Assembly: GCA_030633305.1 (NCBI GenBank)
Contig: DAOVTB010000001.1
Span: 7,258-71,257, forward strand
Length of the DNA: 64,000 nucleotides
DNA from: Candidatus Muiribacteriota bacterium
GTDB taxonomy: Bacteria; Muiribacteriota; DAOVTB01
Direction of reading: 5' to 3'
Part shown: piece by piece, positions 1 through 64,000 of the stretch
Layout of the letters: each line of letters opens with the position of its first letter
Numbering within the stretch: position 1 is the first letter of the stretch
Program-made: the position numbers and the translations under genes
Notes under the pieces: model-generated
The model's database searches: none
Told to the model about the DNA's origin: nothing
The model's input: the letters and a program-made list of their open reading frames with translations, nothing else

Positions 1-139
1 CATGCCTGTCTATTTCCAGTTGGGCACGATGTCTAAGATCTTTAGTTACAAGTATAGTTGCTATTATCAATGGAAATACAATAATCAGAGTAAAAATTAT
101 TATTATCTTTTTTCTTAATGTAAAAAAGGATTTTCTCAT
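1..139 (-). CDS. Partial CDS (N-terminal part only, continues beyond the window start): hypothetical membrane/secreted protein
   Basis: The minus-strand ATG at 137-139 overlaps the TGA stop of the upstream gene (ATGA coupling). The translation MRKSFFTLRKKIIIIFTLIIVFPLIIATILVTKDLRHRAQLEIDRH... has a hydrophobic N-terminal helix. It is not in the ORF track because it is truncated by the window edge. Confidence 0.35.
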   Translation of the reverse strand, partial: MRKSFFTLRKKIIIIFTLIIVFPLIIATILVTKDLRHRAQLEIDRH

Positions 140-1638
140 CTGTTTAACACTTTAATTCTTCCATCACATTTTGCGGAAAAAGTTCCAGTAGACTGGATCT
201 GATTTTTAATAATTTCCCTAAGAGAGCCTATTACTTTTAATTTTTCGGCTTTTTTGAGCATAGCATAGCCATCTCCACCACCAGCAAGAAAGGAATTGGT
301 TACAACGAGATATTCCTTATCTTTTTCTACAGGTTTTTCATTTATCAATAAAGAAACCAATGGCTTATCACTTTTTTTATCAATACGATAGGTTAAACCA
401 GCAACCTGTAAAACACCATATTTAAGTTCAGTTACTGTCTCAAATATACTGTACAGCATATCACCTTTAAGTTTTAACAGTATTATATCGTTATCAAATG
501 GGAGAATATCATGCAACATTCTTATTGTAAAATTGCCTTTTTTTAGGTCTGACCTGATTCCACCGCTGTTTTGAAGTGCAATATCTGCACCACTTTTATC
601 CTTTATAGTATTACAGATAAAATCACCAAGTCCGCTTTCTTCGTAATACTCATTCCTGTAATCCTGGTCTATCTTTCCAATAACTTTATTCATTATTTCA
701 TCAATTTTTCTTACATACTCATTCAACTTTCCTGAAAGCTCCAAATCCGGTTTGATTTTCTCTTTTTCAATATATACCCTTCTAAAATTTGAACACTCAA
801 GTTTACCAGCTTTGAATTCAGCATCAAAAAGCTGTACATTTGAACCTTTAGCATAACCATCATGAGCAATCAGATAGCTATTTTTTATTTTTTGAAATTT
901 TTTCTTTTTAGATCTATATTCAAGAACCTGAATAACATCAATTCCACATGAAATCAGAAAATCAATATGTTTTTCATCAACATCAATATCCAGTTGAGTA
1001 ATAACCATTATTGCATCAGCACCTTTTTCACGTAGAAATTTCACATATCCTGGAATACTTTTTGAGATTTCTGAAAAAAGAAAACCCTTTGTATTTGAAC
1101 TTTCAGTCATCACAGCTGTCTGAGGCGGAACAATTCCCATCAAACCAATCTTATAATTCCCAGAATTTAAAATTTTAACATATTCAAATTCCATACGATC
1201 CTTACTGGTATCCTTTAAATTTGTTCCAAGATAAGTAAAATTTGAATCTGATATATTTTTTCTCAATCTTGCAGCGCCAAAATCAAATTCCCTGTTTCCT
1301 ATTGCCATTGCATCAAGTCCAAGTGCATTCAATCCTGTTACCACAGCCTCACCATGTGTATAGTATGTTTCCGGAGTTCCTGAATAATTATCTCCACAAT
1401 CAAGAAAAATATACTGATTATTTTTTTTTTCCTTAACCATCTTATGAAATCCACTCAGATAAGCAATTCCTCCCACATTTTTACCTTTATATTCACCATA
1501 CTGCTCTTTGTATGGAAGAATATTACCCTGCAGGATACCACTAATTACGATAGTAATCGTATTGCTTCCCATTACAGTATACTGATATGCAAATATTGCA
1601 ATAATAATTACCAGAACTAATACAAAAATTAATTTCAT
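136..1638 (-). CDS. Bifunctional metallophosphatase/5'-nucleotidase family protein (UshA-like), with a signal peptide
   Basis: 500 aa with a hydrophobic N-terminus. Calcineurin-like metallophosphoesterase motifs are present (DCGDNYSGT, GNREFDFG). The C-terminal region resembles a 5'-nucleotidase substrate-binding domain (LQNSGGIRSD). Confidence 0.75.
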   Translation of the reverse strand: MKLIFVLVLVIIIAIFAYQYTVMGSNTITIVISGILQGNILPYKEQYGEYKGKNVGGIAYLSGFHKMVKEKKNNQYIFLDCGDNYSGTPETYYTHGEAVVTGLNALGLDAMAIGNREFDFGAARLRKNISDSNFTYLGTNLKDTSKDRMEFEYVKILNSGNYKIGLMGIVPPQTAVMTESSNTKGFLFSEISKSIPGYVKFLREKGADAIMVITQLDIDVDEKHIDFLISCGIDVIQVLEYRSKKKKFQKIKNSYLIAHDGYAKGSNVQLFDAEFKAGKLECSNFRRVYIEKEKIKPDLELSGKLNEYVRKIDEIMNKVIGKIDQDYRNEYYEESGLGDFICNTIKDKSGADIALQNSGGIRSDLKKGNFTIRMLHDILPFDNDIILLKLKGDMLYSIFETVTELKYGVLQVAGLTYRIDKKSDKPLVSLLINEKPVEKDKEYLVVTNSFLAGGGDGYAMLKKAEKLKVIGSLREIIKNQIQSTGTFSAKCDGRIKVLNR

Positions 1639-1644
1639 AAAATA

Positions 1645-2418
1645 TTACCCTGTCTTTTCATTTAAAATTTCAGTTTTCAAATAATTTAAAAATCTAATTA
1701 CACCGTCTGGTATATCATTATTCCAGAAAAATTTATACCCTTTATCAAAATCACCAAGATCAGAGATCCTGAAATGGGTGTCTGTTCCAAGCGAAATCAT
1801 TCCTCCACATTTAACAAATTCTCTGTAATATGCTATGTTGCTTTCAAAATAATGAACCCATTTATCCTTATGTTCTTGTACCATACTTTTAGAGCCAGTC
1901 GTTACTTCTATGAACAGATTGTTTTCGATTATTTCAGGAATCATATCACAAAATGTTTCAAGCGAAAATCGTTCACGTATATTCCAATGAGCAAATCCGA
2001 TTGGTTTATCAGGAATTATTTCTCTGATCTTAATAACTCGATCATAGCATTTTTTTGTCATAACTCCTTCAACAATTAAATAATCCAGATCAGTATTATT
2101 TAATTCTGCAAGTCTTTGCATATCATTTAAAAGAAGTTCCGAAGTCAGGTCAAGTTCAATTCCCGCAAGTACATATTTCCCTTTTTCTCTATAAAATTCA
2201 GCCCTTTCCATTATTGTTTCAATATATTTCGGTAAAGAATCAAAATCTACAACAGATCCCACTTTTTCAGTCATAAAATGATCAGTAACACCAATTACAT
2301 CAAGACCATATTCCTCAATTCCAACACCTATCATTGCCGGAATAATCAATGTACCATCTGACATTGTAGAATGATTATGAAGATTTATTTTTAAAATATC
2401 CTTAAAATCAAATTCCAT
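1645..2418 (-). CDS. PHP-domain (polymerase/histidinol phosphatase-like) metal-dependent phosphoesterase
   Basis: 257 aa. The N-terminus NLHNHSTMSDGT is the classic PHP HxH...SDG signature. VTDHF and later His/Asp residues are consistent with the PHP fold. Confidence 0.6.
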   Translation of the reverse strand: MEFDFKDILKINLHNHSTMSDGTLIIPAMIGVGIEEYGLDVIGVTDHFMTEKVGSVVDFDSLPKYIETIMERAEFYREKGKYVLAGIELDLTSELLLNDMQRLAELNNTDLDYLIVEGVMTKKCYDRVIKIREIIPDKPIGFAHWNIRERFSLETFCDMIPEIIENNLFIEVTTGSKSMVQEHKDKWVHYFESNIAYYREFVKCGGMISLGTDTHFRISDLGDFDKGYKFFWNNDIPDGVIRFLNYLKTEILNEKTG

Positions 2419-2433
2419 TATCCCTCATTTTTT

Positions 2434-2636
2434 CTGGACAGGCACTGGCATGCTGTGTCGCAATACACTTCTATACAATATTTGGTGAAAACAACTTATC
2501 TGGCACAGGGGTCAAAGCAACTTTCATGAACTTGGATTTCAAGTTCACAAAAGCTCTGACCCCATCTATATTGGTATTTAGCATTATTTATTTCCAGTTT
2601 TTATTTATTTTTTTCCTTCGTGCCCTTCGTGGTCCA
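2434..2636 (+). repeat. Intergenic structured repeat, copy A (GC-rich hairpin region + about 56-nt stem-loop module + ATCTATATTGGTATTT + TTCGTG x2)
   Basis: About 80% identical over about 130 nt to copy B at 30664-30856. The outer helix is GGGGTCA (2508-2514) / TGACCCC (2557-2563), enclosing an inner hairpin ATGAACTTG...CAAGTTCAC. It ends with two TTCGTG motifs 9 bp apart (2617-2631). Confidence 0.55.
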
Positions 2637-2868
2637 ATTTTTTCTTTTTTTTTCTTTCTTATCTTTATTTATATCATAACCTGCTTTTGAATTAGATGAA
2701 GATTGGATTTTTCAAGTCAATTTATGCTGAGGTGTACTCTTTTCGTACTCCGAAGCATAAATTGGCGCAGAAAAATTCAAGCTTCGCTAATTCAGAACGC
2801 AGGTTATGTCGATATTATAAGATGTAACATAGAAATTGTAAACAAAAAGATGAAATTCGGAGGGGTTT

Positions 2869-3018
2869 ATGTACTGTCCTAGTTGTGGTCAAAAAAATTT
2901 ATATAATCAAAGATTCTGTAATAATTGTGGTTATTATCTAAAAGATACTATCCAGTTTGATTTCTCAAAACTACAGGAAAAAAGATTCAAGAATAAAAGA
3001 CTTTTCAAATTAAGTTAA
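2869..3018 (+). CDS. Small zinc-ribbon protein (49 aa, CxxC...CxxC), not in the ORF track
   Basis: ATG at 2869 is preceded by GGAGGGG (2859-2865). The translation MYCPSCGQKNLYNQRFCNNCGYYLKDTIQFDFSKLQEKRFKNKRLFKLS has two CxxC pairs. It lies in an otherwise intergenic stretch. Confidence 0.35.
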   Translation: MYCPSCGQKNLYNQRFCNNCGYYLKDTIQFDFSKLQEKRFKNKRLFKLS

Positions 3019-3030
3019 TTACTACCTGAA

Positions 3031-4344
3031 CTACATTTCAGGTGGCATTATAATCTTTTCTGTCAGTCCTGGATGATCAAAAATTGTTTTTCCAGTAATA
3101 TCAAAACCTTGTGAATCCATTATTGCAGGATTCACAATGGCTTTAACTGATTTTCCGAATTCCTTTTCTATTTTTTTTAATGTTTCGTATATATCCATAA
3201 ACGAAAATAAACCATAGCAATAAATATTTCCGCCAAAAGTCCTGTTTTCAGGAACAAAAATATTGTTGTATCTCTTTTTAAAGGCTTTTTCTGCGAATCG
3301 GGAAACAAAAATAACTGTTTCTGGTTCCGTTTCAACATATTCATCAATCCATTTAAGCATCCTATTACTGACACCAGGTCGAATTATGGGTTTTTCATCA
3401 TCAGATAAAAAAATCTGATCTACGAGAACTCCATCTTTTGTTTGTATAGATATATAATTCGCCTCGCTATCTATATAGTTTTTTATTACTTCAGTTCCAC
3501 AAATTACGTTTTTTCCATTTACAGCCTTTATAATATCTCCCGGTTGAATTCTACCAGTTGAGTTTTCTACTCCTTCAACATATGCTGCAAAGTCTTCAAT
3601 ATAATAAGGTTCCATAATAATGGGAAAGCCACAATCTTTTCTGTAAACATTGATCTTTGATGAAATTTCATGCTGAATTTTATCAAATTGTGAAACTGTA
3701 ATTTTAAATCGATTCATGCTTTCAGATGATAATCCAGCAAAAAATATCCTCACAGTTTTCCTGTATTTTTCCATACACTCAAGCAATTGAAAAATTGATT
3801 CCTTTTCTTCGCCCATGTTTTCAAATACTCGTGGAAAAATAACTGCACTGACTGTATAATCAATATTTTCAGTATCCAACAGCGCAAGAATGCTTCTCCC
3901 CGGTCTGGTTCCTTTCAAATAACGGGCGCGTTCCTCAAAATCAATGCAATTAATTGATACTGTCAGGGAGATATTCCCAATATTTGAAAGTATCTGTAAA
4001 CTTTTTTCTGTTAGAAGTTCACCGTTTGTAGTTATCTTAATATGCATTTCAGGATACTTATTACGTAATTTTTCCAGCAGTTCAAATATTGACAGATACA
4101 GGAAAGGTTCTCCTTCAAAATAACGTGTTGCTGACTCTCCAATCACTAGCGGTTTAACTGGATCAATAAATTCACAGGCAACCATTAATTCATCAACTGT
4201 ACGTTCCTTTACACGCAATACAGGAAATCCGCTATTCTGCTTATTCGAACAAAATATACAGGAAAGATTACATCTGGATGTAAGCGGAAGAGTATTAGAA
4301 CCGGATATACTTTTTAACAAATAATCCCATTCATTCAGCTTCAA
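3031..4344 (-). CDS. Radical SAM protein with an internal PDZ domain and a DUF512-like C-terminal region
   Basis: 437 aa. The CxxxCxxC motif (CNLSCIFC) is near the N-terminus. A PDZ-like segment follows (GRIQPGDIIKAVNGKNV). Confidence 0.7.
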   Translation of the reverse strand: MKLNEWDYLLKSISGSNTLPLTSRCNLSCIFCSNKQNSGFPVLRVKERTVDELMVACEFIDPVKPLVIGESATRYFEGEPFLYLSIFELLEKLRNKYPEMHIKITTNGELLTEKSLQILSNIGNISLTVSINCIDFEERARYLKGTRPGRSILALLDTENIDYTVSAVIFPRVFENMGEEKESIFQLLECMEKYRKTVRIFFAGLSSESMNRFKITVSQFDKIQHEISSKINVYRKDCGFPIIMEPYYIEDFAAYVEGVENSTGRIQPGDIIKAVNGKNVICGTEVIKNYIDSEANYISIQTKDGVLVDQIFLSDDEKPIIRPGVSNRMLKWIDEYVETEPETVIFVSRFAEKAFKKRYNNIFVPENRTFGGNIYCYGLFSFMDIYETLKKIEKEFGKSVKAIVNPAIMDSQGFDITGKTIFDHPGLTEKIIMPPEM

Positions 4345-6061
4345 TTCTGGTGAATTCCATTATTGTTTCTTTGATTTGTGGGAAGGCCGAAAAGTCTATA
4401 TGTTCAAGGTTTTCAACAATTTCACTCTGAAGTTGCTTTGTTTCACCTAACTGATTTAAAGCTTCAAGATAATAATAAAAATATTTCGGATTCCTGGAAA
4501 TATCAAACAACCTGGTATAAACACGATAGGCTTCTTCCCACTCCGATTCTTTCAGTGCAATCACTCCTTCTTTTTCACCAGACTCAATAAGGTTTTGCTG
4601 AAGAAATTTAGGAATAGGTAAAAGCTTCATATGCATAATTTTATAGTAGAGATATAGAATATAAAAATTTCTATTATCTTCTTTATATGCAAGTTCAATG
4701 TATGAATAGGCTGTATTCAAACTATTTAAAGTATAAGATATCTTGGCAATGTAATAAGTAGGCGCAATCGATTTTGGAGAAATTTTCTTTGCACAAAAAA
4801 ACTGTTTTAATGATGCAAGAAGTCTTTTCTCCTTCAAAAGTTTCTTGCCATCCCTTATTGCTTCATCATAATTTTGAGTAATAGATTTATAACAATCTGA
4901 GGATTCCATCCATTCAATTATCTCCCCAAAGTCTATATCAAGTAAATCAGAACGCCCGTGAGAATTACTGATAAGCGTATCATATAACGTTATTATATCT
5001 GCAGGTTTCTCATCAAGAATACCCATTATTTTGATATAACCTTTCATTATTTCATTGTTATGCGGAAAAATTTGAGAGGCCTTTTTGAAACATTCCAGTG
5101 AATTTTTATGTTCTCCAGAAAGAAACAGGCTCATTCCAAGCGCATATGCATAATCTTCATCCCGAGTAAAAAGATCTTCTGTAAATATTTTTTCCAGTAT
5201 TTTACTGGCGACATCATACTTTTGCATCATAATGTATTCCAGAGAAAGAAAATAATTAAAAACATAATTATATGGTGCAAGACTGACTGATTTCTGGAAA
5301 CTTTCAAGTGCTTCATCATTTCTTGAACCAAGATTACTTATACATAGTCCCTGGAGAAAAAAGGCGTATGAATTTTCTGGTTCTTCTTTAAGATAATGTT
5401 CAAGATATACCAACGCTTTGCTATACAGTTTCAGACTTATAGCTACAGTAGCCAGTTCAAAATAATATCTGTGATTCCTAACGTATTCACTTTTTTGAAG
5501 AAATAATCGTGCATCTTCATTACAATTAACAGAAACACAAAATCTGGCAACAATTATTACAAGTCTATTAACTTCTTCGGGGGTGACACAATTGAAAAAT
5601 TTCAGGAATAACTCCCGTCCTTCTTCAGGACGCCCAAGAAAATATGCTGTTTCTGCTTTAGTTATCATAACTGAAGGATGGTTTCCAAAAAGCTCAACTG
5701 CCTGTGAAATATAATTTGCTGACTCTTTTCTATCTCCTCTAATAGATTCAATTATGGCAAGATCACATAGAAAATCAGGAGACTCTGTTTTTAAATGCCT
5801 GTTTTTCAATATAATCTCAGCAGCACCATCTATATCATCAATCCTGGTCAATGCAGTTGCATAAATTTCATAATTTACAAAAGATAATCTGTTTTCGTCA
5901 GTATCAAGCTTTTTAAAACAATCGACACTCCTGACATATTCTCCTGCCTTGTAATACAATCGCGCCAGTTCTTCCATAATAATCAAACGATTATCAGAAA
6001 ACTCAAGCTGTTTTTCCAGGGCAATTATTTTATCAATATACAGAAACTTGTTAGTTTTCAT
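4331..6061 (-). CDS. TPR-repeat protein
   Basis: 576 aa with repeated 34-residue helical TPR-like units (e.g. AYALGMSLFLSGEHKNSLECFKKASQIFPHN) and no signal peptide. Confidence 0.55.
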   Translation of the reverse strand: MKTNKFLYIDKIIALEKQLEFSDNRLIIMEELARLYYKAGEYVRSVDCFKKLDTDENRLSFVNYEIYATALTRIDDIDGAAEIILKNRHLKTESPDFLCDLAIIESIRGDRKESANYISQAVELFGNHPSVMITKAETAYFLGRPEEGRELFLKFFNCVTPEEVNRLVIIVARFCVSVNCNEDARLFLQKSEYVRNHRYYFELATVAISLKLYSKALVYLEHYLKEEPENSYAFFLQGLCISNLGSRNDEALESFQKSVSLAPYNYVFNYFLSLEYIMMQKYDVASKILEKIFTEDLFTRDEDYAYALGMSLFLSGEHKNSLECFKKASQIFPHNNEIMKGYIKIMGILDEKPADIITLYDTLISNSHGRSDLLDIDFGEIIEWMESSDCYKSITQNYDEAIRDGKKLLKEKRLLASLKQFFCAKKISPKSIAPTYYIAKISYTLNSLNTAYSYIELAYKEDNRNFYILYLYYKIMHMKLLPIPKFLQQNLIESGEKEGVIALKESEWEEAYRVYTRLFDISRNPKYFYYYLEALNQLGETKQLQSEIVENLEHIDFSAFPQIKETIMEFTRIEAE

Positions 6062-6067
6062 TTTTTT

Positions 6068-6634
6068 TTATACTACATCCTCTTCTACATCGTTTTCATC
6101 ATTAACCACAAGAGCATCTTCAGGAACAATTATAAGATCATCTACAAGTGCTTTCAAATATTCCAGCTTTTCTTTTTCAGATTCATTCATATCAGAATAA
6201 TGTTCATCATAAATTTCAAGAATTGCTTTCTTTATATTTCCAAGCCGGTCTTTCATGCTACCTTGCATTCCATTCAGGCTTACTGCGATCTCTGTTAAAA
6301 AGTCTCCCTTTCTAAGTTTTATATTATGGCTCAGATCCCCATTCCCAATACGATCCATTTCGATTTCCAATCTATATATAGGTCCAGCAATCTTATGAGT
6401 AAAGGTAAGCGGAAAACCAATTATTATACTGACATTAATAATCACCATGACAAACATTGCTATAGTTTTTAACTTGGGATTATTTACAATTCTTGTACCT
6501 AAAAAGAAATTATTTTTAATCAATATGACATCTGCCCCTACCATCACCAGTATTATGACAGCAATCATAATTAACAGCAGAAAAATTTTTAACTGAAGTT
6601 TTTTCTTTACAAAATATTGACTTCTTCTACCCAT
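6068..6634 (-). CDS. Membrane protein with two TM helices and a HAMP domain (stand-alone HAMP)
   Basis: 188 aa. There are two hydrophobic segments, then IAGPIYRLEIEMDRIGNGDLSHNIKLRKGDFLTEIAVSLNGM, typical of HAMP, and an acidic tail. Confidence 0.5.
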   Translation of the reverse strand: MGRRSQYFVKKKLQLKIFLLLIMIAVIILVMVGADVILIKNNFFLGTRIVNNPKLKTIAMFVMVIINVSIIIGFPLTFTHKIAGPIYRLEIEMDRIGNGDLSHNIKLRKGDFLTEIAVSLNGMQGSMKDRLGNIKKAILEIYDEHYSDMNESEKEKLEYLKALVDDLIIVPEDALVVNDENDVEEDVV

Positions 6635-6647
6635 CGGTTTCTCCTTA

Positions 6648-8189
6648 CTAAGATTTTAAACCATATATTTCAACTGCTTGAGATCGTCCTTTAACCTGAA
6701 CACTCTCAAGAAACTCACATTCAAACGAATCTGCAATTTCATCATAAGTTCCATTACTTATAATTATATTGCTTTCATATGATCTGGTCAAACTTTCCAA
6801 TCTGCTTGCTACATTAACTGCATCTCCAATAACAGTATACTCCAATCTTTCAGAACTTCCAATATTTCCAACGATCATCTCGCCAGTATTGATTCCAACT
6901 CCCATTTCAAACCCATTGAAATCACCTTCCTGATCCTTAAATATCTCATTAAGTTCTGTAATAAGTTCCTGCATCGCAAGTGCTGCCTCAACTGCTTTTT
7001 CCGCATGATTAGGAACAAACACAGGGGCCCCCCAAAAGGCCATGACAGCATCACCCATAAATTTATCAATTGTTCCACCAGTTTCCAAAATCACGTTCGT
7101 AATCGCATCAAGATATTCGTTCAGGCAGGAAATAACTTTTTCTGGAGGATTCTTCTCAGAGAAAGAAGTAAATCCCTTTATATCGCTAAATAAAACAGTC
7201 ATTTTCCTGATTTCACCACCTAACTTAACACTGTTAGGATTGTCCATTATAGTTTCTACCAGACTTGAAGATGTGTACTTTCCAAACATTTCCTTCAATT
7301 TCAGCTTCATTTCCCTTTCCTGATCTGAAATTTTCTTAGTTGAGACAAGATCTTTCTTTGTAAGATCAAGGAGTTGAGCATTTTTTAAAACGACTCCAAG
7401 AACAGCACCAACAGAGATAATTATCTGTTTTTCTTCAGTGCTTATTTCTTTCTTTTCAGGATCTATAAATTCTTCTATAGAAATAACACCTACAACTTTC
7501 TTCCTGCTTACAATGGAAAATAAAACTTCAAAATTGATAGGACATCTTTTCAACAGTTGCAGGACTTCAATATCTGATTTTTGATCGCTTTTACACAATA
7601 CTCCGCTGTTCAGTGCAATATACCCGAGTGCATCATCTTCACTTATCGCGAAGGTAAGATTTGGGACCGAAAACAATTCATACGAATCCATCCCGTTTTC
7701 GTCTAATTCATGTCGGAATCCTCTGACGCAGTATATATCCCCTTCTTTTTCATCATTCAAGAAAAAATAACCACTTCTAGCATTTGCTGATTTTGAAATA
7801 ATTTCTGCAACAACCTTGAATATCTCGTTTTCGTCAAGTGAACTGGCTAGCTCTCTAAACCTGTAAATAATAGAATTCATACGAACCATTTTCTGAGTAA
7901 ACTCGATTTTTGACTTCCGTTCAAGTTCCATTAGTTCTTTTTCACGAATTTGAAAATATTTATCCTGAGAAGCCTTATCTCCAGAAATCACATTACCAGA
8001 TGTCTTTTTCTCTAATTCCGACAGCTTTTTATTTAATTTATTATTGTACAGCTTCAAAATTAAAAACATAACTGCATTTACAACGAGAATTATTATAACA
8101 AACGTATTTATTGCTGAATCCAGGAGTAATTGTTTATAAATATCTATATCTAATATCTTATTGACCATACAATAGTGCCTGAGTATCAA
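6648..8189 (-). CDS. Class III adenylate/guanylate cyclase with an N-terminal TM and sensor region
   Basis: 513 aa. The C-terminal catalytic domain has FSDIKGFTSFSEK, FMGDAVMAFWGAP and GINTGEMIVGNIGS...YTVIGDAVNVASRLE. The true start may be the internal Met MVNK. Confidence 0.8.
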   Translation of the reverse strand: MILRHYCMVNKILDIDIYKQLLLDSAINTFVIIILVVNAVMFLILKLYNNKLNKKLSELEKKTSGNVISGDKASQDKYFQIREKELMELERKSKIEFTQKMVRMNSIIYRFRELASSLDENEIFKVVAEIISKSANARSGYFFLNDEKEGDIYCVRGFRHELDENGMDSYELFSVPNLTFAISEDDALGYIALNSGVLCKSDQKSDIEVLQLLKRCPINFEVLFSIVSRKKVVGVISIEEFIDPEKKEISTEEKQIIISVGAVLGVVLKNAQLLDLTKKDLVSTKKISDQEREMKLKLKEMFGKYTSSSLVETIMDNPNSVKLGGEIRKMTVLFSDIKGFTSFSEKNPPEKVISCLNEYLDAITNVILETGGTIDKFMGDAVMAFWGAPVFVPNHAEKAVEAALAMQELITELNEIFKDQEGDFNGFEMGVGINTGEMIVGNIGSSERLEYTVIGDAVNVASRLESLTRSYESNIIISNGTYDEIADSFECEFLESVQVKGRSQAVEIYGLKS

Positions 8190-9582
8190 TGATGCCTGGT
8201 TTCGGAATCCAGAATTTGAGCGCAGATTTATTGATCCTGCCCTTACTACTTAAAGGCATGGATAAAAACTTGGTGCCTGATGTTTTCTTTAACTTGATTT
8301 TGTCGGAAACAACCAGCAACTGTCCAGTTTTCATAGAAAATTGCTCTGGGAAAACAATGAACGGAAATGGATCTCCCATTACAAGTTCGCTTAAATCAAC
8401 TCCCTCTCCATCATAACCATCATCGATCACAGAAATACTAATTTCAGAATCACTAAAAGATTCCAACTTCAACTTTGTTCCCAAACATGGTGGCAAAGCA
8501 CTTTTTCCATGGAATAACTTGATAAACTCCTTAAAATACAAATTAGCTATGCGTTTATCATGGATAATAACTATATTTTCATCATTACGTTTATCTGCAC
8601 TGGCAGTAAAATTGAATGATCCTGTAATTACAGTTGGATTACTGTCTGTAATAGGGTCAATAACCATAAACTTATGATGGACCATAGCTTGAGTATTGTC
8701 CCATTTTACTTCAAGACTTTCTCCACTGATATTCTTATTAATTGAATAAGATCTTCCTGCAAAAAGATTATCAATATATCCTTTTGAAACAATTCCAGAA
8801 TTAATTTTTTTCTCTATCTCAGAAATAATTCCCTTATGCGAAAAAGTGAACATACAAAAATAGATGGAATGATCAGCGTCACGTATTTCTTTAATAATCT
8901 CGGATGCTGAATTATCTGTTGGAGCCATGTACACTTCAATTGGTATGCCTGATTCAAGTGTAAAAAAATGTGTTGTATTATTTGATTTTTTCTTTCCAAA
9001 CAAATGGTCTTTATGCATTTCAAGCAATTCAGTCTCATATGCTTTTGCAACTTTTTTTGATCTTATAAGTACCGCATTGTTGTTGTTCTGCTCAGTGCCA
9101 TTATCTGTAATATTATATGATCCGGTCCATACCATTTCAGAATCAACTACACAGAATTTATTGTGACTCTGAGCTGAACCCTTTGATACTATTGCATCAT
9201 TGATTACTGTTATACCTGCATTTTTAAGAGGTTCATAATATTTCCTGTAAGATTTTTTCTCTTGATAATGATTATCTGTAACCAGTTTTACATTTGATGG
9301 TCCCAATCTTTGTGCAGCCCGCACAAAAGCATCGACAATTTTTTTTCTGCCAATCTGATAAAAATGTGCAAATACCGTTTTTTTTGCTGAATCAATATGT
9401 TTAACAAGTTTATCGTCAAGTCCATTTGAGAAAGGAGGAGAATTAAAATATACTTTCAGATCATCTGAAAAGGCCAATTGAAAAAAGGCTAAAAATAATA
9501 TTTGAAAAATTAAAATCTTCTTAAATAATTTCACTGTAAAATAAAAATTTCCTTTCATCAGCAAATATTCTAATGTTTCCAT
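8158..9582 (-). CDS. Phospholipase D-family protein (two HKD motifs), secreted/membrane anchored
   Basis: 474 aa with two HxK(x)4D motifs (SHNKFCVVDSE and HHKFMVIDPITD) and a hydrophobic N-terminus. The start is uncertain (possibly MKGNFYF...). Confidence 0.7.
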   Translation of the reverse strand: METLEYLLMKGNFYFTVKLFKKILIFQILFLAFFQLAFSDDLKVYFNSPPFSNGLDDKLVKHIDSAKKTVFAHFYQIGRKKIVDAFVRAAQRLGPSNVKLVTDNHYQEKKSYRKYYEPLKNAGITVINDAIVSKGSAQSHNKFCVVDSEMVWTGSYNITDNGTEQNNNNAVLIRSKKVAKAYETELLEMHKDHLFGKKKSNNTTHFFTLESGIPIEVYMAPTDNSASEIIKEIRDADHSIYFCMFTFSHKGIISEIEKKINSGIVSKGYIDNLFAGRSYSINKNISGESLEVKWDNTQAMVHHKFMVIDPITDSNPTVITGSFNFTASADKRNDENIVIIHDKRIANLYFKEFIKLFHGKSALPPCLGTKLKLESFSDSEISISVIDDGYDGEGVDLSELVMGDPFPFIVFPEQFSMKTGQLLVVSDKIKLKKTSGTKFLSMPLSSKGRINKSALKFWIPKPGIIDTQALLYGQ

Positions 9583-10363
9583 TCAAAAGAGTTCTGAATA
9601 TCTTCTTCTTTTTCTTTGAATAAAACAAATGGTATTTCATCTTCATTATTCCGAAATTTGTCGACAGATCATCAATCACTACAATATATTTCGCTTTCAA
9701 TCCATATGAACAAAAATTTCCATTTGATGGAAGTTTTGCTATACTTATATCTTCTTTTTCCAACAATTTGATAAGTTTTTTCCTGTCACAGCTTGCAACG
9801 TCAGAGAAAAATGCAAGCTTCTTGTTTAAAAAGGAAAGAATAAACCCTCCTGATCTTTTTTTGGTATTCATGAACGGATAAACAAATCTTAATTTAAAAT
9901 GACTGCCAACTATCTCATTTACATCAAAATAGAATCTGAAAAAAATATTTTTTTCTTTAATTACATCAAGTAGTTCCCTGTTTTTTTTAAAATTTAAGTT
10001 ACTAAATGGCAGATAGATACTACTAATTGATTCCCTGCGAAGAAGTTTTATCAAAGAATTTACGTGTAATCTTGTATTTTTTGTTAATATGACCATTTTC
10101 TGGCCGGCTTTATCAAAGGGTCTATTATCAAAATATTCCCCATACTTATCATAATCCGGAGGATTAACATAAATACATTCATCTTTTAAAATAAATTTTG
10201 CAGAATCAAAATGTGAATATTTAAAAAATCCCAATTCTGCAATTTTATTTCTATCTTCAATAATAATCCTGTCATCAAAAGGATAGACTTTGAAATAGTA
10301 TACGAGACTACCCCATAAAATCAGATTTAGTAGAATGATAGTAATTAAAAATTTTTTTCTCAT
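9521..10363 (-). CDS. Hypothetical membrane-anchored protein
   Basis: 280 aa with an N-terminal TM (MRKKFLITIILLNLILWGSLVYYF). No recognisable domain. Confidence 0.4.
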   Translation of the reverse strand: MRKKFLITIILLNLILWGSLVYYFKVYPFDDRIIIEDRNKIAELGFFKYSHFDSAKFILKDECIYVNPPDYDKYGEYFDNRPFDKAGQKMVILTKNTRLHVNSLIKLLRRESISSIYLPFSNLNFKKNRELLDVIKEKNIFFRFYFDVNEIVGSHFKLRFVYPFMNTKKRSGGFILSFLNKKLAFFSDVASCDRKKLIKLLEKEDISIAKLPSNGNFCSYGLKAKYIVVIDDLSTNFGIMKMKYHLFYSKKKKKIFRTLLNGNIRIFADERKFLFYSEII

Positions 10364-10400
10364 CTTTGTGAATTATAACATATGTCAGTTGATCTTAAAA

Positions 10401-10436
10401 TAAAAAAAGACCGGATGGGAAACTCCAATCCGGCCT
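10401..10436 (-). terminator. Rho-independent terminator for the minus-strand gene ending at 10455
   Basis: On the minus strand: GGCCGGATTGGAGTTTCCCATCCGGTC followed by TTTTTTTA (stem CCGGAT/ATCCGG, GC-rich), 19 nt downstream of the stop. Confidence 0.6.
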
Positions 10437-10454
10437 GTTTATATTTAGATTATT

Positions 10455-11855
10455 CTATAATTTTACTATTTTTTTCATTCCTCTTTCGTCCTTGATGTAA
10501 ATCATGATTTCTGACGGATCAGCATCAGGAGGAATTACGGCTTCATAAAGGTCATTTCCACGATCTTCTAAAGAAACAAATCTTACTTGATTTTCAGAAC
10601 CAGTCCTCCAATATAGTTTTGCTTCCCGGATTTCACGATAAGAAGAAATCCTTGCACTAATCTTTGTTGGAGAATATTGAACGTTTTCAGTTCCGCCAAT
10701 AACATCAACTTTTATCTGAGGACCCATAACGAGTTTTGAAATACAGTGAATAGCACCGTTTGCAGTGATAATCCTGCTGCAATCGAAACCTACAACCTTA
10801 TATCCCGGCATATTATCGCGATATATTTTTAATGCAGTATCATCAAAACTTTTACCATAAATTGGGACTAAAACTGTTTTGTTCAAAATAAGTGAGTTTG
10901 TATAAGAAAATGATGTCCCTGTATATTTCGGCATTGGAATCCTAACAACTTTGTATGAATTACCATCTAAGTCTTTCATTCCTGCAAGAGTTTCTGCATT
11001 TTTATTCAGGATATCATAATTACCGGAAGCACCATCAGAAGGTGATGCATATTCACCAACTATAAAAACATTTCCTGGAAGAAGTTTACAGAACATGTCA
11101 ATATGACCAGTTCCATCACGATTCATCTTTGGTATAATAACCACTCGTTCTACATTATAAAAATTATTGAATATTTTTTCGATCTTTGCATGTGTCATTG
11201 ATGGATCTCCACCTTCGCTTGAATCGAAAACAACATCTGTCATAAAAGCAGTACCTTTACCATCTATTATCAGGTTTCCACCTGGAAGAATAAGGGAAGG
11301 TTTATAATAGTTAAATCCACAATGTTCTGCAACTTTCTGAGGAATTTTATCATCATTTGGTCGTGGCCTGTTGTATATCAGATCAAGAACACCTCTGTCA
11401 CCTTTGTCGTCTAATACAAACATTGGTCCAAAATCACGAATCCAGACAGAATTAGTCGGCGCAACAAGAAATGACAGATTCGCCATATCTACTCCAGCGC
11501 CCTTTAAAGTTCGTTCTGCACTACTTTTACTGTAGCTGCTACTGCAAATCAGAATAACTTTATTATCCAGACAGGATTCCTTGATAAGTTTAGTTAAAAG
11601 TGTTGAATATCCAGACCATGAATAAAGAACAGCATCTGCAGGTTCGAATTCAGCTGGTGCATAGAAACTCCCATCAGGAGTAATCCCGGCAGTAAAGCTA
11701 GACTCATCCAATTGTTTTTTTACATATTCTTTAACAACCAGGCGTTCACTATCGGTTAAGCCTGCTGGCAAAGACTCATTTTCTGAATACAAAAGAGTTG
11801 GATTTACCCATACAAACGCTAATAAAACTAATACTAAAATTGTTACTTTTATCAA
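10455..11855 (-). CDS. Agmatine deiminase / Porphyromonas-type peptidyl-arginine deiminase family protein with a signal peptide and a C-terminal extension
   Basis: 466 aa. It has an N-terminal signal peptide and the motifs IRDFGPMFV, HIDMFCKLL and the catalytic-Cys region ANGAIHCIS (compare AguA GGxIHCITQQ). There is an extra domain of about 90 aa at the C-terminus. Confidence 0.65.
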   Translation of the reverse strand: MIKVTILVLVLLAFVWVNPTLLYSENESLPAGLTDSERLVVKEYVKKQLDESSFTAGITPDGSFYAPAEFEPADAVLYSWSGYSTLLTKLIKESCLDNKVILICSSSYSKSSAERTLKGAGVDMANLSFLVAPTNSVWIRDFGPMFVLDDKGDRGVLDLIYNRPRPNDDKIPQKVAEHCGFNYYKPSLILPGGNLIIDGKGTAFMTDVVFDSSEGGDPSMTHAKIEKIFNNFYNVERVVIIPKMNRDGTGHIDMFCKLLPGNVFIVGEYASPSDGASGNYDILNKNAETLAGMKDLDGNSYKVVRIPMPKYTGTSFSYTNSLILNKTVLVPIYGKSFDDTALKIYRDNMPGYKVVGFDCSRIITANGAIHCISKLVMGPQIKVDVIGGTENVQYSPTKISARISSYREIREAKLYWRTGSENQVRFVSLEDRGNDLYEAVIPPDADPSEIMIYIKDERGMKKIVKL

Positions 11856-11966
11856 AACTACCCTCCGAATTTTTATATATCTATCCTTCTATTATAATGA
11901 ATTTTACAATTTTGACAAGAGAATAACCTATTGATTTTTTATTTTTTTTAAAGTATATTTCAAATC

Positions 11967-12989
11967 ATGCACTTATTAAAATTTTCTTTTCTTTTCTTAT
12001 TTTTTTTATTTATTTCCTGTCATGTGTATACTTCAGAAATTAACATCAAACAAGTTTTGATTCCTTCTATTAGAATCAAAAACACTCTAAAAAAAGGATT
12101 AAATTCAATTTTCTGTGATGGAAATGACCTTTGGCTCGGAACAAATCAGGGTATCGTTAAATTTGATGGCAAAAACTGGCTTCATTATTATGGTGATGAT
12201 CATTCTTTTATCGATGGAAAACCAGTTCAAAACAAGGGAAACTCGCCTTTTAAAGATAATCATGTCAATAATATTCTCAAATCCGAAAAGAAAATATTCT
12301 TTTTAACTGATTTCGGAATTATTGAATACAATTCCGAAAATTTTAAATTTGTTCATCATACAGGTTCACTCAAACACTCTCTTTATCTGAACGAGGCAAT
12401 CATGCTTGATCCTAATACAATCCTTCTGGGAACATGGGGAAAAGGTCTGGCTTTGTTTAAAACAGATACTTCTACATTTAAGCCTGCCGAACCGAATATT
12501 CCTGGAAAAGTGACTTATGTTACCGGTATCACTTCAAATTTGAAGACCATATGGATTTCCACTTTAACAAATGGAATATACAGTAGCAATTCCAATGAAG
12601 ATAGATTCTTTTCCTATACTACAAAAAACAGTAAACTGGAAAGTAATCGTTCAAAAGGAATTACTTCATTCAATAATGATATTTTTCTTATAACTTCAAA
12701 TGGCCTTTTACGTTTAACCCCAAAAGACTTTATCTGGTATTATTTCAAAAAACAAAACTCAAGTTTGACCAATGAAAATATTACTTGCTTATGCATTGGC
12801 GAAAATGGTCTCATGTATATTGGTACACTCAAAGGACTTTACTCTTATAGTAAATCTGGGCTACTCATAAAAGTAGCAAACAGAGAAATCGATAATACAT
12901 GGATCAGTAATTTGGCAGCCAGTAAAGATTCGCTTTGGATTACGACTAAACAGGGTGAACTTTATAAAATGGATTTATCTGGTAAATAA
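11967..12989 (+). CDS. Secreted beta-propeller-like protein (two-component-regulator-propeller-like repeats)
   Basis: 340 aa with a signal peptide. It has repeated LW(L/I)GT.xG(I/L) motifs (LWLGTNQGIVKFDG, LLGTWGKGLALF, IWISTLTNGIY, LWITTKQGELYKMD). Confidence 0.45.
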   Translation: MHLLKFSFLFLFFLFISCHVYTSEINIKQVLIPSIRIKNTLKKGLNSIFCDGNDLWLGTNQGIVKFDGKNWLHYYGDDHSFIDGKPVQNKGNSPFKDNHVNNILKSEKKIFFLTDFGIIEYNSENFKFVHHTGSLKHSLYLNEAIMLDPNTILLGTWGKGLALFKTDTSTFKPAEPNIPGKVTYVTGITSNLKTIWISTLTNGIYSSNSNEDRFFSYTTKNSKLESNRSKGITSFNNDIFLITSNGLLRLTPKDFIWYYFKKQNSSLTNENITCLCIGENGLMYIGTLKGLYSYSKSGLLIKVANREIDNTWISNLAASKDSLWITTKQGELYKMDLSGK

Positions 12990-13132
12990 ACCAAGGGCGA
13001 ACACAAGCAGACTGTGTCATAATTAAAAAAATAAAAAAGATCTCGCGCAGAGAACGCTGAGGACACAGAGAACATTATAATAATAAAAAATAAACAGAAC
13101 ATGATTATACTGTGACCTAAAAGTATTGTATT

Positions 13133-13192
13133 GGACAGGCACAGGGGCCTGTCCCTACAGTGTTTCGCTTTTTTTCTTCGTGTTCTTCGTGG
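13133..13192 (+). repeat. Short copy of the GC-hairpin repeat (GGACAGG/CCTGTCC) + T-run + TTCGTG x2. Possible bidirectional terminator between the convergent genes
   Basis: Stem 13133-13139/13148-13154 with loop CACAGGGG, then CTACAGTGTTTCGCTTTTTTT, then TTCGTG at 13177 and 13186 (9-bp period). It lies between the stop of the + gene (12989) and the tkt stop (13214). Confidence 0.4.
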
Positions 13193-13213
13193 TAAAATTG
13201 TCTTGTTTTTACT

Positions 13214-15193
13214 TTATTTAAGCATCTCTTTAGCAGTATTTACTACGTTTTCTACAGAGATTCCCAGTTTTTCAAGAACCATATCACCAGGAGCAGATTC
13301 ACCATATCTATCAATTGAGATGATTTTACCAAAATCTGTTGCATATTTATCCCATCCCATGGAAATACCAGCTTCAATAACCAGACGTCTCCTGCATTCC
13401 ATTGGAAGAACTGATTTTCTGTATTCTTCAGTCTGTTCCTGAAAAACTTCAACACATGGAATACTAACAATCCTGATTGATAAATCTCCATTGTCTTTTA
13501 GAAGCTCAGACTTTGCATTCATAGCCAGATGAACTTCGCTTCCAGTGGCTATCATTATCATATCCAGTTTCTCTTTAGATCCATCTGATAAGATATATGC
13601 ACCTTTCATTGAATTTTCATTGACTTCTTTTAATACTGGAAGGCCTTGTCTGGAAAGAATAATAGCAGTTGGAGTTTCTTTTAAACTCATTATTTTTTTC
13701 CATGAAAAAACAGTTTCATTGAAGTCCGCCGGTCTAAAAACCGAAAGTCCAGGTATTGCACGAAGTGAAGCTGTCTGTTCAACAGGCTGATGAGTAGGTC
13801 CATCTTCTCCAACAGCAACAGAATCATGAGTAAAAATATAAATCACATTCTGTTTCATAATTGCAGAAAGCCGTATTGAAGGCCGCAGATAATCAGAAAA
13901 AACATGGAACGTTGAGCCAAATACTCTTAAGCCACCATAAAGGGACATTCCATTCATAACAGCACCCATGGCATGTTCACGAATTCCAAAATGAAAATTT
14001 CTTCCCGTAAGATTTGACGGAGAAAAAGACTCTTCATTGTTAAGGTTTGTTTTTGTACTTGGAGCTAAATCTGCAGATCCACCAACAAGATTCGGAACAA
14101 TATCTGCAACTTTATTTAATACAATACCAGATGCGGCACGTGTTGCAATTTTATCTTTTTCACATTTCATTTCCAGATCATCAATACTGGTATCATGATT
14201 CAATGCATCATGTAATTTTTTAGCAAGTTCAGGATTTTCCTTTTTGTAAATATAAAATTTACTTTCCCAATCAGTTCTAACTTCTTTCATCCTGGTACAA
14301 AGTTTACTAAAATGATCTTTTACATCTTCAGGAACAAAAAAACTTTCTTTATACTCCCAGCCTAGTGCTTCTTTAGTAAGCTCTATTTCAGGATCTCCTA
14401 ACGGACTTCCATGAACTGAAGCCGAACCTGCTTTATTTGGAGAACCATATCCAATTGTAGTCTTAACGACTATCAAACTTGGCTTTCCACGAAACTTTAC
14501 TGCTTCAGCTAACGCACTATCCACTTTATCAAGATCATAACCTTCTTCAACAGTAACTACATTCCAGCCATATGATTCATAACGTTTTGCTACATTCTCA
14601 GAAAAAGCCAGATCAGTGCTTCCTTCAATCGTTATTTTATTATCATCATAGACCATTATCAGGTTATCAAGTTTCAAATGACCAGCAAGCGAAGAAGCTT
14701 CACTTGCAATTCCTTCCATCATGTCACCATCACCACAGATCACAAAAATATTATTATCAAATAACTCAGGATTGTTATACTTTTCACCCATCATCTTAGC
14801 TGCAATAGCCATACCAACTGAATTTCCAATTCCCTGTCCTAATGGCCCGGTTGTAGTTTCAACTCCTGGAGTCATACCATATTCCGGATGTCCAGGTGTT
14901 ATACTTCCCCACTGCCTGAAATTCTTAATATCATCTAAACTCAAATCATAACCGGTTAAATGTAACAATGAATATAACAACATGGAACCATGTCCAGCAG
15001 ATATCACAAATCGATCCCGTCCGATCCATTCAGGATTACTTGGATCAAATCTCATATGATTATGATACATAAGATAAGCAATATGTGCTGTTCCCATTGG
15101 CAGACCCGGGTGTCCAGAGTTTGCTTTCTGTATCGCTTCAACACTAAGTAACCTTATTGTATTAATTGCATTTTCTCTAACTGTATTATCCAT
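13214..15193 (-). CDS. tkt: Transketolase
   Basis: 659 aa, full-length. Its N-terminal region SGHPGLPMGTAHIAYLMY, the TPP-binding GDGDMMEG and a C-terminal transketolase domain are present. GGAGGA precedes the start on the minus strand. Confidence 0.9.
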   Translation of the reverse strand: MDNTVRENAINTIRLLSVEAIQKANSGHPGLPMGTAHIAYLMYHNHMRFDPSNPEWIGRDRFVISAGHGSMLLYSLLHLTGYDLSLDDIKNFRQWGSITPGHPEYGMTPGVETTTGPLGQGIGNSVGMAIAAKMMGEKYNNPELFDNNIFVICGDGDMMEGIASEASSLAGHLKLDNLIMVYDDNKITIEGSTDLAFSENVAKRYESYGWNVVTVEEGYDLDKVDSALAEAVKFRGKPSLIVVKTTIGYGSPNKAGSASVHGSPLGDPEIELTKEALGWEYKESFFVPEDVKDHFSKLCTRMKEVRTDWESKFYIYKKENPELAKKLHDALNHDTSIDDLEMKCEKDKIATRAASGIVLNKVADIVPNLVGGSADLAPSTKTNLNNEESFSPSNLTGRNFHFGIREHAMGAVMNGMSLYGGLRVFGSTFHVFSDYLRPSIRLSAIMKQNVIYIFTHDSVAVGEDGPTHQPVEQTASLRAIPGLSVFRPADFNETVFSWKKIMSLKETPTAIILSRQGLPVLKEVNENSMKGAYILSDGSKEKLDMIMIATGSEVHLAMNAKSELLKDNGDLSIRIVSIPCVEVFQEQTEEYRKSVLPMECRRRLVIEAGISMGWDKYATDFGKIISIDRYGESAPGDMVLEKLGISVENVVNTAKEMLK

Positions 15194-15275
15194 TCTATCC
15201 TCCAGAATAATTTTATTAATATCTTGTTCATATTATCGCGATAACTGAATTTTGTAAACCTAGAAAAATAAAGTA

Positions 15276-15284
15276 TGATATAAT
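15276..15284 (+). promoter_or_regulatory. Extended -10 promoter element (TGaTATAAT) for the + gene at 15310
   Basis: TG at 15276-77 and TATAAT at 15279-15284, about 25 nt upstream of the GAGG RBS (15299-15302) and the ATG at 15310. It sits in the divergent intergenic region with tkt. Confidence 0.35.
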
Positions 15285-15309
15285 ATGAAAAAAATTATGA
15301 GGCGAAAAA

Positions 15310-15786
15310 ATGCAATCTGAAGAAAAAATTAAGAGAGTTTTAAACATACTGGAGTGTTACCTTCTAAACGAAAGTAAAAAACAAAATTTTTCTGAGGATT
15401 CTGTTCATAAATTCAAATGGGAATGTGGTGCAGCATGGATGGCAAATTTTGTTCTCGAAAACTTCAAAGATATGGACTTCGATAAAATCAAAGGGGACAA
15501 TATTGTGAAAACCAGAGCATTATGGGATTCTAATGATATTGAAAAAGTACTGGATTCTATCAGAAACAGTCATATCGACCTTACAGAAGGAAATCTCATT
15601 TCTAAAAAGGGAAACATGGATACAGATAATTCAAAGCAGAACTGCAAAGAATGTAATTATGCCAAAAAGAAAAGACCAGATGGAATTGCAATGTTAGCTG
15701 TCAACATCTGGTGCACACGAACAAGAAAGGAAATGCCTTGTTCACTAAGATGCACAGTAGGCAAATGGGGTTTCTTCGGATCATAA
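15310..15786 (+). CDS. Hypothetical protein with a Cys-rich C-terminus
   Basis: 158 aa. RBS GAGG is 7 nt upstream. The C-terminus is NCKECNYAKKK...CTRTRKEMPCSLRC (possible metal-binding). No known domain recognised. Confidence 0.45.
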   Translation: MQSEEKIKRVLNILECYLLNESKKQNFSEDSVHKFKWECGAAWMANFVLENFKDMDFDKIKGDNIVKTRALWDSNDIEKVLDSIRNSHIDLTEGNLISKKGNMDTDNSKQNCKECNYAKKKRPDGIAMLAVNIWCTRTRKEMPCSLRCTVGKWGFFGS

Positions 15787-15810
15787 GGTTTTAATAGAAG
15801 ATTTAGTTAA

Positions 15811-18800
15811 TTAATCATTTAATTTTCTTAATTTAAGAAGCTGTCTGATTCTCTGTTTTACCTGTTTAAGTGTATCTTCATCCTTAACAAATTTTCTATA
15901 TTGCTTCCACCATCTGATTGCTTCTTCATATTTCTTGTCTTTTTCACATATCAAGGCTAGATTTCTATATGCTAAGGAATAGTCTTTCTTAAGTTTTGTT
16001 GCTTTAATGAAGTTTTCCTTGGCTTTTATAGTCAAATCTATTTTTACACATGCCATACCAAGCTCATAAAATATCATTGGATTTTCCTTCTCATATTTTA
16101 AGGCTTCCTTCAATAATAATCGCCTTTCATGATAATCCTTATCCAGAAGAGCATTATTATAATAGACCATGGCTAGTCTTTTCCTTGCAAACTGATTTTC
16201 AGGTTTCTTCTTAATAAACTCAGTCAAAGCTTCCTTTTCAAGTGCTGTCCATTTCTTTTTTTCATCAGCCTCTTCACAATTATCAGCCTTCATCTGATAT
16301 AATCTTGCAAATTGTTCAAGTAATGGAGGAAAGTCTCCAACAATGTCTCTGGCTTTTTCAAGCAGCAATTGTCTACGTCCAAGTTTTTTTGATGTTTTTG
16401 CACGTCCGATATATGCTTTTACTAATTCCTCATTAACTTCTTTATCACCAGGAAAAAGTTTCTGTACTTCTTTATAATAGTAAAGAGAATCTTCTATTTT
16501 ATTGCTATTTCCCGCTTTTTCTTTATATAAGATCTTCAATTCAATTGCTATATATTTATTATCAGAATCAAATTTAATATTTTTTTGAAAAAAAGAAATT
16601 TTTTCATCACTATTCTTCAATTTTGAACCAAGTTTCAATATCGCGGCGGTTACAGTCTTTGCAATTGAATTATTATATTTTTTATTTTTATAAATCTTTT
16701 CGGCTACAGTTAAGGTCCGTTCATAATTACCGTCAAGATTATAAACTGTTAATTCAGCCAGCTTCACTTTATGTGAAGAAGATGCAAATTCCACCAGATT
16801 TTTCAGTATTGCCTTAATTTTAGTATTAAAGTTCCTTACAGGTTTTTTATTTTTCTTAGCCTCTTCAGCTTCTTTCGCAAGTGAATTTATCATTTTAATT
16901 CCCAATTCACATAAGGCATCAATAACTTTTTCTGATTTGGGATTCCTTTTGGCAGCATTCTTCAGATTAATTAATTTTTCCCGGTCAGTATCCAAAGTTA
17001 GCATTTCTTCATAATATTTCTCTGCCAGAAGGTGATCGATATTAATCTCACCTGCAACAGCCGACTTGTTCTTTGAACGACCTCTTTTATTTCTACCGCC
17101 ACCGGAAAGTTTGCGTCTCCCTTTTGGCTTAGCAGTTTTTTCTTCTTTACCTGAAAGACCGACTTCTTTAAAAATATTCCTATAAATTCCATTATCAGAA
17201 TAAGGATAAGCTTTCAAAAGTAATTCAATCTGTTTATATGTATTTGGCTCTTTATTACTCATTTCAATATAAGTTCCACACATATATCTATTGATTCCAT
17301 CTAGTTTGGAATCTTTCTCTTTAGCAAGTTTAAATTTTTCAAGCGCACTTGCAAACTCACCTTTTTTATATAATTCTATTCCCTGATAAACAATTGACAT
17401 AGGATTAAATAAATAATTATAAATAAAATAACCTCCACTGCCAAGGACCAGTAAAAATATCAAACCAATAGCTGCATAAGCAATTTTAGTTTCACTTAAT
17501 TTAGTTTTCAAATTATCAATAAATTTTGTTTTTGGATTTGATTCTTGAACTTTTGTCTCAGCTTCAACTACCAAACCAGGTTCTAGTTCATCATCAACGA
17601 CATCATTACTTTCCTCAATCTTAACAGCAGATTGTTCAAACCCCATATCCCAGTCTTTAACAGAGATATTGTTCAACAATAATATTTCTTCAATCTGTTC
17701 AATCAAGTTATCCAGCTTTTCTAATTTCTTCAATTTTTCCAGTAGTGAGACCAGCTCATTATTATCATCTGAAATCTTGCCGGCTTTCACGTGCAATTCA
17801 GAATATTCAGTAATGTTTCGAATAATGATTATATCTTTTTCATATTCATCAACAACAACTTTGATTATATCTTCTTTTTCATTGATTGCCTCATTAAGCC
17901 GATCTGCATTAAAGCCATCAGCTTTAAACTTCTCAATAGCAGCTTCAACAGCTTCTTTAGCGTACTTACCTTTATATCCATGATCATTTAAAATTTCTTC
18001 AGCATTTTTAATATTCATTTCGTAATTGGAAAGATCATACAGTTCCTTTCTCAAACCCGATATTATTGAAGCATTTTCTTCATTCTGGACTTCTTCAAGA
18101 CTTTTCAGAGTATTTTCAATGTTAAAAACTTTTTTCTTATAATCTACATATATATCATTAAGATTAACAATATCACCGGCAAGTTTTCCCGAAAAAACAT
18201 CCATTATATAACCAGTTTGTTTCCACTTTTCCACGCATTCTATAATATTGTTTCTAAGATTATTAACTCTTTGAGTGGCATCCTCAATCATTTTGGCAAT
18301 TGATTCTACTTCATTGACATTTTTAAGAAGTGATTTAATCTTTGCTATCTTATCTTCAAAAATTCTGATTTCGCTATGTTCTATCAGCAGCCCAAATTTT
18401 TCGAGTTTCAAAATTCGCGATTTCAATAACTTGTACTCACTTTTTACACGAAAAAGCGGTAGTTCTAATTTTGAAAAATAAGAATCAACAAGAAATTCTT
18501 CATCTTTTTTCTGCTGAATAAAATCTTTAAATTCATCCTTGAGTCCCTCATCATCTTTATAAAGAGCTTCTACTTCTTCTTTTATCATCTTGGAAAAAAT
18601 TGGATTTTTGATTTTTTCAACTAGCGCACGAACTTCATCATCAACTACATCATTGTTTTCACAATAATCAAAAAAACCAGAGTACTTTTCACGCAGTTCT
18701 TCAATGGTATTCATACCATCTATATACTTATCAATATAATTCTGGTTATTATTTCTAAAAGCATCGTAGAATTCCGATTCATTATATCCAAGTGAAACCA

Positions 18801-20385
18801 GCAATACTATTTTTTCCTGAAAATCCCTTCCGGAATTAGACAATGCCGTTATCAAAGACACCTTGTTTTTTCTCAATGTCTTCTTGGTATCTCGAATTTT
18901 TTCTTCTTTATTATTTATTATTTCTCTTAGCTTAGAAATCTCAGCGGACTCTTCAGATGATACAGAATCAACTTTTTCTACTTCTGGATCAGAAGAATCA
19001 CTTTTTTCTTCAATCTCTGAAGTTTTGGATTCCACAACAGCATCTTCTTCCATTACGTCTGATTTCTCAATAAAATACGTTTCTTCAGGAATCTTGGTTC
19101 CAAATTCTTCCAGTTCTTGAATAAAATAAACTGGTTTCCCTTCGAACTCTTCACCATTTTCATATTTTTCAAGTAATTTCCGGGCACATACTCTGACCTT
19201 GGCATCATCATCAAGAGTCGCCATTTCAATAAAATCCCATATTTCCTGCTTATTTCTTACAGATATAGCAGTTAATGCAAAATTCCTTATTTTAGCATCT
19301 TTAATAGAATTAAATTCTTCAAAAAAGTTCTCAATGGATTTAGGTATTCTTAGAGTCCCATCTTCTGATTCAATAACTGGCTGAAGTGCAGTAGTTTCAA
19401 TATCTTCCAAAATATCCGAAAGAAGTTTCTTCTCTACTTCATCCTGCACTGAAGTAATGCCATTATGGAGAATATTAGTAATAAGGATTTTTCTTGAAGT
19501 TTTCTTTAACCATTCAAGAAATTTTTTCCGATTTTCATCTCCTGATTTTAAAATATATATTGATATTTTCAGCAGTAGTTCATCGGATTCTTCTTTTTCA
19601 AGGGAATCCCATAACAGAGCAAGTCCGCCTTTGATTATGAATTTAAAACAAAGCCAATATGCTGAAACTCTTTCATTTTCTTTTGAAGAATTTACCAATC
19701 GTTTTAAAAAACCATCAACTCGGGTATAATCAATATTTCCTATAATAAATGCAGCATTGGCCTTATCACGATTATCTTCATCTCCCAGAAGTTTCTCGAG
19801 CAAGGGAATATCTTCTTCAGTTATTCCAATACTACCCAAAGCTTCAAGAGAATTCGCACGGACACGAGATGCTGAGGAATTGATATAGGCCAGGAATATT
19901 TTTTTAGCATTACCCTTATTACATTTTTTATCGTTGGAAGCAAAAAATGAAATCACTCTTATGATTGTTGCCTGTATATACGGATCCTTACACTTTTGTA
20001 TATAAGCAACAAGATAAGGGAAAAAGTGATATAGTTTTCGAGAAATTATGATATTCAACGCAGCAACAATTTTTTCTCTGGTACCGGTTTCAAGTTCTTT
20101 TTTGATTAAAAGCGTTATCTTTTCCTGATCATTTCCTTTCGCAATTTCAGGAGTTACAATTTTATCTGCCTTTTTTTGGATCTTGTATTTTTTTTCAAGA
20201 AAATCATGTTTTTCTCGGGCCATTGAGCGTAATTCACTGGAAGAATCTTTTTCACTCACATCTTCTAAAAATGAGAAAAGATCTTTTTTTCCAGCATATT
20301 TATCAAAAATAATCAGCAATACTTTTTTTCTATCTGGTACTGGTAATTTATAGAAATCTTTTAGTAATCCAAGAAGCTCACTCAC
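15811..20385 (-). CDS. Giant multidomain protein: N-terminal HEAT/PBS-lyase-like repeats, acidic linker, long coiled-coil, single TM, C-terminal TPR region
   Basis: 1524 aa. The N-terminus resembles the HEAT proteins at 53602-56838 and 59617-62868. A TM helix IAYAAIGLIFLLVLGSGGYFIYNYLF lies at about residue 975. A basic stretch KPKGRRKLSGGGRNKRGRSKNK and TPR-like repeats follow. Confidence 0.6.
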   Translation of the reverse strand: MSELLGLLKDFYKLPVPDRKKVLLIIFDKYAGKKDLFSFLEDVSEKDSSSELRSMAREKHDFLEKKYKIQKKADKIVTPEIAKGNDQEKITLLIKKELETGTREKIVAALNIIISRKLYHFFPYLVAYIQKCKDPYIQATIIRVISFFASNDKKCNKGNAKKIFLAYINSSASRVRANSLEALGSIGITEEDIPLLEKLLGDEDNRDKANAAFIIGNIDYTRVDGFLKRLVNSSKENERVSAYWLCFKFIIKGGLALLWDSLEKEESDELLLKISIYILKSGDENRKKFLEWLKKTSRKILITNILHNGITSVQDEVEKKLLSDILEDIETTALQPVIESEDGTLRIPKSIENFFEEFNSIKDAKIRNFALTAISVRNKQEIWDFIEMATLDDDAKVRVCARKLLEKYENGEEFEGKPVYFIQELEEFGTKIPEETYFIEKSDVMEEDAVVESKTSEIEEKSDSSDPEVEKVDSVSSEESAEISKLREIINNKEEKIRDTKKTLRKNKVSLITALSNSGRDFQEKIVLLVSLGYNESEFYDAFRNNNQNYIDKYIDGMNTIEELREKYSGFFDYCENNDVVDDEVRALVEKIKNPIFSKMIKEEVEALYKDDEGLKDEFKDFIQQKKDEEFLVDSYFSKLELPLFRVKSEYKLLKSRILKLEKFGLLIEHSEIRIFEDKIAKIKSLLKNVNEVESIAKMIEDATQRVNNLRNNIIECVEKWKQTGYIMDVFSGKLAGDIVNLNDIYVDYKKKVFNIENTLKSLEEVQNEENASIISGLRKELYDLSNYEMNIKNAEEILNDHGYKGKYAKEAVEAAIEKFKADGFNADRLNEAINEKEDIIKVVVDEYEKDIIIIRNITEYSELHVKAGKISDDNNELVSLLEKLKKLEKLDNLIEQIEEILLLNNISVKDWDMGFEQSAVKIEESNDVVDDELEPGLVVEAETKVQESNPKTKFIDNLKTKLSETKIAYAAIGLIFLLVLGSGGYFIYNYLFNPMSIVYQGIELYKKGEFASALEKFKLAKEKDSKLDGINRYMCGTYIEMSNKEPNTYKQIELLLKAYPYSDNGIYRNIFKEVGLSGKEEKTAKPKGRRKLSGGGRNKRGRSKNKSAVAGEINIDHLLAEKYYEEMLTLDTDREKLINLKNAAKRNPKSEKVIDALCELGIKMINSLAKEAEEAKKNKKPVRNFNTKIKAILKNLVEFASSSHKVKLAELTVYNLDGNYERTLTVAEKIYKNKKYNNSIAKTVTAAILKLGSKLKNSDEKISFFQKNIKFDSDNKYIAIELKILYKEKAGNSNKIEDSLYYYKEVQKLFPGDKEVNEELVKAYIGRAKTSKKLGRRQLLLEKARDIVGDFPPLLEQFARLYQMKADNCEEADEKKKWTALEKEALTEFIKKKPENQFARKRLAMVYYNNALLDKDYHERRLLLKEALKYEKENPMIFYELGMACVKIDLTIKAKENFIKATKLKKDYSLAYRNLALICEKDKKYEEAIRWWKQYRKFVKDEDTLKQVKQRIRQLLKLRKLND

Positions 20386-20414
20386 GAAAAAACGCTCTCC
20401 TCAATCTATTTAGC

Positions 20415-22541
20415 TCAACCATGTTTTTCAAGAATTTCTTTAAATCTCTCGTTCTCTGGGTCTTTTTCAAGAACTTTTTTAATAGATTTAAATAAAGTCG
20501 GAGTAAATTTTTTAACTGAAATATAGCATTCACAAAGACCTTTTAACACATCGGCATTGTCAGGAAATAATTTTGTCAATTTCTCGAAAATCTTCATATT
20601 ATCACCTGAAAAATCACCTGTTTTTATATATGACATTCCTGATATCAACAATGCATTCTTATTGTCAGGATCTACGGTAAGAACCTCACCTGCATTTGAA
20701 ATTGCTTTATCATAAGCAGCCTTTTCATATAAAGTCTTGGCAAGCTTTAATTTTTTCTTCAAATCTCCAGTTAAAGCAACAGTCTTTGTTTTTTTAGATG
20801 AAACAAAATCATCAAGTTCATCATCTTTTCTTGTTCCAACAACTCTCTTCTTTGCCAACATATCTCCAATTACACCTTTTGCAATAAAACCAATAAAAAA
20901 TAATCCACATAAGCTCAATCCAACCCATGTATAAAACATTTTTTCAGAACTTGCTTTCTGAGCTTCTGCTTCTTTTTCAGCATTTTTAATCTTTGATACA
21001 ATCTGCTTTACAAAAGGTAATTTCGATGTTTTTAATTTTGCTATATACTTTTTATAATTTTCATCAGGTTTTTCACCAGACTCAAAATAGTAACAATGTG
21101 CAAGCATACTGTTAAGCTTCTCATCTTCTTCAGGAACAGTACCCAAATTACTTATAGCAAGTAATTTCGCCTTTTTAAAATCACCTAATCCAAAATGACA
21201 ATATGTAATATAAATCGGAATTTTTGATGTTTCAGACATTTCACTCAGTTCAGGTTTTCCTTGAACTGATTCGAGCTTCTTTATTGCCATTTTCCATTTT
21301 TTTGATTTATAAGCTTTAATTCCATCTTCAAAATCCTTTATTACACCTACTGTGCTACTTAATTTTGCCAGGATTTTTTTCTTTAGTTTTAATACACCTT
21401 TGTTATTTGGATAAACTTTTAAAACCTTTCCAATATATTCTTTTGCACGTTTAAATTGTTTGTTTCGATAACTAATTTTGGCCTGTTTTAAGTTTCTCTT
21501 CGCATTTTTCTTTCTTCTTACTGCTGGATCAATTACAGCGTCTTCTCCGTGTTTCGCGATTGTAGCTATTTCATCGAGTTTCTTCTCAGCAGTTTCCCGT
21601 AGTTTAACAGCCTCTGCTAATTGATAAAATTGATTTGCATCCCCAACTTTGAGAATCGTTTCCTGATACTTTCCAGCATCAAATAACTTAACTGCCTCAG
21701 CATATATTTTTTTGGCTTTGAGAATATTCTCAATTTTGGAAAGAAAAGTATTTACTTCCCCTGAAACTGAATACTTTTTGGCTTTCAGGAAAAAGGTCTT
21801 TGCATTTTTATAATCTTTTGCCTCAAAAGCCTTTTTACCTTTAGTCAGATTAGAATAATACGGGTTTTTAGAACTAAATATCAAGGCAAGGATCTTTTTA
21901 ACTTTCGAATTGCCTTTGTTTCTGCCATGCCATCTTTTAATCTCGATCATAGCAGTTTCATATTTTTTCTGTTTGAATAAAATCAATGCTTTCTGGCAGA
22001 CCAAACCAACATATCTATCGTCAGATGAGCTAAGGGTTCTTTGACTAGCAAGCTGTTCGACATTTTTCAGAACCTTTAGTGCATCACTATATTTTTCTTT
22101 TTCTAAATACAATTCAACTTTAAAGGTGTAACCCTCAATAAATTTGTTATTATCTTCAATTATAGAATCTGCTATAGATATTGCTTTTTCAAAATTATTC
22201 TGTTTTCCAGCTTCTTTTGCTTTCTGTAACTTTATTAAAGAAAGTAAATTTGCATACTTTTCTTCATGCCTTTTCAATCCAAAGGCTTTTTTAGCATATT
22301 TTCTGGCTTGATCTATCTTTCCCTGCTCAAGATATATTTTTCCCATCCAATAGTATGGATCAGAATAAATTGAATCAATCTCGGAAGCTGATTTCAAAAG
22401 TTCAAGAGCACGTGTGAAATTACGGCTTTTGAATTTAATCACCGCTTCCTTGACTTTTTCAACAGCTTTGGTAGCAGCTCCAAATGAAACAGAAACCATC
22501 AGAAAAAAAAGAATCAAAATAAAAATTGACGTTCGCTTCAT
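20415..22541 (-). CDS. TPR-repeat protein with a signal peptide and one internal TM
   Basis: 708 aa. Signal peptide MKRTSIFILILFFLMVSVSFGAA. It has multiple TPR-like units and a hydrophobic segment WVGLSLCGLFFIGFIAKGVIG. Confidence 0.6.
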   Translation of the reverse strand: MKRTSIFILILFFLMVSVSFGAATKAVEKVKEAVIKFKSRNFTRALELLKSASEIDSIYSDPYYWMGKIYLEQGKIDQARKYAKKAFGLKRHEEKYANLLSLIKLQKAKEAGKQNNFEKAISIADSIIEDNNKFIEGYTFKVELYLEKEKYSDALKVLKNVEQLASQRTLSSSDDRYVGLVCQKALILFKQKKYETAMIEIKRWHGRNKGNSKVKKILALIFSSKNPYYSNLTKGKKAFEAKDYKNAKTFFLKAKKYSVSGEVNTFLSKIENILKAKKIYAEAVKLFDAGKYQETILKVGDANQFYQLAEAVKLRETAEKKLDEIATIAKHGEDAVIDPAVRRKKNAKRNLKQAKISYRNKQFKRAKEYIGKVLKVYPNNKGVLKLKKKILAKLSSTVGVIKDFEDGIKAYKSKKWKMAIKKLESVQGKPELSEMSETSKIPIYITYCHFGLGDFKKAKLLAISNLGTVPEEDEKLNSMLAHCYYFESGEKPDENYKKYIAKLKTSKLPFVKQIVSKIKNAEKEAEAQKASSEKMFYTWVGLSLCGLFFIGFIAKGVIGDMLAKKRVVGTRKDDELDDFVSSKKTKTVALTGDLKKKLKLAKTLYEKAAYDKAISNAGEVLTVDPDNKNALLISGMSYIKTGDFSGDNMKIFEKLTKLFPDNADVLKGLCECYISVKKFTPTLFKSIKKVLEKDPENERFKEILEKHG

Positions 22542-22551
22542 AATTCCTCCG

Positions 22552-22953
22552 CTAGTCAGCTAAAACAATTTCTATTCGTGAATCTTCACGGATTTTTTTA
22601 TCTGTTCTGGAAAGTTTAAAAAGAACATCAGGATTATCAAGAGCTTTATTAGAATAAACCAATGCAATTCCATTATCCGTTTCTACAATCTCAGTTGGGA
22701 CTTTAAGAGGTATCTGTCTTTCATCAGTTCCATGAAGATAAAAAACTTTTCCAAGACCTTCCTCAAATCCAACAGCAATGCTTTCTATAGTGAAAGGATC
22801 TGTAGTAAGTTTTCCCGCTTTTACAACAACCTTTTCACCGATAAATTCAAATAATTCCTTGAATTCGTCCCTTAATTGACCTTCAGAAGTCTGGAGATCC
22901 AGTTCTTTAGATGTAAAATAATTCGTAATTTTATGTTTTGGTGGCTTACCCAT
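22552..22953 (-). CDS. Hypothetical protein
   Basis: 133 aa, tightly packed in the minus-strand gene array. No recognisable motif. Confidence 0.4.
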   Translation of the reverse strand: MGKPPKHKITNYFTSKELDLQTSEGQLRDEFKELFEFIGEKVVVKAGKLTTDPFTIESIAVGFEEGLGKVFYLHGTDERQIPLKVPTEIVETDNGIALVYSNKALDNPDVLFKLSRTDKKIREDSRIEIVLAD

Positions 22954-22975
22954 CAGCAGACCTGCCTTTTTTAAT

Positions 22976-23881
22976 TTATTTATTTAAATACTTTAACAAA
23001 CTCTTGCTCTTGTACTTCACTTCATATTTCTTTCTCTTAAACTTCATAGCTTCAGCAATTAGAAAAATCTTTTTCCCTTTAATTATTATCTCGGTTGTTG
23101 TGAGGCCAAACATAAATTTTTCAAAAAATAGCATAGGATTAACCATATTTGAAATCGTATCAATAATAAATCCTGGAACCGAATTTTTCCCTGTTTTGCA
23201 TTTTTTTATCTTGAAACGCATCATATTCTTTTTATCAACATAAGTTGTCCCATTAACAAATACTTCCCCTTCATAGTCCATAAACTTCATCATGCCATTT
23301 AAAACGATATCTTTACCATCAACAGAAAGTGGTGGAATTATAGTCCCCTGCTTTCCAGCTTCGTCATGGATAAATTTCCCAAGTTCATCAGCAGTTACTT
23401 CCATCGTGAAAATAGCAGAATTTGCAGTCATGATTCGAAATTCCTTCTTATTTAACCGTTCCTGATCCAGGACAACTCCAGTAAAATTAATACTTACCCG
23501 ATCAATCGGCATACCTTTTACTAAAAAATTTGAAAATACAAATTCCATATTTTTATAAACATCCCGATCTATTCGATATTTCTTCTCTTTTTTCTTGAAC
23601 GTCACATTCCGGACTTCAGGAACAATAAAATATTCTTCCGCCATTAAATCACGGAGATTTTCAAGATACTTTATTTTTGATTCAGGAAACAGTATCAGAG
23701 GCATCTTTTTTATATGCTTGTTCAAATAATTCTGAAAAGCAACCCTTATAACTTCAGCTTCTTCTAGTAATAACTGATCTGCACTGACAGTTTCCTGACA
23801 ATAAGAAATATCGTTAAAGCTTACTACAAACAGGGTAACAAGTAAAATCACATATATAACTTTCAATTGATGCCTCCGCAT
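22976..23881 (-). CDS. Hypothetical secreted protein
   Basis: 301 aa with signal peptide MRRHQLKVIYVILLVTLFVVSF. No recognisable domain. Confidence 0.45.
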   Translation of the reverse strand: MRRHQLKVIYVILLVTLFVVSFNDISYCQETVSADQLLLEEAEVIRVAFQNYLNKHIKKMPLILFPESKIKYLENLRDLMAEEYFIVPEVRNVTFKKKEKKYRIDRDVYKNMEFVFSNFLVKGMPIDRVSINFTGVVLDQERLNKKEFRIMTANSAIFTMEVTADELGKFIHDEAGKQGTIIPPLSVDGKDIVLNGMMKFMDYEGEVFVNGTTYVDKKNMMRFKIKKCKTGKNSVPGFIIDTISNMVNPMLFFEKFMFGLTTTEIIIKGKKIFLIAEAMKFKRKKYEVKYKSKSLLKYLNK

Positions 23882-23918
23882 TAATTGTTATTGTCATATA
23901 TATTATCAGAAAAAAGGG

Positions 23919-24542
23919 TTAATGTAAAATATTCCATCCTCTTTCGAGGTTTTTTAAATGAATAGGTCTTAGACATACTCCTGTCATTAAAGTTGTTTTA
24001 ATAGCACGTTTCTTCATTGATAGCTTTATTCTAATAAAACTTATCAGACTTCGATCAACACTGGAGCTACTTTCGTAATCATAACTTTTAAATTTCTCAG
24101 TTTTAGCATTTTCAACATAGCCTGAAAAAACTTTAGGATCAATTTTAAATCCTTTCAAAACAGTTTCATTCTGTCCACCTTCAGAACGAACGAATATTCT
24201 GTTGTTATCCGAAAGAACATAACTTACTTTTATAAATTCATTTATTGAATTCAAATTGAACTGCTTACGATATTTTTTGAAAACAATTTTTCTTGGACTT
24301 AATTTTTCTATACTGACAGCGCAGGAAAGATCTCTTATACATCTTTCGATAAAAGTCCTGCCTTCTCTGACAAGTTCAGCTTCTTCCGCAGTTACTGTTG
24401 CTCCTTTGGTGACATTATAATAAAAATTATAAATGATTCCAAAAACCAGTATGGAAATACTCAGCACCATCAATAATTCAACAAACGTAAATGCTCTTTT
24501 AACTACATTCCGTCGTCTGTTCTTAATATGACATAGCGACAT
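23919..24542 (-). CDS. Prepilin-type N-terminal cleavage/methylation domain protein (pseudopilin)
   Basis: 207 aa. Class III signal KRAFTFVELLMVLSISILVFGIIYNFY (variant of the G-FTLIE motif with Ala at -1). Confidence 0.6.
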   Translation of the reverse strand: MSLCHIKNRRRNVVKRAFTFVELLMVLSISILVFGIIYNFYYNVTKGATVTAEEAELVREGRTFIERCIRDLSCAVSIEKLSPRKIVFKKYRKQFNLNSINEFIKVSYVLSDNNRIFVRSEGGQNETVLKGFKIDPKVFSGYVENAKTEKFKSYDYESSSSVDRSLISFIRIKLSMKKRAIKTTLMTGVCLRPIHLKNLERGWNILH

Positions 24543-25066
24543 AAACTTTGACTATTCCCCTTATCAAATAATTCAACAATTATGTTCTTAATCTTAATCA
24601 TGGGATTCTCAGGATATTCCTCAACTTCAACCGTAACGACTCTTCTGTAACCAGAATACTCATCAGGATACAATTCATAATCCCTTCCATAATATTTTTT
24701 ATATTTTCTTACAAATTTTTCGAAAATCCTCGGAAACTTTTTCTTCAATTTCTTAGTAAAAATATCAGTGAAATTCCGTTTAAATAATTCTGAATTTTCA
24801 TCCATATCAATGAACGCTTCGTGATGTGTTCCACGAAATACAGAAGAAAACACCTCAAAATCTGATTTAATCCTGGTAAATCTAAGTAAAGTTAGCTCTT
24901 CAATTTTTTCACGAGCCAGGTTATCAACAATTGTTTTATTCTTGATATTGATAACTCCTTTTTTACCAAACCATATGATTCTGGTAAACGGAGTAATTAA
25001 AATACCAAGAATAACCAGGGTAATCAATATTTCTATCAATGTAAAAGATCTTCTAGATGTCTCCAT
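24503..25066 (-). CDS. Prepilin-type N-terminal cleavage/methylation domain protein (pseudopilin). Start moved to the internal Met
   Basis: The ORF track starts at 25108, but METSRRSFTLIEILITLVILGILI begins at 25066, giving a short basic leader + FTLIE motif. Confidence 0.55.
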   Translation of the reverse strand: METSRRSFTLIEILITLVILGILITPFTRIIWFGKKGVINIKNKTIVDNLAREKIEELTLLRFTRIKSDFEVFSSVFRGTHHEAFIDMDENSELFKRNFTDIFTKKLKKKFPRIFEKFVRKYKKYYGRDYELYPDEYSGYRRVVTVEVEEYPENPMIKIKNIIVELFDKGNSQSLCRYVILRTDDGM

Positions 25067-25860
25067 AATATCCCCAGATTTTTTTCTCCCATAATATATA
25101 CGACACAAACACTGAAAAAGATGTAAGGTCCAAACGGTATATAGGTACTTTTTTTATTCAATGTTATTATCATCAGCAGAATACCAAAAAATGCTCCCAG
25201 AAAAAATGAAAGGAATAAACCTGCTATAAGAATTTTATATCCCACAAAAAAGCCAAGACCAATAGCTAGTTTAACATCCCCTCCGCCCATTGCAGGACGT
25301 TTGAATATTTTTTCTCCAAGAAATCCGATAGCCCAAAGAAATCCACCTCCTGCAAATGATGCAAAAAGTCCGTCAAGAATGTAACTATCAAAAAAGGGCA
25401 CATAGCTTTCATTCACCTTGAGAAATGTTCCGGCAAAAGAAAAAGCTGCTCCAGTTAGAAAAAGCGACAGGTTCATTCCATCAGGTATTATTTGAAATTT
25501 TATATCCAAGGCAGATATCACAACAAAAAAACTTAGCATTACTATACATTTTGCTACAAAAAAAGGATTGCCCCCATAAAGATGATAAGCAAGCATGAAA
25601 ATAAATCCCTCAAGAATCTCAACAAATGGATATATAAACGATACTCTCCCTGCACAATAATGACATCTTCCCCCATTGCCAATCCAACTTAAAACCGGTA
25701 TCAGATCAAAGAATCCAAGTATTTTACCGCAACGGGTACAATGAGAAGACGGAAATATAAAAGATTCATATCTCGGTATTCGATATATAAGCACATTTAT
25801 GAAACTTCCTACAAAAGTCCCAAAAATAAAGAAAACAAAATATGGAAAAATCAGTTCCAT
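25036..25860 (-). CDS. pilD: Prepilin peptidase (A24 family)
   Basis: 274 aa. It has an N-terminal zinc-binding CxxC...CxxC (CTRCGK...CHYCAG), 6-8 TM helices and the conserved GGGDVKL motif. Confidence 0.8.
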   Translation of the reverse strand: MELIFPYFVFFIFGTFVGSFINVLIYRIPRYESFIFPSSHCTRCGKILGFFDLIPVLSWIGNGGRCHYCAGRVSFIYPFVEILEGFIFMLAYHLYGGNPFFVAKCIVMLSFFVVISALDIKFQIIPDGMNLSLFLTGAAFSFAGTFLKVNESYVPFFDSYILDGLFASFAGGGFLWAIGFLGEKIFKRPAMGGGDVKLAIGLGFFVGYKILIAGLFLSFFLGAFFGILLMIITLNKKSTYIPFGPYIFFSVCVVYIMGEKNLGILWRHLEDLLH

Positions 25861-25865
25861 AATTA

Positions 25866-26663
25866 CTAAATCCTTCTGTTATTTAATTCCTTAACGGTTG
25901 ATAAAGTACGAGCGATACGAGTATTCGTTGGCGGATGAGTTGAAACAAATTTCAAAAGTCCGCGTGAAATTGCAGACGAACTCCCTTCCTTCTGCTTCAA
26001 CTTTCTTAAAAATTTACTCATACCTCCTGGGTCATATCCGGCTGAGTGCGCATACTCCATACCTGTATAGTCTGCTTCATATTCATCTGTTCTACTTAGT
26101 TTAAGCATAGTCAAACTTGAAACAAGAGTCATCCATTTATATTTTGAAGAACTTGAATTACCTAAAATGGCCTGCATTGAACCAAGAAAAAACATGTTCT
26201 TAAGCAGTGCCTTCTCTGAATCCCGATTCCTTACATGTGCACATTCATGCCCAAGGACACAGGCAAGTTCGTCATCTGATTCCACCATATCTAAAAGTCC
26301 CTTTGTCACATAGATCTGTCCGTTAGGAAACGCAAAAGCATTTACCATACTAGTGTTTAATATTCCAAACCTGTAATCATAGTTTTTCCTACTCTGGCGA
26401 GCGATTCGATGTCCAATAGTCCTCACTCTTGTATTTGCTGAACTATCCATATACAGTCCATATTTAGAGCTCATACTGTCACCAGCTTTTGCAGATAAAA
26501 CTCCCCAGAAATTACTAGTACTGACACCGGATGTCCGGGTATTTGATTTCTGACCAGCTGTTTTCCATTTTTTCTTCAAGGATTTTTTAAATTTTTTCCA
26601 CCAACCAGCATGCAAAGTTGTAGCAAAAATCAATAATATAAAAACTATGGTTATTTTTTTCAT
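25866..26663 (-). CDS. M48-family zinc metallopeptidase with a signal peptide
   Basis: 265 aa with a HExxH motif (GHECAHVRNRDSE) and an N-terminal signal peptide. Confidence 0.65.
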   Translation of the reverse strand: MKKITIVFILLIFATTLHAGWWKKFKKSLKKKWKTAGQKSNTRTSGVSTSNFWGVLSAKAGDSMSSKYGLYMDSSANTRVRTIGHRIARQSRKNYDYRFGILNTSMVNAFAFPNGQIYVTKGLLDMVESDDELACVLGHECAHVRNRDSEKALLKNMFFLGSMQAILGNSSSSKYKWMTLVSSLTMLKLSRTDEYEADYTGMEYAHSAGYDPGGMSKFLRKLKQKEGSSSAISRGLLKFVSTHPPTNTRIARTLSTVKELNNRRI

Positions 26664-26728
26664 AATAATTCCTGAAAAAGTGCATTTTTTATATAATATA
26701 AATTACTCGCGACAATTAGTCAAATGCG

Positions 26729-27006
26729 AATATCAAATCCACATACGCACTGTACCCAGCGTCTCTAGATGGCCTCATTTCTAATACAAGGCCTGGACAC
26801 CGCAACGCATATCAATTTTGGAGAAAAAGCAAACCTAGTACATGAAGCATTCTCGAACTTGAATATAATATGCGACATCATGACGGGTCAGGGCACTGTG
26901 AATTTTTTTGAACTTCAAAGAAAATTAAAGTACTTCTGACCCAATCTATATTAGTATTTGATATAATTATTTGGAACTTTTTTTATTTCACTTCGTGTTC
27001 TTCGTG
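26729..27006 (+). repeat. Intergenic structured repeat, copy C (module 1 + module 2 + AATCTATATTAGTATTT + TTCGTG x2)
   Basis: Module 1 (26729-26815) shares CCTGGACACCGCAACGCATAT exactly with copy D. Module 2 has helix GGGTCAG (26885-26891) / CTGACCC (26936-26942). TTCGTG at 26992 and 27001 extend into the last codons of the lipoate-ligase gene. Confidence 0.5.
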
Positions 27007-27699
27007 GTAATAATGAATTTTTCCACCAAAGGATTCTGCAAATCCTTCGGTCAGTTTAGAAATAATCATACTTTCATTGTAATAAACAGGATCGAGAAGA
27101 TCATATAACGCAACTCTTTGATCGCGTGCAGATGGATCAGTTCCAAAAAGTTTACTTTCTGTCGTTTCATCAATTGTCAAAGGGATTGAGCCGTGCTGCA
27201 GAATATTTTTATTCCGTCGGCACTGGGCACTTCCAATAAGTTTTTTTCCACCAACAACAATTTCGGCAATACTAATTGACGAGAAACAACTGACTTTGGA
27301 ACTATACTTCCTTCCCGATTTTCTTCTATATATTTCTGCTTCAATTCCCATTTTTTCCATACCAGATAAAAGTCCCTCTGCAATCAGATTATAAAAATCA
27401 ATAAGTGAGTATTTTTTTTCAAAAATATCTTCACTACAACTGACCGCATAAGTTATATCATTACTGTGAAATACAGCTCGACCACCAGTTGGTCGTTTAA
27501 CAACATCAAGATCAGCAGGCCAATTAACGGGATGATGATTTTTTTGAAGATAACCAACAGTAACAGCCGGAGGATCAAATTTGTAAAATCTCAAATGGAT
27601 TCCAGTTCCACCAAATTCCATCATCTTCTGGTCATAGTTCATCTGAAAAGACGCATTTTTTTTATAATAGGGATGTAAAAACAGATCAAAAAAAGACAT
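26983..27699 (-). CDS. Lipoate-protein ligase / octanoyltransferase family protein (BPL_LplA_LipB domain)
   Basis: 238 aa with VKRPTGGRAVFHSNDITYAV, typical of the LplA/LipB catalytic domain. The C-terminal tail YYHEEHEVK is encoded by the TTCGTG-repeat segment. Confidence 0.6.
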   Translation of the reverse strand: MSFFDLFLHPYYKKNASFQMNYDQKMMEFGGTGIHLRFYKFDPPAVTVGYLQKNHHPVNWPADLDVVKRPTGGRAVFHSNDITYAVSCSEDIFEKKYSLIDFYNLIAEGLLSGMEKMGIEAEIYRRKSGRKYSSKVSCFSSISIAEIVVGGKKLIGSAQCRRNKNILQHGSIPLTIDETTESKLFGTDPSARDQRVALYDLLDPVYYNESMIISKLTEGFAESFGGKIHYYHEEHEVK

Positions 27700-28624
27700 T
27701 CTGCAAAACCCTCAGAAGTGAAAGATCTCGATTCAGGATATATACCCGATTTTTAGAACCCAGAAAAAGTTCTTTTGAACCTTTCCCATTAAAATCACTT
27801 ATAATGAAGGAATAAAAAAATGGATTGTTCAAAACATCACTTCTCGATAATTTAATCATCGAGAATAGTTTGGGAGGAGTTTCATCTGGATAAAGTATTT
27901 TCAGCCAGGATTTTTCTTCTTTTTCATCCAGAACAACATAATCTGAATTTTCAGGATCATTTTTTTTGAAATAGAATTTTCCCCGGCTCATGTAAAAATC
28001 ATAACCTGGAAGAAAGGGATTTTGTCTAACATCATAGGCTGCAATGGTCTGTGGTAAATAGATCAAGGATTCCTTTTTTTTAACTTGATTGCCATTGATA
28101 TCAAAAATAAACAACTCTTCCCCATAATTTGATACAAACACAAATTCTGGAATTGAATCGTAATTGATATCAAGAATAAATGGTCTGTATGTAAATTCGT
28201 CCTCTTCCCGTCTATATTCAAGCCGGTTTTTAAGTTTTATAGTTTTAAACAGAGTTCCGCGCCAGTCGTATATGAGAAACATCTGTTCTCTCTTTTCGCT
28301 TAATTTTGCCAGAAGAATCCTGAAATCCTTTTTCTTTTTTCCGAATTTGACAACTTCAATAAAAAATCCATTTGCCAGACTCCAACCTTTAAAACCATCA
28401 CTTGTGAAAATAGAGAATCTCCGTCCTCCCTTTTCAACAAAAACATATTCATTTTTTCCATCATGATTGAAATCAACGGGGATTATCCTTTCAATAATAC
28501 CCCGTCCAGAAATTTTCCTGTATTTATGTCTTTTTTTCAATAGTCTTTTAAAATCATCAGAAATTGGAAACAGAAAACTGCTTCCGAATATGATTATTAT
28601 TGTGAGTAATAGTATTTTTTTCAT
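27686..28624 (-). CDS. Secreted protein with FG-GAP-like repeats (start moved to internal MKKILLL)
   Basis: It has repeats of the D-x-N-x-D-G type (DFNHDGKNEYVFV, DINYDSIPEFVFV, DFNGKGSKELFLG). The ORF track start at 28672 has a non-hydrophobic 16-aa prefix. MKKILLLTIIIIFGSSFLF at 28624 looks like the signal peptide. Confidence 0.45.
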   Translation of the reverse strand: MKKILLLTIIIIFGSSFLFPISDDFKRLLKKRHKYRKISGRGIIERIIPVDFNHDGKNEYVFVEKGGRRFSIFTSDGFKGWSLANGFFIEVVKFGKKKKDFRILLAKLSEKREQMFLIYDWRGTLFKTIKLKNRLEYRREEDEFTYRPFILDINYDSIPEFVFVSNYGEELFIFDINGNQVKKKESLIYLPQTIAAYDVRQNPFLPGYDFYMSRGKFYFKKNDPENSDYVVLDEKEEKSWLKILYPDETPPKLFSMIKLSRSDVLNNPFFYSFIISDFNGKGSKELFLGSKNRVYILNRDLSLLRVLQNVFF

Positions 28625-28705
28625 ATAGGTGGTCAGGTCTTTAATCTTAAGATCTGCATCAGTGTTCCACAAGCAGTAATGCTAAAAACAGTCTTATATT
28701 AAATT

Positions 28706-28776
28706 CGGGCCGGCACGGGGACCGGCCCCTACTTTATTTTTTTTTTAATTCCTTCATGTTCTTCATGCTCTTCATG
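28706..28776 (+). repeat. Short copy of the GC-hairpin repeat (GGGCCGG/CCGGCCC) + T-run + TTCATG x3. Terminator-like on the + strand
   Basis: Stem 28706-28712/28721-28727 with loop CACGGGGA, then CTACTTTATTTTTTTTTT, then TTCATG at 28753, 28762 and 28771 (9-bp period). Confidence 0.45.
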
Positions 28777-28814
28777 GTGATTTTTTTCTTCTTTATCCTT
28801 GCAATTTTTTAAAA

Positions 28815-29348
28815 TTACAATTTCAAAGGTTCAAAATTTGTGAAGTCTGCATGATGTACGATTATTGATTCTGCACATACACGACTTTTTTCACCTTCTC
28901 TAGCGTGAACAGCTATCATATGCTGTACTTTAGGCGAAAGCCCTTCTTCAAAAGCAAGAGCCATTCCTGAAAATGGATGCCTCAGTAATTTTCCATATGA
29001 ACTTTTTACAAATTCGCCATTTTCTTTAACGTATTCAAGTAATTTTCCAATATCATGAAGAATGGCACCACATAAAAGTTCGTCCATATCAATATCCATC
29101 TTGTCACCATAAATCTCTTTTAATTCCTGAGCTGATTTATAGGAAACCAATGTAACACCTCTTATATGCTGAACCATATTGGCTGGACATGGTTTTATCA
29201 ACAATGTAAATGGCATTTCAACAAGATCTTCTGGCTGCCATCCCCCACGTTCCATGGCTTTAACAAAAACATTCATGGTCTTTTGTTTTAATTCTTCATT
29301 TTTAAAAAGTGAAAATTCTGGAAACAATTCAAATAATTTTTCTCTCAT
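28815..29348 (-). CDS. HD-domain phosphohydrolase
   Basis: 177 aa with the HD signature AILHDIGKLLEY and a downstream His (IAVHAREGE, VHHADF). Confidence 0.6.
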   Translation of the reverse strand: MREKLFELFPEFSLFKNEELKQKTMNVFVKAMERGGWQPEDLVEMPFTLLIKPCPANMVQHIRGVTLVSYKSAQELKEIYGDKMDIDMDELLCGAILHDIGKLLEYVKENGEFVKSSYGKLLRHPFSGMALAFEEGLSPKVQHMIAVHAREGEKSRVCAESIIVHHADFTNFEPLKL

Positions 29349-29365
29349 TTTTTCTCCTTATCAAC

Positions 29366-29665
29366 TTATGAATCTGTTCTGCTTGTAATTTCAATCAAAT
29401 GAAACCCAAACTGAGTTTTAATTGGACCATGTACAACACCAACTTCTTCGTTAAATACCACAGTATCGAATTCGGGAACCATTTGTCCTGGAGTAAATTC
29501 GCCAAGTCCACCACCACTTTTTCCAGATGGGCACTGCGAATGTTCTGCTGCCAATTCTGTAAAATCAGAACCTTCACTGATCAGAGTCTTTAATTTTTCA
29601 CATTCTGTTTCACTGGATACTAAAATATGTCTTGCCTTTGCTTTCATTATTTTTCTCCTTTTCAA
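29366..29665 (-). CDS. ppiC: Parvulin-type peptidyl-prolyl cis-trans isomerase (PpiC-like)
   Basis: 99 aa. ARHILV...HSQCPSGKSGGGLGEFTPGQMVPEFD...FGFHLIEI closely parallels E. coli PpiC (HILV...[26 protein letters not shown]...FGYHIIKV). Confidence 0.8.
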   Translation of the reverse strand: MKRRKIMKAKARHILVSSETECEKLKTLISEGSDFTELAAEHSQCPSGKSGGGLGEFTPGQMVPEFDTVVFNEEVGVVHGPIKTQFGFHLIEITSRTDS

Positions 29666-29698
29666 ATATATTACTATGAGACAATATCATACTGTAAT

Positions 29699-30154
29699 TT
29701 ATATGACAATATCATCATTAATTTTTATTATTCCGCTCTTGAGAATATTGGCTCTTAAACCACCAATATTTTTTAATCCTTTTTTCATATCACATCCTAG
29801 TTCTTTACCTAAATAAGTACATGGATGGCATAATTTCACACCTAAAAGAGTTGTATTACCAACTTTAAAAGTTTTACCAACCAGTTTATTAAGTTCAACT
29901 CCTTCTGTTACTATATTCCTGCGAATATCTTCAGCCAAAAATTCGGTTCCCAATATTTTATTACATTTTACAATTGATTCATTTTCTATCAAGGTTACCT
30001 GAATTCCCTCATCTTGTTTTGATTTTTTTGAACAATTTTCAAAATATTTATCATCCTCTAAGCCACATCCTGCAACCGCCATAACAGTTTGAACTGCTTT
30101 AATTTTTCCAGAATCTACACTTGAGATGACAATTTTTACAACTTTGCCGTTCAT
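29699..30154 (-). CDS. MOSC-domain protein
   Basis: 151 aa. GCGLEDD ... GIQVTLIE ... RRNIVTEGV ... KLCHPCTYL fits the MOSC beta-barrel pattern with the conserved Cys near the C-terminus. Confidence 0.55.
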   Translation of the reverse strand: MNGKVVKIVISSVDSGKIKAVQTVMAVAGCGLEDDKYFENCSKKSKQDEGIQVTLIENESIVKCNKILGTEFLAEDIRRNIVTEGVELNKLVGKTFKVGNTTLLGVKLCHPCTYLGKELGCDMKKGLKNIGGLRANILKSGIIKINDDIVI

Positions 30155-30162
30155 AATTTCTC

Positions 30163-30603
30163 CTATTTTTTAAAAAATGTAAGCATGAAAACGCCGAGTA
30201 TACAGAAAACCACACCTGTTATCTGTACATTTGAAAGCTTCTCTCCAAGAGTAACATATCCTAGTATACTGCCTATTACAGGTGTAAGACAGAATGCTAT
30301 TGCAAGAACTACTGAAATATGACCACTTTTAAGTCCTGTATAAAGAAAAACTATTCCAAGTCCTCCGGCTATCACACCTCCACCAATGGCAATCAAAGAA
30401 ATTGATTTTGTTCCACAGGTTTTCAACTGTTTCCAGTATGGAAACGAAAGAAACGAAAGCAACATCAAAGAAAAGAAAGTCCTTATCGTCGTTCCCATCA
30501 CCGGAGAAAGCTGTCCCAGTTTTACACCTTTTTTTTCAAGTACCGATCCACAGGACCAGCATACCGCAGTCAATACTGCCCAAATTTCTGCTCTCATAAG
30601 CAC
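30163..30603 (-). CDS. EamA-like (DMT superfamily) small membrane transporter, 4 TM
   Basis: 146 aa with four hydrophobic helices, resembling a single EamA domain. Confidence 0.5.
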   Translation of the reverse strand: MLMRAEIWAVLTAVCWSCGSVLEKKGVKLGQLSPVMGTTIRTFFSLMLLSFLSFPYWKQLKTCGTKSISLIAIGGGVIAGGLGIVFLYTGLKSGHISVVLAIAFCLTPVIGSILGYVTLGEKLSNVQITGVVFCILGVFMLTFFKK

Positions 30604-30663
30604 TCCATTTATATTTTTCCTTTTAGAATTATTAATTATTAACCAATATTCTTTTTTTACTTC

Positions 30664-30856
30664 GGACGGGCACAGTCAGACCGTGTCGCAATATACTTCT
30701 ATATCAATTTTGAAGGAAACAACTAAGTTGGCGCAGGGGGCAAAGCAACTTTCATGAACACGAACATCGAGTTCACAAAAGTTCCATGTGACCCCATCTA
30801 TATTGATATTTAAAATTATTTAACATTTTTTCTTTGTGCCTTAGTGCCTTTGTGTG
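30664..30856 (+). repeat. Intergenic structured repeat, copy B
   Basis: About 80% identical to copy A over GTGTCGCAATA...ATCTATATTGATATTT. The helix is GGGGGCA (30736-30742) / TGACCCC (30789-30795) with one G-A mismatch. The inner hairpin is TGAAC-ACGAACATCGA-GTTCA. It is followed by degenerate TTTGTG/TTAGTG repeats (30833-30854). Confidence 0.55.
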
Positions 30857-30875
30857 AGAATATTTTTCTCTTTAT

Positions 30876-32207
30876 TTAAACTATATTCGGGGTTATTCTT
30901 CTTTTTATATGACTTCTGTAGACCATATTTACAGCTGAAAAAAACAATAAAGCTCCGGGATCTATTTTTCCAACATGTTTAACTATTCGTTGGGAAATTG
31001 CAGAAATAGAAAATAGCCTGTCATACAATTTCCAATATTCTCTGGTTAAAATATCTGGTGGAATATTAGTCGGTTTGTGTACTGCAAATGAACCGTTATA
31101 AGAATATATATCATCACAGATTATGCGACCGGCAGCTTTCATTTCCTTATAAAAATCAGTTCCAGGAATCGGCGTCAATATATAAAATCTTGGTGCAATA
31201 ATATAGGATTTTCTAATAAATTCTTCTGTCCTTATTATTGATTCCATTGAATCACCTTCACCACCAAGTACCATTTCAGTAGAAACACAAATTCCCTTCA
31301 TGGCAATTTTTTTTATCTGATCCCTGTAATCAGAAACTCTGGCCCAGCTTTTATTAAGGCTGTTTAACGTAAGCTGGCTTATGGATTCTATTCCAAAACT
31401 CAGTCCCACACATCCACTTTCTTTTACTGCATCAAGAAGTTCATCATTTTCAGATAGCCTGATATCACACTGACCCATCCATTTGATTTTTTCTCTTTTT
31501 AATTCCCGGGTAAGTTGAAACATATATTCTGGTTCTGACATAATGTTATCATCCAGCAGAAGGATTTTACTATATCCAAGTTTTTTAATTTCTCTAACAT
31601 CCCTTAATACATCTTTAACCGGACGCCTGATATATCTTCCGCGATAAACGCAATATACAGAGCAGAAAGAGCAGACATTTGGACATCCTCGACCAGCAAA
31701 AACCGGCATCCAATCGCCAATGCTTTTCTTTGATAACGTCTTATAATCAGGAGCTGGCAAATCAGAAAGATCAGAAAGCGGATTATCATATACTCTTTTC
31801 AATTGTCCCTTTTCATAATCACTGATCAATTGCTTCAAAGACTCTTCCCCATCTCCAACAACAACTGTATCAACATGCTTCAAGCATTCATCTACCATCA
31901 GACTGGCCATGTATCCGCCAAATACTACTTGGGATTCTAAATGGAGCTTTTTGAATTTCAATGCAATATCTATAGCTCTGACGATTGTATGTCCCATAGA
32001 ACTGATCAATATCAATCCATATTTATTCTCAAAAGGTATTTTCTCTATCGTTTCATACACAATATCCACTTTATAATCCGATGGAATTAACGCAGACAGC
32101 AGCACAGGAGCAAGACCTGGTAAATAAAGTTTCTTCTGAGTGATAGGTTCAAAAGTCCCCGTCGCATATGGAGAAGGTTGAATAATTAAAATTCGTTTAT
32201 TAATCAT
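30876..32207 (-). CDS. B12-binding domain radical SAM protein
   Basis: 443 aa. The N-terminal region is B12-binding-like. The CxxxCxxC motif is GCPNVCSFCSV. The C-terminal region is helical. Confidence 0.75.
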   Translation of the reverse strand: MINKRILIIQPSPYATGTFEPITQKKLYLPGLAPVLLSALIPSDYKVDIVYETIEKIPFENKYGLILISSMGHTIVRAIDIALKFKKLHLESQVVFGGYMASLMVDECLKHVDTVVVGDGEESLKQLISDYEKGQLKRVYDNPLSDLSDLPAPDYKTLSKKSIGDWMPVFAGRGCPNVCSFCSVYCVYRGRYIRRPVKDVLRDVREIKKLGYSKILLLDDNIMSEPEYMFQLTRELKREKIKWMGQCDIRLSENDELLDAVKESGCVGLSFGIESISQLTLNSLNKSWARVSDYRDQIKKIAMKGICVSTEMVLGGEGDSMESIIRTEEFIRKSYIIAPRFYILTPIPGTDFYKEMKAAGRIICDDIYSYNGSFAVHKPTNIPPDILTREYWKLYDRLFSISAISQRIVKHVGKIDPGALLFFSAVNMVYRSHIKRRITPNIV

Positions 32208-33566
32208 CGTGTAAATATGTATCCCAAATCATGTTTATATACCTTAGAAGAAGTTTGAAAGACTTTGCATATGTAGACATACAAACCTCTAAACCATATT
32301 TACGAATTTTATGTATCGGTCGTGATGTACCCGTCCAGTAGAAGTCAAGATACGTCAACAAAATCTGAATATAAAACTGTGACGGTGTCATGTGATCAGG
32401 TCTTACAACCTGATGTGAAAAGTCCCATTTTACGTAATCCTTTTCATCAACAAAAATTCTGTCCTTCATCGTCTCATATTGTGGTGTTTTCCTAAAGGGA
32501 ATATAAGGCTGAATATTAACAAAATCAAATCGAGCTTTTTTTAGGAATCGTTTTAAATCAGAAAAATCCGTACGAGTCATATCAGGTTTTACAATTATGC
32601 TTGCAAAAAAATCGAGGTCATATTTTTTAAGAATTTCAGAAGCTTTAATTGCATCATCCGGAGTAAACGATTTTCCATATTCTTTCAAATCCTTTATTCG
32701 ATGTGATTCAACCCCTATTAAGAATCCCGTAAATCCAATTTCACTTAATTTTCTGATTATATCCTCATTTTCAAGAATAAAATCTATTCGAGCATAGGAA
32801 AGAAACCTCTTTTTAATCCCTGACTCCTTGATTTTTGTAATAAATTCTTCCAGTCGTGCCGGATTCATCAGAAAATTATCGTCAATAATGAAAATATTGG
32901 ATTCCTGAATTTCAGAAATTTCTTCAATGATTTCATCAATAGGAAGCAGAATAAGATGCCCACCACTTATTTGCCATCGAATACAGAACGAACATTTATA
33001 CGGACACCCATAAGAAGTCCTTAACAAGGCTGCTGGTTTTAAAAGAAAATAACTATAATGTTTTCGCCACCTCTGCGTACTTTCCCTTGTTGCCTTTAAT
33101 TTAAAGCATCCGTCTTTTTTTCAGGGAGATTAAAATCATACTTTCTGACTTCATCAATTTTCCCTTCACCAATAAGACTTATGACCTTATTAAAACTTAC
33201 CAGAGCAAATCTCTTAACCACAATGTCAATAAAAGGAGTTTCAAAATCCTCTGGACACCACTCCGCATGAATACCACCAACTAAAATATGAGTTTTGGGC
33301 GATATTCGCTTAATTTTTTCTGCCAGACCTTTTATAATATCAACATGGATTACATATCCGGAAAAGCAGACGATATCCACTTTTTTCAAATCTTCAATTA
33401 TCTTTTCAACAGGTGTTTTAACAATCTGGAAATCCACAATTATTACATTATGGTCTTTTTCCAGGACTGAATACAAGTATTCCAATTCAAAAGGTTCAGT
33501 AATATAGACATCTGAAAGTGAAACACATTTTTTTGGAGTAGCCGGTCTTATCAGAACAATATTCAT
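32200..33566 (-). pseudogene. B12-binding radical SAM gene disrupted by a frameshift (ORFs 33096-33566 and 32200-33120 overlap)
   Basis: The upstream ORF (B12-binding domain, 156 aa) stops at 33096. The radical-SAM frame (…WRKHYSYFLLKPAALLRTSYGCPYKCSFC…) is open from 33120. The two frames overlap by 25 nt, next to a 7-T homopolymer (33115-33121). This could be a genuine frameshift or a sequencing error. Confidence 0.5.
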
Positions 33567-33572
33567 ATAAAC

Positions 33573-34262
33573 CTATTTATTTTTTTTAATTTTAATCAAA
33601 CTTAAACTGGCTTTTTTCAAAATATCAGATAGTTCTTTTTTTAAACTCTTGGAAAGATTTCCTGTTTCAGGTATTATTTTTTGAAGATCAGACACTGCTT
33701 TTAAAAAATCTGAATCATTATCATCTTTTAAATCATTTTCATCAAAAAAAGGTACATTATCAATATCCAGAGCCTTCTTATTTTCCTCATTGAGATTATC
33801 CAGTTTTTTCTTGTTTAATATAGACCTGTCAATTCGAACTTTTCCAAGCCCCGGAACAATAGATTCCGGATAATCTGTCAAAGCTTTTTCCAATTCAGGA
33901 GTTACAGGAGTCATACTGGTGACTTTTCCATTTTCATTCATAATCGTAACATATACCTCATCACCCTTCTCAGGATAAAAATACAACATTCCTCCTTCGG
34001 AAGGTTTTCCTCCAGGAGAATAACAATATCCACTGATATTACTGAAAGCCTTATCCTTTCCATAAGACTTCCTCACTTTGAAAATAACATTTTTTTCAAT
34101 ATAAACATCGTTTGCACTGATTACTTTTACAGATACAACTGTTGCAATAACTTTAACTTTAGAATTTTCTATCTTTTCCTTATAATGATTTGGCCCTAAA
34201 ACCCCATAAACAGTTGAAACTATAAGAAATATGGCTAATGAAACTGTAATCAATTTAAACAT
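33573..34262 (-). CDS. Hypothetical secreted protein
   Basis: 229 aa with signal peptide MFKLITVSLAIFLIVSTVYG. The C-terminus is Lys/Asp-rich and low-complexity. Confidence 0.45.
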   Translation of the reverse strand: MFKLITVSLAIFLIVSTVYGVLGPNHYKEKIENSKVKVIATVVSVKVISANDVYIEKNVIFKVRKSYGKDKAFSNISGYCYSPGGKPSEGGMLYFYPEKGDEVYVTIMNENGKVTSMTPVTPELEKALTDYPESIVPGLGKVRIDRSILNKKKLDNLNEENKKALDIDNVPFFDENDLKDDNDSDFLKAVSDLQKIIPETGNLSKSLKKELSDILKKASLSLIKIKKNK

Positions 34263-34336
34263 ATCTATCGCTCCTTGAAAAAATTTAATTTTTTAGAATT
34301 TTACTATTACAACGGGATAAAGTCAATATTACGACT

Positions 34337-35431
34337 CTACTCAAATTTATCATAAAAGACACGATCAGATGGAATTCCTTTTTTATCAAAATATTCCATT
34401 ATCCCGTTTATCATCTTTGGAGCACCACACAGGTAAAACTCAGACTCAGATATCTTTTGAAAGTCATCTTCAAGAACCTTGGTTATTCTAGCGCGTTCAC
34501 CACTATCAAATGATTCTGTTTCCGGAATATCTGACACAACAAGCTTATATGAAAAATTGGCATATTTTTCTTTCCATTGAGATAGCTGTTCCAGATAATA
34601 AAACTCTTCTTCAAGTTTTACCTTAAAATATACAAGACATTTTCGATCAATGTTATCCTGAAAAATCTGATGGAGAATCGAGTTTATCGGTGCAAGACCT
34701 ACGCCACCCGCAACAAATACAGCCTGTCGATTGGAACCAGTCAATAAAAAATCACCATAGGGTCCTGATATATTTACAGTATCGCCAACCTTTAATTTAT
34801 GTAAATATGTCGAGCCAATACCTTTATCTTCCAATTTAATATTCAGGAACAATGATTTACAATTTCCAGGATGTGAGGATATTGAATAAGACCTGTATAC
34901 GGTTTCACCAACTGAAGGAACCATTACCTGTATATATTGACCCGCTTTAAACTCTATTGAATCTGGCTCAATCATTTCAAGTTCTATTTCCTTAATGTCA
35001 GCAGCAATGGTTTCGGTTTTAGCTACTCTGCAATGGAATTCCTTGATCATGAAATACTCTTCAGGCATCCATACAGACATATTTTTTTTTACTTTTATCT
35101 GACATGCTAATCTCCAACCGGCATTGACATCCTTTTCAGCCATGACAATCTCTTCGGTCGGAAGCAAAGGGATATCTTCATCAGGAAGCTTCACCATACA
35201 GTAACCACAAGTTCCTTTCCCACCGCAAGCCGAAGGAATAAAATATTTTTTTTCAAAAAGAGAACTCATTAAAGAATTACCACCTTCTACAACTACTTGC
35301 TTGTCATCATTAATGGTAATAGTACATTCGCCGTAATTAGATAATAACTTATCTGCAATAACTATAATCACTCCAAGTGCCGTTGATATTCCCAGGCTTA
35401 CCAGGAAAGTAGTTAAATATATTGACATCAC
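34337..35431 (-). CDS. nqrF: Na+-translocating NADH:quinone oxidoreductase subunit F (2Fe-2S ferredoxin + FAD/NAD oxidoreductase)
   Basis: 364 aa. N-terminal TM; ITINDD...SACGGKGTCGYCMVKL...LPTE...RLACQIKV matches the NqrF plant-type 2Fe-2S domain. The RSYS FAD motif and an FNR-like C-terminus are present. Confidence 0.85.
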   Translation of the reverse strand: MMSIYLTTFLVSLGISTALGVIIVIADKLLSNYGECTITINDDKQVVVEGGNSLMSSLFEKKYFIPSACGGKGTCGYCMVKLPDEDIPLLPTEEIVMAEKDVNAGWRLACQIKVKKNMSVWMPEEYFMIKEFHCRVAKTETIAADIKEIELEMIEPDSIEFKAGQYIQVMVPSVGETVYRSYSISSHPGNCKSLFLNIKLEDKGIGSTYLHKLKVGDTVNISGPYGDFLLTGSNRQAVFVAGGVGLAPINSILHQIFQDNIDRKCLVYFKVKLEEEFYYLEQLSQWKEKYANFSYKLVVSDIPETESFDSGERARITKVLEDDFQKISESEFYLCGAPKMINGIMEYFDKKGIPSDRVFYDKFE

Positions 35432-36012
35432 ATAACTCCTGCCAGACCTGTAAAAGCCATAGCCATTATGCCAGCTGTTATCATTGTTATTGCAGGACCT
35501 TCAAGACCTGGTGGTAATTTGGAAGTATTAATTCTTGAGCGAACACCACTCATTGCCAATAACGCTATTGCCCATCCCATTCCTGATCCAAAACCATAAC
35601 CCAGAGTATTCAAAAAGGAATATTTTCTCAATACCATAAATAAGCTGGCTCCGAGGATCGCACAGTTTACAGTAATCAGCGGAAGAAATATCCCCATAGC
35701 TGCATAAAGGACTGGCGAAACCCTGTCAATGAAAAGTTCAAGAATCTGTACAATAACGGCAATACTCGCTATAAAACATAGAAGTTGTAAATGTTCTGTC
35801 CCTGTAGGCACAAGAATCTGCCAGTAAATAATCCAATTAATACAACAGGTAACAGTCATAACAAAGACTACTGCCGCACCCATTCCAAAAGCGGTTGCTG
35901 GACTTTTTGACATTGCAATAAACGGACACATGCCGAGAAAATAAGTAAGAGCAATATTTCCTGTAAAAACTGCTGCAAAAGTAATTTTTAGAAAATCAGA
36001 AAAATCAGACAT
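35428..36012 (-). CDS. nqrE: NQR subunit E
   Basis: 194 aa. FLGMCPFIAMSK ... GIFLPLITVNCAILG ... GFGSGMGWAIALLAMSGVR ... LPPGLEGPAITMITAGIMAMAF closely matches NqrE. Confidence 0.85.
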   Translation of the reverse strand: MSDFSDFLKITFAAVFTGNIALTYFLGMCPFIAMSKSPATAFGMGAAVVFVMTVTCCINWIIYWQILVPTGTEHLQLLCFIASIAVIVQILELFIDRVSPVLYAAMGIFLPLITVNCAILGASLFMVLRKYSFLNTLGYGFGSGMGWAIALLAMSGVRSRINTSKLPPGLEGPAITMITAGIMAMAFTGLAGVM

Positions 36013-36647
36013 TACTTTTCCCTCCCGACTTCATCTACATTTACAGAAACTCTATGATACATCCAATATCTGGCAATCCAAACTACTATTCCCAGAGTAA
36101 AAAATGCTCCAGGAGCCATAATCATAATCATCATTCTAGGTACTTGTACAGGTATTATCAAATATCCAAGCAAAGTCCCAAAACCCAGCAATTCACGTAT
36201 CACGGAAATGAATATCAGGATGATGCCATATCCAATGGCAACGCCAGCTCCATCGATAATTGAAAGTATGACCTTGTTATTTGATGCAAAGGCCTCAGCT
36301 CTTCCCATTATTATACAGTTTGTAATAATCAATCCAACATAAGGGCCAAGAGCTTTACTTATATCAGGAAACATCGCTTTTAACAAAAGATCTACAACCA
36401 TTACAAACGTTGCTATAATGGTCACATAAACGACCATCCTGACTTTCTTGGGAATCCAGTCTCTGATAAGTGATATCAACGCAGAAGATGTAGCTGTTAC
36501 AAATATAACTGCCAAAGTCATTGTAAGTGTATTTATAACAGAATTAGTGACTGCAAGTGCAGAACATATACCAAGTATCATCTTGAAAATCGGATTTTCA
36601 TCAATAAGTCCGAATCTAAATGTTTCCCAGTACTTGTTTTTCTTCAT
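36012..36647 (-). CDS. nqrD: NQR subunit D (start moved to internal MKKNKY..., giving ATGA overlap with nqrC)
   Basis: ENPIFKMILGICSALAVT ... GLIITNCIIMGRAEAFA matches NqrD/RnfE. The ORF-track start at 36692 would overlap nqrC by 49 nt. Confidence 0.75.
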   Translation of the reverse strand: MKKNKYWETFRFGLIDENPIFKMILGICSALAVTNSVINTLTMTLAVIFVTATSSALISLIRDWIPKKVRMVVYVTIIATFVMVVDLLLKAMFPDISKALGPYVGLIITNCIIMGRAEAFASNNKVILSIIDGAGVAIGYGIILIFISVIRELLGFGTLLGYLIIPVQVPRMMIMIMAPGAFFTLGIVVWIARYWMYHRVSVNVDEVGREK

Positions 36648-37264
36648 TGAGCCATTCCTGAAGGATACTTCTTTTTTAGAGATGCAATACAATTCGAAAG
36701 TGATTCCTGTAGAAATTTACAAGTCATTGATGCACCTGTTATTCCATCAATTTCCATTTCAGTTTTCTTACTACGTCCAATAACGATTTGAGGATTACCC
36801 TTTTTGAGAGAAAAACCAGAAAACTGATCTGTAAACCATTTTTCTTCAATTCTCCCTCCAAGTCCAGGTGTCTCTTTTTGCTGTATGATCTGTAAACCAA
36901 GTAATTTGTCACATAAAAAAACATTCTTAATTAATCCAGGTCTTACACATATTACTGTATATATCTGATCCCACAAACCTGATCCTGAAAAAACAACTGC
37001 AGAAAATGATTCATCTCGAAAATCAATTATTTTAAAATCTTTGGATTCGATTATTTTACCTTTTGAGAAAAAATTCAGAAGTTCTTTTTCAGATGACATG
37101 TCTTTTAAATCTGCAGAAATACATATCTTTCTGGCTAATTCAATTTTATCATGATTATTTCTGATATCTTTTGTAGTTTCTGCAACCATAGTAAGCAGCA
37201 TTGAGCTAAAGGTCATAACAAGAACAAGGAAAAACAAAGATTTTATACCAGATGATTTCTTCAT
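36644..37264 (-). CDS. nqrC: NQR subunit C (FMN-binding)
   Basis: 206 aa. N-terminal TM. ETPGLGGRI and the FMN-attachment-like GITGASMT motif are present. Confidence 0.7.
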   Translation of the reverse strand: MKKSSGIKSLFFLVLVMTFSSMLLTMVAETTKDIRNNHDKIELARKICISADLKDMSSEKELLNFFSKGKIIESKDFKIIDFRDESFSAVVFSGSGLWDQIYTVICVRPGLIKNVFLCDKLLGLQIIQQKETPGLGGRIEEKWFTDQFSGFSLKKGNPQIVIGRSKKTEMEIDGITGASMTCKFLQESLSNCIASLKKKYPSGMAQ

Positions 37265-38232
37265 ATTTTCTCCTTATTTTTTATAAGCTTACCGGAAAAA
37301 TAAAGATCAAAAAGTGGTGAAAACATATTTACCAGAAGCAGGCTGAACATAAAGCCCTCAGGAAAGGTTGAAAAACTTCTTATAATCAGAACTAAAAAAC
37401 CCAGCATGACACCAGACAGGATCTGGCTTTTTTTCTGTCTCGGAGAGGTTACAGGATCTGTACAGAAAAGCGCAGCTCCGGCAAGTATACCACCAGTTGC
37501 CAATTGAAGATGAGGTGCAAGTATTACCGTTGGAGCAGCTAACCAGCCAACAAGCGAAAACACTGTCAATGAAATCAAGAACGCATATGAAAAAGTGAAT
37601 TTAGCTACTTTTTTGTATTGCATATATATTATTATCAGTATAAATAAAATTGCTGAAGTCTCACAAACAGATCCTCCACATTTTCCAAGCAGTGAATCAA
37701 TAAAATCTGGCGTAGTTCCCGTTGCGCGAAAAGACATCAACGGTGTCGCCCCGGTAGCAACGTCAGTTACCCACGAAGAAAGTCCGCCATAAATACTTTG
37801 TGGAAGTTTCCAGTTAGATGTAAAATACAAAGGAAACGCAAGAGTAATAAATACTCGACCGACAATGGCAGGATTAAACATATTTGCTCCGAAACCACCA
37901 AAAACTTCCTTTGCAAAAAACTGTCCAAATGCAGCAGCAATCACAACTGCAACAAGTGGTAAATGCACTGGTAAACAAAAAGATGTAAGAATCCCTGTTA
38001 TCCAGAAGCTCTGATCCATCCTAAGGCCTCTTGCAATAGAAAAAGAAAGGGCTACAAGAAAGGAACCCAGCCAACCGCACAATGTCATTGCAATTACCTT
38101 ATAACCAAAGACTAAAGTGCCAAATACCATTACCAGAAAAATTACAGGAAGTAATTTTTTATATAATGGATTCAACGGTTTTCCGTCTTGATAAAAAGGT
38201 GATAACAGTATAGGATGTTTTATTTTCAACAT
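37261..38232 (-). CDS. nqrB: NqrB/RnfD-family membrane subunit (short, 323 aa)
   Basis: Polytopic membrane protein with TGATPLMS (FMN-Thr motif region) and GGSVCETSAILF. It is shorter than canonical NqrB (about 410 aa), closer to RnfD size. Confidence 0.65.
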   Translation of the reverse strand: MLKIKHPILLSPFYQDGKPLNPLYKKLLPVIFLVMVFGTLVFGYKVIAMTLCGWLGSFLVALSFSIARGLRMDQSFWITGILTSFCLPVHLPLVAVVIAAAFGQFFAKEVFGGFGANMFNPAIVGRVFITLAFPLYFTSNWKLPQSIYGGLSSWVTDVATGATPLMSFRATGTTPDFIDSLLGKCGGSVCETSAILFILIIIYMQYKKVAKFTFSYAFLISLTVFSLVGWLAAPTVILAPHLQLATGGILAGAALFCTDPVTSPRQKKSQILSGVMLGFLVLIIRSFSTFPEGFMFSLLLVNMFSPLFDLYFSGKLIKNKEKI

Positions 38233-38308
38233 ATTATATTCTCAATAAAATTTCAGATATGCAGTATATCAGTTTGATATCTATATTTCAAACTGTTAAT
38301 CCAAATCA

Positions 38309-38346
38309 CCGACAAAAAGAAAATCCTCCCGAACTAGGAGAGGATT
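38309..38346 (-). terminator. Possible intrinsic terminator (AATCCTC / GAGGATT hairpin followed by a T-rich tract on the minus strand)
   Basis: Stem 38322-38328/38340-38346 with an 11-nt loop. On the minus strand it is followed by TTCTTTTTGTCGG. Confidence 0.3.
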
Positions 38347-38496
38347 GAGTATGAGGATCGTTTTAACCAAAAAACCTTATACTCATATATCGTCATTAAA
38401 AACTTAAACTTTAGCCTGAATAATGTTAAAAATAAAATAAAAAAATAATATAATCTGGGCTGATTGATTATTTGGAATTCAAATGTGTTTGAATAA

Positions 38497-38670
38497 GGTT
38501 ATACCTGAGTTGAGCGATTCTTTGAAAGCATCTGCACAAATCTCTTTGCCACTAAGATTTTCCAAAAAGCCTCGACGTACCCGTGGGGTATGCCTACATT
38601 TTTTGAAAAACTTATTGTCTAAAGATATTTGTATATCTGAATTCCAAAGAATCGCTCAGCTCAGGTTATA
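38497..38670. mobile_element. MITE-like element: 27-bp near-perfect terminal inverted repeats flanking about 120 bp
   Basis: Left arm GGTTATACCTGAGTTGAGCGATTCTTTG (38497-38524). Right arm CAAAGAATCGCTCAGCTCAGGTTATA (38645-38670), 25/27 complementary. The right arm overlaps the stop of gene 38666-39145. The 62-aa ORF inside (38483-38671) is probably spurious. Confidence 0.4.
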
Positions 38671-39145
38671 GTTTGATTTTTTCAAGCCATTTTATGACAT
38701 CATCAGTTAAAACCCTGTTCGTACTGATTATGGCTAGATTTAAACTTATGATTTCAGGAAATTTACGTACTTCTATAATCCTGTTTGGACTGGATAATTT
38801 CCGAACCCAGTGATCTTTTTTTAATTCTTCATCAAAGAAAAAAATAACAAGCTCAATCTTTCCAGCAGCGGGAAATCTGTTCACCGGACTAAGATTCCAT
38901 TTTTTCTTTATCCAACAATCACGCAGATTTTCTCCATTTGCATACATATTACTTAAATAACTTTGATGATCTTCTACAACTCCAAGTTCAGGATAATTCC
39001 TTTCAAGTTCCCTGTTAAGGGCATGCTCGATCAAATACATGGTCTTTAAACAAGTAGATTCAAATTTATTTGGTAATTTTCCATAACCATGAAAAATACA
39101 GATATTTAAAATTACTAAAACAAAAAATATTCGTTTAATATTCAT
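38666..39145 (-). CDS. Hypothetical secreted protein
   Basis: 159 aa with signal peptide MNIKRIFFVLVILNICIFHGYG. Confidence 0.45.
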   Translation of the reverse strand: MNIKRIFFVLVILNICIFHGYGKLPNKFESTCLKTMYLIEHALNRELERNYPELGVVEDHQSYLSNMYANGENLRDCWIKKKWNLSPVNRFPAAGKIELVIFFFDEELKKDHWVRKLSSPNRIIEVRKFPEIISLNLAIISTNRVLTDDVIKWLEKIKL

Positions 39146-39187
39146 ATTATGTAATAATACACTTTAAATATTGAATTTTCAAGAGTA

Positions 39188-39385
39188 ATATGCGTTGCGG
39201 TGTCCAGGTCTCATTTGAGGAATGAAATCCAACGCGAGACACTGGCACCGTACAGTCAGTATGCGGATTTGATATTAATGCCGGTGCCAGATGGAACTTT
39301 TGTTCAACGCTACTTAAATTGAATACTTGGTTGAATGCAAAGTTGCCCTGGCACCTTATACCCATATCGGACCCCTGTGCCAGAT
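39188..39385 (-). repeat. Intergenic structured repeat, copy D (reverse orientation; module 2 then module 1)
   Basis: Reverse complement: ATCTGGCACAGGGGTC... (as in copy A) with helix GGTGCCAG/CTGGCACC and inner hairpin TTCAAC...GTTGAA (covarying with TGAAC...GTTCA of A/B). Then ATATCAAATCCGCATAC...CCTGGACACCGCAACGCATAT, matching module 1 of copy C. ORF 39147-39365 is probably spurious. Confidence 0.5.
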
Positions 39386-39449
39386 TTAAATTTACTATTA
39401 AAAAAATAATGATAAAATAGAGTTAATATATTATTCAGGGAGAATTGAA

Positions 39450-40190
39450 ATGAAACTAACATTTTTAGGAACCAGCGGCTGGTATGACTCACACACCGGC
39501 AATACCAGTTGTGTACTAATAGAAACCAAGCAGGAATACATTGTTCTTGATGCTGGTAGCGGTTTTTACAAATTAAAATACCTTCTTATTGAAGCAAAAC
39601 CAGTTTATTTATTCTTCAGTCATTTTCATCTGGACCACTTTGCAGGCCTTCATACACTTCCGCTTATGACTTTTAAAGAAGGTTTAAATATATTCGGCCC
39701 CAAAGGACTTCTGAATATGAAAAATACTATCTTAGTAAAACCTTATACACGTAATGTTAAAGACCATCCCTTTAAACTTTGCTTCACTGAAATAAATGAT
39801 TCAACTGATTTTCCATTTCCAACGAAAACACTTCCTTTAGAACATTCCGTTCCATGCTGGGGTTACAGATTTATACTTGAAGAAAAAACTATTGCTTATT
39901 GTACAGATACCTCACCCTGTGAAAATCTTATCGAACTTGCCAATGATGCTGATATATTGATTACAGAAAGTTCACATCCTCCAGGTGAACAAAATCCGGC
40001 GATATTTCATATGACTCCAAAGCAGGCTGCAGAAACTGCCAAAAATGCAAATGTCAAACAACTGTTACTGACACATTTTTCATCTCCCGGCTACCCTGAA
40101 CATTCTCTTAGGAGAAAAGCAGAAAATGTGGCAAAAAATATTTTTCCAAATACAAAAGCCATGTTTGATAATGATATAGTTATTGTTTAG
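39450..40190 (+). CDS. MBL-fold metallo-hydrolase (RNase Z / beta-lactamase superfamily)
   Basis: 246 aa. FSHFHLDHFAGL (HxHxDH) zinc-binding motif, and a downstream His/Asp (HFSS). Confidence 0.75.
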   Translation: MKLTFLGTSGWYDSHTGNTSCVLIETKQEYIVLDAGSGFYKLKYLLIEAKPVYLFFSHFHLDHFAGLHTLPLMTFKEGLNIFGPKGLLNMKNTILVKPYTRNVKDHPFKLCFTEINDSTDFPFPTKTLPLEHSVPCWGYRFILEEKTIAYCTDTSPCENLIELANDADILITESSHPPGEQNPAIFHMTPKQAAETAKNANVKQLLLTHFSSPGYPEHSLRRKAENVAKNIFPNTKAMFDNDIVIV

Positions 40191-40773
40191 GAGTGCCCCA
40201 GGACGAAACAGTATTTATAAAAGCTCTGTTTATGTTTTCGCCAAAAAACTCCATTGGTGATCGACCATATTTTTTTGTCCTGTAAAAAATATATGTGATT
40301 AAAATAATACTGATCAGAAAATTTTGCCAACTCGTTAACCCCCACTGCCATCCAACTTTTAAATGCATTGCAGATGAAAATGGATTTAAATACGGTATTG
40401 GCCATTGATATCCATCGGGACCGCGAGCACCAATAACGTCACAAAACAGGTGCAGGTGAAAAACCATCATAGACAAAAACATTGTCCTCAGGCTCATCTG
40501 CGAAAGAAAATAAACAATCAGACCAGTAAATATACAGAAAGATAGATTATGGCTTAAAATATGGTGATATTTGTTATACAAGGGATAGGTGCTATCACCT
40601 CTTGCCATATCAGCAATTACAATAAGTCCGTCCAGATCTGGAATAATTCCTGAAACGGTTACAAGAATCCTATCCCTTTTATTATTACATGTACTGTCTG
40701 AAATTAGCCAGCTCAGCGCGAAATGAGTTATTGGATTCACAAGTTTACTACTCCCCTGGCAATAATACTCCAA
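40180..40773 (-). CDS. Membrane-bound metal-dependent hydrolase (YdjM/DUF457-like)
   Basis: 197 aa. ITHFALSWLI ... IIPDLDGL ... HHILSHNL over 4-5 TM helices. Confidence 0.5.
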   Translation of the reverse strand: MEYYCQGSSKLVNPITHFALSWLISDSTCNNKRDRILVTVSGIIPDLDGLIVIADMARGDSTYPLYNKYHHILSHNLSFCIFTGLIVYFLSQMSLRTMFLSMMVFHLHLFCDVIGARGPDGYQWPIPYLNPFSSAMHLKVGWQWGLTSWQNFLISIILITYIFYRTKKYGRSPMEFFGENINRAFINTVSSWGTPKQ

Positions 40774-40932
40774 TTAAACAAATCCTGTCTCGAAAATTTT
40801 TAATTATTACCTAAGTAGAATGATTATTTGGAATATCAGAAATGTACAAACCATTTTTAATTTACCGTACTAAGTGCTAATATAGAAAAAACAAAAGCTA
40901 CATCAATCAAAAACAGATCAAAAGGTTATAAT

Positions 40933-41364
40933 GTGAAAGCCTATCAATCAAGAATCAGACATACACTTAAAGGACTTAATTATTTAGTTGTAAAGCTTCC
41001 AAAGAAAATTATTGATGCTTATCCTGAAAACTACAGTTATGAAGATATAAACAAATTTACTCTTAAAGATTTTAGAGAAAAATGTCCTGAAATAAGTTAC
41101 ATTAGAGCTGAAGCAGAGTTTGATTACATTTATGAAAAAGGATACACAAACATAGCTTTTGACTGCTCAGATTTAGAATATGTTAATTCATTTTTCATTC
41201 GATACCTGGTACTTTTGTATAAAAACCTTAAAACACAAAATGAAAATTCAACAATTATATTTATTAATCTGTCCGAACAAATTGTTGCTGTCCTGGAAAT
41301 GATGAAACTTACCCACATATTTGATTATGTTAAATCTGAAGAAGAACTTGTTGAAAATCACTAA
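40933..41364 (+). CDS. STAS-domain protein (anti-sigma-factor antagonist-like)
   Basis: 143 aa. IAFDCSDLEYVNSFFIRYLVLLYKNL...IIFINLSEQIVAVLEMMKLTHIF fits the SpoIIAA-like STAS fold. Confidence 0.5.
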   Translation: MKAYQSRIRHTLKGLNYLVVKLPKKIIDAYPENYSYEDINKFTLKDFREKCPEISYIRAEAEFDYIYEKGYTNIAFDCSDLEYVNSFFIRYLVLLYKNLKTQNENSTIIFINLSEQIVAVLEMMKLTHIFDYVKSEEELVENH

Positions 41365-41371
41365 TTGAACA

Positions 41372-42259
41372 ATGAAACTATCATTAGTTAAAAAAAATAC
41401 TTTCTGGTTATATTTCTGGATGATCACCGCAATGCTCATCTGGGGTCTTTCCTGGAGTAATGGAAAGATTATTGCATCTTATCTTCCCGCCCAGCTCCTT
41501 ATGTTCTGGCGTTTTATGATCGCAACATTGTCTCTACTGCCGATTATTCTGATTAAGAAAATGGACTTGTGTATTCCAAAAAAAGCGATACCACCTGTTA
41601 TTGTTTGTTCTTCAATGCTAACCCTATATAATTACTTCTTTTTCGCTGGAACAAAAGTTGGTCTTGCCGGAGCAGGAGGAGTTCTTGTAACAACAACAAA
41701 CCCGATATTTACATATATTTTAACTTTGATCATTTTCAGAAAAATACCTGCATTTTTCAAAATTATTGGTCTGTTCCTCGGATTACTCGGTGGATGTATT
41801 CTTCTAAAAATCTGGTCTCTAAACTGGCAACAACTGGTTAATGGCGGAAATTTCATGTTTCTTATGTGTTCATTTACCTGGGCATTCATAACACTAGTCT
41901 CACCAAAAGCTCTTGAACATGTAAACATTTTTGTATACAGTTTCTGGACATTTTTTCTGTCAACATTATTTTCTATACCATTTGTTTATAACATGAATTT
42001 GCTTTTAGTATTCAAACTTGACTGGATTTTCTGGATCAATCTTCTTGCAGTTTCAATCGGGGCACTCAGTATAGCTACATCAATATATTTTAACGCTACA
42101 AGTAAACTTGGACCAGATAAGGCTGCATCTTTTATATTTGTTGTACCAATCGGGGCAATGGGTTTTAGCATGATCATTTTCAATGAAGCTTTAAAATGGA
42201 ACACCTGCGTTGGTGGAATACTTGCCATTTTTGCTGTGTATCTTATAAATAGAAAATAA
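41372..42259 (+). CDS. EamA/DMT-family transporter (10 TM)
   Basis: 295 aa with two EamA-like halves, each of about 5 TM helices. Confidence 0.7.
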   Translation: MKLSLVKKNTFWLYFWMITAMLIWGLSWSNGKIIASYLPAQLLMFWRFMIATLSLLPIILIKKMDLCIPKKAIPPVIVCSSMLTLYNYFFFAGTKVGLAGAGGVLVTTTNPIFTYILTLIIFRKIPAFFKIIGLFLGLLGGCILLKIWSLNWQQLVNGGNFMFLMCSFTWAFITLVSPKALEHVNIFVYSFWTFFLSTLFSIPFVYNMNLLLVFKLDWIFWINLLAVSIGALSIATSIYFNATSKLGPDKAASFIFVVPIGAMGFSMIIFNEALKWNTCVGGILAIFAVYLINRK

Positions 42260-42268
42260 TAATCAAAC

Positions 42269-43597
42269 TTATTTTTCCTGAACTTTAAATATTCGCTCCA
42301 GAATAAATTGTTCAATTTCTCTCGCCATCAGTTTATGCCCTTCAGGAGTCCAATGCATATCATAACTAAAATACAACGGTTCAGTTCCTTTATATGATCG
42401 AAATCCTGGAAATGAATTTAATAGTTCAATAGAATTCACTTTTGCAAAATTCTGGATCATCTGGATACTCTTATCTGAAATGGGAGCATTATCTGGAACA
42501 AAGATCAGTCTTCCAGGAGTCCATTCGCTTTCATTTACCTGGTGCCCCCACGGATAAACTGTCAAAATAAATTTCATTCCCCGCCCTATACAATATTTCT
42601 TTATTTTAAGAATACTTTCAAATATTTTCTGCCATTGTATGGTTCTATCAACAGTATCATTCATTAATGTATGTTTAAGAAGTTCATAGTTTGCAAGATT
42701 AACAGTATTTTCAAATGATAATTCTTTTGGATTACCAGTCCATTTTTCCAAGTAAAAAATAACCAGTCTTGAAAAATATAAGTTTTTATTGACCCAATTT
42801 TTTATTGCTTTCACAGAACCCATTTTTTGAGTATCCAGTTGACCAGGAAACGCTGGCACTCCAATAATTTCATCATTTTTCCCATAAATTGCTTTATTTC
42901 TATATGTCACTTCCTGAATCAGATCACTCATATCAAAATTAAGTATTACCAAATCCGGTTCAAGTAAGTCAGCCATTTTTTTTAATTGAAGAAAAGACAA
43001 TACTGGAGCATAACTATCAACTCCTGCGTTCAAAATTTCAATTTTCTTACTATTGGGTGCAACTTTTTTTTTGTTTAGTGATTCTTCAAGAAGAACTGAA
43101 AAAGTTTCGTGATCACTTACTCCTCTTCCCATTGTAAATGAATCACCCAGCATTATAATACGATAAGTGTTTGATTTCTTTTTTTCCTGAACTTCAGCCC
43201 CACGAAGGCCAAGGCTGTTTACTTTTTGAATACAGAGAAATTCACGGGATTTATACTCAGAATTCGTATCAGGGGCTAACTTGTGATTAACATATTTATC
43301 AGGAAGCATTGGAGGAGAAAGGCGTGGAATAAAAAAATAACCCAAAATTATATCCATAGAAAAATATACTAAGAATACAGATACAATTGAAAACCAAAGC
43401 CATACTATATTATCTTTTTTATCAGTTTCGTAAAAAATCAGACAAATAAAAGAAAATAAAGCAAAAACTGAAAGCCCGGAAATAAAAAGTACCGAGGCTG
43501 CTCCGAAGTTAAATTGATCACCACTATTCATTCTATATATCAAGAATAGAAGCGGAATTATTGTTACAATTAATGCCGCTAGAATAATTTTTTTCAC
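42269..43597 (-). CDS. Membrane-anchored SGNH/GDSL-type hydrolase family protein
   Basis: 442 aa. There are N-terminal TM helices, then the IIMLGDSFTMGRGVSD (GDS block I) motif. It may be an acyl-esterase/acyltransferase of the AlgX/AlgJ-like type. Confidence 0.5.
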   Translation of the reverse strand: MKKIILAALIVTIIPLLFLIYRMNSGDQFNFGAASVLFISGLSVFALFSFICLIFYETDKKDNIVWLWFSIVSVFLVYFSMDIILGYFFIPRLSPPMLPDKYVNHKLAPDTNSEYKSREFLCIQKVNSLGLRGAEVQEKKKSNTYRIIMLGDSFTMGRGVSDHETFSVLLEESLNKKKVAPNSKKIEILNAGVDSYAPVLSFLQLKKMADLLEPDLVILNFDMSDLIQEVTYRNKAIYGKNDEIIGVPAFPGQLDTQKMGSVKAIKNWVNKNLYFSRLVIFYLEKWTGNPKELSFENTVNLANYELLKHTLMNDTVDRTIQWQKIFESILKIKKYCIGRGMKFILTVYPWGHQVNESEWTPGRLIFVPDNAPISDKSIQMIQNFAKVNSIELLNSFPGFRSYKGTEPLYFSYDMHWTPEGHKLMAREIEQFILERIFKVQEK

Positions 43598-43647
43598 ATA
43601 TAAACCCTGTTAATCCTGAAAATCACAAAATCCGTATTCTAGAAAAT

Positions 43648-44196
43648 CTAAAACTTAGAACCCTTCAAACTGACACGAGAATATTCACGTTTAAAGAATC
43701 CTGCTCCATATTTCCCTTTTTTCAGAATAAGTTTCATCGATAGATCTGCAACCAGTTTTCCGTCACAAAGATCTTTGATATTTGAAGGTACACTTCCTCC
43801 AGAACCAGTTTTTGAAAGATCATATACACCAAATTTCAAAGATGCAATAAATCCTTTTGATGAAAAATCTTCAGTCTTCTTTGAATCAACAGTACGCTTG
43901 ATCATTTTTTTAGCTGAAGAATATATCCATTTAACAATATTATCTTCACCATGAATATTTTTAGTTTTGAATTCAATGATATGATTAGTTGCCGAAATAA
44001 GTTCTGAGCTGTTTCTGATATCTTTCTTAAAGACTTTGAAAATCCTGTAAGAAAGCGTTTGTAGATGAGAATGACCTGAAATACTTTTCTGAGTCTGACC
44101 TACACTTGAAAACATTGAATAGAGTCCTCCCAATACCATTACCAAAAGTGATGCTCCTATCAAGATTTCTACCATTGTAAAGGCACGGGGTTTCAT
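43648..44196 (-). CDS. Prepilin-type N-terminal cleavage/methylation domain protein (pseudopilin)
   Basis: 182 aa. MKPRAFTMVEILIGASLLVMVLGG class III signal. Confidence 0.6.
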   Translation of the reverse strand: MKPRAFTMVEILIGASLLVMVLGGLYSMFSSVGQTQKSISGHSHLQTLSYRIFKVFKKDIRNSSELISATNHIIEFKTKNIHGEDNIVKWIYSSAKKMIKRTVDSKKTEDFSSKGFIASLKFGVYDLSKTGSGGSVPSNIKDLCDGKLVADLSMKLILKKGKYGAGFFKREYSRVSLKGSKF

Positions 44197-44630
44197 TTCA
44201 CGACCTCCCCAATGTACTTTATCATCCTGTTTCCACTTTTTTCCTTCCAGTATATCTCTACTGTTACTTTCATAATCCTGTCAGGGTACTTGCCATCTTT
44301 CTCAAGAATATACTTTGGAATAAATCCGTGATAATTGCTGTTTATAACCTTAGTAATATCTGCATTAGTTTGAAAAAACATTGCATTCATCAGGTCATTA
44401 ACAGTTGGAAAAACTTCTTCTTTATCCTCAAGAGGTTGTGATTTTTTCGAATAATACAATTCCAGGTGACTGATCAGATTTTCTGCAAGTGCAAGTGCCA
44501 TCAGCTTTTTACCCATTTTCTGTGTCTTCTTACTAGACTGCCTCATATTATTGACTATGGGAACAATAAGCACCGCCATGATCACCAGCGCAACCATAAT
44601 TTCAGTCATTGAAAAAGCTCTTTTTTTCAT
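44193..44630 (-). CDS. Prepilin-type N-terminal cleavage/methylation domain protein (pseudopilin)
   Basis: 145 aa. MKKRAFSMTEIMVALVIMAVLIV class III signal. Confidence 0.6.
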   Translation of the reverse strand: MKKRAFSMTEIMVALVIMAVLIVPIVNNMRQSSKKTQKMGKKLMALALAENLISHLELYYSKKSQPLEDKEEVFPTVNDLMNAMFFQTNADITKVINSNYHGFIPKYILEKDGKYPDRIMKVTVEIYWKEKSGNRMIKYIGEVVK

Positions 44631-46747
44631 TACCAGACTCCATCTGTCTGAGGCAAAAACGAGAAAAAATACTTTCTCTGCCTGAGATTTGGATCATATG
44701 TTAAATTTACTGATTTTTTATTCATGAAATTTTTAATGTTTAGTTTCCATAAGGCAAGACTACCTTTTATCTTGCACGGTGTAGTATCAAAAGACATGAC
44801 ATTTTCTTTTTCATTCCAGCTTACAAGGGATGCATCCAAATAATTTCCTACAATCTGAATGTTTCCACCCCGTTTATAACTTCCACTGCTGTTATAAACG
44901 GGATTAGCAATGAAAGTAAGCGTAGCACCTGGAGATTTTCTTTTAATTGAAGGTAACTTTATATCACCATTTACAATTACGATTGCTTTCATGCAGTTAG
45001 TCAGCACACTGACATTTTTTTTAGTCAGGTCCAAATCCCCATTAATTCTGATTATCCCATTAGATATCAGGATTTTTTTTCCATGTATACAACACATCTT
45101 GAATTCATTCTCAGTTTCAAACTCCATGCAAATACGACTTTCAAGACCTTTTTTCCATTCATTTTTTTCACCCGTTTTTCCATGTTTCTTATGAAAATCT
45201 GAATAATTATAATACTGTAGATCAAATCTGCTACTTCCTGTATCAACTACATCCGGGTCTTTAAAATCCTGGGAGGAATTAATCTTTTTATCTGAACTGT
45301 ATGGTTCTGTAACCACAGTAGACATATAATCTTCATATTTCTTACTGGTCAGATTATTAAAAAGAAATCCACCATGCGTTCCGGTAATTGTATCCGGATC
45401 TATATAAAAATCACGCGGATCTGTTTTTGGGAAATTATTGTTATGAGGCCTGTTAGGATCATCTCCTTTAGCCAGATAATACAATAGTCCACTGCTACCG
45501 TGAATATGGTGTTCGCAAATTCGAACAAATGACCGCCATACATTTCCATAAACCATTGTAGGACGTGAAGTAAGATTATCACCAAACAAAAGAAGTGGTG
45601 CACATTGTGCAAAGGTATTTGGATTTAGGGAAAGATCCTTTATTCCAGATTCTGCAACTAATTTCCCAAATTTATTAGTTTTAAAAATATCATCCAGTTT
45701 GAATAAGGTAAGAATAGTATATGTCAAATGGCTACCAAAACCAAAATAGAAAAAAGATACGTCCCCCTGTGGAACAGTTTTTTTGATTCCTCGACGTTCA
45801 CGGGCAAGGGATTTACTACTTCCGCATTCAATAATATTTGAATAAGGACATTTCCCATCGTCAGAATCAAATTTACTGCTTTCTTCAACTAGTTTTACAA
45901 TGATTTTCTGGGATGCAGAAGTGCTGCCACCTAGAAATATTTTCCCTCGGTCTTTTACAGGAGTACTTTTCCCACCATTATTAAGTATCAGAGGAGCTAT
46001 ATATTTTTTACTTTTTAAGGACTTTAATTTCCCGTCAACACCAAGAGCTACATTATATCCCAGACCTTTAAAGTTGGAATTATTGTTATAAGTCTCCTGG
46101 TATGAATTTTTTACAAAAAGTGTAAATTTTGAAAGTACAGGAAGATTAATTCGAACGATCTTCATCATGAATCTAATCCCATTTTCTCTTTCGATTCCCA
46201 TATAACTAACTCTTGCAGATACTTTAAGTACCAGTTTCTTTTCCTTTGAATCAAGATTCATCCTTTTTGGGACTTTGAGAGAATCAAATTTTGCAATAGT
46301 TGCAGTTATGTTATTTTGAACAAATGAGTTAAAGTCAATTTTCAGACTATTCGCTATATCCTTGAGACTATCACTGTACAGATCTCTGAAAGATGATGTA
46401 AATATCATACTTGAAACATCTTTTCCAGCAGAACCTGAATCAAGATTCAAAAAAGCATCTCTGATTTCAGTCAGTTTGTCACCTTCAGGTTGATTTATCT
46501 CGTAATTTAAATGTGAAGAAGTCTCATTTAAGAATGCAGAAATAAACTGCTCGATTTTTAATGCTTTAACTTCTGAAACAGCAAATCTATAGTAATCATT
46601 TCCTGTTTTTGATATTGAAAATATCAGGATAATGATAACTGAAACGATTATAACAACAAGAGGTACAGCCATCCCCCTTGTTAAAAGAGTCCTTTTATTG
46701 ATGTTCTTCATAAGTCTAATTGTATTCCCTAGCATAACCATTGTCAA
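44630..46747 (-). CDS. Large hypothetical membrane-anchored/secreted protein encoded with the pseudopilins (possible minor-pilin/GspK-like or pilus-associated protein)
   Basis: 705 aa. N-terminal hydrophobic segment RGMAVPLVVIIVSVIIILIFSI. No catalytic motif recognised. It is the first gene of the pilin operon. Confidence 0.45.
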   Translation of the reverse strand: MTMVMLGNTIRLMKNINKRTLLTRGMAVPLVVIIVSVIIILIFSISKTGNDYYRFAVSEVKALKIEQFISAFLNETSSHLNYEINQPEGDKLTEIRDAFLNLDSGSAGKDVSSMIFTSSFRDLYSDSLKDIANSLKIDFNSFVQNNITATIAKFDSLKVPKRMNLDSKEKKLVLKVSARVSYMGIERENGIRFMMKIVRINLPVLSKFTLFVKNSYQETYNNNSNFKGLGYNVALGVDGKLKSLKSKKYIAPLILNNGGKSTPVKDRGKIFLGGSTSASQKIIVKLVEESSKFDSDDGKCPYSNIIECGSSKSLARERRGIKKTVPQGDVSFFYFGFGSHLTYTILTLFKLDDIFKTNKFGKLVAESGIKDLSLNPNTFAQCAPLLLFGDNLTSRPTMVYGNVWRSFVRICEHHIHGSSGLLYYLAKGDDPNRPHNNNFPKTDPRDFYIDPDTITGTHGGFLFNNLTSKKYEDYMSTVVTEPYSSDKKINSSQDFKDPDVVDTGSSRFDLQYYNYSDFHKKHGKTGEKNEWKKGLESRICMEFETENEFKMCCIHGKKILISNGIIRINGDLDLTKKNVSVLTNCMKAIVIVNGDIKLPSIKRKSPGATLTFIANPVYNSSGSYKRGGNIQIVGNYLDASLVSWNEKENVMSFDTTPCKIKGSLALWKLNIKNFMNKKSVNLTYDPNLRQRKYFFSFLPQTDGVW

Positions 46748-46956
46748 AATTATTAATTATTCACGAAAGACATGGATATAATAAAGGTAATTTTACTATA
46801 TTTTCACTGTCGGTTTTGACTAATCAAATTCATGCAACAGTTTAATGGATTGAAAAAAAATTTCAATTACTTTTGCATATTTTTTAAGATCATCATCATT
46901 TATAAACTCAACCTTAAAAACAAAATAAAAGTCCTCGAGACTCGAATATTAGTTTT

Positions 46957-47085
46957 TATATTTTGCGTACTAGCAGTAATACCATAAATGATCAGACATA
47001 CACTTAATGAACTTAATTATTTAGTTGTAACGCTTCCGTAAAAATTATTGATGATTATCCCGAAAATTGCTACTTTTACAGAAAT
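46957..47085 (+). pseudogene. Decayed partial duplicate of the promoter and 5' end of the STAS gene (40864-41040)
   Basis: GCGTACTAGCAGTAATA...ATCAGACATACACTTAATGAACTTAATTATTTAGTTGTAACGCTTCCGTAAAAATTATTGATGATTATCCCGAAAATTGCTAC aligns with 40864-41040. It has internal deletions and a premature stop (MIRHTLNELNYLVVTLP*). Confidence 0.45.
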
Positions 47086-47158
47086 AAAAAACAATTGCAT
47101 CTTTTTGCTGAATATTATATCATTTTTTATATACTATTTAATAAAGTAGAGGTTTTTT

Positions 47159-48322
47159 ATGCATATCAAATCTGGATCAAAGTTCTTAACATTCTGCATT
47201 ATTTTTTTATCTTTTTGTTGTTTTTGCTATGCAAAAAAAGAGGATGAAATCCTAAAAAAAAAATTTAAATCTAAAGAAAATGGATTTTCAGTAATTTTCC
47301 CTAATGACCCTTCCATAACAAAAGAAACCCATATTATTGAAGGAAAAAAACTAACATTTAACTCTTACAAGTCACTCGATAAAAAAACAGAAATTGAATT
47401 TACATTATCACTATGTAATATACCAGATGAAATACTCATGAATATTTCTGAAAATAAACTATTAAATAATTTCATGACCACAAGAGTAAAAGGGCAAAAT
47501 CTTCTTAGTTCAAAGGAGATAATGGTTGTAGATTGCCCAGGACTGGAATATACATTCAATGAAAAAACAGGCGGGAAAATGGTTATTGGAAAAGCTTTTC
47601 TGATATATGGAAAATTATATATTGGAGAAGTATTTCTATCAAAGGCAAATAAGGATAAATATGTTAAAGTAGCAGACCATTTTTTTTCTAAATTGAAATT
47701 TTCCAGTTTAGAAAAAGAAGAAGAAAACAATAAGGAATATTCCGGAAATGCCCCCTTTTATGAAATTGATCCATATACCATCAAAGATCTTTCAGAATCT
47801 TCTCTTTCAGACCTCCCACCCTTTAAAAATTATGTTTCCAAACGTTTTTCCTATTCAGTAAGTATTCCAGGAGAACCAACACCAAGAACTAGAAAGTATC
47901 ATAGTTTTTATGGTGGTGCTAGCATGGGTGAAGGGGAAGAATTGTGTGAATATATATTCAAACCTGCTGATATCACTTTTCGAGTAGAGGTGTTGGAATT
48001 AAAAAAGCTAGCTTCATATGAAGAATCAAAGTTATTCGAATTCTGTTTGCAAAACTTTTCAGATAAGGACGAAATTGAAAAGATGTGTCAAATAAAATGC
48101 AATGGCTATGCAGGGATATATTTTAAGCAGGATGATATATCGCCCAACGGAAGTAATGATAAATATGTTTATGGTAATATTTTCCATAAACTTGGCGGTG
48201 GTAAATATAGCAATAAATATGACTACTTCTATATCTTCAAAGTAGAGTTCAAACATGACGAGGATTTAAAAAAATATGCAAAAGTTCTGGAAAAATTTTT
48301 TTACTCTATCAATATCTGGTAA
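47159..48322 (+). CDS. Hypothetical secreted protein/lipoprotein
   Basis: 387 aa. RBS AGAGG. Signal peptide with FCCFCYA. No recognisable domain. Confidence 0.5.
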   Translation: MHIKSGSKFLTFCIIFLSFCCFCYAKKEDEILKKKFKSKENGFSVIFPNDPSITKETHIIEGKKLTFNSYKSLDKKTEIEFTLSLCNIPDEILMNISENKLLNNFMTTRVKGQNLLSSKEIMVVDCPGLEYTFNEKTGGKMVIGKAFLIYGKLYIGEVFLSKANKDKYVKVADHFFSKLKFSSLEKEEENNKEYSGNAPFYEIDPYTIKDLSESSLSDLPPFKNYVSKRFSYSVSIPGEPTPRTRKYHSFYGGASMGEGEELCEYIFKPADITFRVEVLELKKLASYEESKLFEFCLQNFSDKDEIEKMCQIKCNGYAGIYFKQDDISPNGSNDKYVYGNIFHKLGGGKYSNKYDYFYIFKVEFKHDEDLKKYAKVLEKFFYSINIW

Positions 48323-48509
48323 TATATAATCTCAAAACTGAAAAAATGAGGATTTCATGATTTATTTTTATAATTGTGTATCATATAATAATTGTTTCTC
48401 TATATTATATCTTAATTTATAAATATTCAAAACATAGTTGACAAAAAACTAATTATTAATACATACTTTAGTTATAAGTAATAAAATCTAATAATTCAGG
48501 AGTTATTTT

Positions 48510-51500
48510 ATGCATTTTGCTAAGAAAATTATAATATTTGTACTATTATTCACATTTACCAGTGGTATTTTTTCTCCGGTATTGTTTTGTGAAAACACTC
48601 AGAGTACTTATGATATAGCTGCAGAACGAAAAGGATATCAAAATCTATATTTTAAACAGATTGCTGCTGAAAAAAACCAACCACTTGATTTATATAAACA
48701 ATGGTATTTATTCGGAAAAGGGCACTTCCCATTTGGAACTAAAACTGCAAACTTTCTAGATACTTCTGTTACAGTCTTTAAATATGTACATGATCCTAAA
48801 ACATATTTTAATGCGGGACAGGAATACAATCATTATAAGAAGTTGTTTGGTAGTGTTTTTGACATTATTACACTTGTAGATAAAACAAAACTTAGAAGAG
48901 TTACTACATATTTAAGAGAGTATAGCAACTCTTTCTTAGAAACTGCAACAATTGAAAGAATTACAGATTGTGATGGAACCAAATTATTTTCCTGGATAGC
49001 AGATGCAATGGGAAAAAAAATTGGTAAAACAATCCGCAAATGTTATAAAACAGGTTTAGAAAAACCAACAATACAAGCATATGAATATATGATTAAAGTT
49101 GCTGAAAATCCAAAGGTGCTACGTTGGGTTGCAAATTTACTATATATGGATAAATATCTTAATCGATTACCATCTTTTATAAAAAATGTTACTGATACCG
49201 TAAAAAATGTTAAACTTGCAGTTTCAGCCAGATGGGTAAAAATAAGTGTATACCTTAAAACTCCTGCAGTGAAAAAGAAAATTAAAATGGCTTCTGATGG
49301 AATTTCTTTTGTTGCCGAGGCATTAGATGTTATGAGTAATTTTGCTACTCTGCATGAATACGGAAAGGATGAGGCATTTAATACAATAAGTGGTCCAACG
49401 GCTGTATTATCAGGAATAAAATTACTTCTTTTTATTGGTAGTAAAATTGCTGTAACGAAAGTGGTATGCAAAATACTTGATTCTATACTTACAGTAGGAG
49501 AAATGGCTTATGTTTGGATAAGTAAAAAATATACAATTCTTTCATGTCATCAAGCCACACTTGCAGATACCGGTTATACTCAATTCAACACTTTATTTTT
49601 AAAAGTATGGGAACATATTGAATCAAATCGCCATAGATTAAAAAATTTTTCAAAACGCGTATTAAATGATTTAAACATAACTACTTATCGAAAAAAGTCA
49701 AATACTGAATATGCTTTTGATATCGATAAATTTAGAGATGCTAAATTTCTTGTTCAGAAAGAACTGACTATACTTTACGATGATATGGTAAGTCGAAAAT
49801 ATGGTTCAACAAATAATACTCCTAATTATCCTTTAAAGAAACCCCTCTATCGTGCAATGGCTTCCATGATTAAAAATATTCCTTTAGAAAATACAATGAC
49901 TGCTGCACAAATAGAAATTAAGAATAAAATCAAAGCTCAAATCTGTATTGCTGGTTTCTACCAAGCAAATATGCTTTCAGGTTCGGTTGACCACTATATA
50001 AAAGACAAAAATGTACTTAAATTAGACGATGCTGTACCTTGGTATGATTTCTTTTCATGGACTGAAGGAGGAATGGCAAGAAGTAATTTCTTAAGGAGAA
50101 ATACTGAATTTAAATCTTTACATTTCAAACTATTTAGACAGGATGCATACAAAATTTTAAGTCGTTTTGATAAATTTAGAGTAAAGCTTAAAGCCGATCT
50201 AAATTCATCTACTTCACCTTCCACCCAAATTTCAATTTTTAATATGGGCTTTCATTTCCATATTTTTGAATATGAAGTGCTACTGAAAAAATTTATGAAA
50301 TGGGATATTAGCATCGTTCAATTTGCCAATAGATTACGAATGTTTTTTAATCTTTGTGATGATATAAAATTACATAATGAACTGGTCAAACATGCCCGAG
50401 ATCAAATCACTAAAATGATAACTTCATGGGATTTTGGAACTGTTGGTTATAGCACCAATTACATTAGTAGTCATAAAAAATATAGAACTCCAACTGAACT
50501 TCAGATTATGTTCGAAAGAATAATCAGATCAACCTGCTTCAAGATTGCTAAAGAAATTCAAAGTACCCTTGAATTTAAAAAGATTTCTCTTACATATGAT
50601 GTCGCTGAGGATAATATGAGACAGTATGAAGAAGATGCTATAAATACACTTTTTAGTAATAAAAATGCTATTTTTGATCTTCTTACAACTTCAGAAACAG
50701 AAAATGATTCATGGTTTTTTTCATCAAATGGAATACAAAAAGTTAAGGGATTGGAACTAGCTCCAGTTAGCAGAAAACAAAAAATAAATATTCCATCTAT
50801 TCTTTTGGGTTACTTGGCTGAGTTTGAAGTAATGCGCAAATCTTTTCATAATATTTGTTCTGCTTATGATATTCTTTGTGCCAATCGTGAAGCATTAATT
50901 GTCAGCACAGAAAGTTTTATTAATAATGAATTGTGGTTTCCAAAGGGAAGCACGGAAAAACCTTTAATGTTAGAAAATATGGAGATCTATACTCGTTATG
51001 TAAAATTGGAATTAAAAAAATATTTAGAGGCCGCTCAACTCTGTATGGATAATGAAAGTAGCAGTTCTCTCAGAGCACAATACAAAAGTATAATGAAAAA
51101 AGGTAAAAAAATCCAAACAGAATTGTTCATCAAACAAGGAAAATTATTTACTGATGATGTAAATAAAAAAGTGATATGGCTTGATAAAATAAAAAAGACT
51201 CTTTTTAATAAAATCACTTCCCTAAATGGAAAAATTGAACACTTTTTTATCTTTTCAGTTGATAATATTGCATCAAGGCAGAAAATTGATTATCCAAATG
51301 TAATGCTTTATCCTCCTATATCCATCGATTTATACGGAGACTATACTTTTTCAAATGGTGAATATGGAAAGCCCGCCCAGGATATAATAAAAACATCATT
51401 ACGCCTTAAATTAAATATCCCTGATGAGAACTTCACATTTGCTCCTCCAGAATCATCTGGTGAATATAATTGGAAAGTTACTAAACAACGTCACAATTTT

Positions 51501-51593
51501 TTCAATGCTAACAGCTCTCCAATTTTTCTTATAATCGAAAAAATTTCTTTAAAAAATACCAAACCAAGTTATTTAATTCACATGGTTTATTAA
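48510..51593 (+). CDS. Large hypothetical secreted protein (1027 aa), member of the duplicated module
   Basis: AGGAG RBS 8 nt upstream. Signal peptide. No known domain. Its C-terminus YLIHMVY resembles the partial paralog at the window end (YKVHLVH). Confidence 0.55.
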   Translation: MHFAKKIIIFVLLFTFTSGIFSPVLFCENTQSTYDIAAERKGYQNLYFKQIAAEKNQPLDLYKQWYLFGKGHFPFGTKTANFLDTSVTVFKYVHDPKTYFNAGQEYNHYKKLFGSVFDIITLVDKTKLRRVTTYLREYSNSFLETATIERITDCDGTKLFSWIADAMGKKIGKTIRKCYKTGLEKPTIQAYEYMIKVAENPKVLRWVANLLYMDKYLNRLPSFIKNVTDTVKNVKLAVSARWVKISVYLKTPAVKKKIKMASDGISFVAEALDVMSNFATLHEYGKDEAFNTISGPTAVLSGIKLLLFIGSKIAVTKVVCKILDSILTVGEMAYVWISKKYTILSCHQATLADTGYTQFNTLFLKVWEHIESNRHRLKNFSKRVLNDLNITTYRKKSNTEYAFDIDKFRDAKFLVQKELTILYDDMVSRKYGSTNNTPNYPLKKPLYRAMASMIKNIPLENTMTAAQIEIKNKIKAQICIAGFYQANMLSGSVDHYIKDKNVLKLDDAVPWYDFFSWTEGGMARSNFLRRNTEFKSLHFKLFRQDAYKILSRFDKFRVKLKADLNSSTSPSTQISIFNMGFHFHIFEYEVLLKKFMKWDISIVQFANRLRMFFNLCDDIKLHNELVKHARDQITKMITSWDFGTVGYSTNYISSHKKYRTPTELQIMFERIIRSTCFKIAKEIQSTLEFKKISLTYDVAEDNMRQYEEDAINTLFSNKNAIFDLLTTSETENDSWFFSSNGIQKVKGLELAPVSRKQKINIPSILLGYLAEFEVMRKSFHNICSAYDILCANREALIVSTESFINNELWFPKGSTEKPLMLENMEIYTRYVKLELKKYLEAAQLCMDNESSSSLRAQYKSIMKKGKKIQTELFIKQGKLFTDDVNKKVIWLDKIKKTLFNKITSLNGKIEHFFIFSVDNIASRQKIDYPNVMLYPPISIDLYGDYTFSNGEYGKPAQDIIKTSLRLKLNIPDENFTFAPPESSGEYNWKVTKQRHNFFNANSSPIFLIIEKISLKNTKPSYLIHMVY

Positions 51594-51598
51594 GGATA

Positions 51599-52708
51599 AT
51601 GAGATTTGATATGAATAATTTTAAAAAAATTACCTTAACCATCTTAATTTTAATTTTTATCGCTCCAATCATTTATTCCTTGAATCTATCGAATATATAT
51701 AAGCAAAGACTCAGCATTGAAAAAGATAAACCTGTATTATCTAATGCCGCGGCAAAGTTTTTTTTCATCAAGGGAGAAATCGATACTGCTGAAAAAATAT
51801 TAAAATCAAATCTTGGAATTCATCCTGATGATATCGATAGTCTGTTTCTAATGGCCGCAATAAGCGCCAAACAGAGGAAATATAAAAGAGCAAAGGTCAT
51901 GTTACATCTTCTTCTAAAAAAAGATGCCTTAAACAATGGATATTTAGATCTTCTAATTTACGTTCTCGATAACATGGGAAATAAAAAACTCCTGAATAAA
52001 TATAAACAGTTGCTTGCTAGAAAAACAGGTGAAAAAGTAGATAAAATAAAAAAGAAAAATCTTAATTCAATTGTTAGAATTGCTTCTGCGACGAGTTTAT
52101 TGAAAAATATTCAGATGAATAAACTGAAAAAGATGAAAAAAGACAAAGAATCAATGTTTTTTAAAAAAAGTAAAGTACCTGTAGAAAAACAAGATGAATT
52201 AGCACAGAAACTTGCTGATGAAACCCAGGAGCTTCTTAAGGACAATGGCTTTACAGGAAGAGATTTTGATAAAAGTTATAAAAATATGAAGGAACTTTTA
52301 ACCAAGGCACCTGATTCAAAATTAGCACAATTGGTACATTGGAAAATCCATTATTTCTATTTTGGTTTAACTGATAATGGAAATACAGATTGGATTCAGC
52401 TACAAGCAGCACTTGAAAGTTACCTGTTAAAATATCCTGATGATGAAGTCCACAGGATGGAAGCCTATGATAAACTGGCAATGGCTTCAAATAAACTTGA
52501 AGACTGGAATACATTACTTTATTATACAGAACTTTATCTTGAAAAAGACCCTGTTCATTATCCAATACTTTATAGTAAAGCGACAGCATTACTAAAACTT
52601 GGGCAAATAGAAGATAGTGTAGAAATAATGGAAAATATCATAAAAGACTCTCCTAATAGCGTTCAATCCTTCCTTGCTAGAGAAGATCTGGAAGAACTTG
52701 GTTACTAA
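51599..52708 (+). CDS. Secreted TPR-like helical-repeat protein (paralog of 62862-63950)
   Basis: 369 aa, about 60% identical along its length to the 362-aa protein at 62862-63950 (e.g. DSLFLMAA, IASATSLLK, AQKLADETQELLKD, LAMAS..LEDWNTLLYY, LEKDPVHYP). Confidence 0.55.
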   Translation: MRFDMNNFKKITLTILILIFIAPIIYSLNLSNIYKQRLSIEKDKPVLSNAAAKFFFIKGEIDTAEKILKSNLGIHPDDIDSLFLMAAISAKQRKYKRAKVMLHLLLKKDALNNGYLDLLIYVLDNMGNKKLLNKYKQLLARKTGEKVDKIKKKNLNSIVRIASATSLLKNIQMNKLKKMKKDKESMFFKKSKVPVEKQDELAQKLADETQELLKDNGFTGRDFDKSYKNMKELLTKAPDSKLAQLVHWKIHYFYFGLTDNGNTDWIQLQAALESYLLKYPDDEVHRMEAYDKLAMASNKLEDWNTLLYYTELYLEKDPVHYPILYSKATALLKLGQIEDSVEIMENIIKDSPNSVQSFLAREDLEELGY

Positions 52709-52712
52709 ATTC

Positions 52713-53591
52713 ATGTATAGAATATTTTTAATACTTTTTGTTATTGTTTTTATAACTACCATAACAGGCTGTTGTGGCCCTTCTGGAAAATCAAAGGATA
52801 TTGGAAAAAAGTTTTTTATAAATATCATAAGAAAAAAATATGATGCCTCATATAAACTAATTGCAAAAGATGATGAACTGAATATATCTTTAGAAGAATT
52901 TTCATTTTTTTTCAGAGATCTAAGAAATGTACTAAAATTTATAAGCGTAAAATCTTCTTCTGAAAGAGAAGTTGATGATAGAAAGCTCAATGAAAAATTT
53001 AAACAGGTAAAATCAGTTTGTTTGAAAATGACTGGTATAACTTCAGTAGAATTAAGTTCCTCTACCGGTCTCATGAAACTAGAATTAAACTTCTTTGTTG
53101 TTGAAGAAAAGGGTGAATGGAAAGTACTTTTTTCCTCTGTCTTTGATTTTAACAATTATTATTCAACCATTCTTTTAAGCAATGCAATTCTCTACAGCAG
53201 TGGGGACAAAAAAGATTTAAAAAAAGCTTTGGAATTCTGTGATAAAGCCCTAAAAATGAACCCTAATAACGATGTGGTATATTCCACTTATATGATGATA
53301 TATATGGATAAAAAAAAATATACTCAAGCGTATAAGTATGGAAAAAAACATTATGATAAGTTAACATCAAGTCAAAAATATTTTGAAAGACATCGATTTC
53401 CTGGTAATACGATTAGGGAGAACATATATAAATGCAAAGTTCAACGTTCTAATCTTCTCGTTATGTTAAGTACTATACAAATTAAAAAAGGCCACAAGAA
53501 AAAGGCGAAAAATTTTATAAAACTTGCCCTTAAATTGAATCCACTAAACCAAAAAGCAAAAGAATTTTACTATACTTATTTAAGAAAATGA
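52713..53591 (+). CDS. Lipoprotein with a C-terminal TPR region (start moved to ATG at 52713)
   Basis: MYRIFLILFVIVFITTITGC gives a lipoprotein signal with an ITGC lipobox. The ORF-track start at 52674 is a non-ATG codon overlapping the upstream gene. C-terminal TPR-like motifs are present (LEFCDKALKMNPNN). Confidence 0.5.
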   Translation: MYRIFLILFVIVFITTITGCCGPSGKSKDIGKKFFINIIRKKYDASYKLIAKDDELNISLEEFSFFFRDLRNVLKFISVKSSSEREVDDRKLNEKFKQVKSVCLKMTGITSVELSSSTGLMKLELNFFVVEEKGEWKVLFSSVFDFNNYYSTILLSNAILYSSGDKKDLKKALEFCDKALKMNPNNDVVYSTYMMIYMDKKKYTQAYKYGKKHYDKLTSSQKYFERHRFPGNTIRENIYKCKVQRSNLLVMLSTIQIKKGHKKKAKNFIKLALKLNPLNQKAKEFYYTYLRK

Positions 53592-53601
53592 AATCGAATA
53601 T

Positions 53602-56600
53602 TTACTGATTGTCTCTTTTTTTCTTAACTTCTTGAAATATTTTATTTTCCATGTCATTTTCAGCGATCCAGATTCTTTTAATTGGATCCCATAAGACTTC
53701 ATCTTTTTTCAGATGTTCCAGGACAGTTGTTAGAGATTTAAACGCTTTTTTAAATCTGTTTTCATCAAGATATTTTTTGACAAGAAAAAATTCTCCTCTG
53801 AAATATTCCTCTTCCATCGCGGAAATTGATTTGAAGTAAATTTTTTTCTTATTTTCTGAAGATGTATCAAGTCTGGAAATTTTTTTCCAGTATTTTGCCA
53901 CATTCCCTATATCTACTTTTCCATCAGAAAACTCAAAAACAACTGTTTTCTCTTCCTTTTTTACTAAATCAGTTGTTTTCTTCAATTCATTTACCTCTGG
54001 CATTGAAACGTTATCAGAAACAATATCTTTATCCACTTCCTTACTGGAAAAAAAAATATTCCCGAAGAAAAGAATGACTAGAATCAGAAAAACACCTGCA
54101 CCAGCCATCTTGATCTTTTCGGTTTTATCTAAAGTGTCAATAGTCTTAACTGGTTTTTTTTCTGGCGGAGGAATCTTTTTAACTGATTTTTTTTCTTTTA
54201 TTTCTTTGGGTTGAACATTTGGAGCTATCTTTTTAATCTTATTATTTATATCACCATGACTATTTTTTGAATCAATATACTTATCCATGAGCTCTTTAGG
54301 AATAAATGTTAAAAGAAATTTTTCAAGATCTGATTCTACAAATTCGTCTGCTATCTTATGACTATAAATATGATTTTGAAACATCAGCTTCATTATTGCT
54401 ACTCTTACTCGATCAGAAGAATCATTTATTTTTTTACAAATTTCATGGAAAAACAAAGGTTCTTCCACTTTTATAAATGACTCTATAGTATTAGCAACAA
54501 CACGAGAATTTTGATGAGAAAGACATTTTTTTGCCATTTCAATCACTTTTTTATTCTTATAAAATTTACTGAAAAGCATCGTCAATTTTGACAGTAAAAT
54601 AGTATTTGTAGTCGTTTCCATAAAAGATAATACTGCAGGGATGTGTTGCTGTTCTAATCCTGACATCAAATGATTAATTTTTTTCTCTATAATTGATGGA
54701 TCAGTACAATCTGAAACAGAGACTAATAATTCAACGGGATTTTCTTCCGGCACCTCATCCGAAACAACTGATTCTACGGTGTCTTTAGCTGCGGTTTTAG
54801 ATATTTTTTTCAACGGCAGTTTATAACCATATTTTTCCTGAAGAAAGGCAACTACCGAACTTGCCTGTACGATGACCTCAGTATTAGAATCATGAATCAA
54901 AAAAGCGGCCAGTTTAAAAAGAGAATGACTACCAATATTTTTTACTGCATTTAATGCAGTTAATTTTACTTCTTTTGCTGGTGAACACAACATTGTTCGA
55001 ATCTTTTTTTCAACTTCTTTTGCAGAAAATTCATTCAATATAATTGAAGCCTTTGCAACAATTTCCCTGTTATCATCATACAGTAATGGAAAAAGTTCAT
55101 CTACCCAGTTACTGCAATCATGATGTGATAATAACCCTAGAGCAGCAAGTCGTATTTGAAAATTCTCATTACTGGTATTCTTAATCAAAAATGAAACGGG
55201 ACCTTTGACTATGATAGCAAGTGATTTCAATAACTCTATTCTAACTTCTATATTTACTGTCTTATCTTCAAATAAGGCCTTAAACCTTGGCAAATGAGTC
55301 TCATCAACCATAAAACTCAAAATTTTAATCGCTTTTGTCTTTTCCGTAACAGTCGTTATTGGATCAGTAATAATATTCATTTGTTCATCAATCAATTTTT
55401 CAGGTAATTTACCTGTATCAACCAGATGAGAAACGACTATCTCATGAGTTGATTTTTTTTCGGTTTTTCTTTCCTGAAGTTTCTTTGCCGATTCACGAAT
55501 TTCATTATTCCTGTCTTTAACAAGAACATCTACATATGGAGCCAGTTGTTGATCAGAAATTTTCTGAAGGATACGCAAAGCAGATTTTTTCTTCCATAAT
55601 TTCTTACTTTTAACAGCTATTTCCAAAAATTTATTGACACTGCTTTTTTCATTATTTTTCCAGAGGACAAGAGCCGCACAGGATGCAATTCTATGGTGTT
55701 TATGTTTTATAAACATAAGCATAATCTCACGAACTTCACTGCTAGTGCTGTATCCAAGTCCTTCAATACAGTTTGAAACAACTCTGCTGTCTTCATGAGT
55801 CAGGTGTTCTATGAGTTGAGCTAAGTATTTATCATTCCCATATTTGCCAAGATATTTTACATATGCTGATATGAGAAATGGATTTTCTTCCGTTTTAAGA
55901 TTGTTAGATATAACTTCAAGAAAACCGGGATTATCTAAATTATTAATAACTTTTAAAACAGATAATTTATCTTGAAAATTAGTTCCACTTTCAAGTATTT
56001 CATGGAATTTAATTTGAATATCTTCTGTCGGTGCTTCAAAATGAGAATCTATATCTTCATCGATTTGTTTTAAATTACTCAGGGCAGCTTTCGCATTGCT
56101 ACTTATGCTTTCATTAGGATCTTCAATGAGATGATTCATTATCCCTTTAAGTTCATTTGCCTTGATATATTTACAAATAACCGAAGTTATTATTCTTAAC
56201 GGTGTATCTATTGATTCCGCAAGCTTCTTTAAAACTGAAACAACTACAATCTTGGAATGTTTCCATAGAAATAATGATGCCGCAAATAGATAAGCTTCAT
56301 TTGTTGAATCCTTATAAGTATTGACAATTTCATCAAAATAATCGGTATTTTTCATGCAGACAAGGGCCAATAATACTTTTTCCCTGTCCTCAGACCCAGA
56401 TTCCATCTTTTGACGTAATAATGGCATTATTTTAGATGGAAAACCCTTTGCAAGAGCATCAGCAAATCTTAAGAGTATTTTTGCGTTTTCCTCCATAAAA
56501 TATAGATTCAAAGCTCTGTTTACAGGTATAATGAGATTATCAGAGTCATGTTTAATGGAAGCGAGAACTTTAAGTTTATCATCAATGCATAACCGTGAGA

Positions 56601-56838
56601 ATTCGTCATCAAGCTTTCTTGCAGATTCAATACTTTCATTTTTCTGTTTGAGAAGGTCTAATTTTTTTAAAATTTTTTCAGACAGAGAACGAATCAATGG
56701 ACTGTTTTCAAAATTAACAAGTTGCTTTATCCAGTCTTCACATTCCAACCGTGGATTATTGTAAAGGACCATTAATCCATTGACAATTTCATCCTGTTTC
56801 TTGCTATGTAACATAGAATTCAAGTTTTCAAATTTCAT
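53602..56838 (-). CDS. HEAT-repeat protein with a single C-terminal-proximal TM and a short extracytoplasmic domain (paralog A)
   Basis: 1078 aa. HEAT/PBS-lyase-like repeats run along its length (…DSRVVSNCIEGLGY…). TM helix MAGAGVFLILVILFFGNIFF. Conserved C-terminal motif EEYFRGEFFLVKK...LWDP.KRIWI. Confidence 0.6.
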   Translation of the reverse strand: MKFENLNSMLHSKKQDEIVNGLMVLYNNPRLECEDWIKQLVNFENSPLIRSLSEKILKKLDLLKQKNESIESARKLDDEFSRLCIDDKLKVLASIKHDSDNLIIPVNRALNLYFMEENAKILLRFADALAKGFPSKIMPLLRQKMESGSEDREKVLLALVCMKNTDYFDEIVNTYKDSTNEAYLFAASLFLWKHSKIVVVSVLKKLAESIDTPLRIITSVICKYIKANELKGIMNHLIEDPNESISSNAKAALSNLKQIDEDIDSHFEAPTEDIQIKFHEILESGTNFQDKLSVLKVINNLDNPGFLEVISNNLKTEENPFLISAYVKYLGKYGNDKYLAQLIEHLTHEDSRVVSNCIEGLGYSTSSEVREIMLMFIKHKHHRIASCAALVLWKNNEKSSVNKFLEIAVKSKKLWKKKSALRILQKISDQQLAPYVDVLVKDRNNEIRESAKKLQERKTEKKSTHEIVVSHLVDTGKLPEKLIDEQMNIITDPITTVTEKTKAIKILSFMVDETHLPRFKALFEDKTVNIEVRIELLKSLAIIVKGPVSFLIKNTSNENFQIRLAALGLLSHHDCSNWVDELFPLLYDDNREIVAKASIILNEFSAKEVEKKIRTMLCSPAKEVKLTALNAVKNIGSHSLFKLAAFLIHDSNTEVIVQASSVVAFLQEKYGYKLPLKKISKTAAKDTVESVVSDEVPEENPVELLVSVSDCTDPSIIEKKINHLMSGLEQQHIPAVLSFMETTTNTILLSKLTMLFSKFYKNKKVIEMAKKCLSHQNSRVVANTIESFIKVEEPLFFHEICKKINDSSDRVRVAIMKLMFQNHIYSHKIADEFVESDLEKFLLTFIPKELMDKYIDSKNSHGDINNKIKKIAPNVQPKEIKEKKSVKKIPPPEKKPVKTIDTLDKTEKIKMAGAGVFLILVILFFGNIFFSSKEVDKDIVSDNVSMPEVNELKKTTDLVKKEEKTVVFEFSDGKVDIGNVAKYWKKISRLDTSSENKKKIYFKSISAMEEEYFRGEFFLVKKYLDENRFKKAFKSLTTVLEHLKKDEVLWDPIKRIWIAENDMENKIFQEVKKKRDNQ

Positions 56839-56877
56839 ATATGATTATCAGTCTCTGTAATTTTTATTTTGTATAAA

Positions 56878-57168
56878 TCAATAACTATGTGCATTTGAAG
56901 AAATCATTGCTATAAATAACGCAAAAGCCGCACCAAAACATATTAACATCAAAGCCACTGCAGTAATTTTATTGGTCATAAATTGAGCCTGCGTCTGATC
57001 TTCTTCTTTTTTCCAATTCAAAAAAACAAATTCAAAAAGATCAAATGCCATATGAAGAAGTGCTCCAAGACAACCCGGTTCTTCGCTTAGATCTACAATT
57101 GTTTCCTGTTCTTTTTTTGCATCAGTTTCCTGTTTTTTATTTAATTCTGTATCTTGTTTTTTGTCCAT
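56878..57168 (-). CDS. Small membrane protein (C-terminal TM), first gene of the HEAT-A operon
   Basis: 96 aa with an acidic/Lys-rich N-terminus and a C-terminal helix ITAVALMLICFGAAFALFIAMI. Confidence 0.4.
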   Translation of the reverse strand: MDKKQDTELNKKQETDAKKEQETIVDLSEEPGCLGALLHMAFDLFEFVFLNWKKEEDQTQAQFMTNKITAVALMLICFGAAFALFIAMISSNAHSY

Positions 57169-57387
57169 TTAAATTCTCCACATAAATTAATATTAGATTT
57201 AATATATTACACTAATATACAGTGAACACAGGGCAATGTCAAGTTATAGATGGTCATTTCCATACTTTTATTATAGAGTATATAATTGACAGACGAATGT
57301 TTTTAAACTATCCTGAAACTTATCATACGTTATAGTAGATAATCTTAACATTGATAGAGGCCATTAAATTTTGGGAGAATTACGATT

Positions 57388-59118
57388 ATGACAACGGTAG
57401 AAAAGTTATACTATAAGGTTGGTGCTGCGATTATAATTTTTACCTTTACAACATTTATGGGTTGGAAAGAAATGCAGGATGAACGAAATGCTAAACATGC
57501 TAACCATTTTGCAGATACAAATTTTTCAATCATGTCTACTCGTTATTATAAAAAATGTGCACTCCTTGCTAAACAAAATAAACTTGATGAATTAATAAAT
57601 TATTCTACTAAGGCAATTGAAGAAATAGAGTATAAGGACTCCAGTAAATCAAAATTTATTTTTGATTTTTTACAATTCAGAGGTAACGCCTATTTCAAAA
57701 AAAACAAGTTAAAAGAAGCGGCCCCAGATTTTCAACGTGTTTGTATCAATAATATGAAATCTCCTTGCATGAAGTATAAATATCTTTTTGATAAATATGG
57801 TTCCATTAAATTACAAATAGAATTTCGTAAAAAAGAGGCTGAGTTTCTAAAAAAACAGGCTAGTTTACTAAAAAAAATAAAACCGCCTCCAACTGAATCA
57901 GATAAAATAGCTTCGTTAAGAAACAAAGTTCATTACAATGTAAAAAAAGGAATCACTTCTTTTAAACTTGGTGATCTTAAAGCTACCAAAAAATTTTTTA
58001 AAAAAGCCATGAAGCTTGATCCAAAAAATCCATATCCCCATGTCAAATTAGGCTTTATAAAAAGTAGTATTGGGGAAAATGAGGTGGCCATAAAATATTT
58101 TGATCAGGCAATTAAACTAGATCCTAAATCTCATACAGCACATTATGGAAAAAGTCAGACTTTTTTAAAAGAGAAGAAGTATGAGGACGCTATAAGTTCC
58201 ATTGATACGGCTTATTCTATTAAAAAGAAAGGAACATACAAATTTGCTCGCGCAAAAATCTATTGGTCTTCCGGGAAATATGAAAAAGCAATTGAAGAAT
58301 TAAAAAAAATAAAAGTTAAAGGAAAATCTGCAGCATCTGTTAATTCCTATATTGGTGATTGTTTCATGAATATTGGTGATTTTGATAAAGGAAAAGAAAT
58401 ACTCGAAAACAGCATTAAAGTAAAAAGTAGAAATACTGATGCATATCTTTTTTTAGCACAGGGATATATCAAGGCTAACAAAGAAAAAAAAGCAATTGAA
58501 TATTATAAAAAGGCTGCCAAAAAAGGTATTAATAAATTTGATGCAAATTATTTTTTGGGAAAATATGAAGAAAAAAAAGAAAAAATGAGTCTTGCAATGG
58601 ATTATTATCAAAAAGCTTTGAATATTAATCCTAATAATTATGACTTAAATCTTAAACTCAGTGCTTGGTATTTTCACGAAAATTTATACAGGAAAGCATT
58701 AAAATGTAGTTTAATTATTGCAAAAGCAGAACCCAATAATTGGAAAATACGTTTTAAGATTGCAATATGTAAAAAGTTTCTAGACAATGTTGATGGTGCA
58801 CTTGAGGATTTTGAAAAATTACTTAAATCAACGAATGAACCCAAAGAAAAAAGTGATTGCTATGAAGAAATGGCCCTCATCTTTTTTGATGATAAAGACT
58901 GGAGAACTTCTAACCAATACTTTGCTTTGGCTGAACAAGAAAATCCTGGAGATATAGGTAGGCTATATAATTATGGACTAACTTCTATCGTTTTAAGAAA
59001 AGACAGGGAAGCAATTAATATATTTCATAAACTTAATCAGTTCGATAAGAAAGAGTCTACAGAATTTATTGAAAGATTCAAAAAACTTATGGATAAATAT
59101 AATATAGTTATTGAATAA
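57388..59118 (+). CDS. TPR-repeat protein
   Basis: 576 aa. RBS GGGAGA. N-terminal hydrophobic segment. Many canonical TPR units (…AIKYFDQAIKLDPKSHTAHYGKSQTF…). Confidence 0.6.
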   Translation: MTTVEKLYYKVGAAIIIFTFTTFMGWKEMQDERNAKHANHFADTNFSIMSTRYYKKCALLAKQNKLDELINYSTKAIEEIEYKDSSKSKFIFDFLQFRGNAYFKKNKLKEAAPDFQRVCINNMKSPCMKYKYLFDKYGSIKLQIEFRKKEAEFLKKQASLLKKIKPPPTESDKIASLRNKVHYNVKKGITSFKLGDLKATKKFFKKAMKLDPKNPYPHVKLGFIKSSIGENEVAIKYFDQAIKLDPKSHTAHYGKSQTFLKEKKYEDAISSIDTAYSIKKKGTYKFARAKIYWSSGKYEKAIEELKKIKVKGKSAASVNSYIGDCFMNIGDFDKGKEILENSIKVKSRNTDAYLFLAQGYIKANKEKKAIEYYKKAAKKGINKFDANYFLGKYEEKKEKMSLAMDYYQKALNINPNNYDLNLKLSAWYFHENLYRKALKCSLIIAKAEPNNWKIRFKIAICKKFLDNVDGALEDFEKLLKSTNEPKEKSDCYEEMALIFFDDKDWRTSNQYFALAEQENPGDIGRLYNYGLTSIVLRKDREAINIFHKLNQFDKKESTEFIERFKKLMDKYNIVIE

Positions 59119-59120
59119 AA

Positions 59121-59148
59121 AACAGGGAGCAAGATTGCTCCCTGTTTT
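59121..59148. terminator. Bidirectional rho-independent terminator between convergent genes
   Basis: AAAAAACAGGGAGCAAGATTGCTCCCTGTTTTTAG: a perfect 10-bp stem (CAGGGAGCAA/TTGCTCCCTG) with an A-run upstream and a T-run downstream. Confidence 0.65.
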
Positions 59149-59175
59149 TAGTCTCTTCGTTTAAAATTAACAGAT

Positions 59176-59430
59176 TTACTTTATACCTTCAACAATAAGT
59201 CTACATGAAATTGGTTGTCCTATAATAATATAAAAATTTTTACGTACAATTCTCATATCACTAAAACCAAGCCCCTGAAGACGTGCAACACCCGCTTTTA
59301 TCGCTGCATTATAAGCTGCAGTTCTTGTTCGGCCATTACCCCAGGCAATAAATTGTTGACCAGGCCATGCTTGTGCCGCAACTGTAAAAACAAATAAAAC
59401 CAACACTGTTACCAATAATACTTTTTTCAT
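59176..59430 (-). CDS. Small secreted protein
   Basis: 84 aa with signal peptide MKKVLLVTVLVLFVFTVAAQA and a mature part of about 63 aa. Confidence 0.45.
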   Translation of the reverse strand: MKKVLLVTVLVLFVFTVAAQAWPGQQFIAWGNGRTRTAAYNAAIKAGVARLQGLGFSDMRIVRKNFYIIIGQPISCRLIVEGIK

Positions 59431-59616
59431 AATTTAAATCCTCCGTTTTTTTAATCTCGGTTTGGTTAATGCATGTTTTGTGCCAAAATGAAAAAGCCCT
59501 TAATAACAAGGATTATAAGAAATCGAATTATTGAACCATAAAAAAATATTATGTTTTTCTTTATGGCTGTAAAAAAATTTTATCCAACGAAACTATATAT
59601 TTGGTATACTGATATT

Positions 59617-62600
59617 ATGAGTTTTCAAAATATAACAACATTATTAAATAGTCCTACCCAGGACGACATAGTAAAAGCCCTGATGGTACTTTACAATAAT
59701 CCAAGAACTGAATTTGAAGAAAAAGTAACTTCTCTTTCAGGAAATAGCAATCCACTAGTGAGATCATTGTCAGAAAAAGTATTAAAAAAAATAAGTATTT
59801 TAAAAAGTAAACTGAATCAAGTGGAATCAGGACTTGAACTGGATAAAAATTTCAATAAACTTAATACAGATAAGAAGTTAAAAATTCTCACTGCGCTTAA
59901 ACTTGGGCATGCAAAAATAAGTGTGTCAATCGACCTTGCAATTGATCTTTTTTTTAAGGAAAATAATTCAAAATTATTGTATTCATTTGCTGAAACTCTT
60001 GCAAAAATAAGTCCATCGGAAGTTTTATCCAATATTCGACAAATAATAAATTCTAATTCAAAACATCGAGACAAAGCATTGTTGATACTAGTCTGTATGA
60101 AGAAAACCGAATACCTGACTGAAATCATTGAAGAATACAAAAAATCCAGGAATGAAGCATTTCTTATCGCAGCATCACTTTTTTTGTGGACACATTCAAA
60201 AATTGTTGTTGTCTCTGTTATAAAAGAGCTTGCTGAATCAACTCAAACTCCTATGAGGATTATTGCTTCTTTAATTTGTAAAATCCTGAAGGCTAATGAA
60301 TTAAAAGGAATAATAGTTCACTTGACTGAGGATATGAATGAGGCAATAAAAAACAATGCCAAAGCAGCGCTTTTAAATCTAAAACAGGCTGATGTCGAAT
60401 TCATTGAAATTACTCCTCCTTCTGAAGACATATACAGTAAATTCAGAGAAGTCCTGGTTTACGGTACTGATTTTCAAGACAAACTTTCTGTCATGAAAGT
60501 TATCGATAATCTAGGCCGCACTGATTTTCTAGATATTATTTCAGATAAACTCTCAAGCGAAGAAAACCCTTTTCTAATTTCAGCCTATGTAAAATATCTG
60601 GGTAAATATGGAAAAGACGATTATTTCGATCAGATTGTTCCACATATCGACCACTCTGATGCCAGAGTCGTTGCCAACTGCATCGAAGGACTTGGATACT
60701 GCAGTGGCGGTGAGGTCCGTGAAATAATGCTTAAATTCATTAAGCATAAGCATCATCGGATAGCTTCATGTGCAGCTGTTATTCTTTGGAAAAGCAGGGA
60801 ACAGGGAATTGTTCATAAGTTCCTCCAGATTGCTTCTGATAGTAAAAAACTCTGGAAAAGGAAATCAGCACTCCACATACTTGAAAAAATCCATGATGAA
60901 GCACTTGATCCATACGTAGACACATTAAAAAAAGATAAAAACAATGAAATTCGCGAAAGTATAAAATCCCTTTTATTACGAAGGCAAAAAGATACTTCGG
61001 CAAAGACTGAAGTAATAGATCATATTCTTTCAACTGGAAAAATGCCTGAAAATCTGATTCAGGATAAATTGAAAATATTACAGGATAATAATTCGGAACT
61101 TGAAGAAAAGATAAAAGCGGCGAAATTATTGAGTTTTATGGCTACAAGCGAACAAAATGAAAGTTTGAAAATGATTTTCTATAATCCTGATGTGAATATT
61201 CGAGTAAGACTTGAACTTCTTACTACACTTTCATTGCTTGAAAAGGATCCTTTGATTTTTCTTGTCGACAATACCAGAAATGAAGATGCTCAGATTAGAG
61301 TTTTATGCCTGGAACATCTAAGGAATCACGATTGTAGTAACTGGATTGATGACCTTTTCCCACTACTTTATGATGAAAATCAGGATGTAGTTTCAAAAGC
61401 ATCTGTCCTTTTAAATGATCACGTTCCTGAAAAAGTAGGAAAAAAAATAAGGACTATGGTCTGTTCGCCAGAACCTGAAATGAAACTTTCTGCACTAAGT
61501 GCTATTCACAATATTGGAACAAAAGAACTTTTTGATCTGGCAACATATCTTATCCAGGATCCAAGTACTGAAATAATTGTCCGGGCCAGTTCCGTTATTT
61601 CAGATCTACAAGATAAATTCGGTTATAAAATATCCAAGCGGGAAACAGAAACACATAATGGAAAAATTGAAACAGAAAAAGTTGAAAAACCCGTAGAGAA
61701 TCCAATTGAGATTTTAAGATCCGTCTCTTCAATTACTGATCCAAAAGTTATTGAAGACAGGATCAATACTATGATAGAAAGCATCAAGGAACAGCATTTG
61801 CCAAGTATTTTATCATTTATGGAAACCACTACCAATACAGTGCTTCTATCAAAACTGACTGTGATTTTCGGATTATTTTCAACTAATCAGAAAATTATTG
61901 CTGCTGCCGAAAAATGTCTTGATCATCCTGATCAGCGCGTAGTTTCAAATACAATTGAATCTCTTGCAACAGCAAAAAAGCCTGTTCTATTTGAAAAAAT
62001 TTTTCAGAAGATACCCGATGCCTCTGATCGTATCAGAGTTGCCATAATGAAACTTATTTTCACAAATCCAGAATACAGCCAAAAGGTACTAAGTGATTTT
62101 ATTGAGGACGATTATGAAAAGTTTGTCCTTTCAATCGCACCAAAAGAACTGATGAATAAATATTCAAAATCTGCGAATGTTCAGTCGGAGATCACTGAAA
62201 AAGTTAAAAAAATCACCAAAAAATCTGAAAGTAAACCTAAAAAGAAACCTGTAAAAAAGACTGTTATTAAAAAGAAAATTGCTGCTCCAAATCCATTACA
62301 ATCAATTATTAAAAACCCGGCAATACAGAAAATGATCGCTGGAGGTGTCCTTCTACTTGTACTGTTCTTTGTTTCTAATATGATGTTTACGTCTTCACAG
62401 ATCGATGAAGACACTGTTGAAGATGACATTGCAATGCCGAATGTTACTCCAACTGTAAAAAAATCTAAACCTCCGGTAAAAAAAGCACCTGTAAAAAAAA
62501 TAAAGAAAACAAGACCTAAGAAGAAAAAATATAAACTTGATATAATTTTTCCGAAAGATCCTGAAAATTTTGATTTAGCAGTAAGATGCTGGGAAAAAAT

Positions 62601-62868
62601 CAACTCAAAATCCTATTCGGTAAAAAAACGACAATATGCATATCTAAAGCTAATCAAATTGATTGAGAAAAAATATTTCAGAGGTGAATTTTTCCTCGTG
62701 AAAAAAGACATAGAATCAAAAAAATTCGATATTGCTAAAACACATTTCCTGGAAGCTCTGGAAAATATTGAAAATGATCAGGCTTTATGGGATCCTACCA
62801 AAGGAATATGGATTGAACGACAAGACATGGAAGATAAAATACTACAGGAAGTAAAAAAAACTCAATAG
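59617..62868 (+). CDS. HEAT-repeat protein with a single TM (paralog B of 53602-56838). Start moved to MSFQNITTLL
   Basis: Aligns from residue 1 with paralog A (MSFQNITTLLNSPTQDDIVKALMVLYNNPR vs MKFENLNSMLHSKKQDEIVNGLMVLYNNPR). TM helix IAGGVLLLVLFFVSNMMF. It has the same C-terminal KKYFRGEFFLVKK...LWDP motif. TGGTATACT (extended -10-like) lies immediately upstream. Confidence 0.6.
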   Translation: MSFQNITTLLNSPTQDDIVKALMVLYNNPRTEFEEKVTSLSGNSNPLVRSLSEKVLKKISILKSKLNQVESGLELDKNFNKLNTDKKLKILTALKLGHAKISVSIDLAIDLFFKENNSKLLYSFAETLAKISPSEVLSNIRQIINSNSKHRDKALLILVCMKKTEYLTEIIEEYKKSRNEAFLIAASLFLWTHSKIVVVSVIKELAESTQTPMRIIASLICKILKANELKGIIVHLTEDMNEAIKNNAKAALLNLKQADVEFIEITPPSEDIYSKFREVLVYGTDFQDKLSVMKVIDNLGRTDFLDIISDKLSSEENPFLISAYVKYLGKYGKDDYFDQIVPHIDHSDARVVANCIEGLGYCSGGEVREIMLKFIKHKHHRIASCAAVILWKSREQGIVHKFLQIASDSKKLWKRKSALHILEKIHDEALDPYVDTLKKDKNNEIRESIKSLLLRRQKDTSAKTEVIDHILSTGKMPENLIQDKLKILQDNNSELEEKIKAAKLLSFMATSEQNESLKMIFYNPDVNIRVRLELLTTLSLLEKDPLIFLVDNTRNEDAQIRVLCLEHLRNHDCSNWIDDLFPLLYDENQDVVSKASVLLNDHVPEKVGKKIRTMVCSPEPEMKLSALSAIHNIGTKELFDLATYLIQDPSTEIIVRASSVISDLQDKFGYKISKRETETHNGKIETEKVEKPVENPIEILRSVSSITDPKVIEDRINTMIESIKEQHLPSILSFMETTTNTVLLSKLTVIFGLFSTNQKIIAAAEKCLDHPDQRVVSNTIESLATAKKPVLFEKIFQKIPDASDRIRVAIMKLIFTNPEYSQKVLSDFIEDDYEKFVLSIAPKELMNKYSKSANVQSEITEKVKKITKKSESKPKKKPVKKTVIKKKIAAPNPLQSIIKNPAIQKMIAGGVLLLVLFFVSNMMFTSSQIDEDTVEDDIAMPNVTPTVKKSKPPVKKAPVKKIKKTRPKKKKYKLDIIFPKDPENFDLAVRCWEKINSKSYSVKKRQYAYLKLIKLIEKKYFRGEFFLVKKDIESKKFDIAKTHFLEALENIENDQALWDPTKGIWIERQDMEDKILQEVKKTQ

Positions 62869-63950
62869 CCTAGGGTTTTGAGTTCATCCTTTGCAAGAAA
62901 ATACTGAACGCTATGCGGTGATTCCTTTATTATCTTTTCCATGATCTCGACTCCACGTTCTACTTCTCCAAGTTTTATCAAAGCATTTCCCTGATTCAAA
63001 AGCATCGGATAATGAACTGGATCCTTTTCCAGATAAAGTTCAGCATAATACAACATGGTATTCCAGTCTTTTAACTCCTCAGAAGCCATAGCAAGCTTAT
63101 CATAAGCTTCTTTCTTATGGATTTCATCATCTGGAAATTTCGTAAGATAGCTTTCAAGACAGGTCTGCACCTGTAACCAGTCTTCATTTCCATCATCAGT
63201 TAATCCGAAAAAATAATAATGCATCTTCCAGTGTATGATCTGGGCAGTTTTTGTATCTGGAGCTTTCAACAGTATTTCTTTCATATTTTTGAAGATTTTA
63301 TCATGATCTCGAACTATAAAACCCCTATCCTTTAAAAGATCTTCTGTTTCATCAGCTAGTTTTTCAGCAATTTTTTCCTGTTCAGGAAGTTTAAGTTTGC
63401 TTTTAGCGAAATAAACAGAGCCAACTTCTTTTTTCATATTCTGAATTTTACTTTTCTGAAGTACTTTAAGCAAACTTGTTGCTGAAGCAACTTTCATTAT
63501 TGAATTTACTGTTTTCTTTTTTGTGACAGTATTTACATTTCCAGAAGTTGAGGAAAGAATTTCATTATATTTTGCCAGAAGTTTCTTATCTCCCATTTTA
63601 TTCAGAGTAATTATAAGAAGCTCCAGATAACTTTTATTACCAGGATTTTTTTTCAATAACAAATGAAGAATATCCTTTGCCTGCTTAAACTTTTTCTGAT
63701 TTAAACTAACTGCGGCCATCAAAAAAAGACTGTCTGTATCTTCAGGATGCCGTTTTAAATTCTCTTCAAGTATTTTGGATGCTTTATCAATTTTTCCAGA
63801 AAGAAAAAAATGTCTTGCTGCTGCATTGCATAAAACAGGTTGATCCCAATTATTTTTAAGTCTTTTATCATAAATTCTGGCAAGATCAATAGAATAAACT
63901 GTAGATATCAACAGAATAAAAGCAATCAGTAAAGTGAATATTTTTTTCAT
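62862..63950 (-). CDS. Secreted TPR-like helical-repeat protein (paralog of 51599-52708)
   Basis: 362 aa with a signal peptide. It overlaps the stop of the convergent HEAT gene by 7 nt. Confidence 0.55.
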   Translation of the reverse strand: MKKIFTLLIAFILLISTVYSIDLARIYDKRLKNNWDQPVLCNAAARHFFLSGKIDKASKILEENLKRHPEDTDSLFLMAAVSLNQKKFKQAKDILHLLLKKNPGNKSYLELLIITLNKMGDKKLLAKYNEILSSTSGNVNTVTKKKTVNSIMKVASATSLLKVLQKSKIQNMKKEVGSVYFAKSKLKLPEQEKIAEKLADETEDLLKDRGFIVRDHDKIFKNMKEILLKAPDTKTAQIIHWKMHYYFFGLTDDGNEDWLQVQTCLESYLTKFPDDEIHKKEAYDKLAMASEELKDWNTMLYYAELYLEKDPVHYPMLLNQGNALIKLGEVERGVEIMEKIIKESPHSVQYFLAKDELKTLGY

Positions 63951-64000
63951 TAATGAACCAGATGCACTTTATATTTCTTTTTCATATCGGTAGAAAATGT
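63951..64000 (-). CDS. Partial CDS (C-terminal 16 codons): probable paralog of the 1027-aa protein
   Basis: The minus-strand frame is open to the window edge: ...TFSTDMKKKYKVHLVH*. Its TAA overlaps the ATG of the downstream gene (TAATG). Compare ...KPSYLIHMVY* immediately upstream of the paralogous TPR-like gene at 51599. Confidence 0.35.

Follow-up and report, generated by a model that had tools for sequence, protein, structure and literature searches.

Mosaic hairpin repeats from an uncultured cold-seep bacterium, probably small non-autonomous mobile elements

Six intergenic sites in a 64,000-nucleotide stretch of Candidatus Muiribacteriota DNA (hereafter the window) probably hold a single lineage-specific, non-coding and modular repeat family, non-autonomous and mobile or formerly mobile, that spread by inserting into A/T-rich DNA between genes. 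Small non-autonomous mobile elements are the most likely identity of these repeats, rather than a conserved regulatory RNA, because copy A is a clean insertion of 205 bp that two sister lineages lack. An earlier sequence-only reading had proposed either a miniature mobile element or a selected sRNA; the former agrees with the copy A indel and with the dispersal, shuffling and decay of the repeats, and the latter is not supported in the form then given. In our best reading, the family would work like REP/BIME elements, pneumococcal BOX elements and MITEs, and would represent a new, recently expanded mosaic repeat family whose grammar (9-mer array, A-run, tagged hairpin) is unusual. The sites and their parts are as follows.

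2434-2638, minus strand: copy A, the complete inserted unit; the L121 and L124 alignments lack exactly this block.
2434-2461, minus strand: copy A terminal GC-rich hairpin, GCGACACAGCATGCCAGTGCCTGTCCAG (minus strand), homologous to 30664-30692.
2508-2563, minus strand: copy A module-1 long hairpin, GGGGTCAGAGC...GCTTTGACCCC, inner 13-bp helix, loop AAATC.
2614-2631, minus strand: copy A tandem 9-mers CACGAAGGG CACGAAGGA, at the 5' end of the unit.
13046-13191, unstranded: short symmetric unit between convergent genes, from the GTAG-hairpin scan and the 9-mer arrays.
13046-13072, plus strand: 9-mers CGCAGAGAA CGCTGAGGA CACAGAGAA of the symmetric unit.
13133-13158, minus strand: its GTAG-headed hairpin (GTAG GGACAGG CCCCTGTG CCTGTCC).
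13174-13191, minus strand: its 9-mers, CACGAAGAA twice.
26729-27008, minus strand: second long copy; in minus-strand order, 9-mers 26989-27006, B-type module-1 hairpin 26885-26942, module 2 26729-26816.
28707-28776, minus strand: short unit S2; three CATGAAG 9-mers 28750-28776, A-run, GTAG GGGCCGG TCCCCGTG CCGGCCC 28707-28732.
30664-30856, minus strand: third long copy, laid out as copy A; degenerate 9-mers 30832-30856, module-1 hairpin ~30736-30795, terminal hairpin 30664-30692.
39181-39385, plus strand: copy D, flipped relative to the other copies, with reversed module order and no 9-mers; module 2 ~39181-39277, then a divergent module-1 hairpin (GGTGCCAG 39283-39290 / CTGGCACC 39348-39355), and CCCCTGTGCCAGAT at 39372-39385.

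All six sites are present where they had been placed earlier and all are mutually related, and their description as GC-rich islands was accurate (55-60% GC in 40-nt windows of these intergenic regions vs ~32% for the window). A repeat search aligned the 2434 and 30664 copies over 142 nt at 75% identity, found the tails ATCTATATT and CTTCGTG in three copies each, and returned an inverted match between 26775-26820 and 39180-39225. The words GGCACAGGGG and CTTCRTGNNCTTCRTG occur four and five times in the window against 0.48 and 1.0 expected, respectively, and the exact 21-mer noted previously does occur twice, with none expected. With a covariance model and nhmmer, module 1 was located at four places in the window, at one in the following 8 kb and at four in L118-L120, and nowhere in ~36 kb of DNA from sister lineages. 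Unrelated loci of the window and three metagenome contigs carry copies that are 75-87% identical. The ~85 kb of host sequence examined (the window, L001 and L135) contain two GTAG hairpins and five module-1 copies. Seven of eight units lie on one absolute strand, that of most window genes, a bias whose transcription-linked and replication-linked origins are not separable. Searching genome contigs with CTTTTGT N{12,42} ATGMAAGTTGC, a pattern that proved too loose, gave >116 chance matches, none confirmed by nhmmer; three matches in viral contigs (41-61% GC, no nhmmer match) were likewise attributed to chance, and plasmid and phage blastn yielded no match.

The building block of the family consists of two or three tandem 9-mers (CACGAAGNN, CATGAAGNN or CGCWGAGNN), an A-rich spacer and a GC-rich hairpin with GTAG or TAGAT at its head. 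This hairpin may be short (~22 nt, REP size), a 55-70-nt module 1, a 60-nt module 2 or a terminal hairpin. Blocks vary in order and number when joined head to tail, or else oppose each other across a single hairpin; truncated copies also occur. Copy A, read along the minus strand, begins with TTGGAC, two 9-mers, an A-rich spacer, AATATAGAT and the module-1 hairpin, and continues through CCCCTGTGCCAGAT and an AT-rich spacer to a terminal hairpin ending in GTCCAG; its start had been correctly set at 2434, and its end is 2638 rather than 2636. Covariance-model matches scored 81.7 bits for copy A (2498-2572), 77.5 for the second long copy (26875-26952), 94.8 for the third (30726-30804) and 52.4 for copy D (39274-39363). 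The proposal that the family is modular, with differing module order, is borne out: the second long copy reads 1'-2, copy D reads 2-1, and metagenome contig L118 carries a tandem 1-2-1'-2. By its own list of coordinates, the sequence-only reading had interchanged the labels B and C: 26729-27006 carries GGGTCAG/CTGACCC and the 21-mer, and 30664-30856 carries TGAAC...GTTCA. The ATCTATATTRGTATTT ending described for the family is found in two copies; a third ends in ...GATATTT and copy D lacks the motif. Copy D carries GTGCCAGAT on either side of module 1, as well as four CTGGCAC/GTGCCAG segments that permit the alternative pairings suggested for it. Opposed 9-mer arrays occur only at 13046-13191 and at L135 1724-1880, which repeats the same layout, and no 9-mer arrays were found in L121, L122 or L124. 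Module 2 is decaying (many broken pairs, a positive covariation term), and L119 and L120 show a T.C mismatch where other copies show G-C or T-A.

The readings of a structured RNA and a mobile repeat were separated by comparison with empty sites. BLAST of sister locus L121 against the window aligned to 12547-2639 and 2433-1, leaving a gap that is copy A exactly, and the L124 locus likewise lacks exactly 2434-2638. Two sister lineages, L121 and L123/L124 (86% and 79% identical orthologues), lack the 205-bp unit at the orthologous site and have only an older long-hairpin element there; L122 (59% orthologue) has an empty site and no repeat. All relatives keep the promoter TTTACA-17-TATAAT and the divergent zinc-ribbon gene; the window adds exactly 2434-2638, within an A-run. 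This insertion polymorphism comes from one orthologous site, that of copy A, and we infer mobility for the other copies. The filled site reads A6, unit, A6, with A10 and A7 at the empty sites of L121 and L124, respectively; the A6 flanks could be a 5-6-bp duplication or merely A-run length variation. The ends of copy A, TTGGAC...GTCCAG (5/6) plus GGCAC/GTGCC, pair in the minimum-energy RNA fold. These ends recur only at L135-1717 and are absent from the ends of the 30664, 26729 and D copies, and no terminal inverted repeat or target-site duplication is common to all copies; the inverted 9-mer arrays of the symmetric units could instead act as ends. Copy A contains only spurious ORFs, and no transposase gene was found in the window or the examined loci. 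HD-gene relatives L129 and L130, considered as an empty site for S2, were uninformative owing to broken synteny.

Next, the hairpins themselves. As the sequence-only reading had noted, the arms differ between copies and stay complementary: 91.5% of cells in an 8-copy alignment pair, against 79.7% after shuffling and 28-54% in slid controls. Two-sided changes affect 12 of 25 pairs in this alignment (5.1 +/- 1.5 in shuffles, with 0 of 500 reaching 12), and double-sided changes are significant in all three helices. AGCAACTTTCAT and CAAAAGYTC, supposedly conserved single strands, are in fact paired to one another, on the opposite strand by way of tandem U.G/G.U, so the core is one nearly continuous hairpin of ~25-30 bp, with no single strands enclosed by an outer helix. 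In five A-type copies, one strand folds 3-7 kcal/mol better than the other, as is expected from RNA-level or single-strand selection; for the copy A module-1 hairpin the RNA fold is -34.2 kcal/mol on the minus strand and -26.7 on the opposite strand (z = -6.6 folded as DNA), and the whole of unit A gives z = -3.8 on the sense strand vs -2.4 on the antisense strand. The remaining three of the eight copies favor the other strand, which makes strand asymmetry mixed as proof of an RNA. A structured RNA cannot be called on the strength of compensatory-looking changes in repeated hairpins, since mobile palindromic repeats give the same signal; such change is documented among subfamilies of palindromic DNA repeats (Di Nocera 2013, PMC3733652), and alone does not prove RNA-level selection.

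The genomic surroundings of the copies are heterogeneous. Copy A occupies the 5'UTR of a PHP-family gene, downstream of the conserved promoter and ahead of the ribosome-binding site, copies A and D both lie in divergent 5' regions, and the second long copy is situated upstream of a promoter-like site (TTGACT-17-TATATT, 26723-26695). The genes downstream of copies (PHP, M48 peptidase, EamA, MBL) are unrelated. The copy at L135 3749-3865, just beyond the window, lacks 9-mers and is antisense to both its neighbors. We found neither a consistent position relative to promoters nor a conserved gene association, and the element showed no promoter or terminator signals of its own. A candidate sigma-70 promoter in copy A (TTCACA-17-TATATT, plus strand) has a spacing that is not conserved in other copies, and a sigma-54 promoter (TGGCAC...TTGC), judged by reading the sequence, is wrongly spaced in every copy. 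The idea of a 5' leader was initially appealing, since all four long copies precede start codons sense-wise and TATAGAT followed by GGGG resembled a -10 box and the start of the outer helix. Nevertheless, a cis-regulatory leader or riboswitch would keep its 5'UTR position ahead of related genes, and this is not the pattern here, because the element is missing from orthologous 5' regions, the genes that follow it are unrelated and the L135 copy is antisense; the second copy's place upstream of a promoter further counted against a leader on the opposite strand. The earlier statement that the repeats match no known RNA family agrees with Rfam 15, which returned 0 matches over the whole window at gathering thresholds; E-value scans of every copy produced only sub-threshold, miRNA-like noise on long hairpins, and ARAGORN found nothing.

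Given these observations, we consider it unlikely that the repeats are a multi-copy structured RNA under RNA-level selection, that is, an sRNA or a cis-acting UTR module (a processing site, stabilizer or protein-binding site) that was duplicated or rode on mobile DNA. The strong covariation signal, the retention of the inner helix with tandem U.G/G.U in A-type and D copies, the better sense-strand fold in five of eight copies, and the sense orientation of most units just past stop codons or ahead of start codons would all suit such an RNA. The shared G.U pairs of the five A-type copies count as one observation, however, because those copies are close relatives, and B-type and D copies fold equally well or better on the other strand, with both strands folding well as DNA. 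Moreover, the absence of copy A at the orthologous sister-lineage site, the unrelated neighbor genes, the antisense L135 copy, the decay of module 2 and the failure to find an internal promoter or terminator all argue against it.

Under the preferred reading of small mobile elements, the folded hairpin would be the feature that matters for propagation, either because a trans-acting enzyme recognizes it as single-stranded DNA or through palindrome homogenization, and the outcome would be subfamilies with different but complementary arms. An inserted copy would simply join the flanking transcript, and any influence on mRNA stability, termination or translation would be a possible side effect at the RNA level.

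GTAG-tagged REPs and BIMEs are thought to be mobilized by RAYT/TnpA-REP Y1 transposases, and GTAG-tagged REPs flank an associated RAYT/Y1 (HUH) gene. Such a REP is an imperfect palindrome of 20-40 bp whose GC-rich stem measures 6-13 bp and which carries an unpaired GTAG at one end (PMC3733652), a description that fits the short units, whereas modules 1 and 2 are too long (55-70 nt for the long modules) and headed by TAGAT. A GTAG-plus-hairpin scan identified 13158 and 28732 (8-bp stems, 6-nt loops; 2 vs 0.25 expected), and L118 twice. In common with GTAG-tagged REPs (PMC3733652), the short units are GC-rich palindromes with 7-8-bp stems and unpaired GTAG, contain G-T pairs and alternative complementary stems, have divergent yet complementary stems (GGACAGG/CCTGTCC vs GGGCCGG/CCGGCCC), lie just past stop codons and cluster with other repeats. 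Unlike REPs, for which such an arrangement is not described, the hairpins here are preceded by tandem 9-mers and an A-run. GTAG-tagged REPs typically number >100 copies per genome; the ~85 kb examined here contain two GTAG hairpins. BIMEs consist of REPs in regularly alternating orientation with conserved linkers between them, whereas the L118 modules run head to tail on one strand. GGGGWSAS, a motif reported in the vicinity of Y1-transposase genes, matches the module-1 foot but is not enriched (3 found vs 2.8 expected).

BOX elements of Streptococcus pneumoniae (boxA-boxB(n)-boxC) are modular, non-coding, MITE-like, intergenic, rich in stable hairpins and co-transcribed with their neighbors (Delihas 2011, PMC3184786). 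The present repeats resemble them in variable length, few module types in variable number, stable hairpins, intergenic location and, as a prediction, co-transcription; they differ in host, in grammar (9-mers, spacer, hairpin) and in having no sequence relation. Like the MITEs Correia/CREE, ERIC and RUP, they are small (~65-280 bp), non-coding and dispersed between genes with long hairpins, and 2434-2638 varies in presence at orthologous sites without coding capacity (absent from L121, L123/L124 and L122), but the terminal inverted repeats and target-site duplication of MITEs are not consistently present. Integron attC sites likewise keep structure more than sequence and lie just past stop codons; only the inner arms of copy D fit RYYYAAC/GTTRRRY, and there is no integrase. 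On reading the sequence we rejected attC sites, the intervening genes forming multi-gene housekeeping operons (Rnf/Nqr, pilin processing, transketolase) and not cassettes.

A bolder version, which we also hold to be improbable, is a new composite element type in which the 9-mers serve as putative iteron-like subterminal sites and the GTAG/TAGAT hairpins as single-strand structures for a Y1/HUH-type enzyme, or in which module 1, whose tandem U.G/G.U helix is invariant, is a selected RNA that spreads as a cassette and supplies structured UTRs. The bias of seven of eight units to the G-rich, lagging-strand-template strand would fit Y1/HUH-type recognition. If the moving enzyme is found, the 9-mer arrays could reveal a new mode of element-end recognition.

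It is slightly less probable again that these are REP-like elements recruited by the host to transcript 3' ends for exonuclease protection, termination or blocking of antisense read-through, and kept by selection instead of transposition. Arrays and hairpins do start 10-40 nt past stop codons at five sites (13174, 28750, 30832, 26989 and L120 1147), and REPs, thought to function as RNA, have been reported close to upstream-ORF 3' ends. On the plus strand, the S2 hairpin and the T-run behind it were flagged as terminator-like; this strand is antisense to the unit, and no other intrinsic terminator was flagged. No canonical terminator exists on the sense strand, the T-run being on the wrong side. 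The divergent 5' locations of copies A and D and the sister lineages without the element at the same site also oppose a 3'-end role.

Least plausible by far are DNA-level binding sites, with the tandem 9-mers as putative iteron-like sites for a nucleoid protein or regulator and the hairpins incidental: the window does hold five arrays where 0.7 are expected, their periodicity is a strict 9 bp, the 9-mers agree inside each array and differ from one array to the next, and the arrays lie a fixed distance upstream of hairpins, but a 9-bp period does not hold sites on one helix face, the arrays belong to the inserted block, copy D and the L135-3749 copy lack them, and no common regulon is apparent.

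Returning to the small mobile elements, their insertion has had local consequences. At copy A it remodeled the UTR: the PHP gene, near-leaderless before, gained a structured leader of ~400 nt. The upstream ORF 26983-27699 reads into the 9-mers of the second long copy (...HEEHEVK stop), and the C-terminus of a lipoate-ligase-like ORF appears to have been rewritten by the repeat. The repeats are also useful as strain markers and flag likely break sites in metagenome assemblies. Close to copy A, a separate long-hairpin family (2681-2829) has inverted ends ACCTGC...GCAGGT and a TA duplication relative to the L122 empty site.

The best-supported explanation of the GC-rich elements in this window, which we consider probable, is that they are non-autonomous mobile repeats: a modular, hairpin-forming family that is specific to this lineage and has expanded recently. 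The repeats themselves are real. All six sites named in the sequence-only reading were found as described, and its remaining sequence statements were correct apart from its B and C labels, which are the wrong way round when checked against its own coordinates. We read the elements on the opposite strand to that reading, as follows.

2434-2638, minus strand: copy A (long)
13046-13191, minus strand: short unit
26729-27008, minus strand: second long copy
28707-28776, minus strand: short unit S2
30664-30856, minus strand: third long copy
39181-39385, plus strand: copy D (long)

The DNA comes from an uncultured bacterium of the Site-F cold seep, South China Sea (MAG GCA_023144555.1; ZHAN22-2 scaffolds; PMC9357000). 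Against a GC content of ~32% for the window, the repeat-bearing intergenic regions reach up to 55-60% (40-nt windows). Repeat finding matched 2415-2556 to 30643-30784 (75% identical) and, in inverted orientation, 26775-26820 to 39180-39225; the ATCTATATT tail and the CTTCGTG tail were each common to three copies. Motif counts were compared with shuffles.

exact 21-mer: 2 found, 0 expected
GGCACAGGGG: 4 found, 0.48 expected
doubled CTTCRTG motif: 5 found, 1.0 expected

On the strand read here, two or three tandem 9-mers of the type CACGAAGNN, CATGAAGNN or CGCWGAGNN, together with an A-rich spacer, precede each GC-rich hairpin, which is headed by GTAG in the short units and by TAGAT in module 1, one of the hairpin modules of the long copies. 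Five such 9-mer arrays were present in the window (0.7 expected), and a scan for GTAG plus hairpin returned two matches (0.25 expected). Such a grammar, in which an array of 9-mers and an A-run lead into a tagged hairpin, is unusual. The motifs AGCAACTTTCAT and CAAAAGYTC, previously described as conserved single strands, instead pair with each other, a pairing that includes a tandem U.G/G.U step on the opposite strand; module 1 is therefore one long imperfect hairpin. Module 2, a second hairpin of ~60 nt, holds the shared 21-mer. In L118, a metagenome contig carrying the repeat, the modules run 1-2-1'-2 in tandem, which accounts for the opposite order noted earlier in two copies: the second window copy corresponds to the 1'-2 stretch, and copy D to the 2-1 stretch, of an L118-like array. 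At 13046-13191 a single hairpin is flanked by two 9-mer arrays that point towards each other, an arrangement that recurs at 1724-1880 of L135, the next 8 kb of the window's own contig. An extra small hairpin (GCGAACACAAGCAGACTGTGTC) followed by an A-run lies at 12999-13020, directly after the stop codon of 11967..12989 and upstream of the 9-mer array on the plus strand; it is similar to the terminal hairpins seen in the 2434 and 30664 copies.

The gene downstream of copy A is of the PHP family, and contigs bearing its orthologues were fetched at 86% (L121), 79% (L123/L124) and 59% (L122) identity. Two features are conserved in all fetched relatives: the small zinc-ribbon gene that runs divergently (plus strand, window 2869-3018; 49 aa) and a promoter-like site, TTTACA-17-TATAAT (minus strand, window 2842-2814). 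L122 is without the repeat at the orthologous site, and its PHP ATG lies 9 nt past the -10 box, an arrangement that suggests a leaderless PHP mRNA. The 86% and 79% relatives carry only an older long-hairpin element there. The window carries that element plus an extra block, which BLAST limits exactly to 2434-2638; the block comprises 9-mers, module 1 and a terminal hairpin, and is placed in an A-run with A6 at either side. Rather than a conserved leader, copy A is a clean insertion polymorphism, and the lack of its block at the orthologous site in relatives agrees with the earlier suggestion of a miniature mobile element. Two successive insertions have given the window a structured PHP leader of ~400 nt.

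The helices had also been claimed to change in a compensatory manner between copies, and this was borne out above chance for module 1 on an alignment of eight copies, four from the window and four from the metagenome contigs L118-L120. Pairing was observed in 91.5% of cells, compared with 79.7% when partners were shuffled and 28-54% in slid controls; 12 of 25 pairs were changed on both sides, against 5.1 +/- 1.5 in shuffles, none of 500 attaining 12. Module 2 was much weaker: double changes were seen in 2/24, the covariation term was positive and many pairs were broken. The pattern of compensatory change is real, and it is the part of the proposed selected RNA structure that stood; a conserved leader did not survive the empty sites, and unrelated neighbours and an antisense copy speak further against a dedicated RNA gene or regulator. 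A selected RNA function is unlikely and is not needed to explain the data: besides the gain of copy A by insertion, nhmmer and the covariance-model scan proposed in the sequence-only reading recovered module 1 four times in the window, once in the contig's next 8 kb and four times in L118-L120, but not in ~36 kb of sister-lineage DNA. The genes adjoining copies are unrelated (PHP, M48 peptidase, EamA, MBL, ThrRS and a phosphopantetheinyl transferase), and placement differs, copy A lying within a 5'UTR, the second copy upstream of a promoter-like site, and the copy at L135 3749-3865 antisense to both neighbouring genes. Moreover, at 26983-27010 the upstream lipoate-protein-ligase-like ORF 26983..27699 ends ...YYHEEHEVK inside a CACGAAG 9-mer array, so that its last codons and stop codon seem to come from the repeat, the expected outcome of insertion at a gene end. 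Within the units themselves, no promoter or terminator signal was convincing. Consistent with the earlier statement that the repeats belong to no known RNA family, Rfam gave 0 matches at gathering thresholds across the whole window, and permissive scans of every copy yielded noise only; the window contained no tRNA or tmRNA genes.

Folding differed between copy types.

five A-type copies: strand with G.U pairs favoured by 3-7 kcal/mol
two B-type copies and copy D: other strand folds as well or better
all tested units as single-stranded DNA: good folds on both strands

Because the five A-type copies are closely related, their shared G.U pairs amount to about one observation. One orientation, on the window's minus strand, is shared by seven of eight units; as that strand is G-rich and carries most genes, a link to transcription is inseparable from one to replication. 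Over 1-47000, the minus strand encodes ~80% of genes and plus-strand GC skew is negative throughout; the minus strand is therefore probably the leading one, which confounds any test of repeat orientation. Under the mobile-repeat explanation, the hairpins may be kept up for propagation, or via palindrome homogenisation, and copies would be co-transcribed passively wherever inserted.

In the published description of GTAG-tagged REPs (PMC3733652), the GTAG is unpaired, stems measure 6-13 bp, G-T pairs occur, subfamilies have alternative complementary stems, and the stop codon upstream is no more than tens of nucleotides away; the short units match it. The long modules, however, exceed REP length and, unlike BIMEs, run head-to-tail. 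A REP-like role at transcript 3' ends is unlikely and not required by the data. In modular behaviour, pneumococcal BOX elements are the closest system. The family resembles MITEs in size and presence/absence behaviour (PMC3184786), but no terminal inverted repeats or target-site duplication were established as shared among its copies. GGGGWSAS, the TIRYT motif that has been reported from the inverted repeats on either side of some Y1-transposase genes, fits the foot of module 1; it was not enriched within the window, and the fit is only a lead. No transposase was found in the window or fetched loci, nor anything similar to the repeats in plasmid and phage collections.

The older long-hairpin element is a member of another repeat family, unrelated to the first. 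Its members are long imperfect hairpins, 120-150 nt in length, whose inverted ends read ACCTGC...GCAGGT.

window 2681-2829 and 38515-38665: long-hairpin element
L121 9789-9930 and 18086-18207, also L123/L124: long-hairpin element
L118 about 1037-1153; L119 109-214 and 485-610: long-hairpin element

TA stands at both flanks and a single TA at the empty site in L122, features that resemble those of a classical MITE with duplication of a TA target. Its presence in the 86% and 79% sister lineages shows this family to predate the main one. Its stems vary between copies with compensating changes, and Rfam gave sub-threshold miRNA-like matches only.

The FG-GAP-like gene 27686..28672 has an in-frame length polymorphism of ~132 bp (44 codons) at 28405-28444 when compared with L126 4433-4526, a locus from another sample; apparently a tandem duplication, it distinguishes two samples of one population (proteins of 312 and 356 aa). 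A block of two genes, for a TPR protein and a HEAT-repeat protein of about 1,080-1,105 aa, is duplicated in inverted and diverged form at 51599-56838 and 59551-63950, with the arms ~70% complementary across 524, 258 and 103 nt. Finally, a 61-nt direct repeat, 85% identical and unrelated to the main family, occurs at 40947-41007 and 46984-47044, one site at the start of a STAS-domain gene and the other intergenic, upstream of 47159..48322.

What the first reader, a model, noticed from the sequence alone, without database searches (positions are those of the whole stretch)
48510..64000. Inverted duplication of a three-gene module: large secreted protein, secreted TPR-like protein and HEAT-repeat single-TM protein
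Three gene pairs in this span are clear paralogs:
- 51599-52708 and 62862-63950, about 60% identical TPR-like secreted proteins.
- 53602-56838 and 59617-62868, HEAT-repeat proteins with the same single TM and a C-terminal FRGEFFLVKK...LWDP domain.
- The 1027-aa protein at 48510-51593 and the partial ORF at 63951-64000, whose C-termini match (YLIHMVY* and YKVHLVH*).

In both copies the large protein gene is followed directly by the TPR-like gene, and the pair is convergent with the HEAT gene. The two copies are inverted relative to each other around a TPR gene and a small secreted protein at 57388-59430. A conserved, duplicated neighbourhood of otherwise uncharacterised proteins suggests a functional system.

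The predicted topology is a cytoplasmic HEAT scaffold with one TM and a short outside domain, plus two periplasmic or secreted partners. That is consistent with a trans-envelope signalling or assembly module. None of the proteins has a catalytic motif I can recognise.
Basis: seen in the sequence. Interest (0 to 1): 0.75.

Follow-up and report, generated by a model that had tools for sequence, protein, structure and literature searches.

The report
Duplicated orphan envelope module beside pseudopilin genes
An uncultured cold-seep bacterium (candidate phylum Muirbacteria) carries two inverted copies of a three-gene set found almost nowhere else, and its position next to pseudopilin genes suggests, without proving, that it is a new accessory part of a pilus-like machine.

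Summary
All three gene pairs are true paralogs:
- TPR-like proteins: 58% identical.
- HEAT/single-TM proteins: 50% identical.
- Large proteins: 39% identical over their full length, once the second copy was recovered past the window edge.

The families are extremely narrow. An exhaustive HMMER search of 1.84 billion representative proteins found only three members of the large-protein family. That protein has no Pfam, NCBIfam, PDB, PADLOC or PHROG match.

The new information is context. In one relative the large protein and the TPR-like protein are the first genes of a tight operon with three pseudopilin-type genes. That operon is convergent with the HEAT gene, and a GspF-like platform gene lies on the HEAT gene's other side. 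In the window, the same pseudopilin operon lies 1.8 kb upstream of copy 1.

My best reading (confidence about 0.35) is an accessory module of a type IV filament or pseudopilus machine:
- a large helical non-pilin partner, analogous to PilY1 but not homologous to it;
- a periplasmic TPR chaperone or adaptor;
- a HEAT-repeat inner-membrane scaffold.

The function is inferred from context only. AlphaFold failed on the large protein.

The parts
48510..51593 (+). big1: a 1027-aa orphan protein with an N-terminal signal-like segment. It is predicted to be mostly alpha-helical with a small C-terminal beta-containing region. The extreme C-terminus, [KS]-Y-[KL]-x-H-[LM]-V-[YH], is conserved.
   Evidence: ORF. 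No Pfam, NCBIfam, PDB, PADLOC or PHROG match. Only 3 family members among 1.84 billion representatives. The AF2 model has pLDDT 32.8, so only its secondary structure is indicative. C-terminal motif in 4 sequences.
51599..52708 (+). TPRl1: a 369-aa periplasmic protein (signal peptide, no lipobox) with an N-terminal and a C-terminal TPR block. It starts 5 nt after big1 ends.
   Evidence: Pfam TPR_19 at 38.9 bits (cut-off 25), plus TPR_17, TPR_6 and TPR_14 above their cut-offs. 58% identical to TPRl2. Hydrophobic N-terminus.
52713..53591 (+). TPR lipoprotein of about 292 aa from the ATG at 52713 (signal MYRIFLILFVIVFITTITG|C). It is present only in copy 1, between TPRl1 and HEAT1.
   Evidence: ORF. 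Pfam TPR_2, TPR_8 and TPR_19. Matches phrog_20642 (unknown function) at E=1.3e-19 over nearly its full length. Junction sequence.
53602..56838 (-). HEAT1: 1078 aa. It has about 850 aa of cytoplasmic HEAT solenoid, a Lys/Pro-rich linker, one TM segment (912-930) and a periplasmic helical domain of about 110 aa ending in a beta-hairpin (YFRGEFF...LWDP).
   Evidence: Pfam HEAT_2 at 71.5 bits. TM segment. AF2 mean pLDDT 71.8, with solenoid blocks at 80-92 and the C-terminal domain around 70-84. Foldseek returns only generic HEAT solenoids (CAND1, karyopherins, PP2A-A) at TM-scores of 0.14-0.22.
56878..57168 (-). 96-aa small membrane protein directly upstream of HEAT1 on the same strand. Copy 2 has no counterpart.
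   Evidence: No family match.
57388..59118 (+). 576-aa multi-TPR protein at the axis of the inverted duplication.
   Evidence: Strong Pfam TPR hits.
59176..59430 (-). 84-aa small secreted protein at the axis.
   Evidence: No family match.
59617..62868 (+). HEAT2: 1083 aa from the ATG at 59617 (an upstream ATG at 59551 would give 1105 aa). It is the paralog of HEAT1, with a TM segment at 906-924.
62862..63950 (-). TPRl2: 362 aa, the paralog of TPRl1. Its 3' end overlaps HEAT2 by 7 nt, and its start overlaps the big2 stop codon by 1 nt.
63950..64000 (-). Last 16 codons plus the stop codon of big2. The full gene (1034 aa) is at L001:3545-6649.
44630..46747 (-). 705-aa protein, the first gene of the pseudopilin operon. 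Before its hydrophobic segment it has an 'R-G|MAVPLVV' N-terminus without Glu5, which resembles GspK/PilX only by eye. It matches no family.
   Evidence: 34% identical to the L005 667-aa protein, which sits directly after the TPR-like gene there.
44193..44630 (-). 145-aa prepilin-type protein (KKRA|FSMTE), GspI/ComGE-like. It is translationally coupled to the 705-aa gene.
   Evidence: Pfam N_methyl at 25.2 bits (cut-off 21.2). TIGR02532 at 21.4 bits (cut-off 16.3). GspI at 26.8 bits and ComGE at 29.3 bits, both below their cut-offs.
43648..44196 (-). 182-aa prepilin-type protein (KPRA|FTMVE), weakly ComGF-like. It overlaps the preceding gene by 4 nt.
   Evidence: N_methyl at 17.6 bits, below the cut-off. 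ComGF at 26.6 bits, below the cut-off. Ortholog in L005.

Best explanation
The triad is a lineage-specific accessory module of a type IV filament (pseudopilus, T2SS/T4P-like) machine in a Muirbacteria-affiliated bacterium.

Proposed mechanism (inferred, not shown):
- The large helical protein is exported by Sec to the periplasm. There it associates with the complex formed by the three pseudopilin-type proteins (705, 145 and 182 aa), as a non-pilin tip or priming partner. This is functionally analogous to PilY1 with minor pilins, without homology to it.
- Its conserved C-terminal strand is a candidate docking element.
- The co-translated periplasmic TPR-like protein acts as its chaperone or adaptor.
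- The HEAT protein is an inner-membrane scaffold. Its small periplasmic helical domain contacts the TPR-like or large protein. Its roughly 850-aa cytoplasmic solenoid recruits cytoplasmic parts of the machine.
- The two, or with L006 three, diverged copies would give alternative versions of the module, as with the paralogous minor-pilin/PilY1 clusters of Myxococcus.

Shown: paralogy, conservation of the neighbourhood, domain content, topology signals, and adjacency to pseudopilin genes.
Inferred: every protein-protein contact and the functional role.
For: 1. In L005 the genes big > TPR-like > 667 aa > 154-aa N_methyl pseudopilin > 170-aa pseudopilin are co-directional, with gaps or overlaps of 24 nt or less. 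This operon is convergent with the HEAT gene (4-nt overlap). A GspF-like gene (TIGR02120, E=5e-21, below cut-off) lies divergent upstream of the HEAT gene.
2. In the window the orthologous 705-145-182 operon (33-36% identity) lies 1.8 kb from big1.
3. None of the other L005 flanking genes has a homolog in the window. Only the module and the pseudopilins are shared, which argues against plain background synteny.
4. The triad stays together despite rearrangement. In L007 the order is TPR-like > big, convergent with the HEAT gene.
5. A second, non-homologous operon in the window (15811-25860) also joins a prepilin peptidase and pseudopilins to a secreted TPR protein and a HEAT-TM-TPR protein.
6. 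Topology: signal-like N-termini on big and TPR-like, and N-in/C-out for HEAT.
7. Precedent: minor pilins plus the large non-pilin PilY1 are co-encoded in three paralogous clusters and form a priming/tip complex (PMC7541494). A cluster-encoded periplasmic accessory protein supports PilY1 (PMC8833165, abstract).
Against: - No homology links any triad protein to a known pilus or T2SS component.
- The large protein has no PilY1 domain and is predicted to be helical rather than a beta-propeller.
- The link to pseudopilins rests on two lineages only.
- The third HEAT/TPR-like locus (L006) has no pseudopilin gene and no large protein within 10 kb.
- No GspE, GspD or GspF gene lies in the window. The 705-aa protein matches no GspK or PilX model.
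- The structure of the large protein could not be predicted (pLDDT 32.8).
- The source MAG has 14.6% estimated contamination.
Confidence: 0.35

Rival explanations
1. The module is a stand-alone trans-envelope scaffold or signalling unit, unrelated to pseudopili. The HEAT solenoid organises cytoplasmic partners. Its periplasmic domain reads out the TPR-like and large proteins.
For: The HEAT plus TPR-like pair exists without pseudopilins or a large protein in L006. The window holds no core pilus or T2SS motor genes. The genome is generally rich in TPR and HEAT proteins.
Against: The operon fusion with pseudopilin genes in L005 and the retained adjacency in the window would then be coincidence. 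No sensor or output domain of any kind was found.
Confidence: 0.25
2. The large protein is a cargo exported by a T2SS-like pseudopilus, not a structural partner. The TPR-like protein is its periplasmic holding chaperone.
For: The context is the same as for the best explanation. It has a Sec-type signal and no membrane anchor after it. From general knowledge, T2SS substrates are sometimes encoded beside the machinery.
Against: It does not explain a co-duplicated 1078-aa inner-membrane HEAT partner for each copy. No enzymatic or adhesin domain was found. Conservation is strongest in an internal core at residues 580-640 and at the extreme C-terminus, which fits a docking role at least as well.
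Confidence: 0.15
3. The genes have no joint function. These are lineage-specific expansions of repeat proteins whose adjacency reflects recent common descent.
For: Only a handful of closely related uncultured genomes carry the genes. All four scans of public genome (GTDB species representatives) and metagenome (JGI) contigs found nothing.
Against: The proteins are only 27-50% identical between loci, and gene order and flanks have been reshuffled, yet the genes stay adjacent. All three were co-duplicated and all copies remain intact.
Confidence: 0.1
4. The module is a secreted toxin or effector with a chaperone and an immunity or regulatory partner, or an anti-phage defence module.
For: It has a large orphan secreted protein, duplicated and diverging faster (39%) than its neighbours (50-58%).
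Against: There is no toxin, nuclease, peptidase or defence-family match. The only PADLOC hit is a generic HEAT-ARM model at 23.5 bits. There is no variable C-terminal toxin-like tip, since the C-terminus is conserved. Nothing related was found in viral contigs.
Confidence: 0.05

Closest known systems
Minor pilin / PilY1 priming and tip complex of type IVa pili (fimU-pilVWXY1 clusters; three paralogous clusters in Myxococcus xanthus, PMC7541494)
   Same: A protein of about 1000 aa with a Sec signal is co-encoded with a small set of prepilin-type proteins. There are multiple diverged paralogous copies per genome. An accessory periplasmic protein is encoded alongside, as with TfcP (PMC8833165).
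   Different: There is no sequence or domain similarity to PilY1: no PilY1/PilC beta-propeller and no vWA domain. The large protein is predicted to be helical (low confidence). There are three rather than four or five pilin-like genes. The PilY1 system has no counterpart to the HEAT-repeat inner-membrane protein.
T2SS pseudopilus tip GspK-GspI-GspJ
   Same: The operon has three genes: one large protein lacking Glu5 and two small prepilin-type proteins with Glu5. The 145-aa protein gives weak GspI and ComGE matches. A GspF-like gene is adjacent in L005.
   Different: All specific matches are below the curated cut-offs. The 705-aa protein is twice the size of GspK and matches no model. The order is K-I-J. 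The residue at -1 of the cleavage motif is Ala, not Gly. No GspC, D, E, L or M gene is nearby.
Periplasmic or lipoprotein TPR factors of pilus and secretion machines (PilF/PilW/Tgl pilotins; TPR chaperones such as LcrH/SycD)
   Same: A small all-TPR protein is encoded beside its presumed client in a filament-related locus.
   Different: PilW (TIGR02521) scores 22.8 bits against a cut-off of 154, and the T3SS chaperone models are likewise far below cut-off. TPRl has no lipobox, unlike pilotins. It is periplasmic, unlike T3SS chaperones. The matches are generic TPR similarity.
Eukaryote-type HEAT solenoid scaffolds (CAND1, karyopherin-beta, PP2A A subunit)
   Same: A long HEAT solenoid, the best structural matches of the AF2 model.
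   Different: TM-scores are only 0.14-0.22, which reflects repeat-level similarity alone. The window protein adds a TM helix and a periplasmic domain. No functional inference is warranted.

Membership tests
PilY1 / PilC family (Pfam Neisseria_PilC beta-propeller) | C-terminal PilY1/PilC beta-propeller domain detectable by profile | tested here: not met
   The 1027-aa protein has no Pfam or NCBIfam hit at E<=0.01. A search of its separate C-terminal 112 aa at E<=5 also found nothing.
PilY1 / PilC family | Co-encoded with minor pilin genes and carrying a Sec-type signal | tested here: met
   In L005 it shares an operon with three pseudopilin-type genes. In the window the two are adjacent. The N-terminus is hydrophobic.
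Prepilin-type (type IV pilin-like) proteins | N-terminal cleavage/methylation motif with Glu5 followed by a hydrophobic helix (PF07963 / TIGR02532) | tested here: met
   The 145-aa protein scores 25.2 bits on PF07963 (cut-off 21.2) and 21.4 bits on TIGR02532 (cut-off 16.3). The 182-aa protein has the motif by eye (KPRA|FTMVE) but scores only 17.6 bits, below the cut-off.
GspK / PilX large minor pseudopilin | Match to T2SSK or PilX_N profiles | tested here: not met
   The 705-aa protein has no Pfam, NCBIfam or PDB match even at E<=5-10. The only similarity is an N-terminus without Glu5, seen by eye.
TPR repeat proteins | TPR profile matches above the curated cut-off | tested here: met
   TPR_19, TPR_17, TPR_6 and TPR_14 are above their cut-offs in both the 369-aa and 362-aa proteins.
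PilF/PilW/Tgl pilotin | Equivalog-level match and a lipoprotein signal | tested here: not met
   TIGR02521 scores 22.8 and 21.0 bits against a cut-off of 154. Tgl gave no hit for TPRl. The signal peptide has no Cys lipobox.
HEAT repeat proteins | HEAT profile match above the cut-off and a solenoid fold | tested here: met
   HEAT_2 scores 71.5 and 62.7 bits against a cut-off of 27.7. The AF2 model shows paired-helix repeats with pLDDT 80-92. Foldseek matches are HEAT solenoids.
Known anti-phage defence systems (PADLOC) and phage protein families (PHROGs) | Profile match of the triad proteins | tested here: not met
   The only PADLOC hit is a generic HEAT-ARM_XIII model at 23.5 bits. The three triad proteins have no PHROG match. 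No relatives were found in IMG/VR contigs.
Type IV filament machine (T2SS/T4P) as a whole | Presence of the ATPase (GspE/PilB), platform (GspF/PilC), secretin and prepilin peptidase in the same genome | tested here: inconclusive
   A prepilin peptidase lies at 25036-25860. A GspF-like gene sits next to the HEAT gene in L005 only. No ATPase or secretin lies in the 64-kb window or in the fetched flanks. The whole MAG could not be searched.

The most novel reading that the evidence does not exclude
Muirbacteria use a previously unknown kind of type IV filament accessory set. An orphan helical protein of about 1030 aa replaces PilY1-type tip or priming proteins. It is handled by a dedicated periplasmic TPR chaperone. 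It is coupled through a HEAT-repeat bitopic inner-membrane adaptor to the cytoplasmic side of the machine. Such an architecture, a HEAT solenoid as a filament-machine component, has no described counterpart.
Probability: 0.2. Interest if true: 0.65.

Novelty: new variant of a known kind. Interest (0 to 1): 0.45.

Why it matters
If the link to pseudopili holds, it would add a non-homologous solution to a general problem: how type IV filaments are primed and capped, and how periplasmic tip partners are coupled to the cytoplasm. It would also give a first functional handle on three orphan protein families in a candidate phylum with no cultured members. If the link does not hold, the module is still a clean, conserved, co-duplicated set of envelope proteins of unknown function. 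That is useful as a target for structural genomics, but it does not change current understanding.

Tried and rejected
- Word-indexed homolog searches found only self, paralogs and one or two relatives. The search with the large protein even missed its own paralog, so I relied on the exhaustive HMMER search instead.
- Scans with the HEAT alignment found nothing in genome contigs or metagenome contigs. A metagenome scan with the large-protein alignment also found nothing.
- A transketolase scan meant to establish taxonomy found nothing. Taxonomy came instead from the supplement of PMC9357000.
- AF2 on the large protein with a 3-sequence alignment gave pLDDT 32.8. I did not use that model for fold search.
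- The fold search of the HEAT model returned only generic solenoids.
- PDB sequence and profile searches for the large protein and the 705-aa protein found nothing meaningful.
- PADLOC, PHROGs and viral-contig scans excluded a defence or phage reading.
- Rfam found no RNA family in the window.
- The promoter and terminator scan did not exceed shuffled controls.
- hhalign of the HEAT family against the 1524-aa HEAT-TM-TPR protein gave only repeat-level similarity, probability 20%.
- The large protein has no internal repeats.
- A look-up of the first window gene failed. The flank upstream of the window (L008) holds GGDEF and TPR genes, not pilus genes.

Full report
**Observation**

- big1 at 48510-51593(+), 1027 aa
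- TPRl1 at 51599-52708(+), 369 aa
- an extra TPR gene at 52674/52713-53591(+)
- HEAT1 at 53602-56838(-), 1078 aa
- a 96-aa gene at 56878-57168(-)
- a 576-aa TPR gene at 57388-59118(+)
- an 84-aa gene at 59176-59430(-)
- HEAT2 at 59617-62868(+), 1083 aa
- TPRl2 at 62862-63950(-), 362 aa
- 16 codons of a further gene at the window edge

Paralogy holds for all three pairs:
- TPRl1 and TPRl2 are 58% identical with no gaps.
- HEAT1 and HEAT2 are 50% identical over 1091 columns.
- The edge fragment belongs to a 1034-aa gene. I recovered it from a contig that is 99.9% identical to the window (L001:3545-6649). It is 39% identical to big1 from end to end.

DNA-level inverted similarity of 70-74% persists in the best-conserved coding parts. 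The inverted duplication of a three-gene module is therefore real, and both copies are intact.

**Source**

The proteins carry KAJ27 locus tags of GenBank assembly JAGLFN (GCA_023144555.1). This is MAG RS_1.bin.33 from sample RS_1 at the Site-F cold seep, South China Sea.
- The MAG is 74.7% complete with 14.6% contamination and GC 0.34.
- GTDB-Tk places it only as 'Bacteria; Muirbacteria' (PMC9357000 and its supplements).
- The window has 29-36% GC throughout.
- Its other genes are chromosomal housekeeping genes: transketolase, an NQR/Rnf-type electron transport complex, radical SAM enzymes and a prepilin peptidase.

**What the proteins are**

*TPR-like and HEAT proteins.* The TPR-like proteins pass the Pfam TPR cut-offs, and the HEAT proteins pass HEAT_2 at 71.5 and 62.7 bits. 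NCBIfam gives only sub-threshold, generic TPR and HEAT matches.

*Topology.*
- The HEAT proteins have no signal peptide.
- They have one strong hydrophobic segment near residue 920, preceded by a Lys/Pro-rich stretch and followed by an acidic one. This implies N-in/C-out.
- The large and TPR-like proteins have N-terminal signal-like segments without a lipobox.

*HEAT1 model.* AF2 with a 4-sequence alignment gave mean pLDDT 71.8.
- Five solenoid blocks score pLDDT 80-92.
- The linker around the TM segment is disordered.
- The C-terminal periplasmic domain of about 110 aa has four helices, a beta-hairpin (the LWDP..GIW motif) and a final helix.

Foldseek against the PDB returned only CAND1, karyopherins, SF3B1 and PP2A-A at TM-scores of 0.14-0.22, which is repeat-level similarity.

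*The large protein.*
- It has no Pfam, NCBIfam, PADLOC, PHROG or PDB match.
- It has no internal repeats.
- Its AF2 model is unusable at pLDDT 32.8. The model only suggests a mostly helical protein with a small beta-containing C-terminal region.
- Conservation peaks at residues 580-640 (FANRLRMFFNL.DDIK.HNE).
- The extreme C-terminus, [KS]-Y-[KL]-x-H-[LM]-V-[YH], is shared by all four known family members.

**How rare it is**

- An exhaustive HMMER pass over 1.84 billion representative proteins found three members of the large-protein family: big1, its paralog, and one 31%-identical protein.
- The HEAT family has the paralog plus two others.
- The 705-aa family has one 84%-identical relative, plus the L005 ortholog.
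- Pattern scans of GTDB species genomes, JGI metagenomes and IMG/VR found no further loci.

**Is the triad conserved elsewhere?** Yes.

- L007 (GCA_964499945.1) carries TPR-like (363 aa) > big (1031 aa), convergent with the C-terminal end of a HEAT gene. The order of the first two genes is swapped relative to the window.
- L005 (Logan SRR22388293) carries a big C-terminal fragment > TPR-like (363 aa) > 667 aa > 154 aa > 170 aa, convergent with a 1095-aa HEAT gene.
- L006, another scaffold of the same metagenome, carries a third HEAT paralog. Fragments of that paralog carry KAJ27 locus tags. It is convergent with a 412-aa TPR-like gene and a 199-aa half-length TPR-like gene, but there is no large protein.

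The invariant core is therefore HEAT plus TPR-like, and the large protein is present in four of five loci. In every locus the HEAT gene is convergent with the periplasmic-protein operon, with 3' ends abutting or overlapping: a 7-nt overlap, a 4-nt overlap, 1-nt gaps, or 10 nt after the extra lipoprotein gene.

Pairwise identities suggest that the window duplication happened after the split from the L005 and L007 lineages, and that the large protein diverges fastest:
- TPR-like: 58% within the genome against 46-51% to L005 and L007.
- HEAT: 52% within the genome against 39% to L005.

**The new lead: pseudopilins**

The three L005 genes that follow the TPR-like gene are orthologs (33-36% identity) of the window operon at 43648-46747(-).
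- The 145-aa product passes the prepilin N-methylation models and weakly resembles GspI and ComGE.
- The 182-aa product has KPRA|FTMVE and weakly resembles ComGF.
- The 705-aa product has an R-G|MAVPLVV N-terminus without Glu5. This is GspK/PilX-like by eye only, since no model matches it.

The three genes are translationally coupled, with 1-nt and 4-nt overlaps. In L005 a GspF-like platform gene lies divergent from the HEAT gene. None of the other L005 flanking genes has a homolog in the window. What the two lineages share is therefore exactly the module plus the pseudopilin operon. A close relative (84% identity) again shows the 705-145-182 operon (L009 and L010).

Independently, the window holds a second operon at 15811-25860(-). 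It contains a prepilin peptidase, two prepilin-type genes, three unknown genes, a secreted TPR protein (708 aa) and a 1524-aa HEAT-TM-TPR protein. That HEAT protein is not detectably homologous to HEAT1 beyond its repeats. Even so, the same combination of architectures recurs next to filament genes.

**Interpretation**

The best-supported reading is that the triad is an accessory module of a type IV filament or pseudopilus machine:
- The large protein would be a non-pilin periplasmic or tip partner of the three pseudopilin-type proteins.
- The TPR-like protein would be its periplasmic chaperone or adaptor.
- The HEAT protein would be an inner-membrane scaffold reaching both compartments.

The closest functional precedent is the minor-pilin/PilY1 priming and tip complex. 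In Myxococcus it is encoded in three paralogous clusters (PMC7541494), one of which includes a periplasmic accessory protein for PilY1 (PMC8833165, abstract). This is an analogy and does not imply family membership: no PilY1, GspK or pilotin model is matched.

I put this reading at about 0.35. The rivals are:
- a stand-alone envelope scaffold, 0.25;
- T2SS-type cargo plus chaperone, 0.15;
- no joint function, 0.10;
- toxin or defence module, 0.05.

The main weaknesses are these:
- The link rests on two lineages.
- L006 lacks pseudopilins.
- No ATPase or secretin is in view.
- There is no usable structure for the large protein.

**Verdict**

Its functional guess of a trans-envelope module is reasonable. 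The pseudopilin context sharpens it without proving it.

The families are new and confined to a barely sampled candidate phylum. The likely kind of system, accessory parts of a type IV filament machine, is a known one.

Interest is moderate at 0.45. The module is well defined, conserved and duplicated, and it offers a testable hypothesis. All of the functional evidence so far is contextual.

Noticed in passing
window 15811-25860 (-): A second tight operon: prepilin peptidase (25036-25860), two prepilin-type genes (24503-25108 and 23919-24542), three proteins with no family match (of which the 207-aa one is the second prepilin-type gene, plus the 301-aa and 133-aa proteins), a secreted TPR protein (708 aa) and a 1524-aa protein built as HEAT, then a TM segment near residue 970, then TPR. 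The architectural theme matches the flagged module, but there is no detectable homology to it.
   Followed up: partly
window 52674/52713-53591 (+): A TPR lipoprotein (lipobox ITG|C) is inserted only in copy 1, between TPRl1 and HEAT1. It matches phrog_20642 (unknown function) at E=1.3e-19 over almost its whole length, and at 27% it has the lowest GC in the region.
   Followed up: partly
window 43648-44630 and 23919-25108: All four prepilin-type proteins have Ala or Ser rather than the usual Gly at position -1 of the cleavage motif (KRA|F, PRA|F, KRA|F, RRS|F). Only the 705-aa protein has Gly there.
   Followed up: no
window 51570-51593; L001:6620-6649; L005:14653-14680; L007:4320-4350: The large-protein family ends in a conserved C-terminal motif, [KS]-Y-[KL]-x-H-[LM]-V-[YH]-COOH, preceded by P-x-F-[LMV]-[IL]-[ILV]-E-K. 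It could be a docking strand or a sorting signal.
   Followed up: partly
L006:10001-21922 (scaffold_23 of the same metagenome): The third HEAT paralog is convergent with a 412-aa TPR-like gene and a 199-aa protein that matches only the N-terminal TPR block. Six consecutive signal-peptide proteins (276-484 aa) with no Pfam match follow, and there is no large protein.
   Followed up: partly
window 62862-62868; L005:10554-10557; L006:13270-13272; L007:4350-4352: In every locus the HEAT gene is convergent with its neighbour, with overlapping or abutting stop codons and no room for a terminator. This may allow antisense or transcriptional-interference coupling.
   Followed up: no
window 59176-59430 (-): An 84-aa secreted protein at the axis of the duplication is rich in Ala, Gly and Arg. 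At 36% it has the highest GC among the genes measured in this region. It matches no family.
   Followed up: no
window 48510-51593 (method note): The word-indexed protein search with big1 returned only big1 itself, although a 39%-identical paralog with long shared words is in the collection. Absence of hits from that tool alone would have been misleading.
   Followed up: yes
window 6648-8189 and L008:6553-12093: The neighbourhood is rich in signalling and repeat proteins: an adenylate/guanylate cyclase, a HAMP protein, a GAF-GGDEF protein and a TPR protein of more than 1145 aa just upstream of the window start.
   Followed up: no
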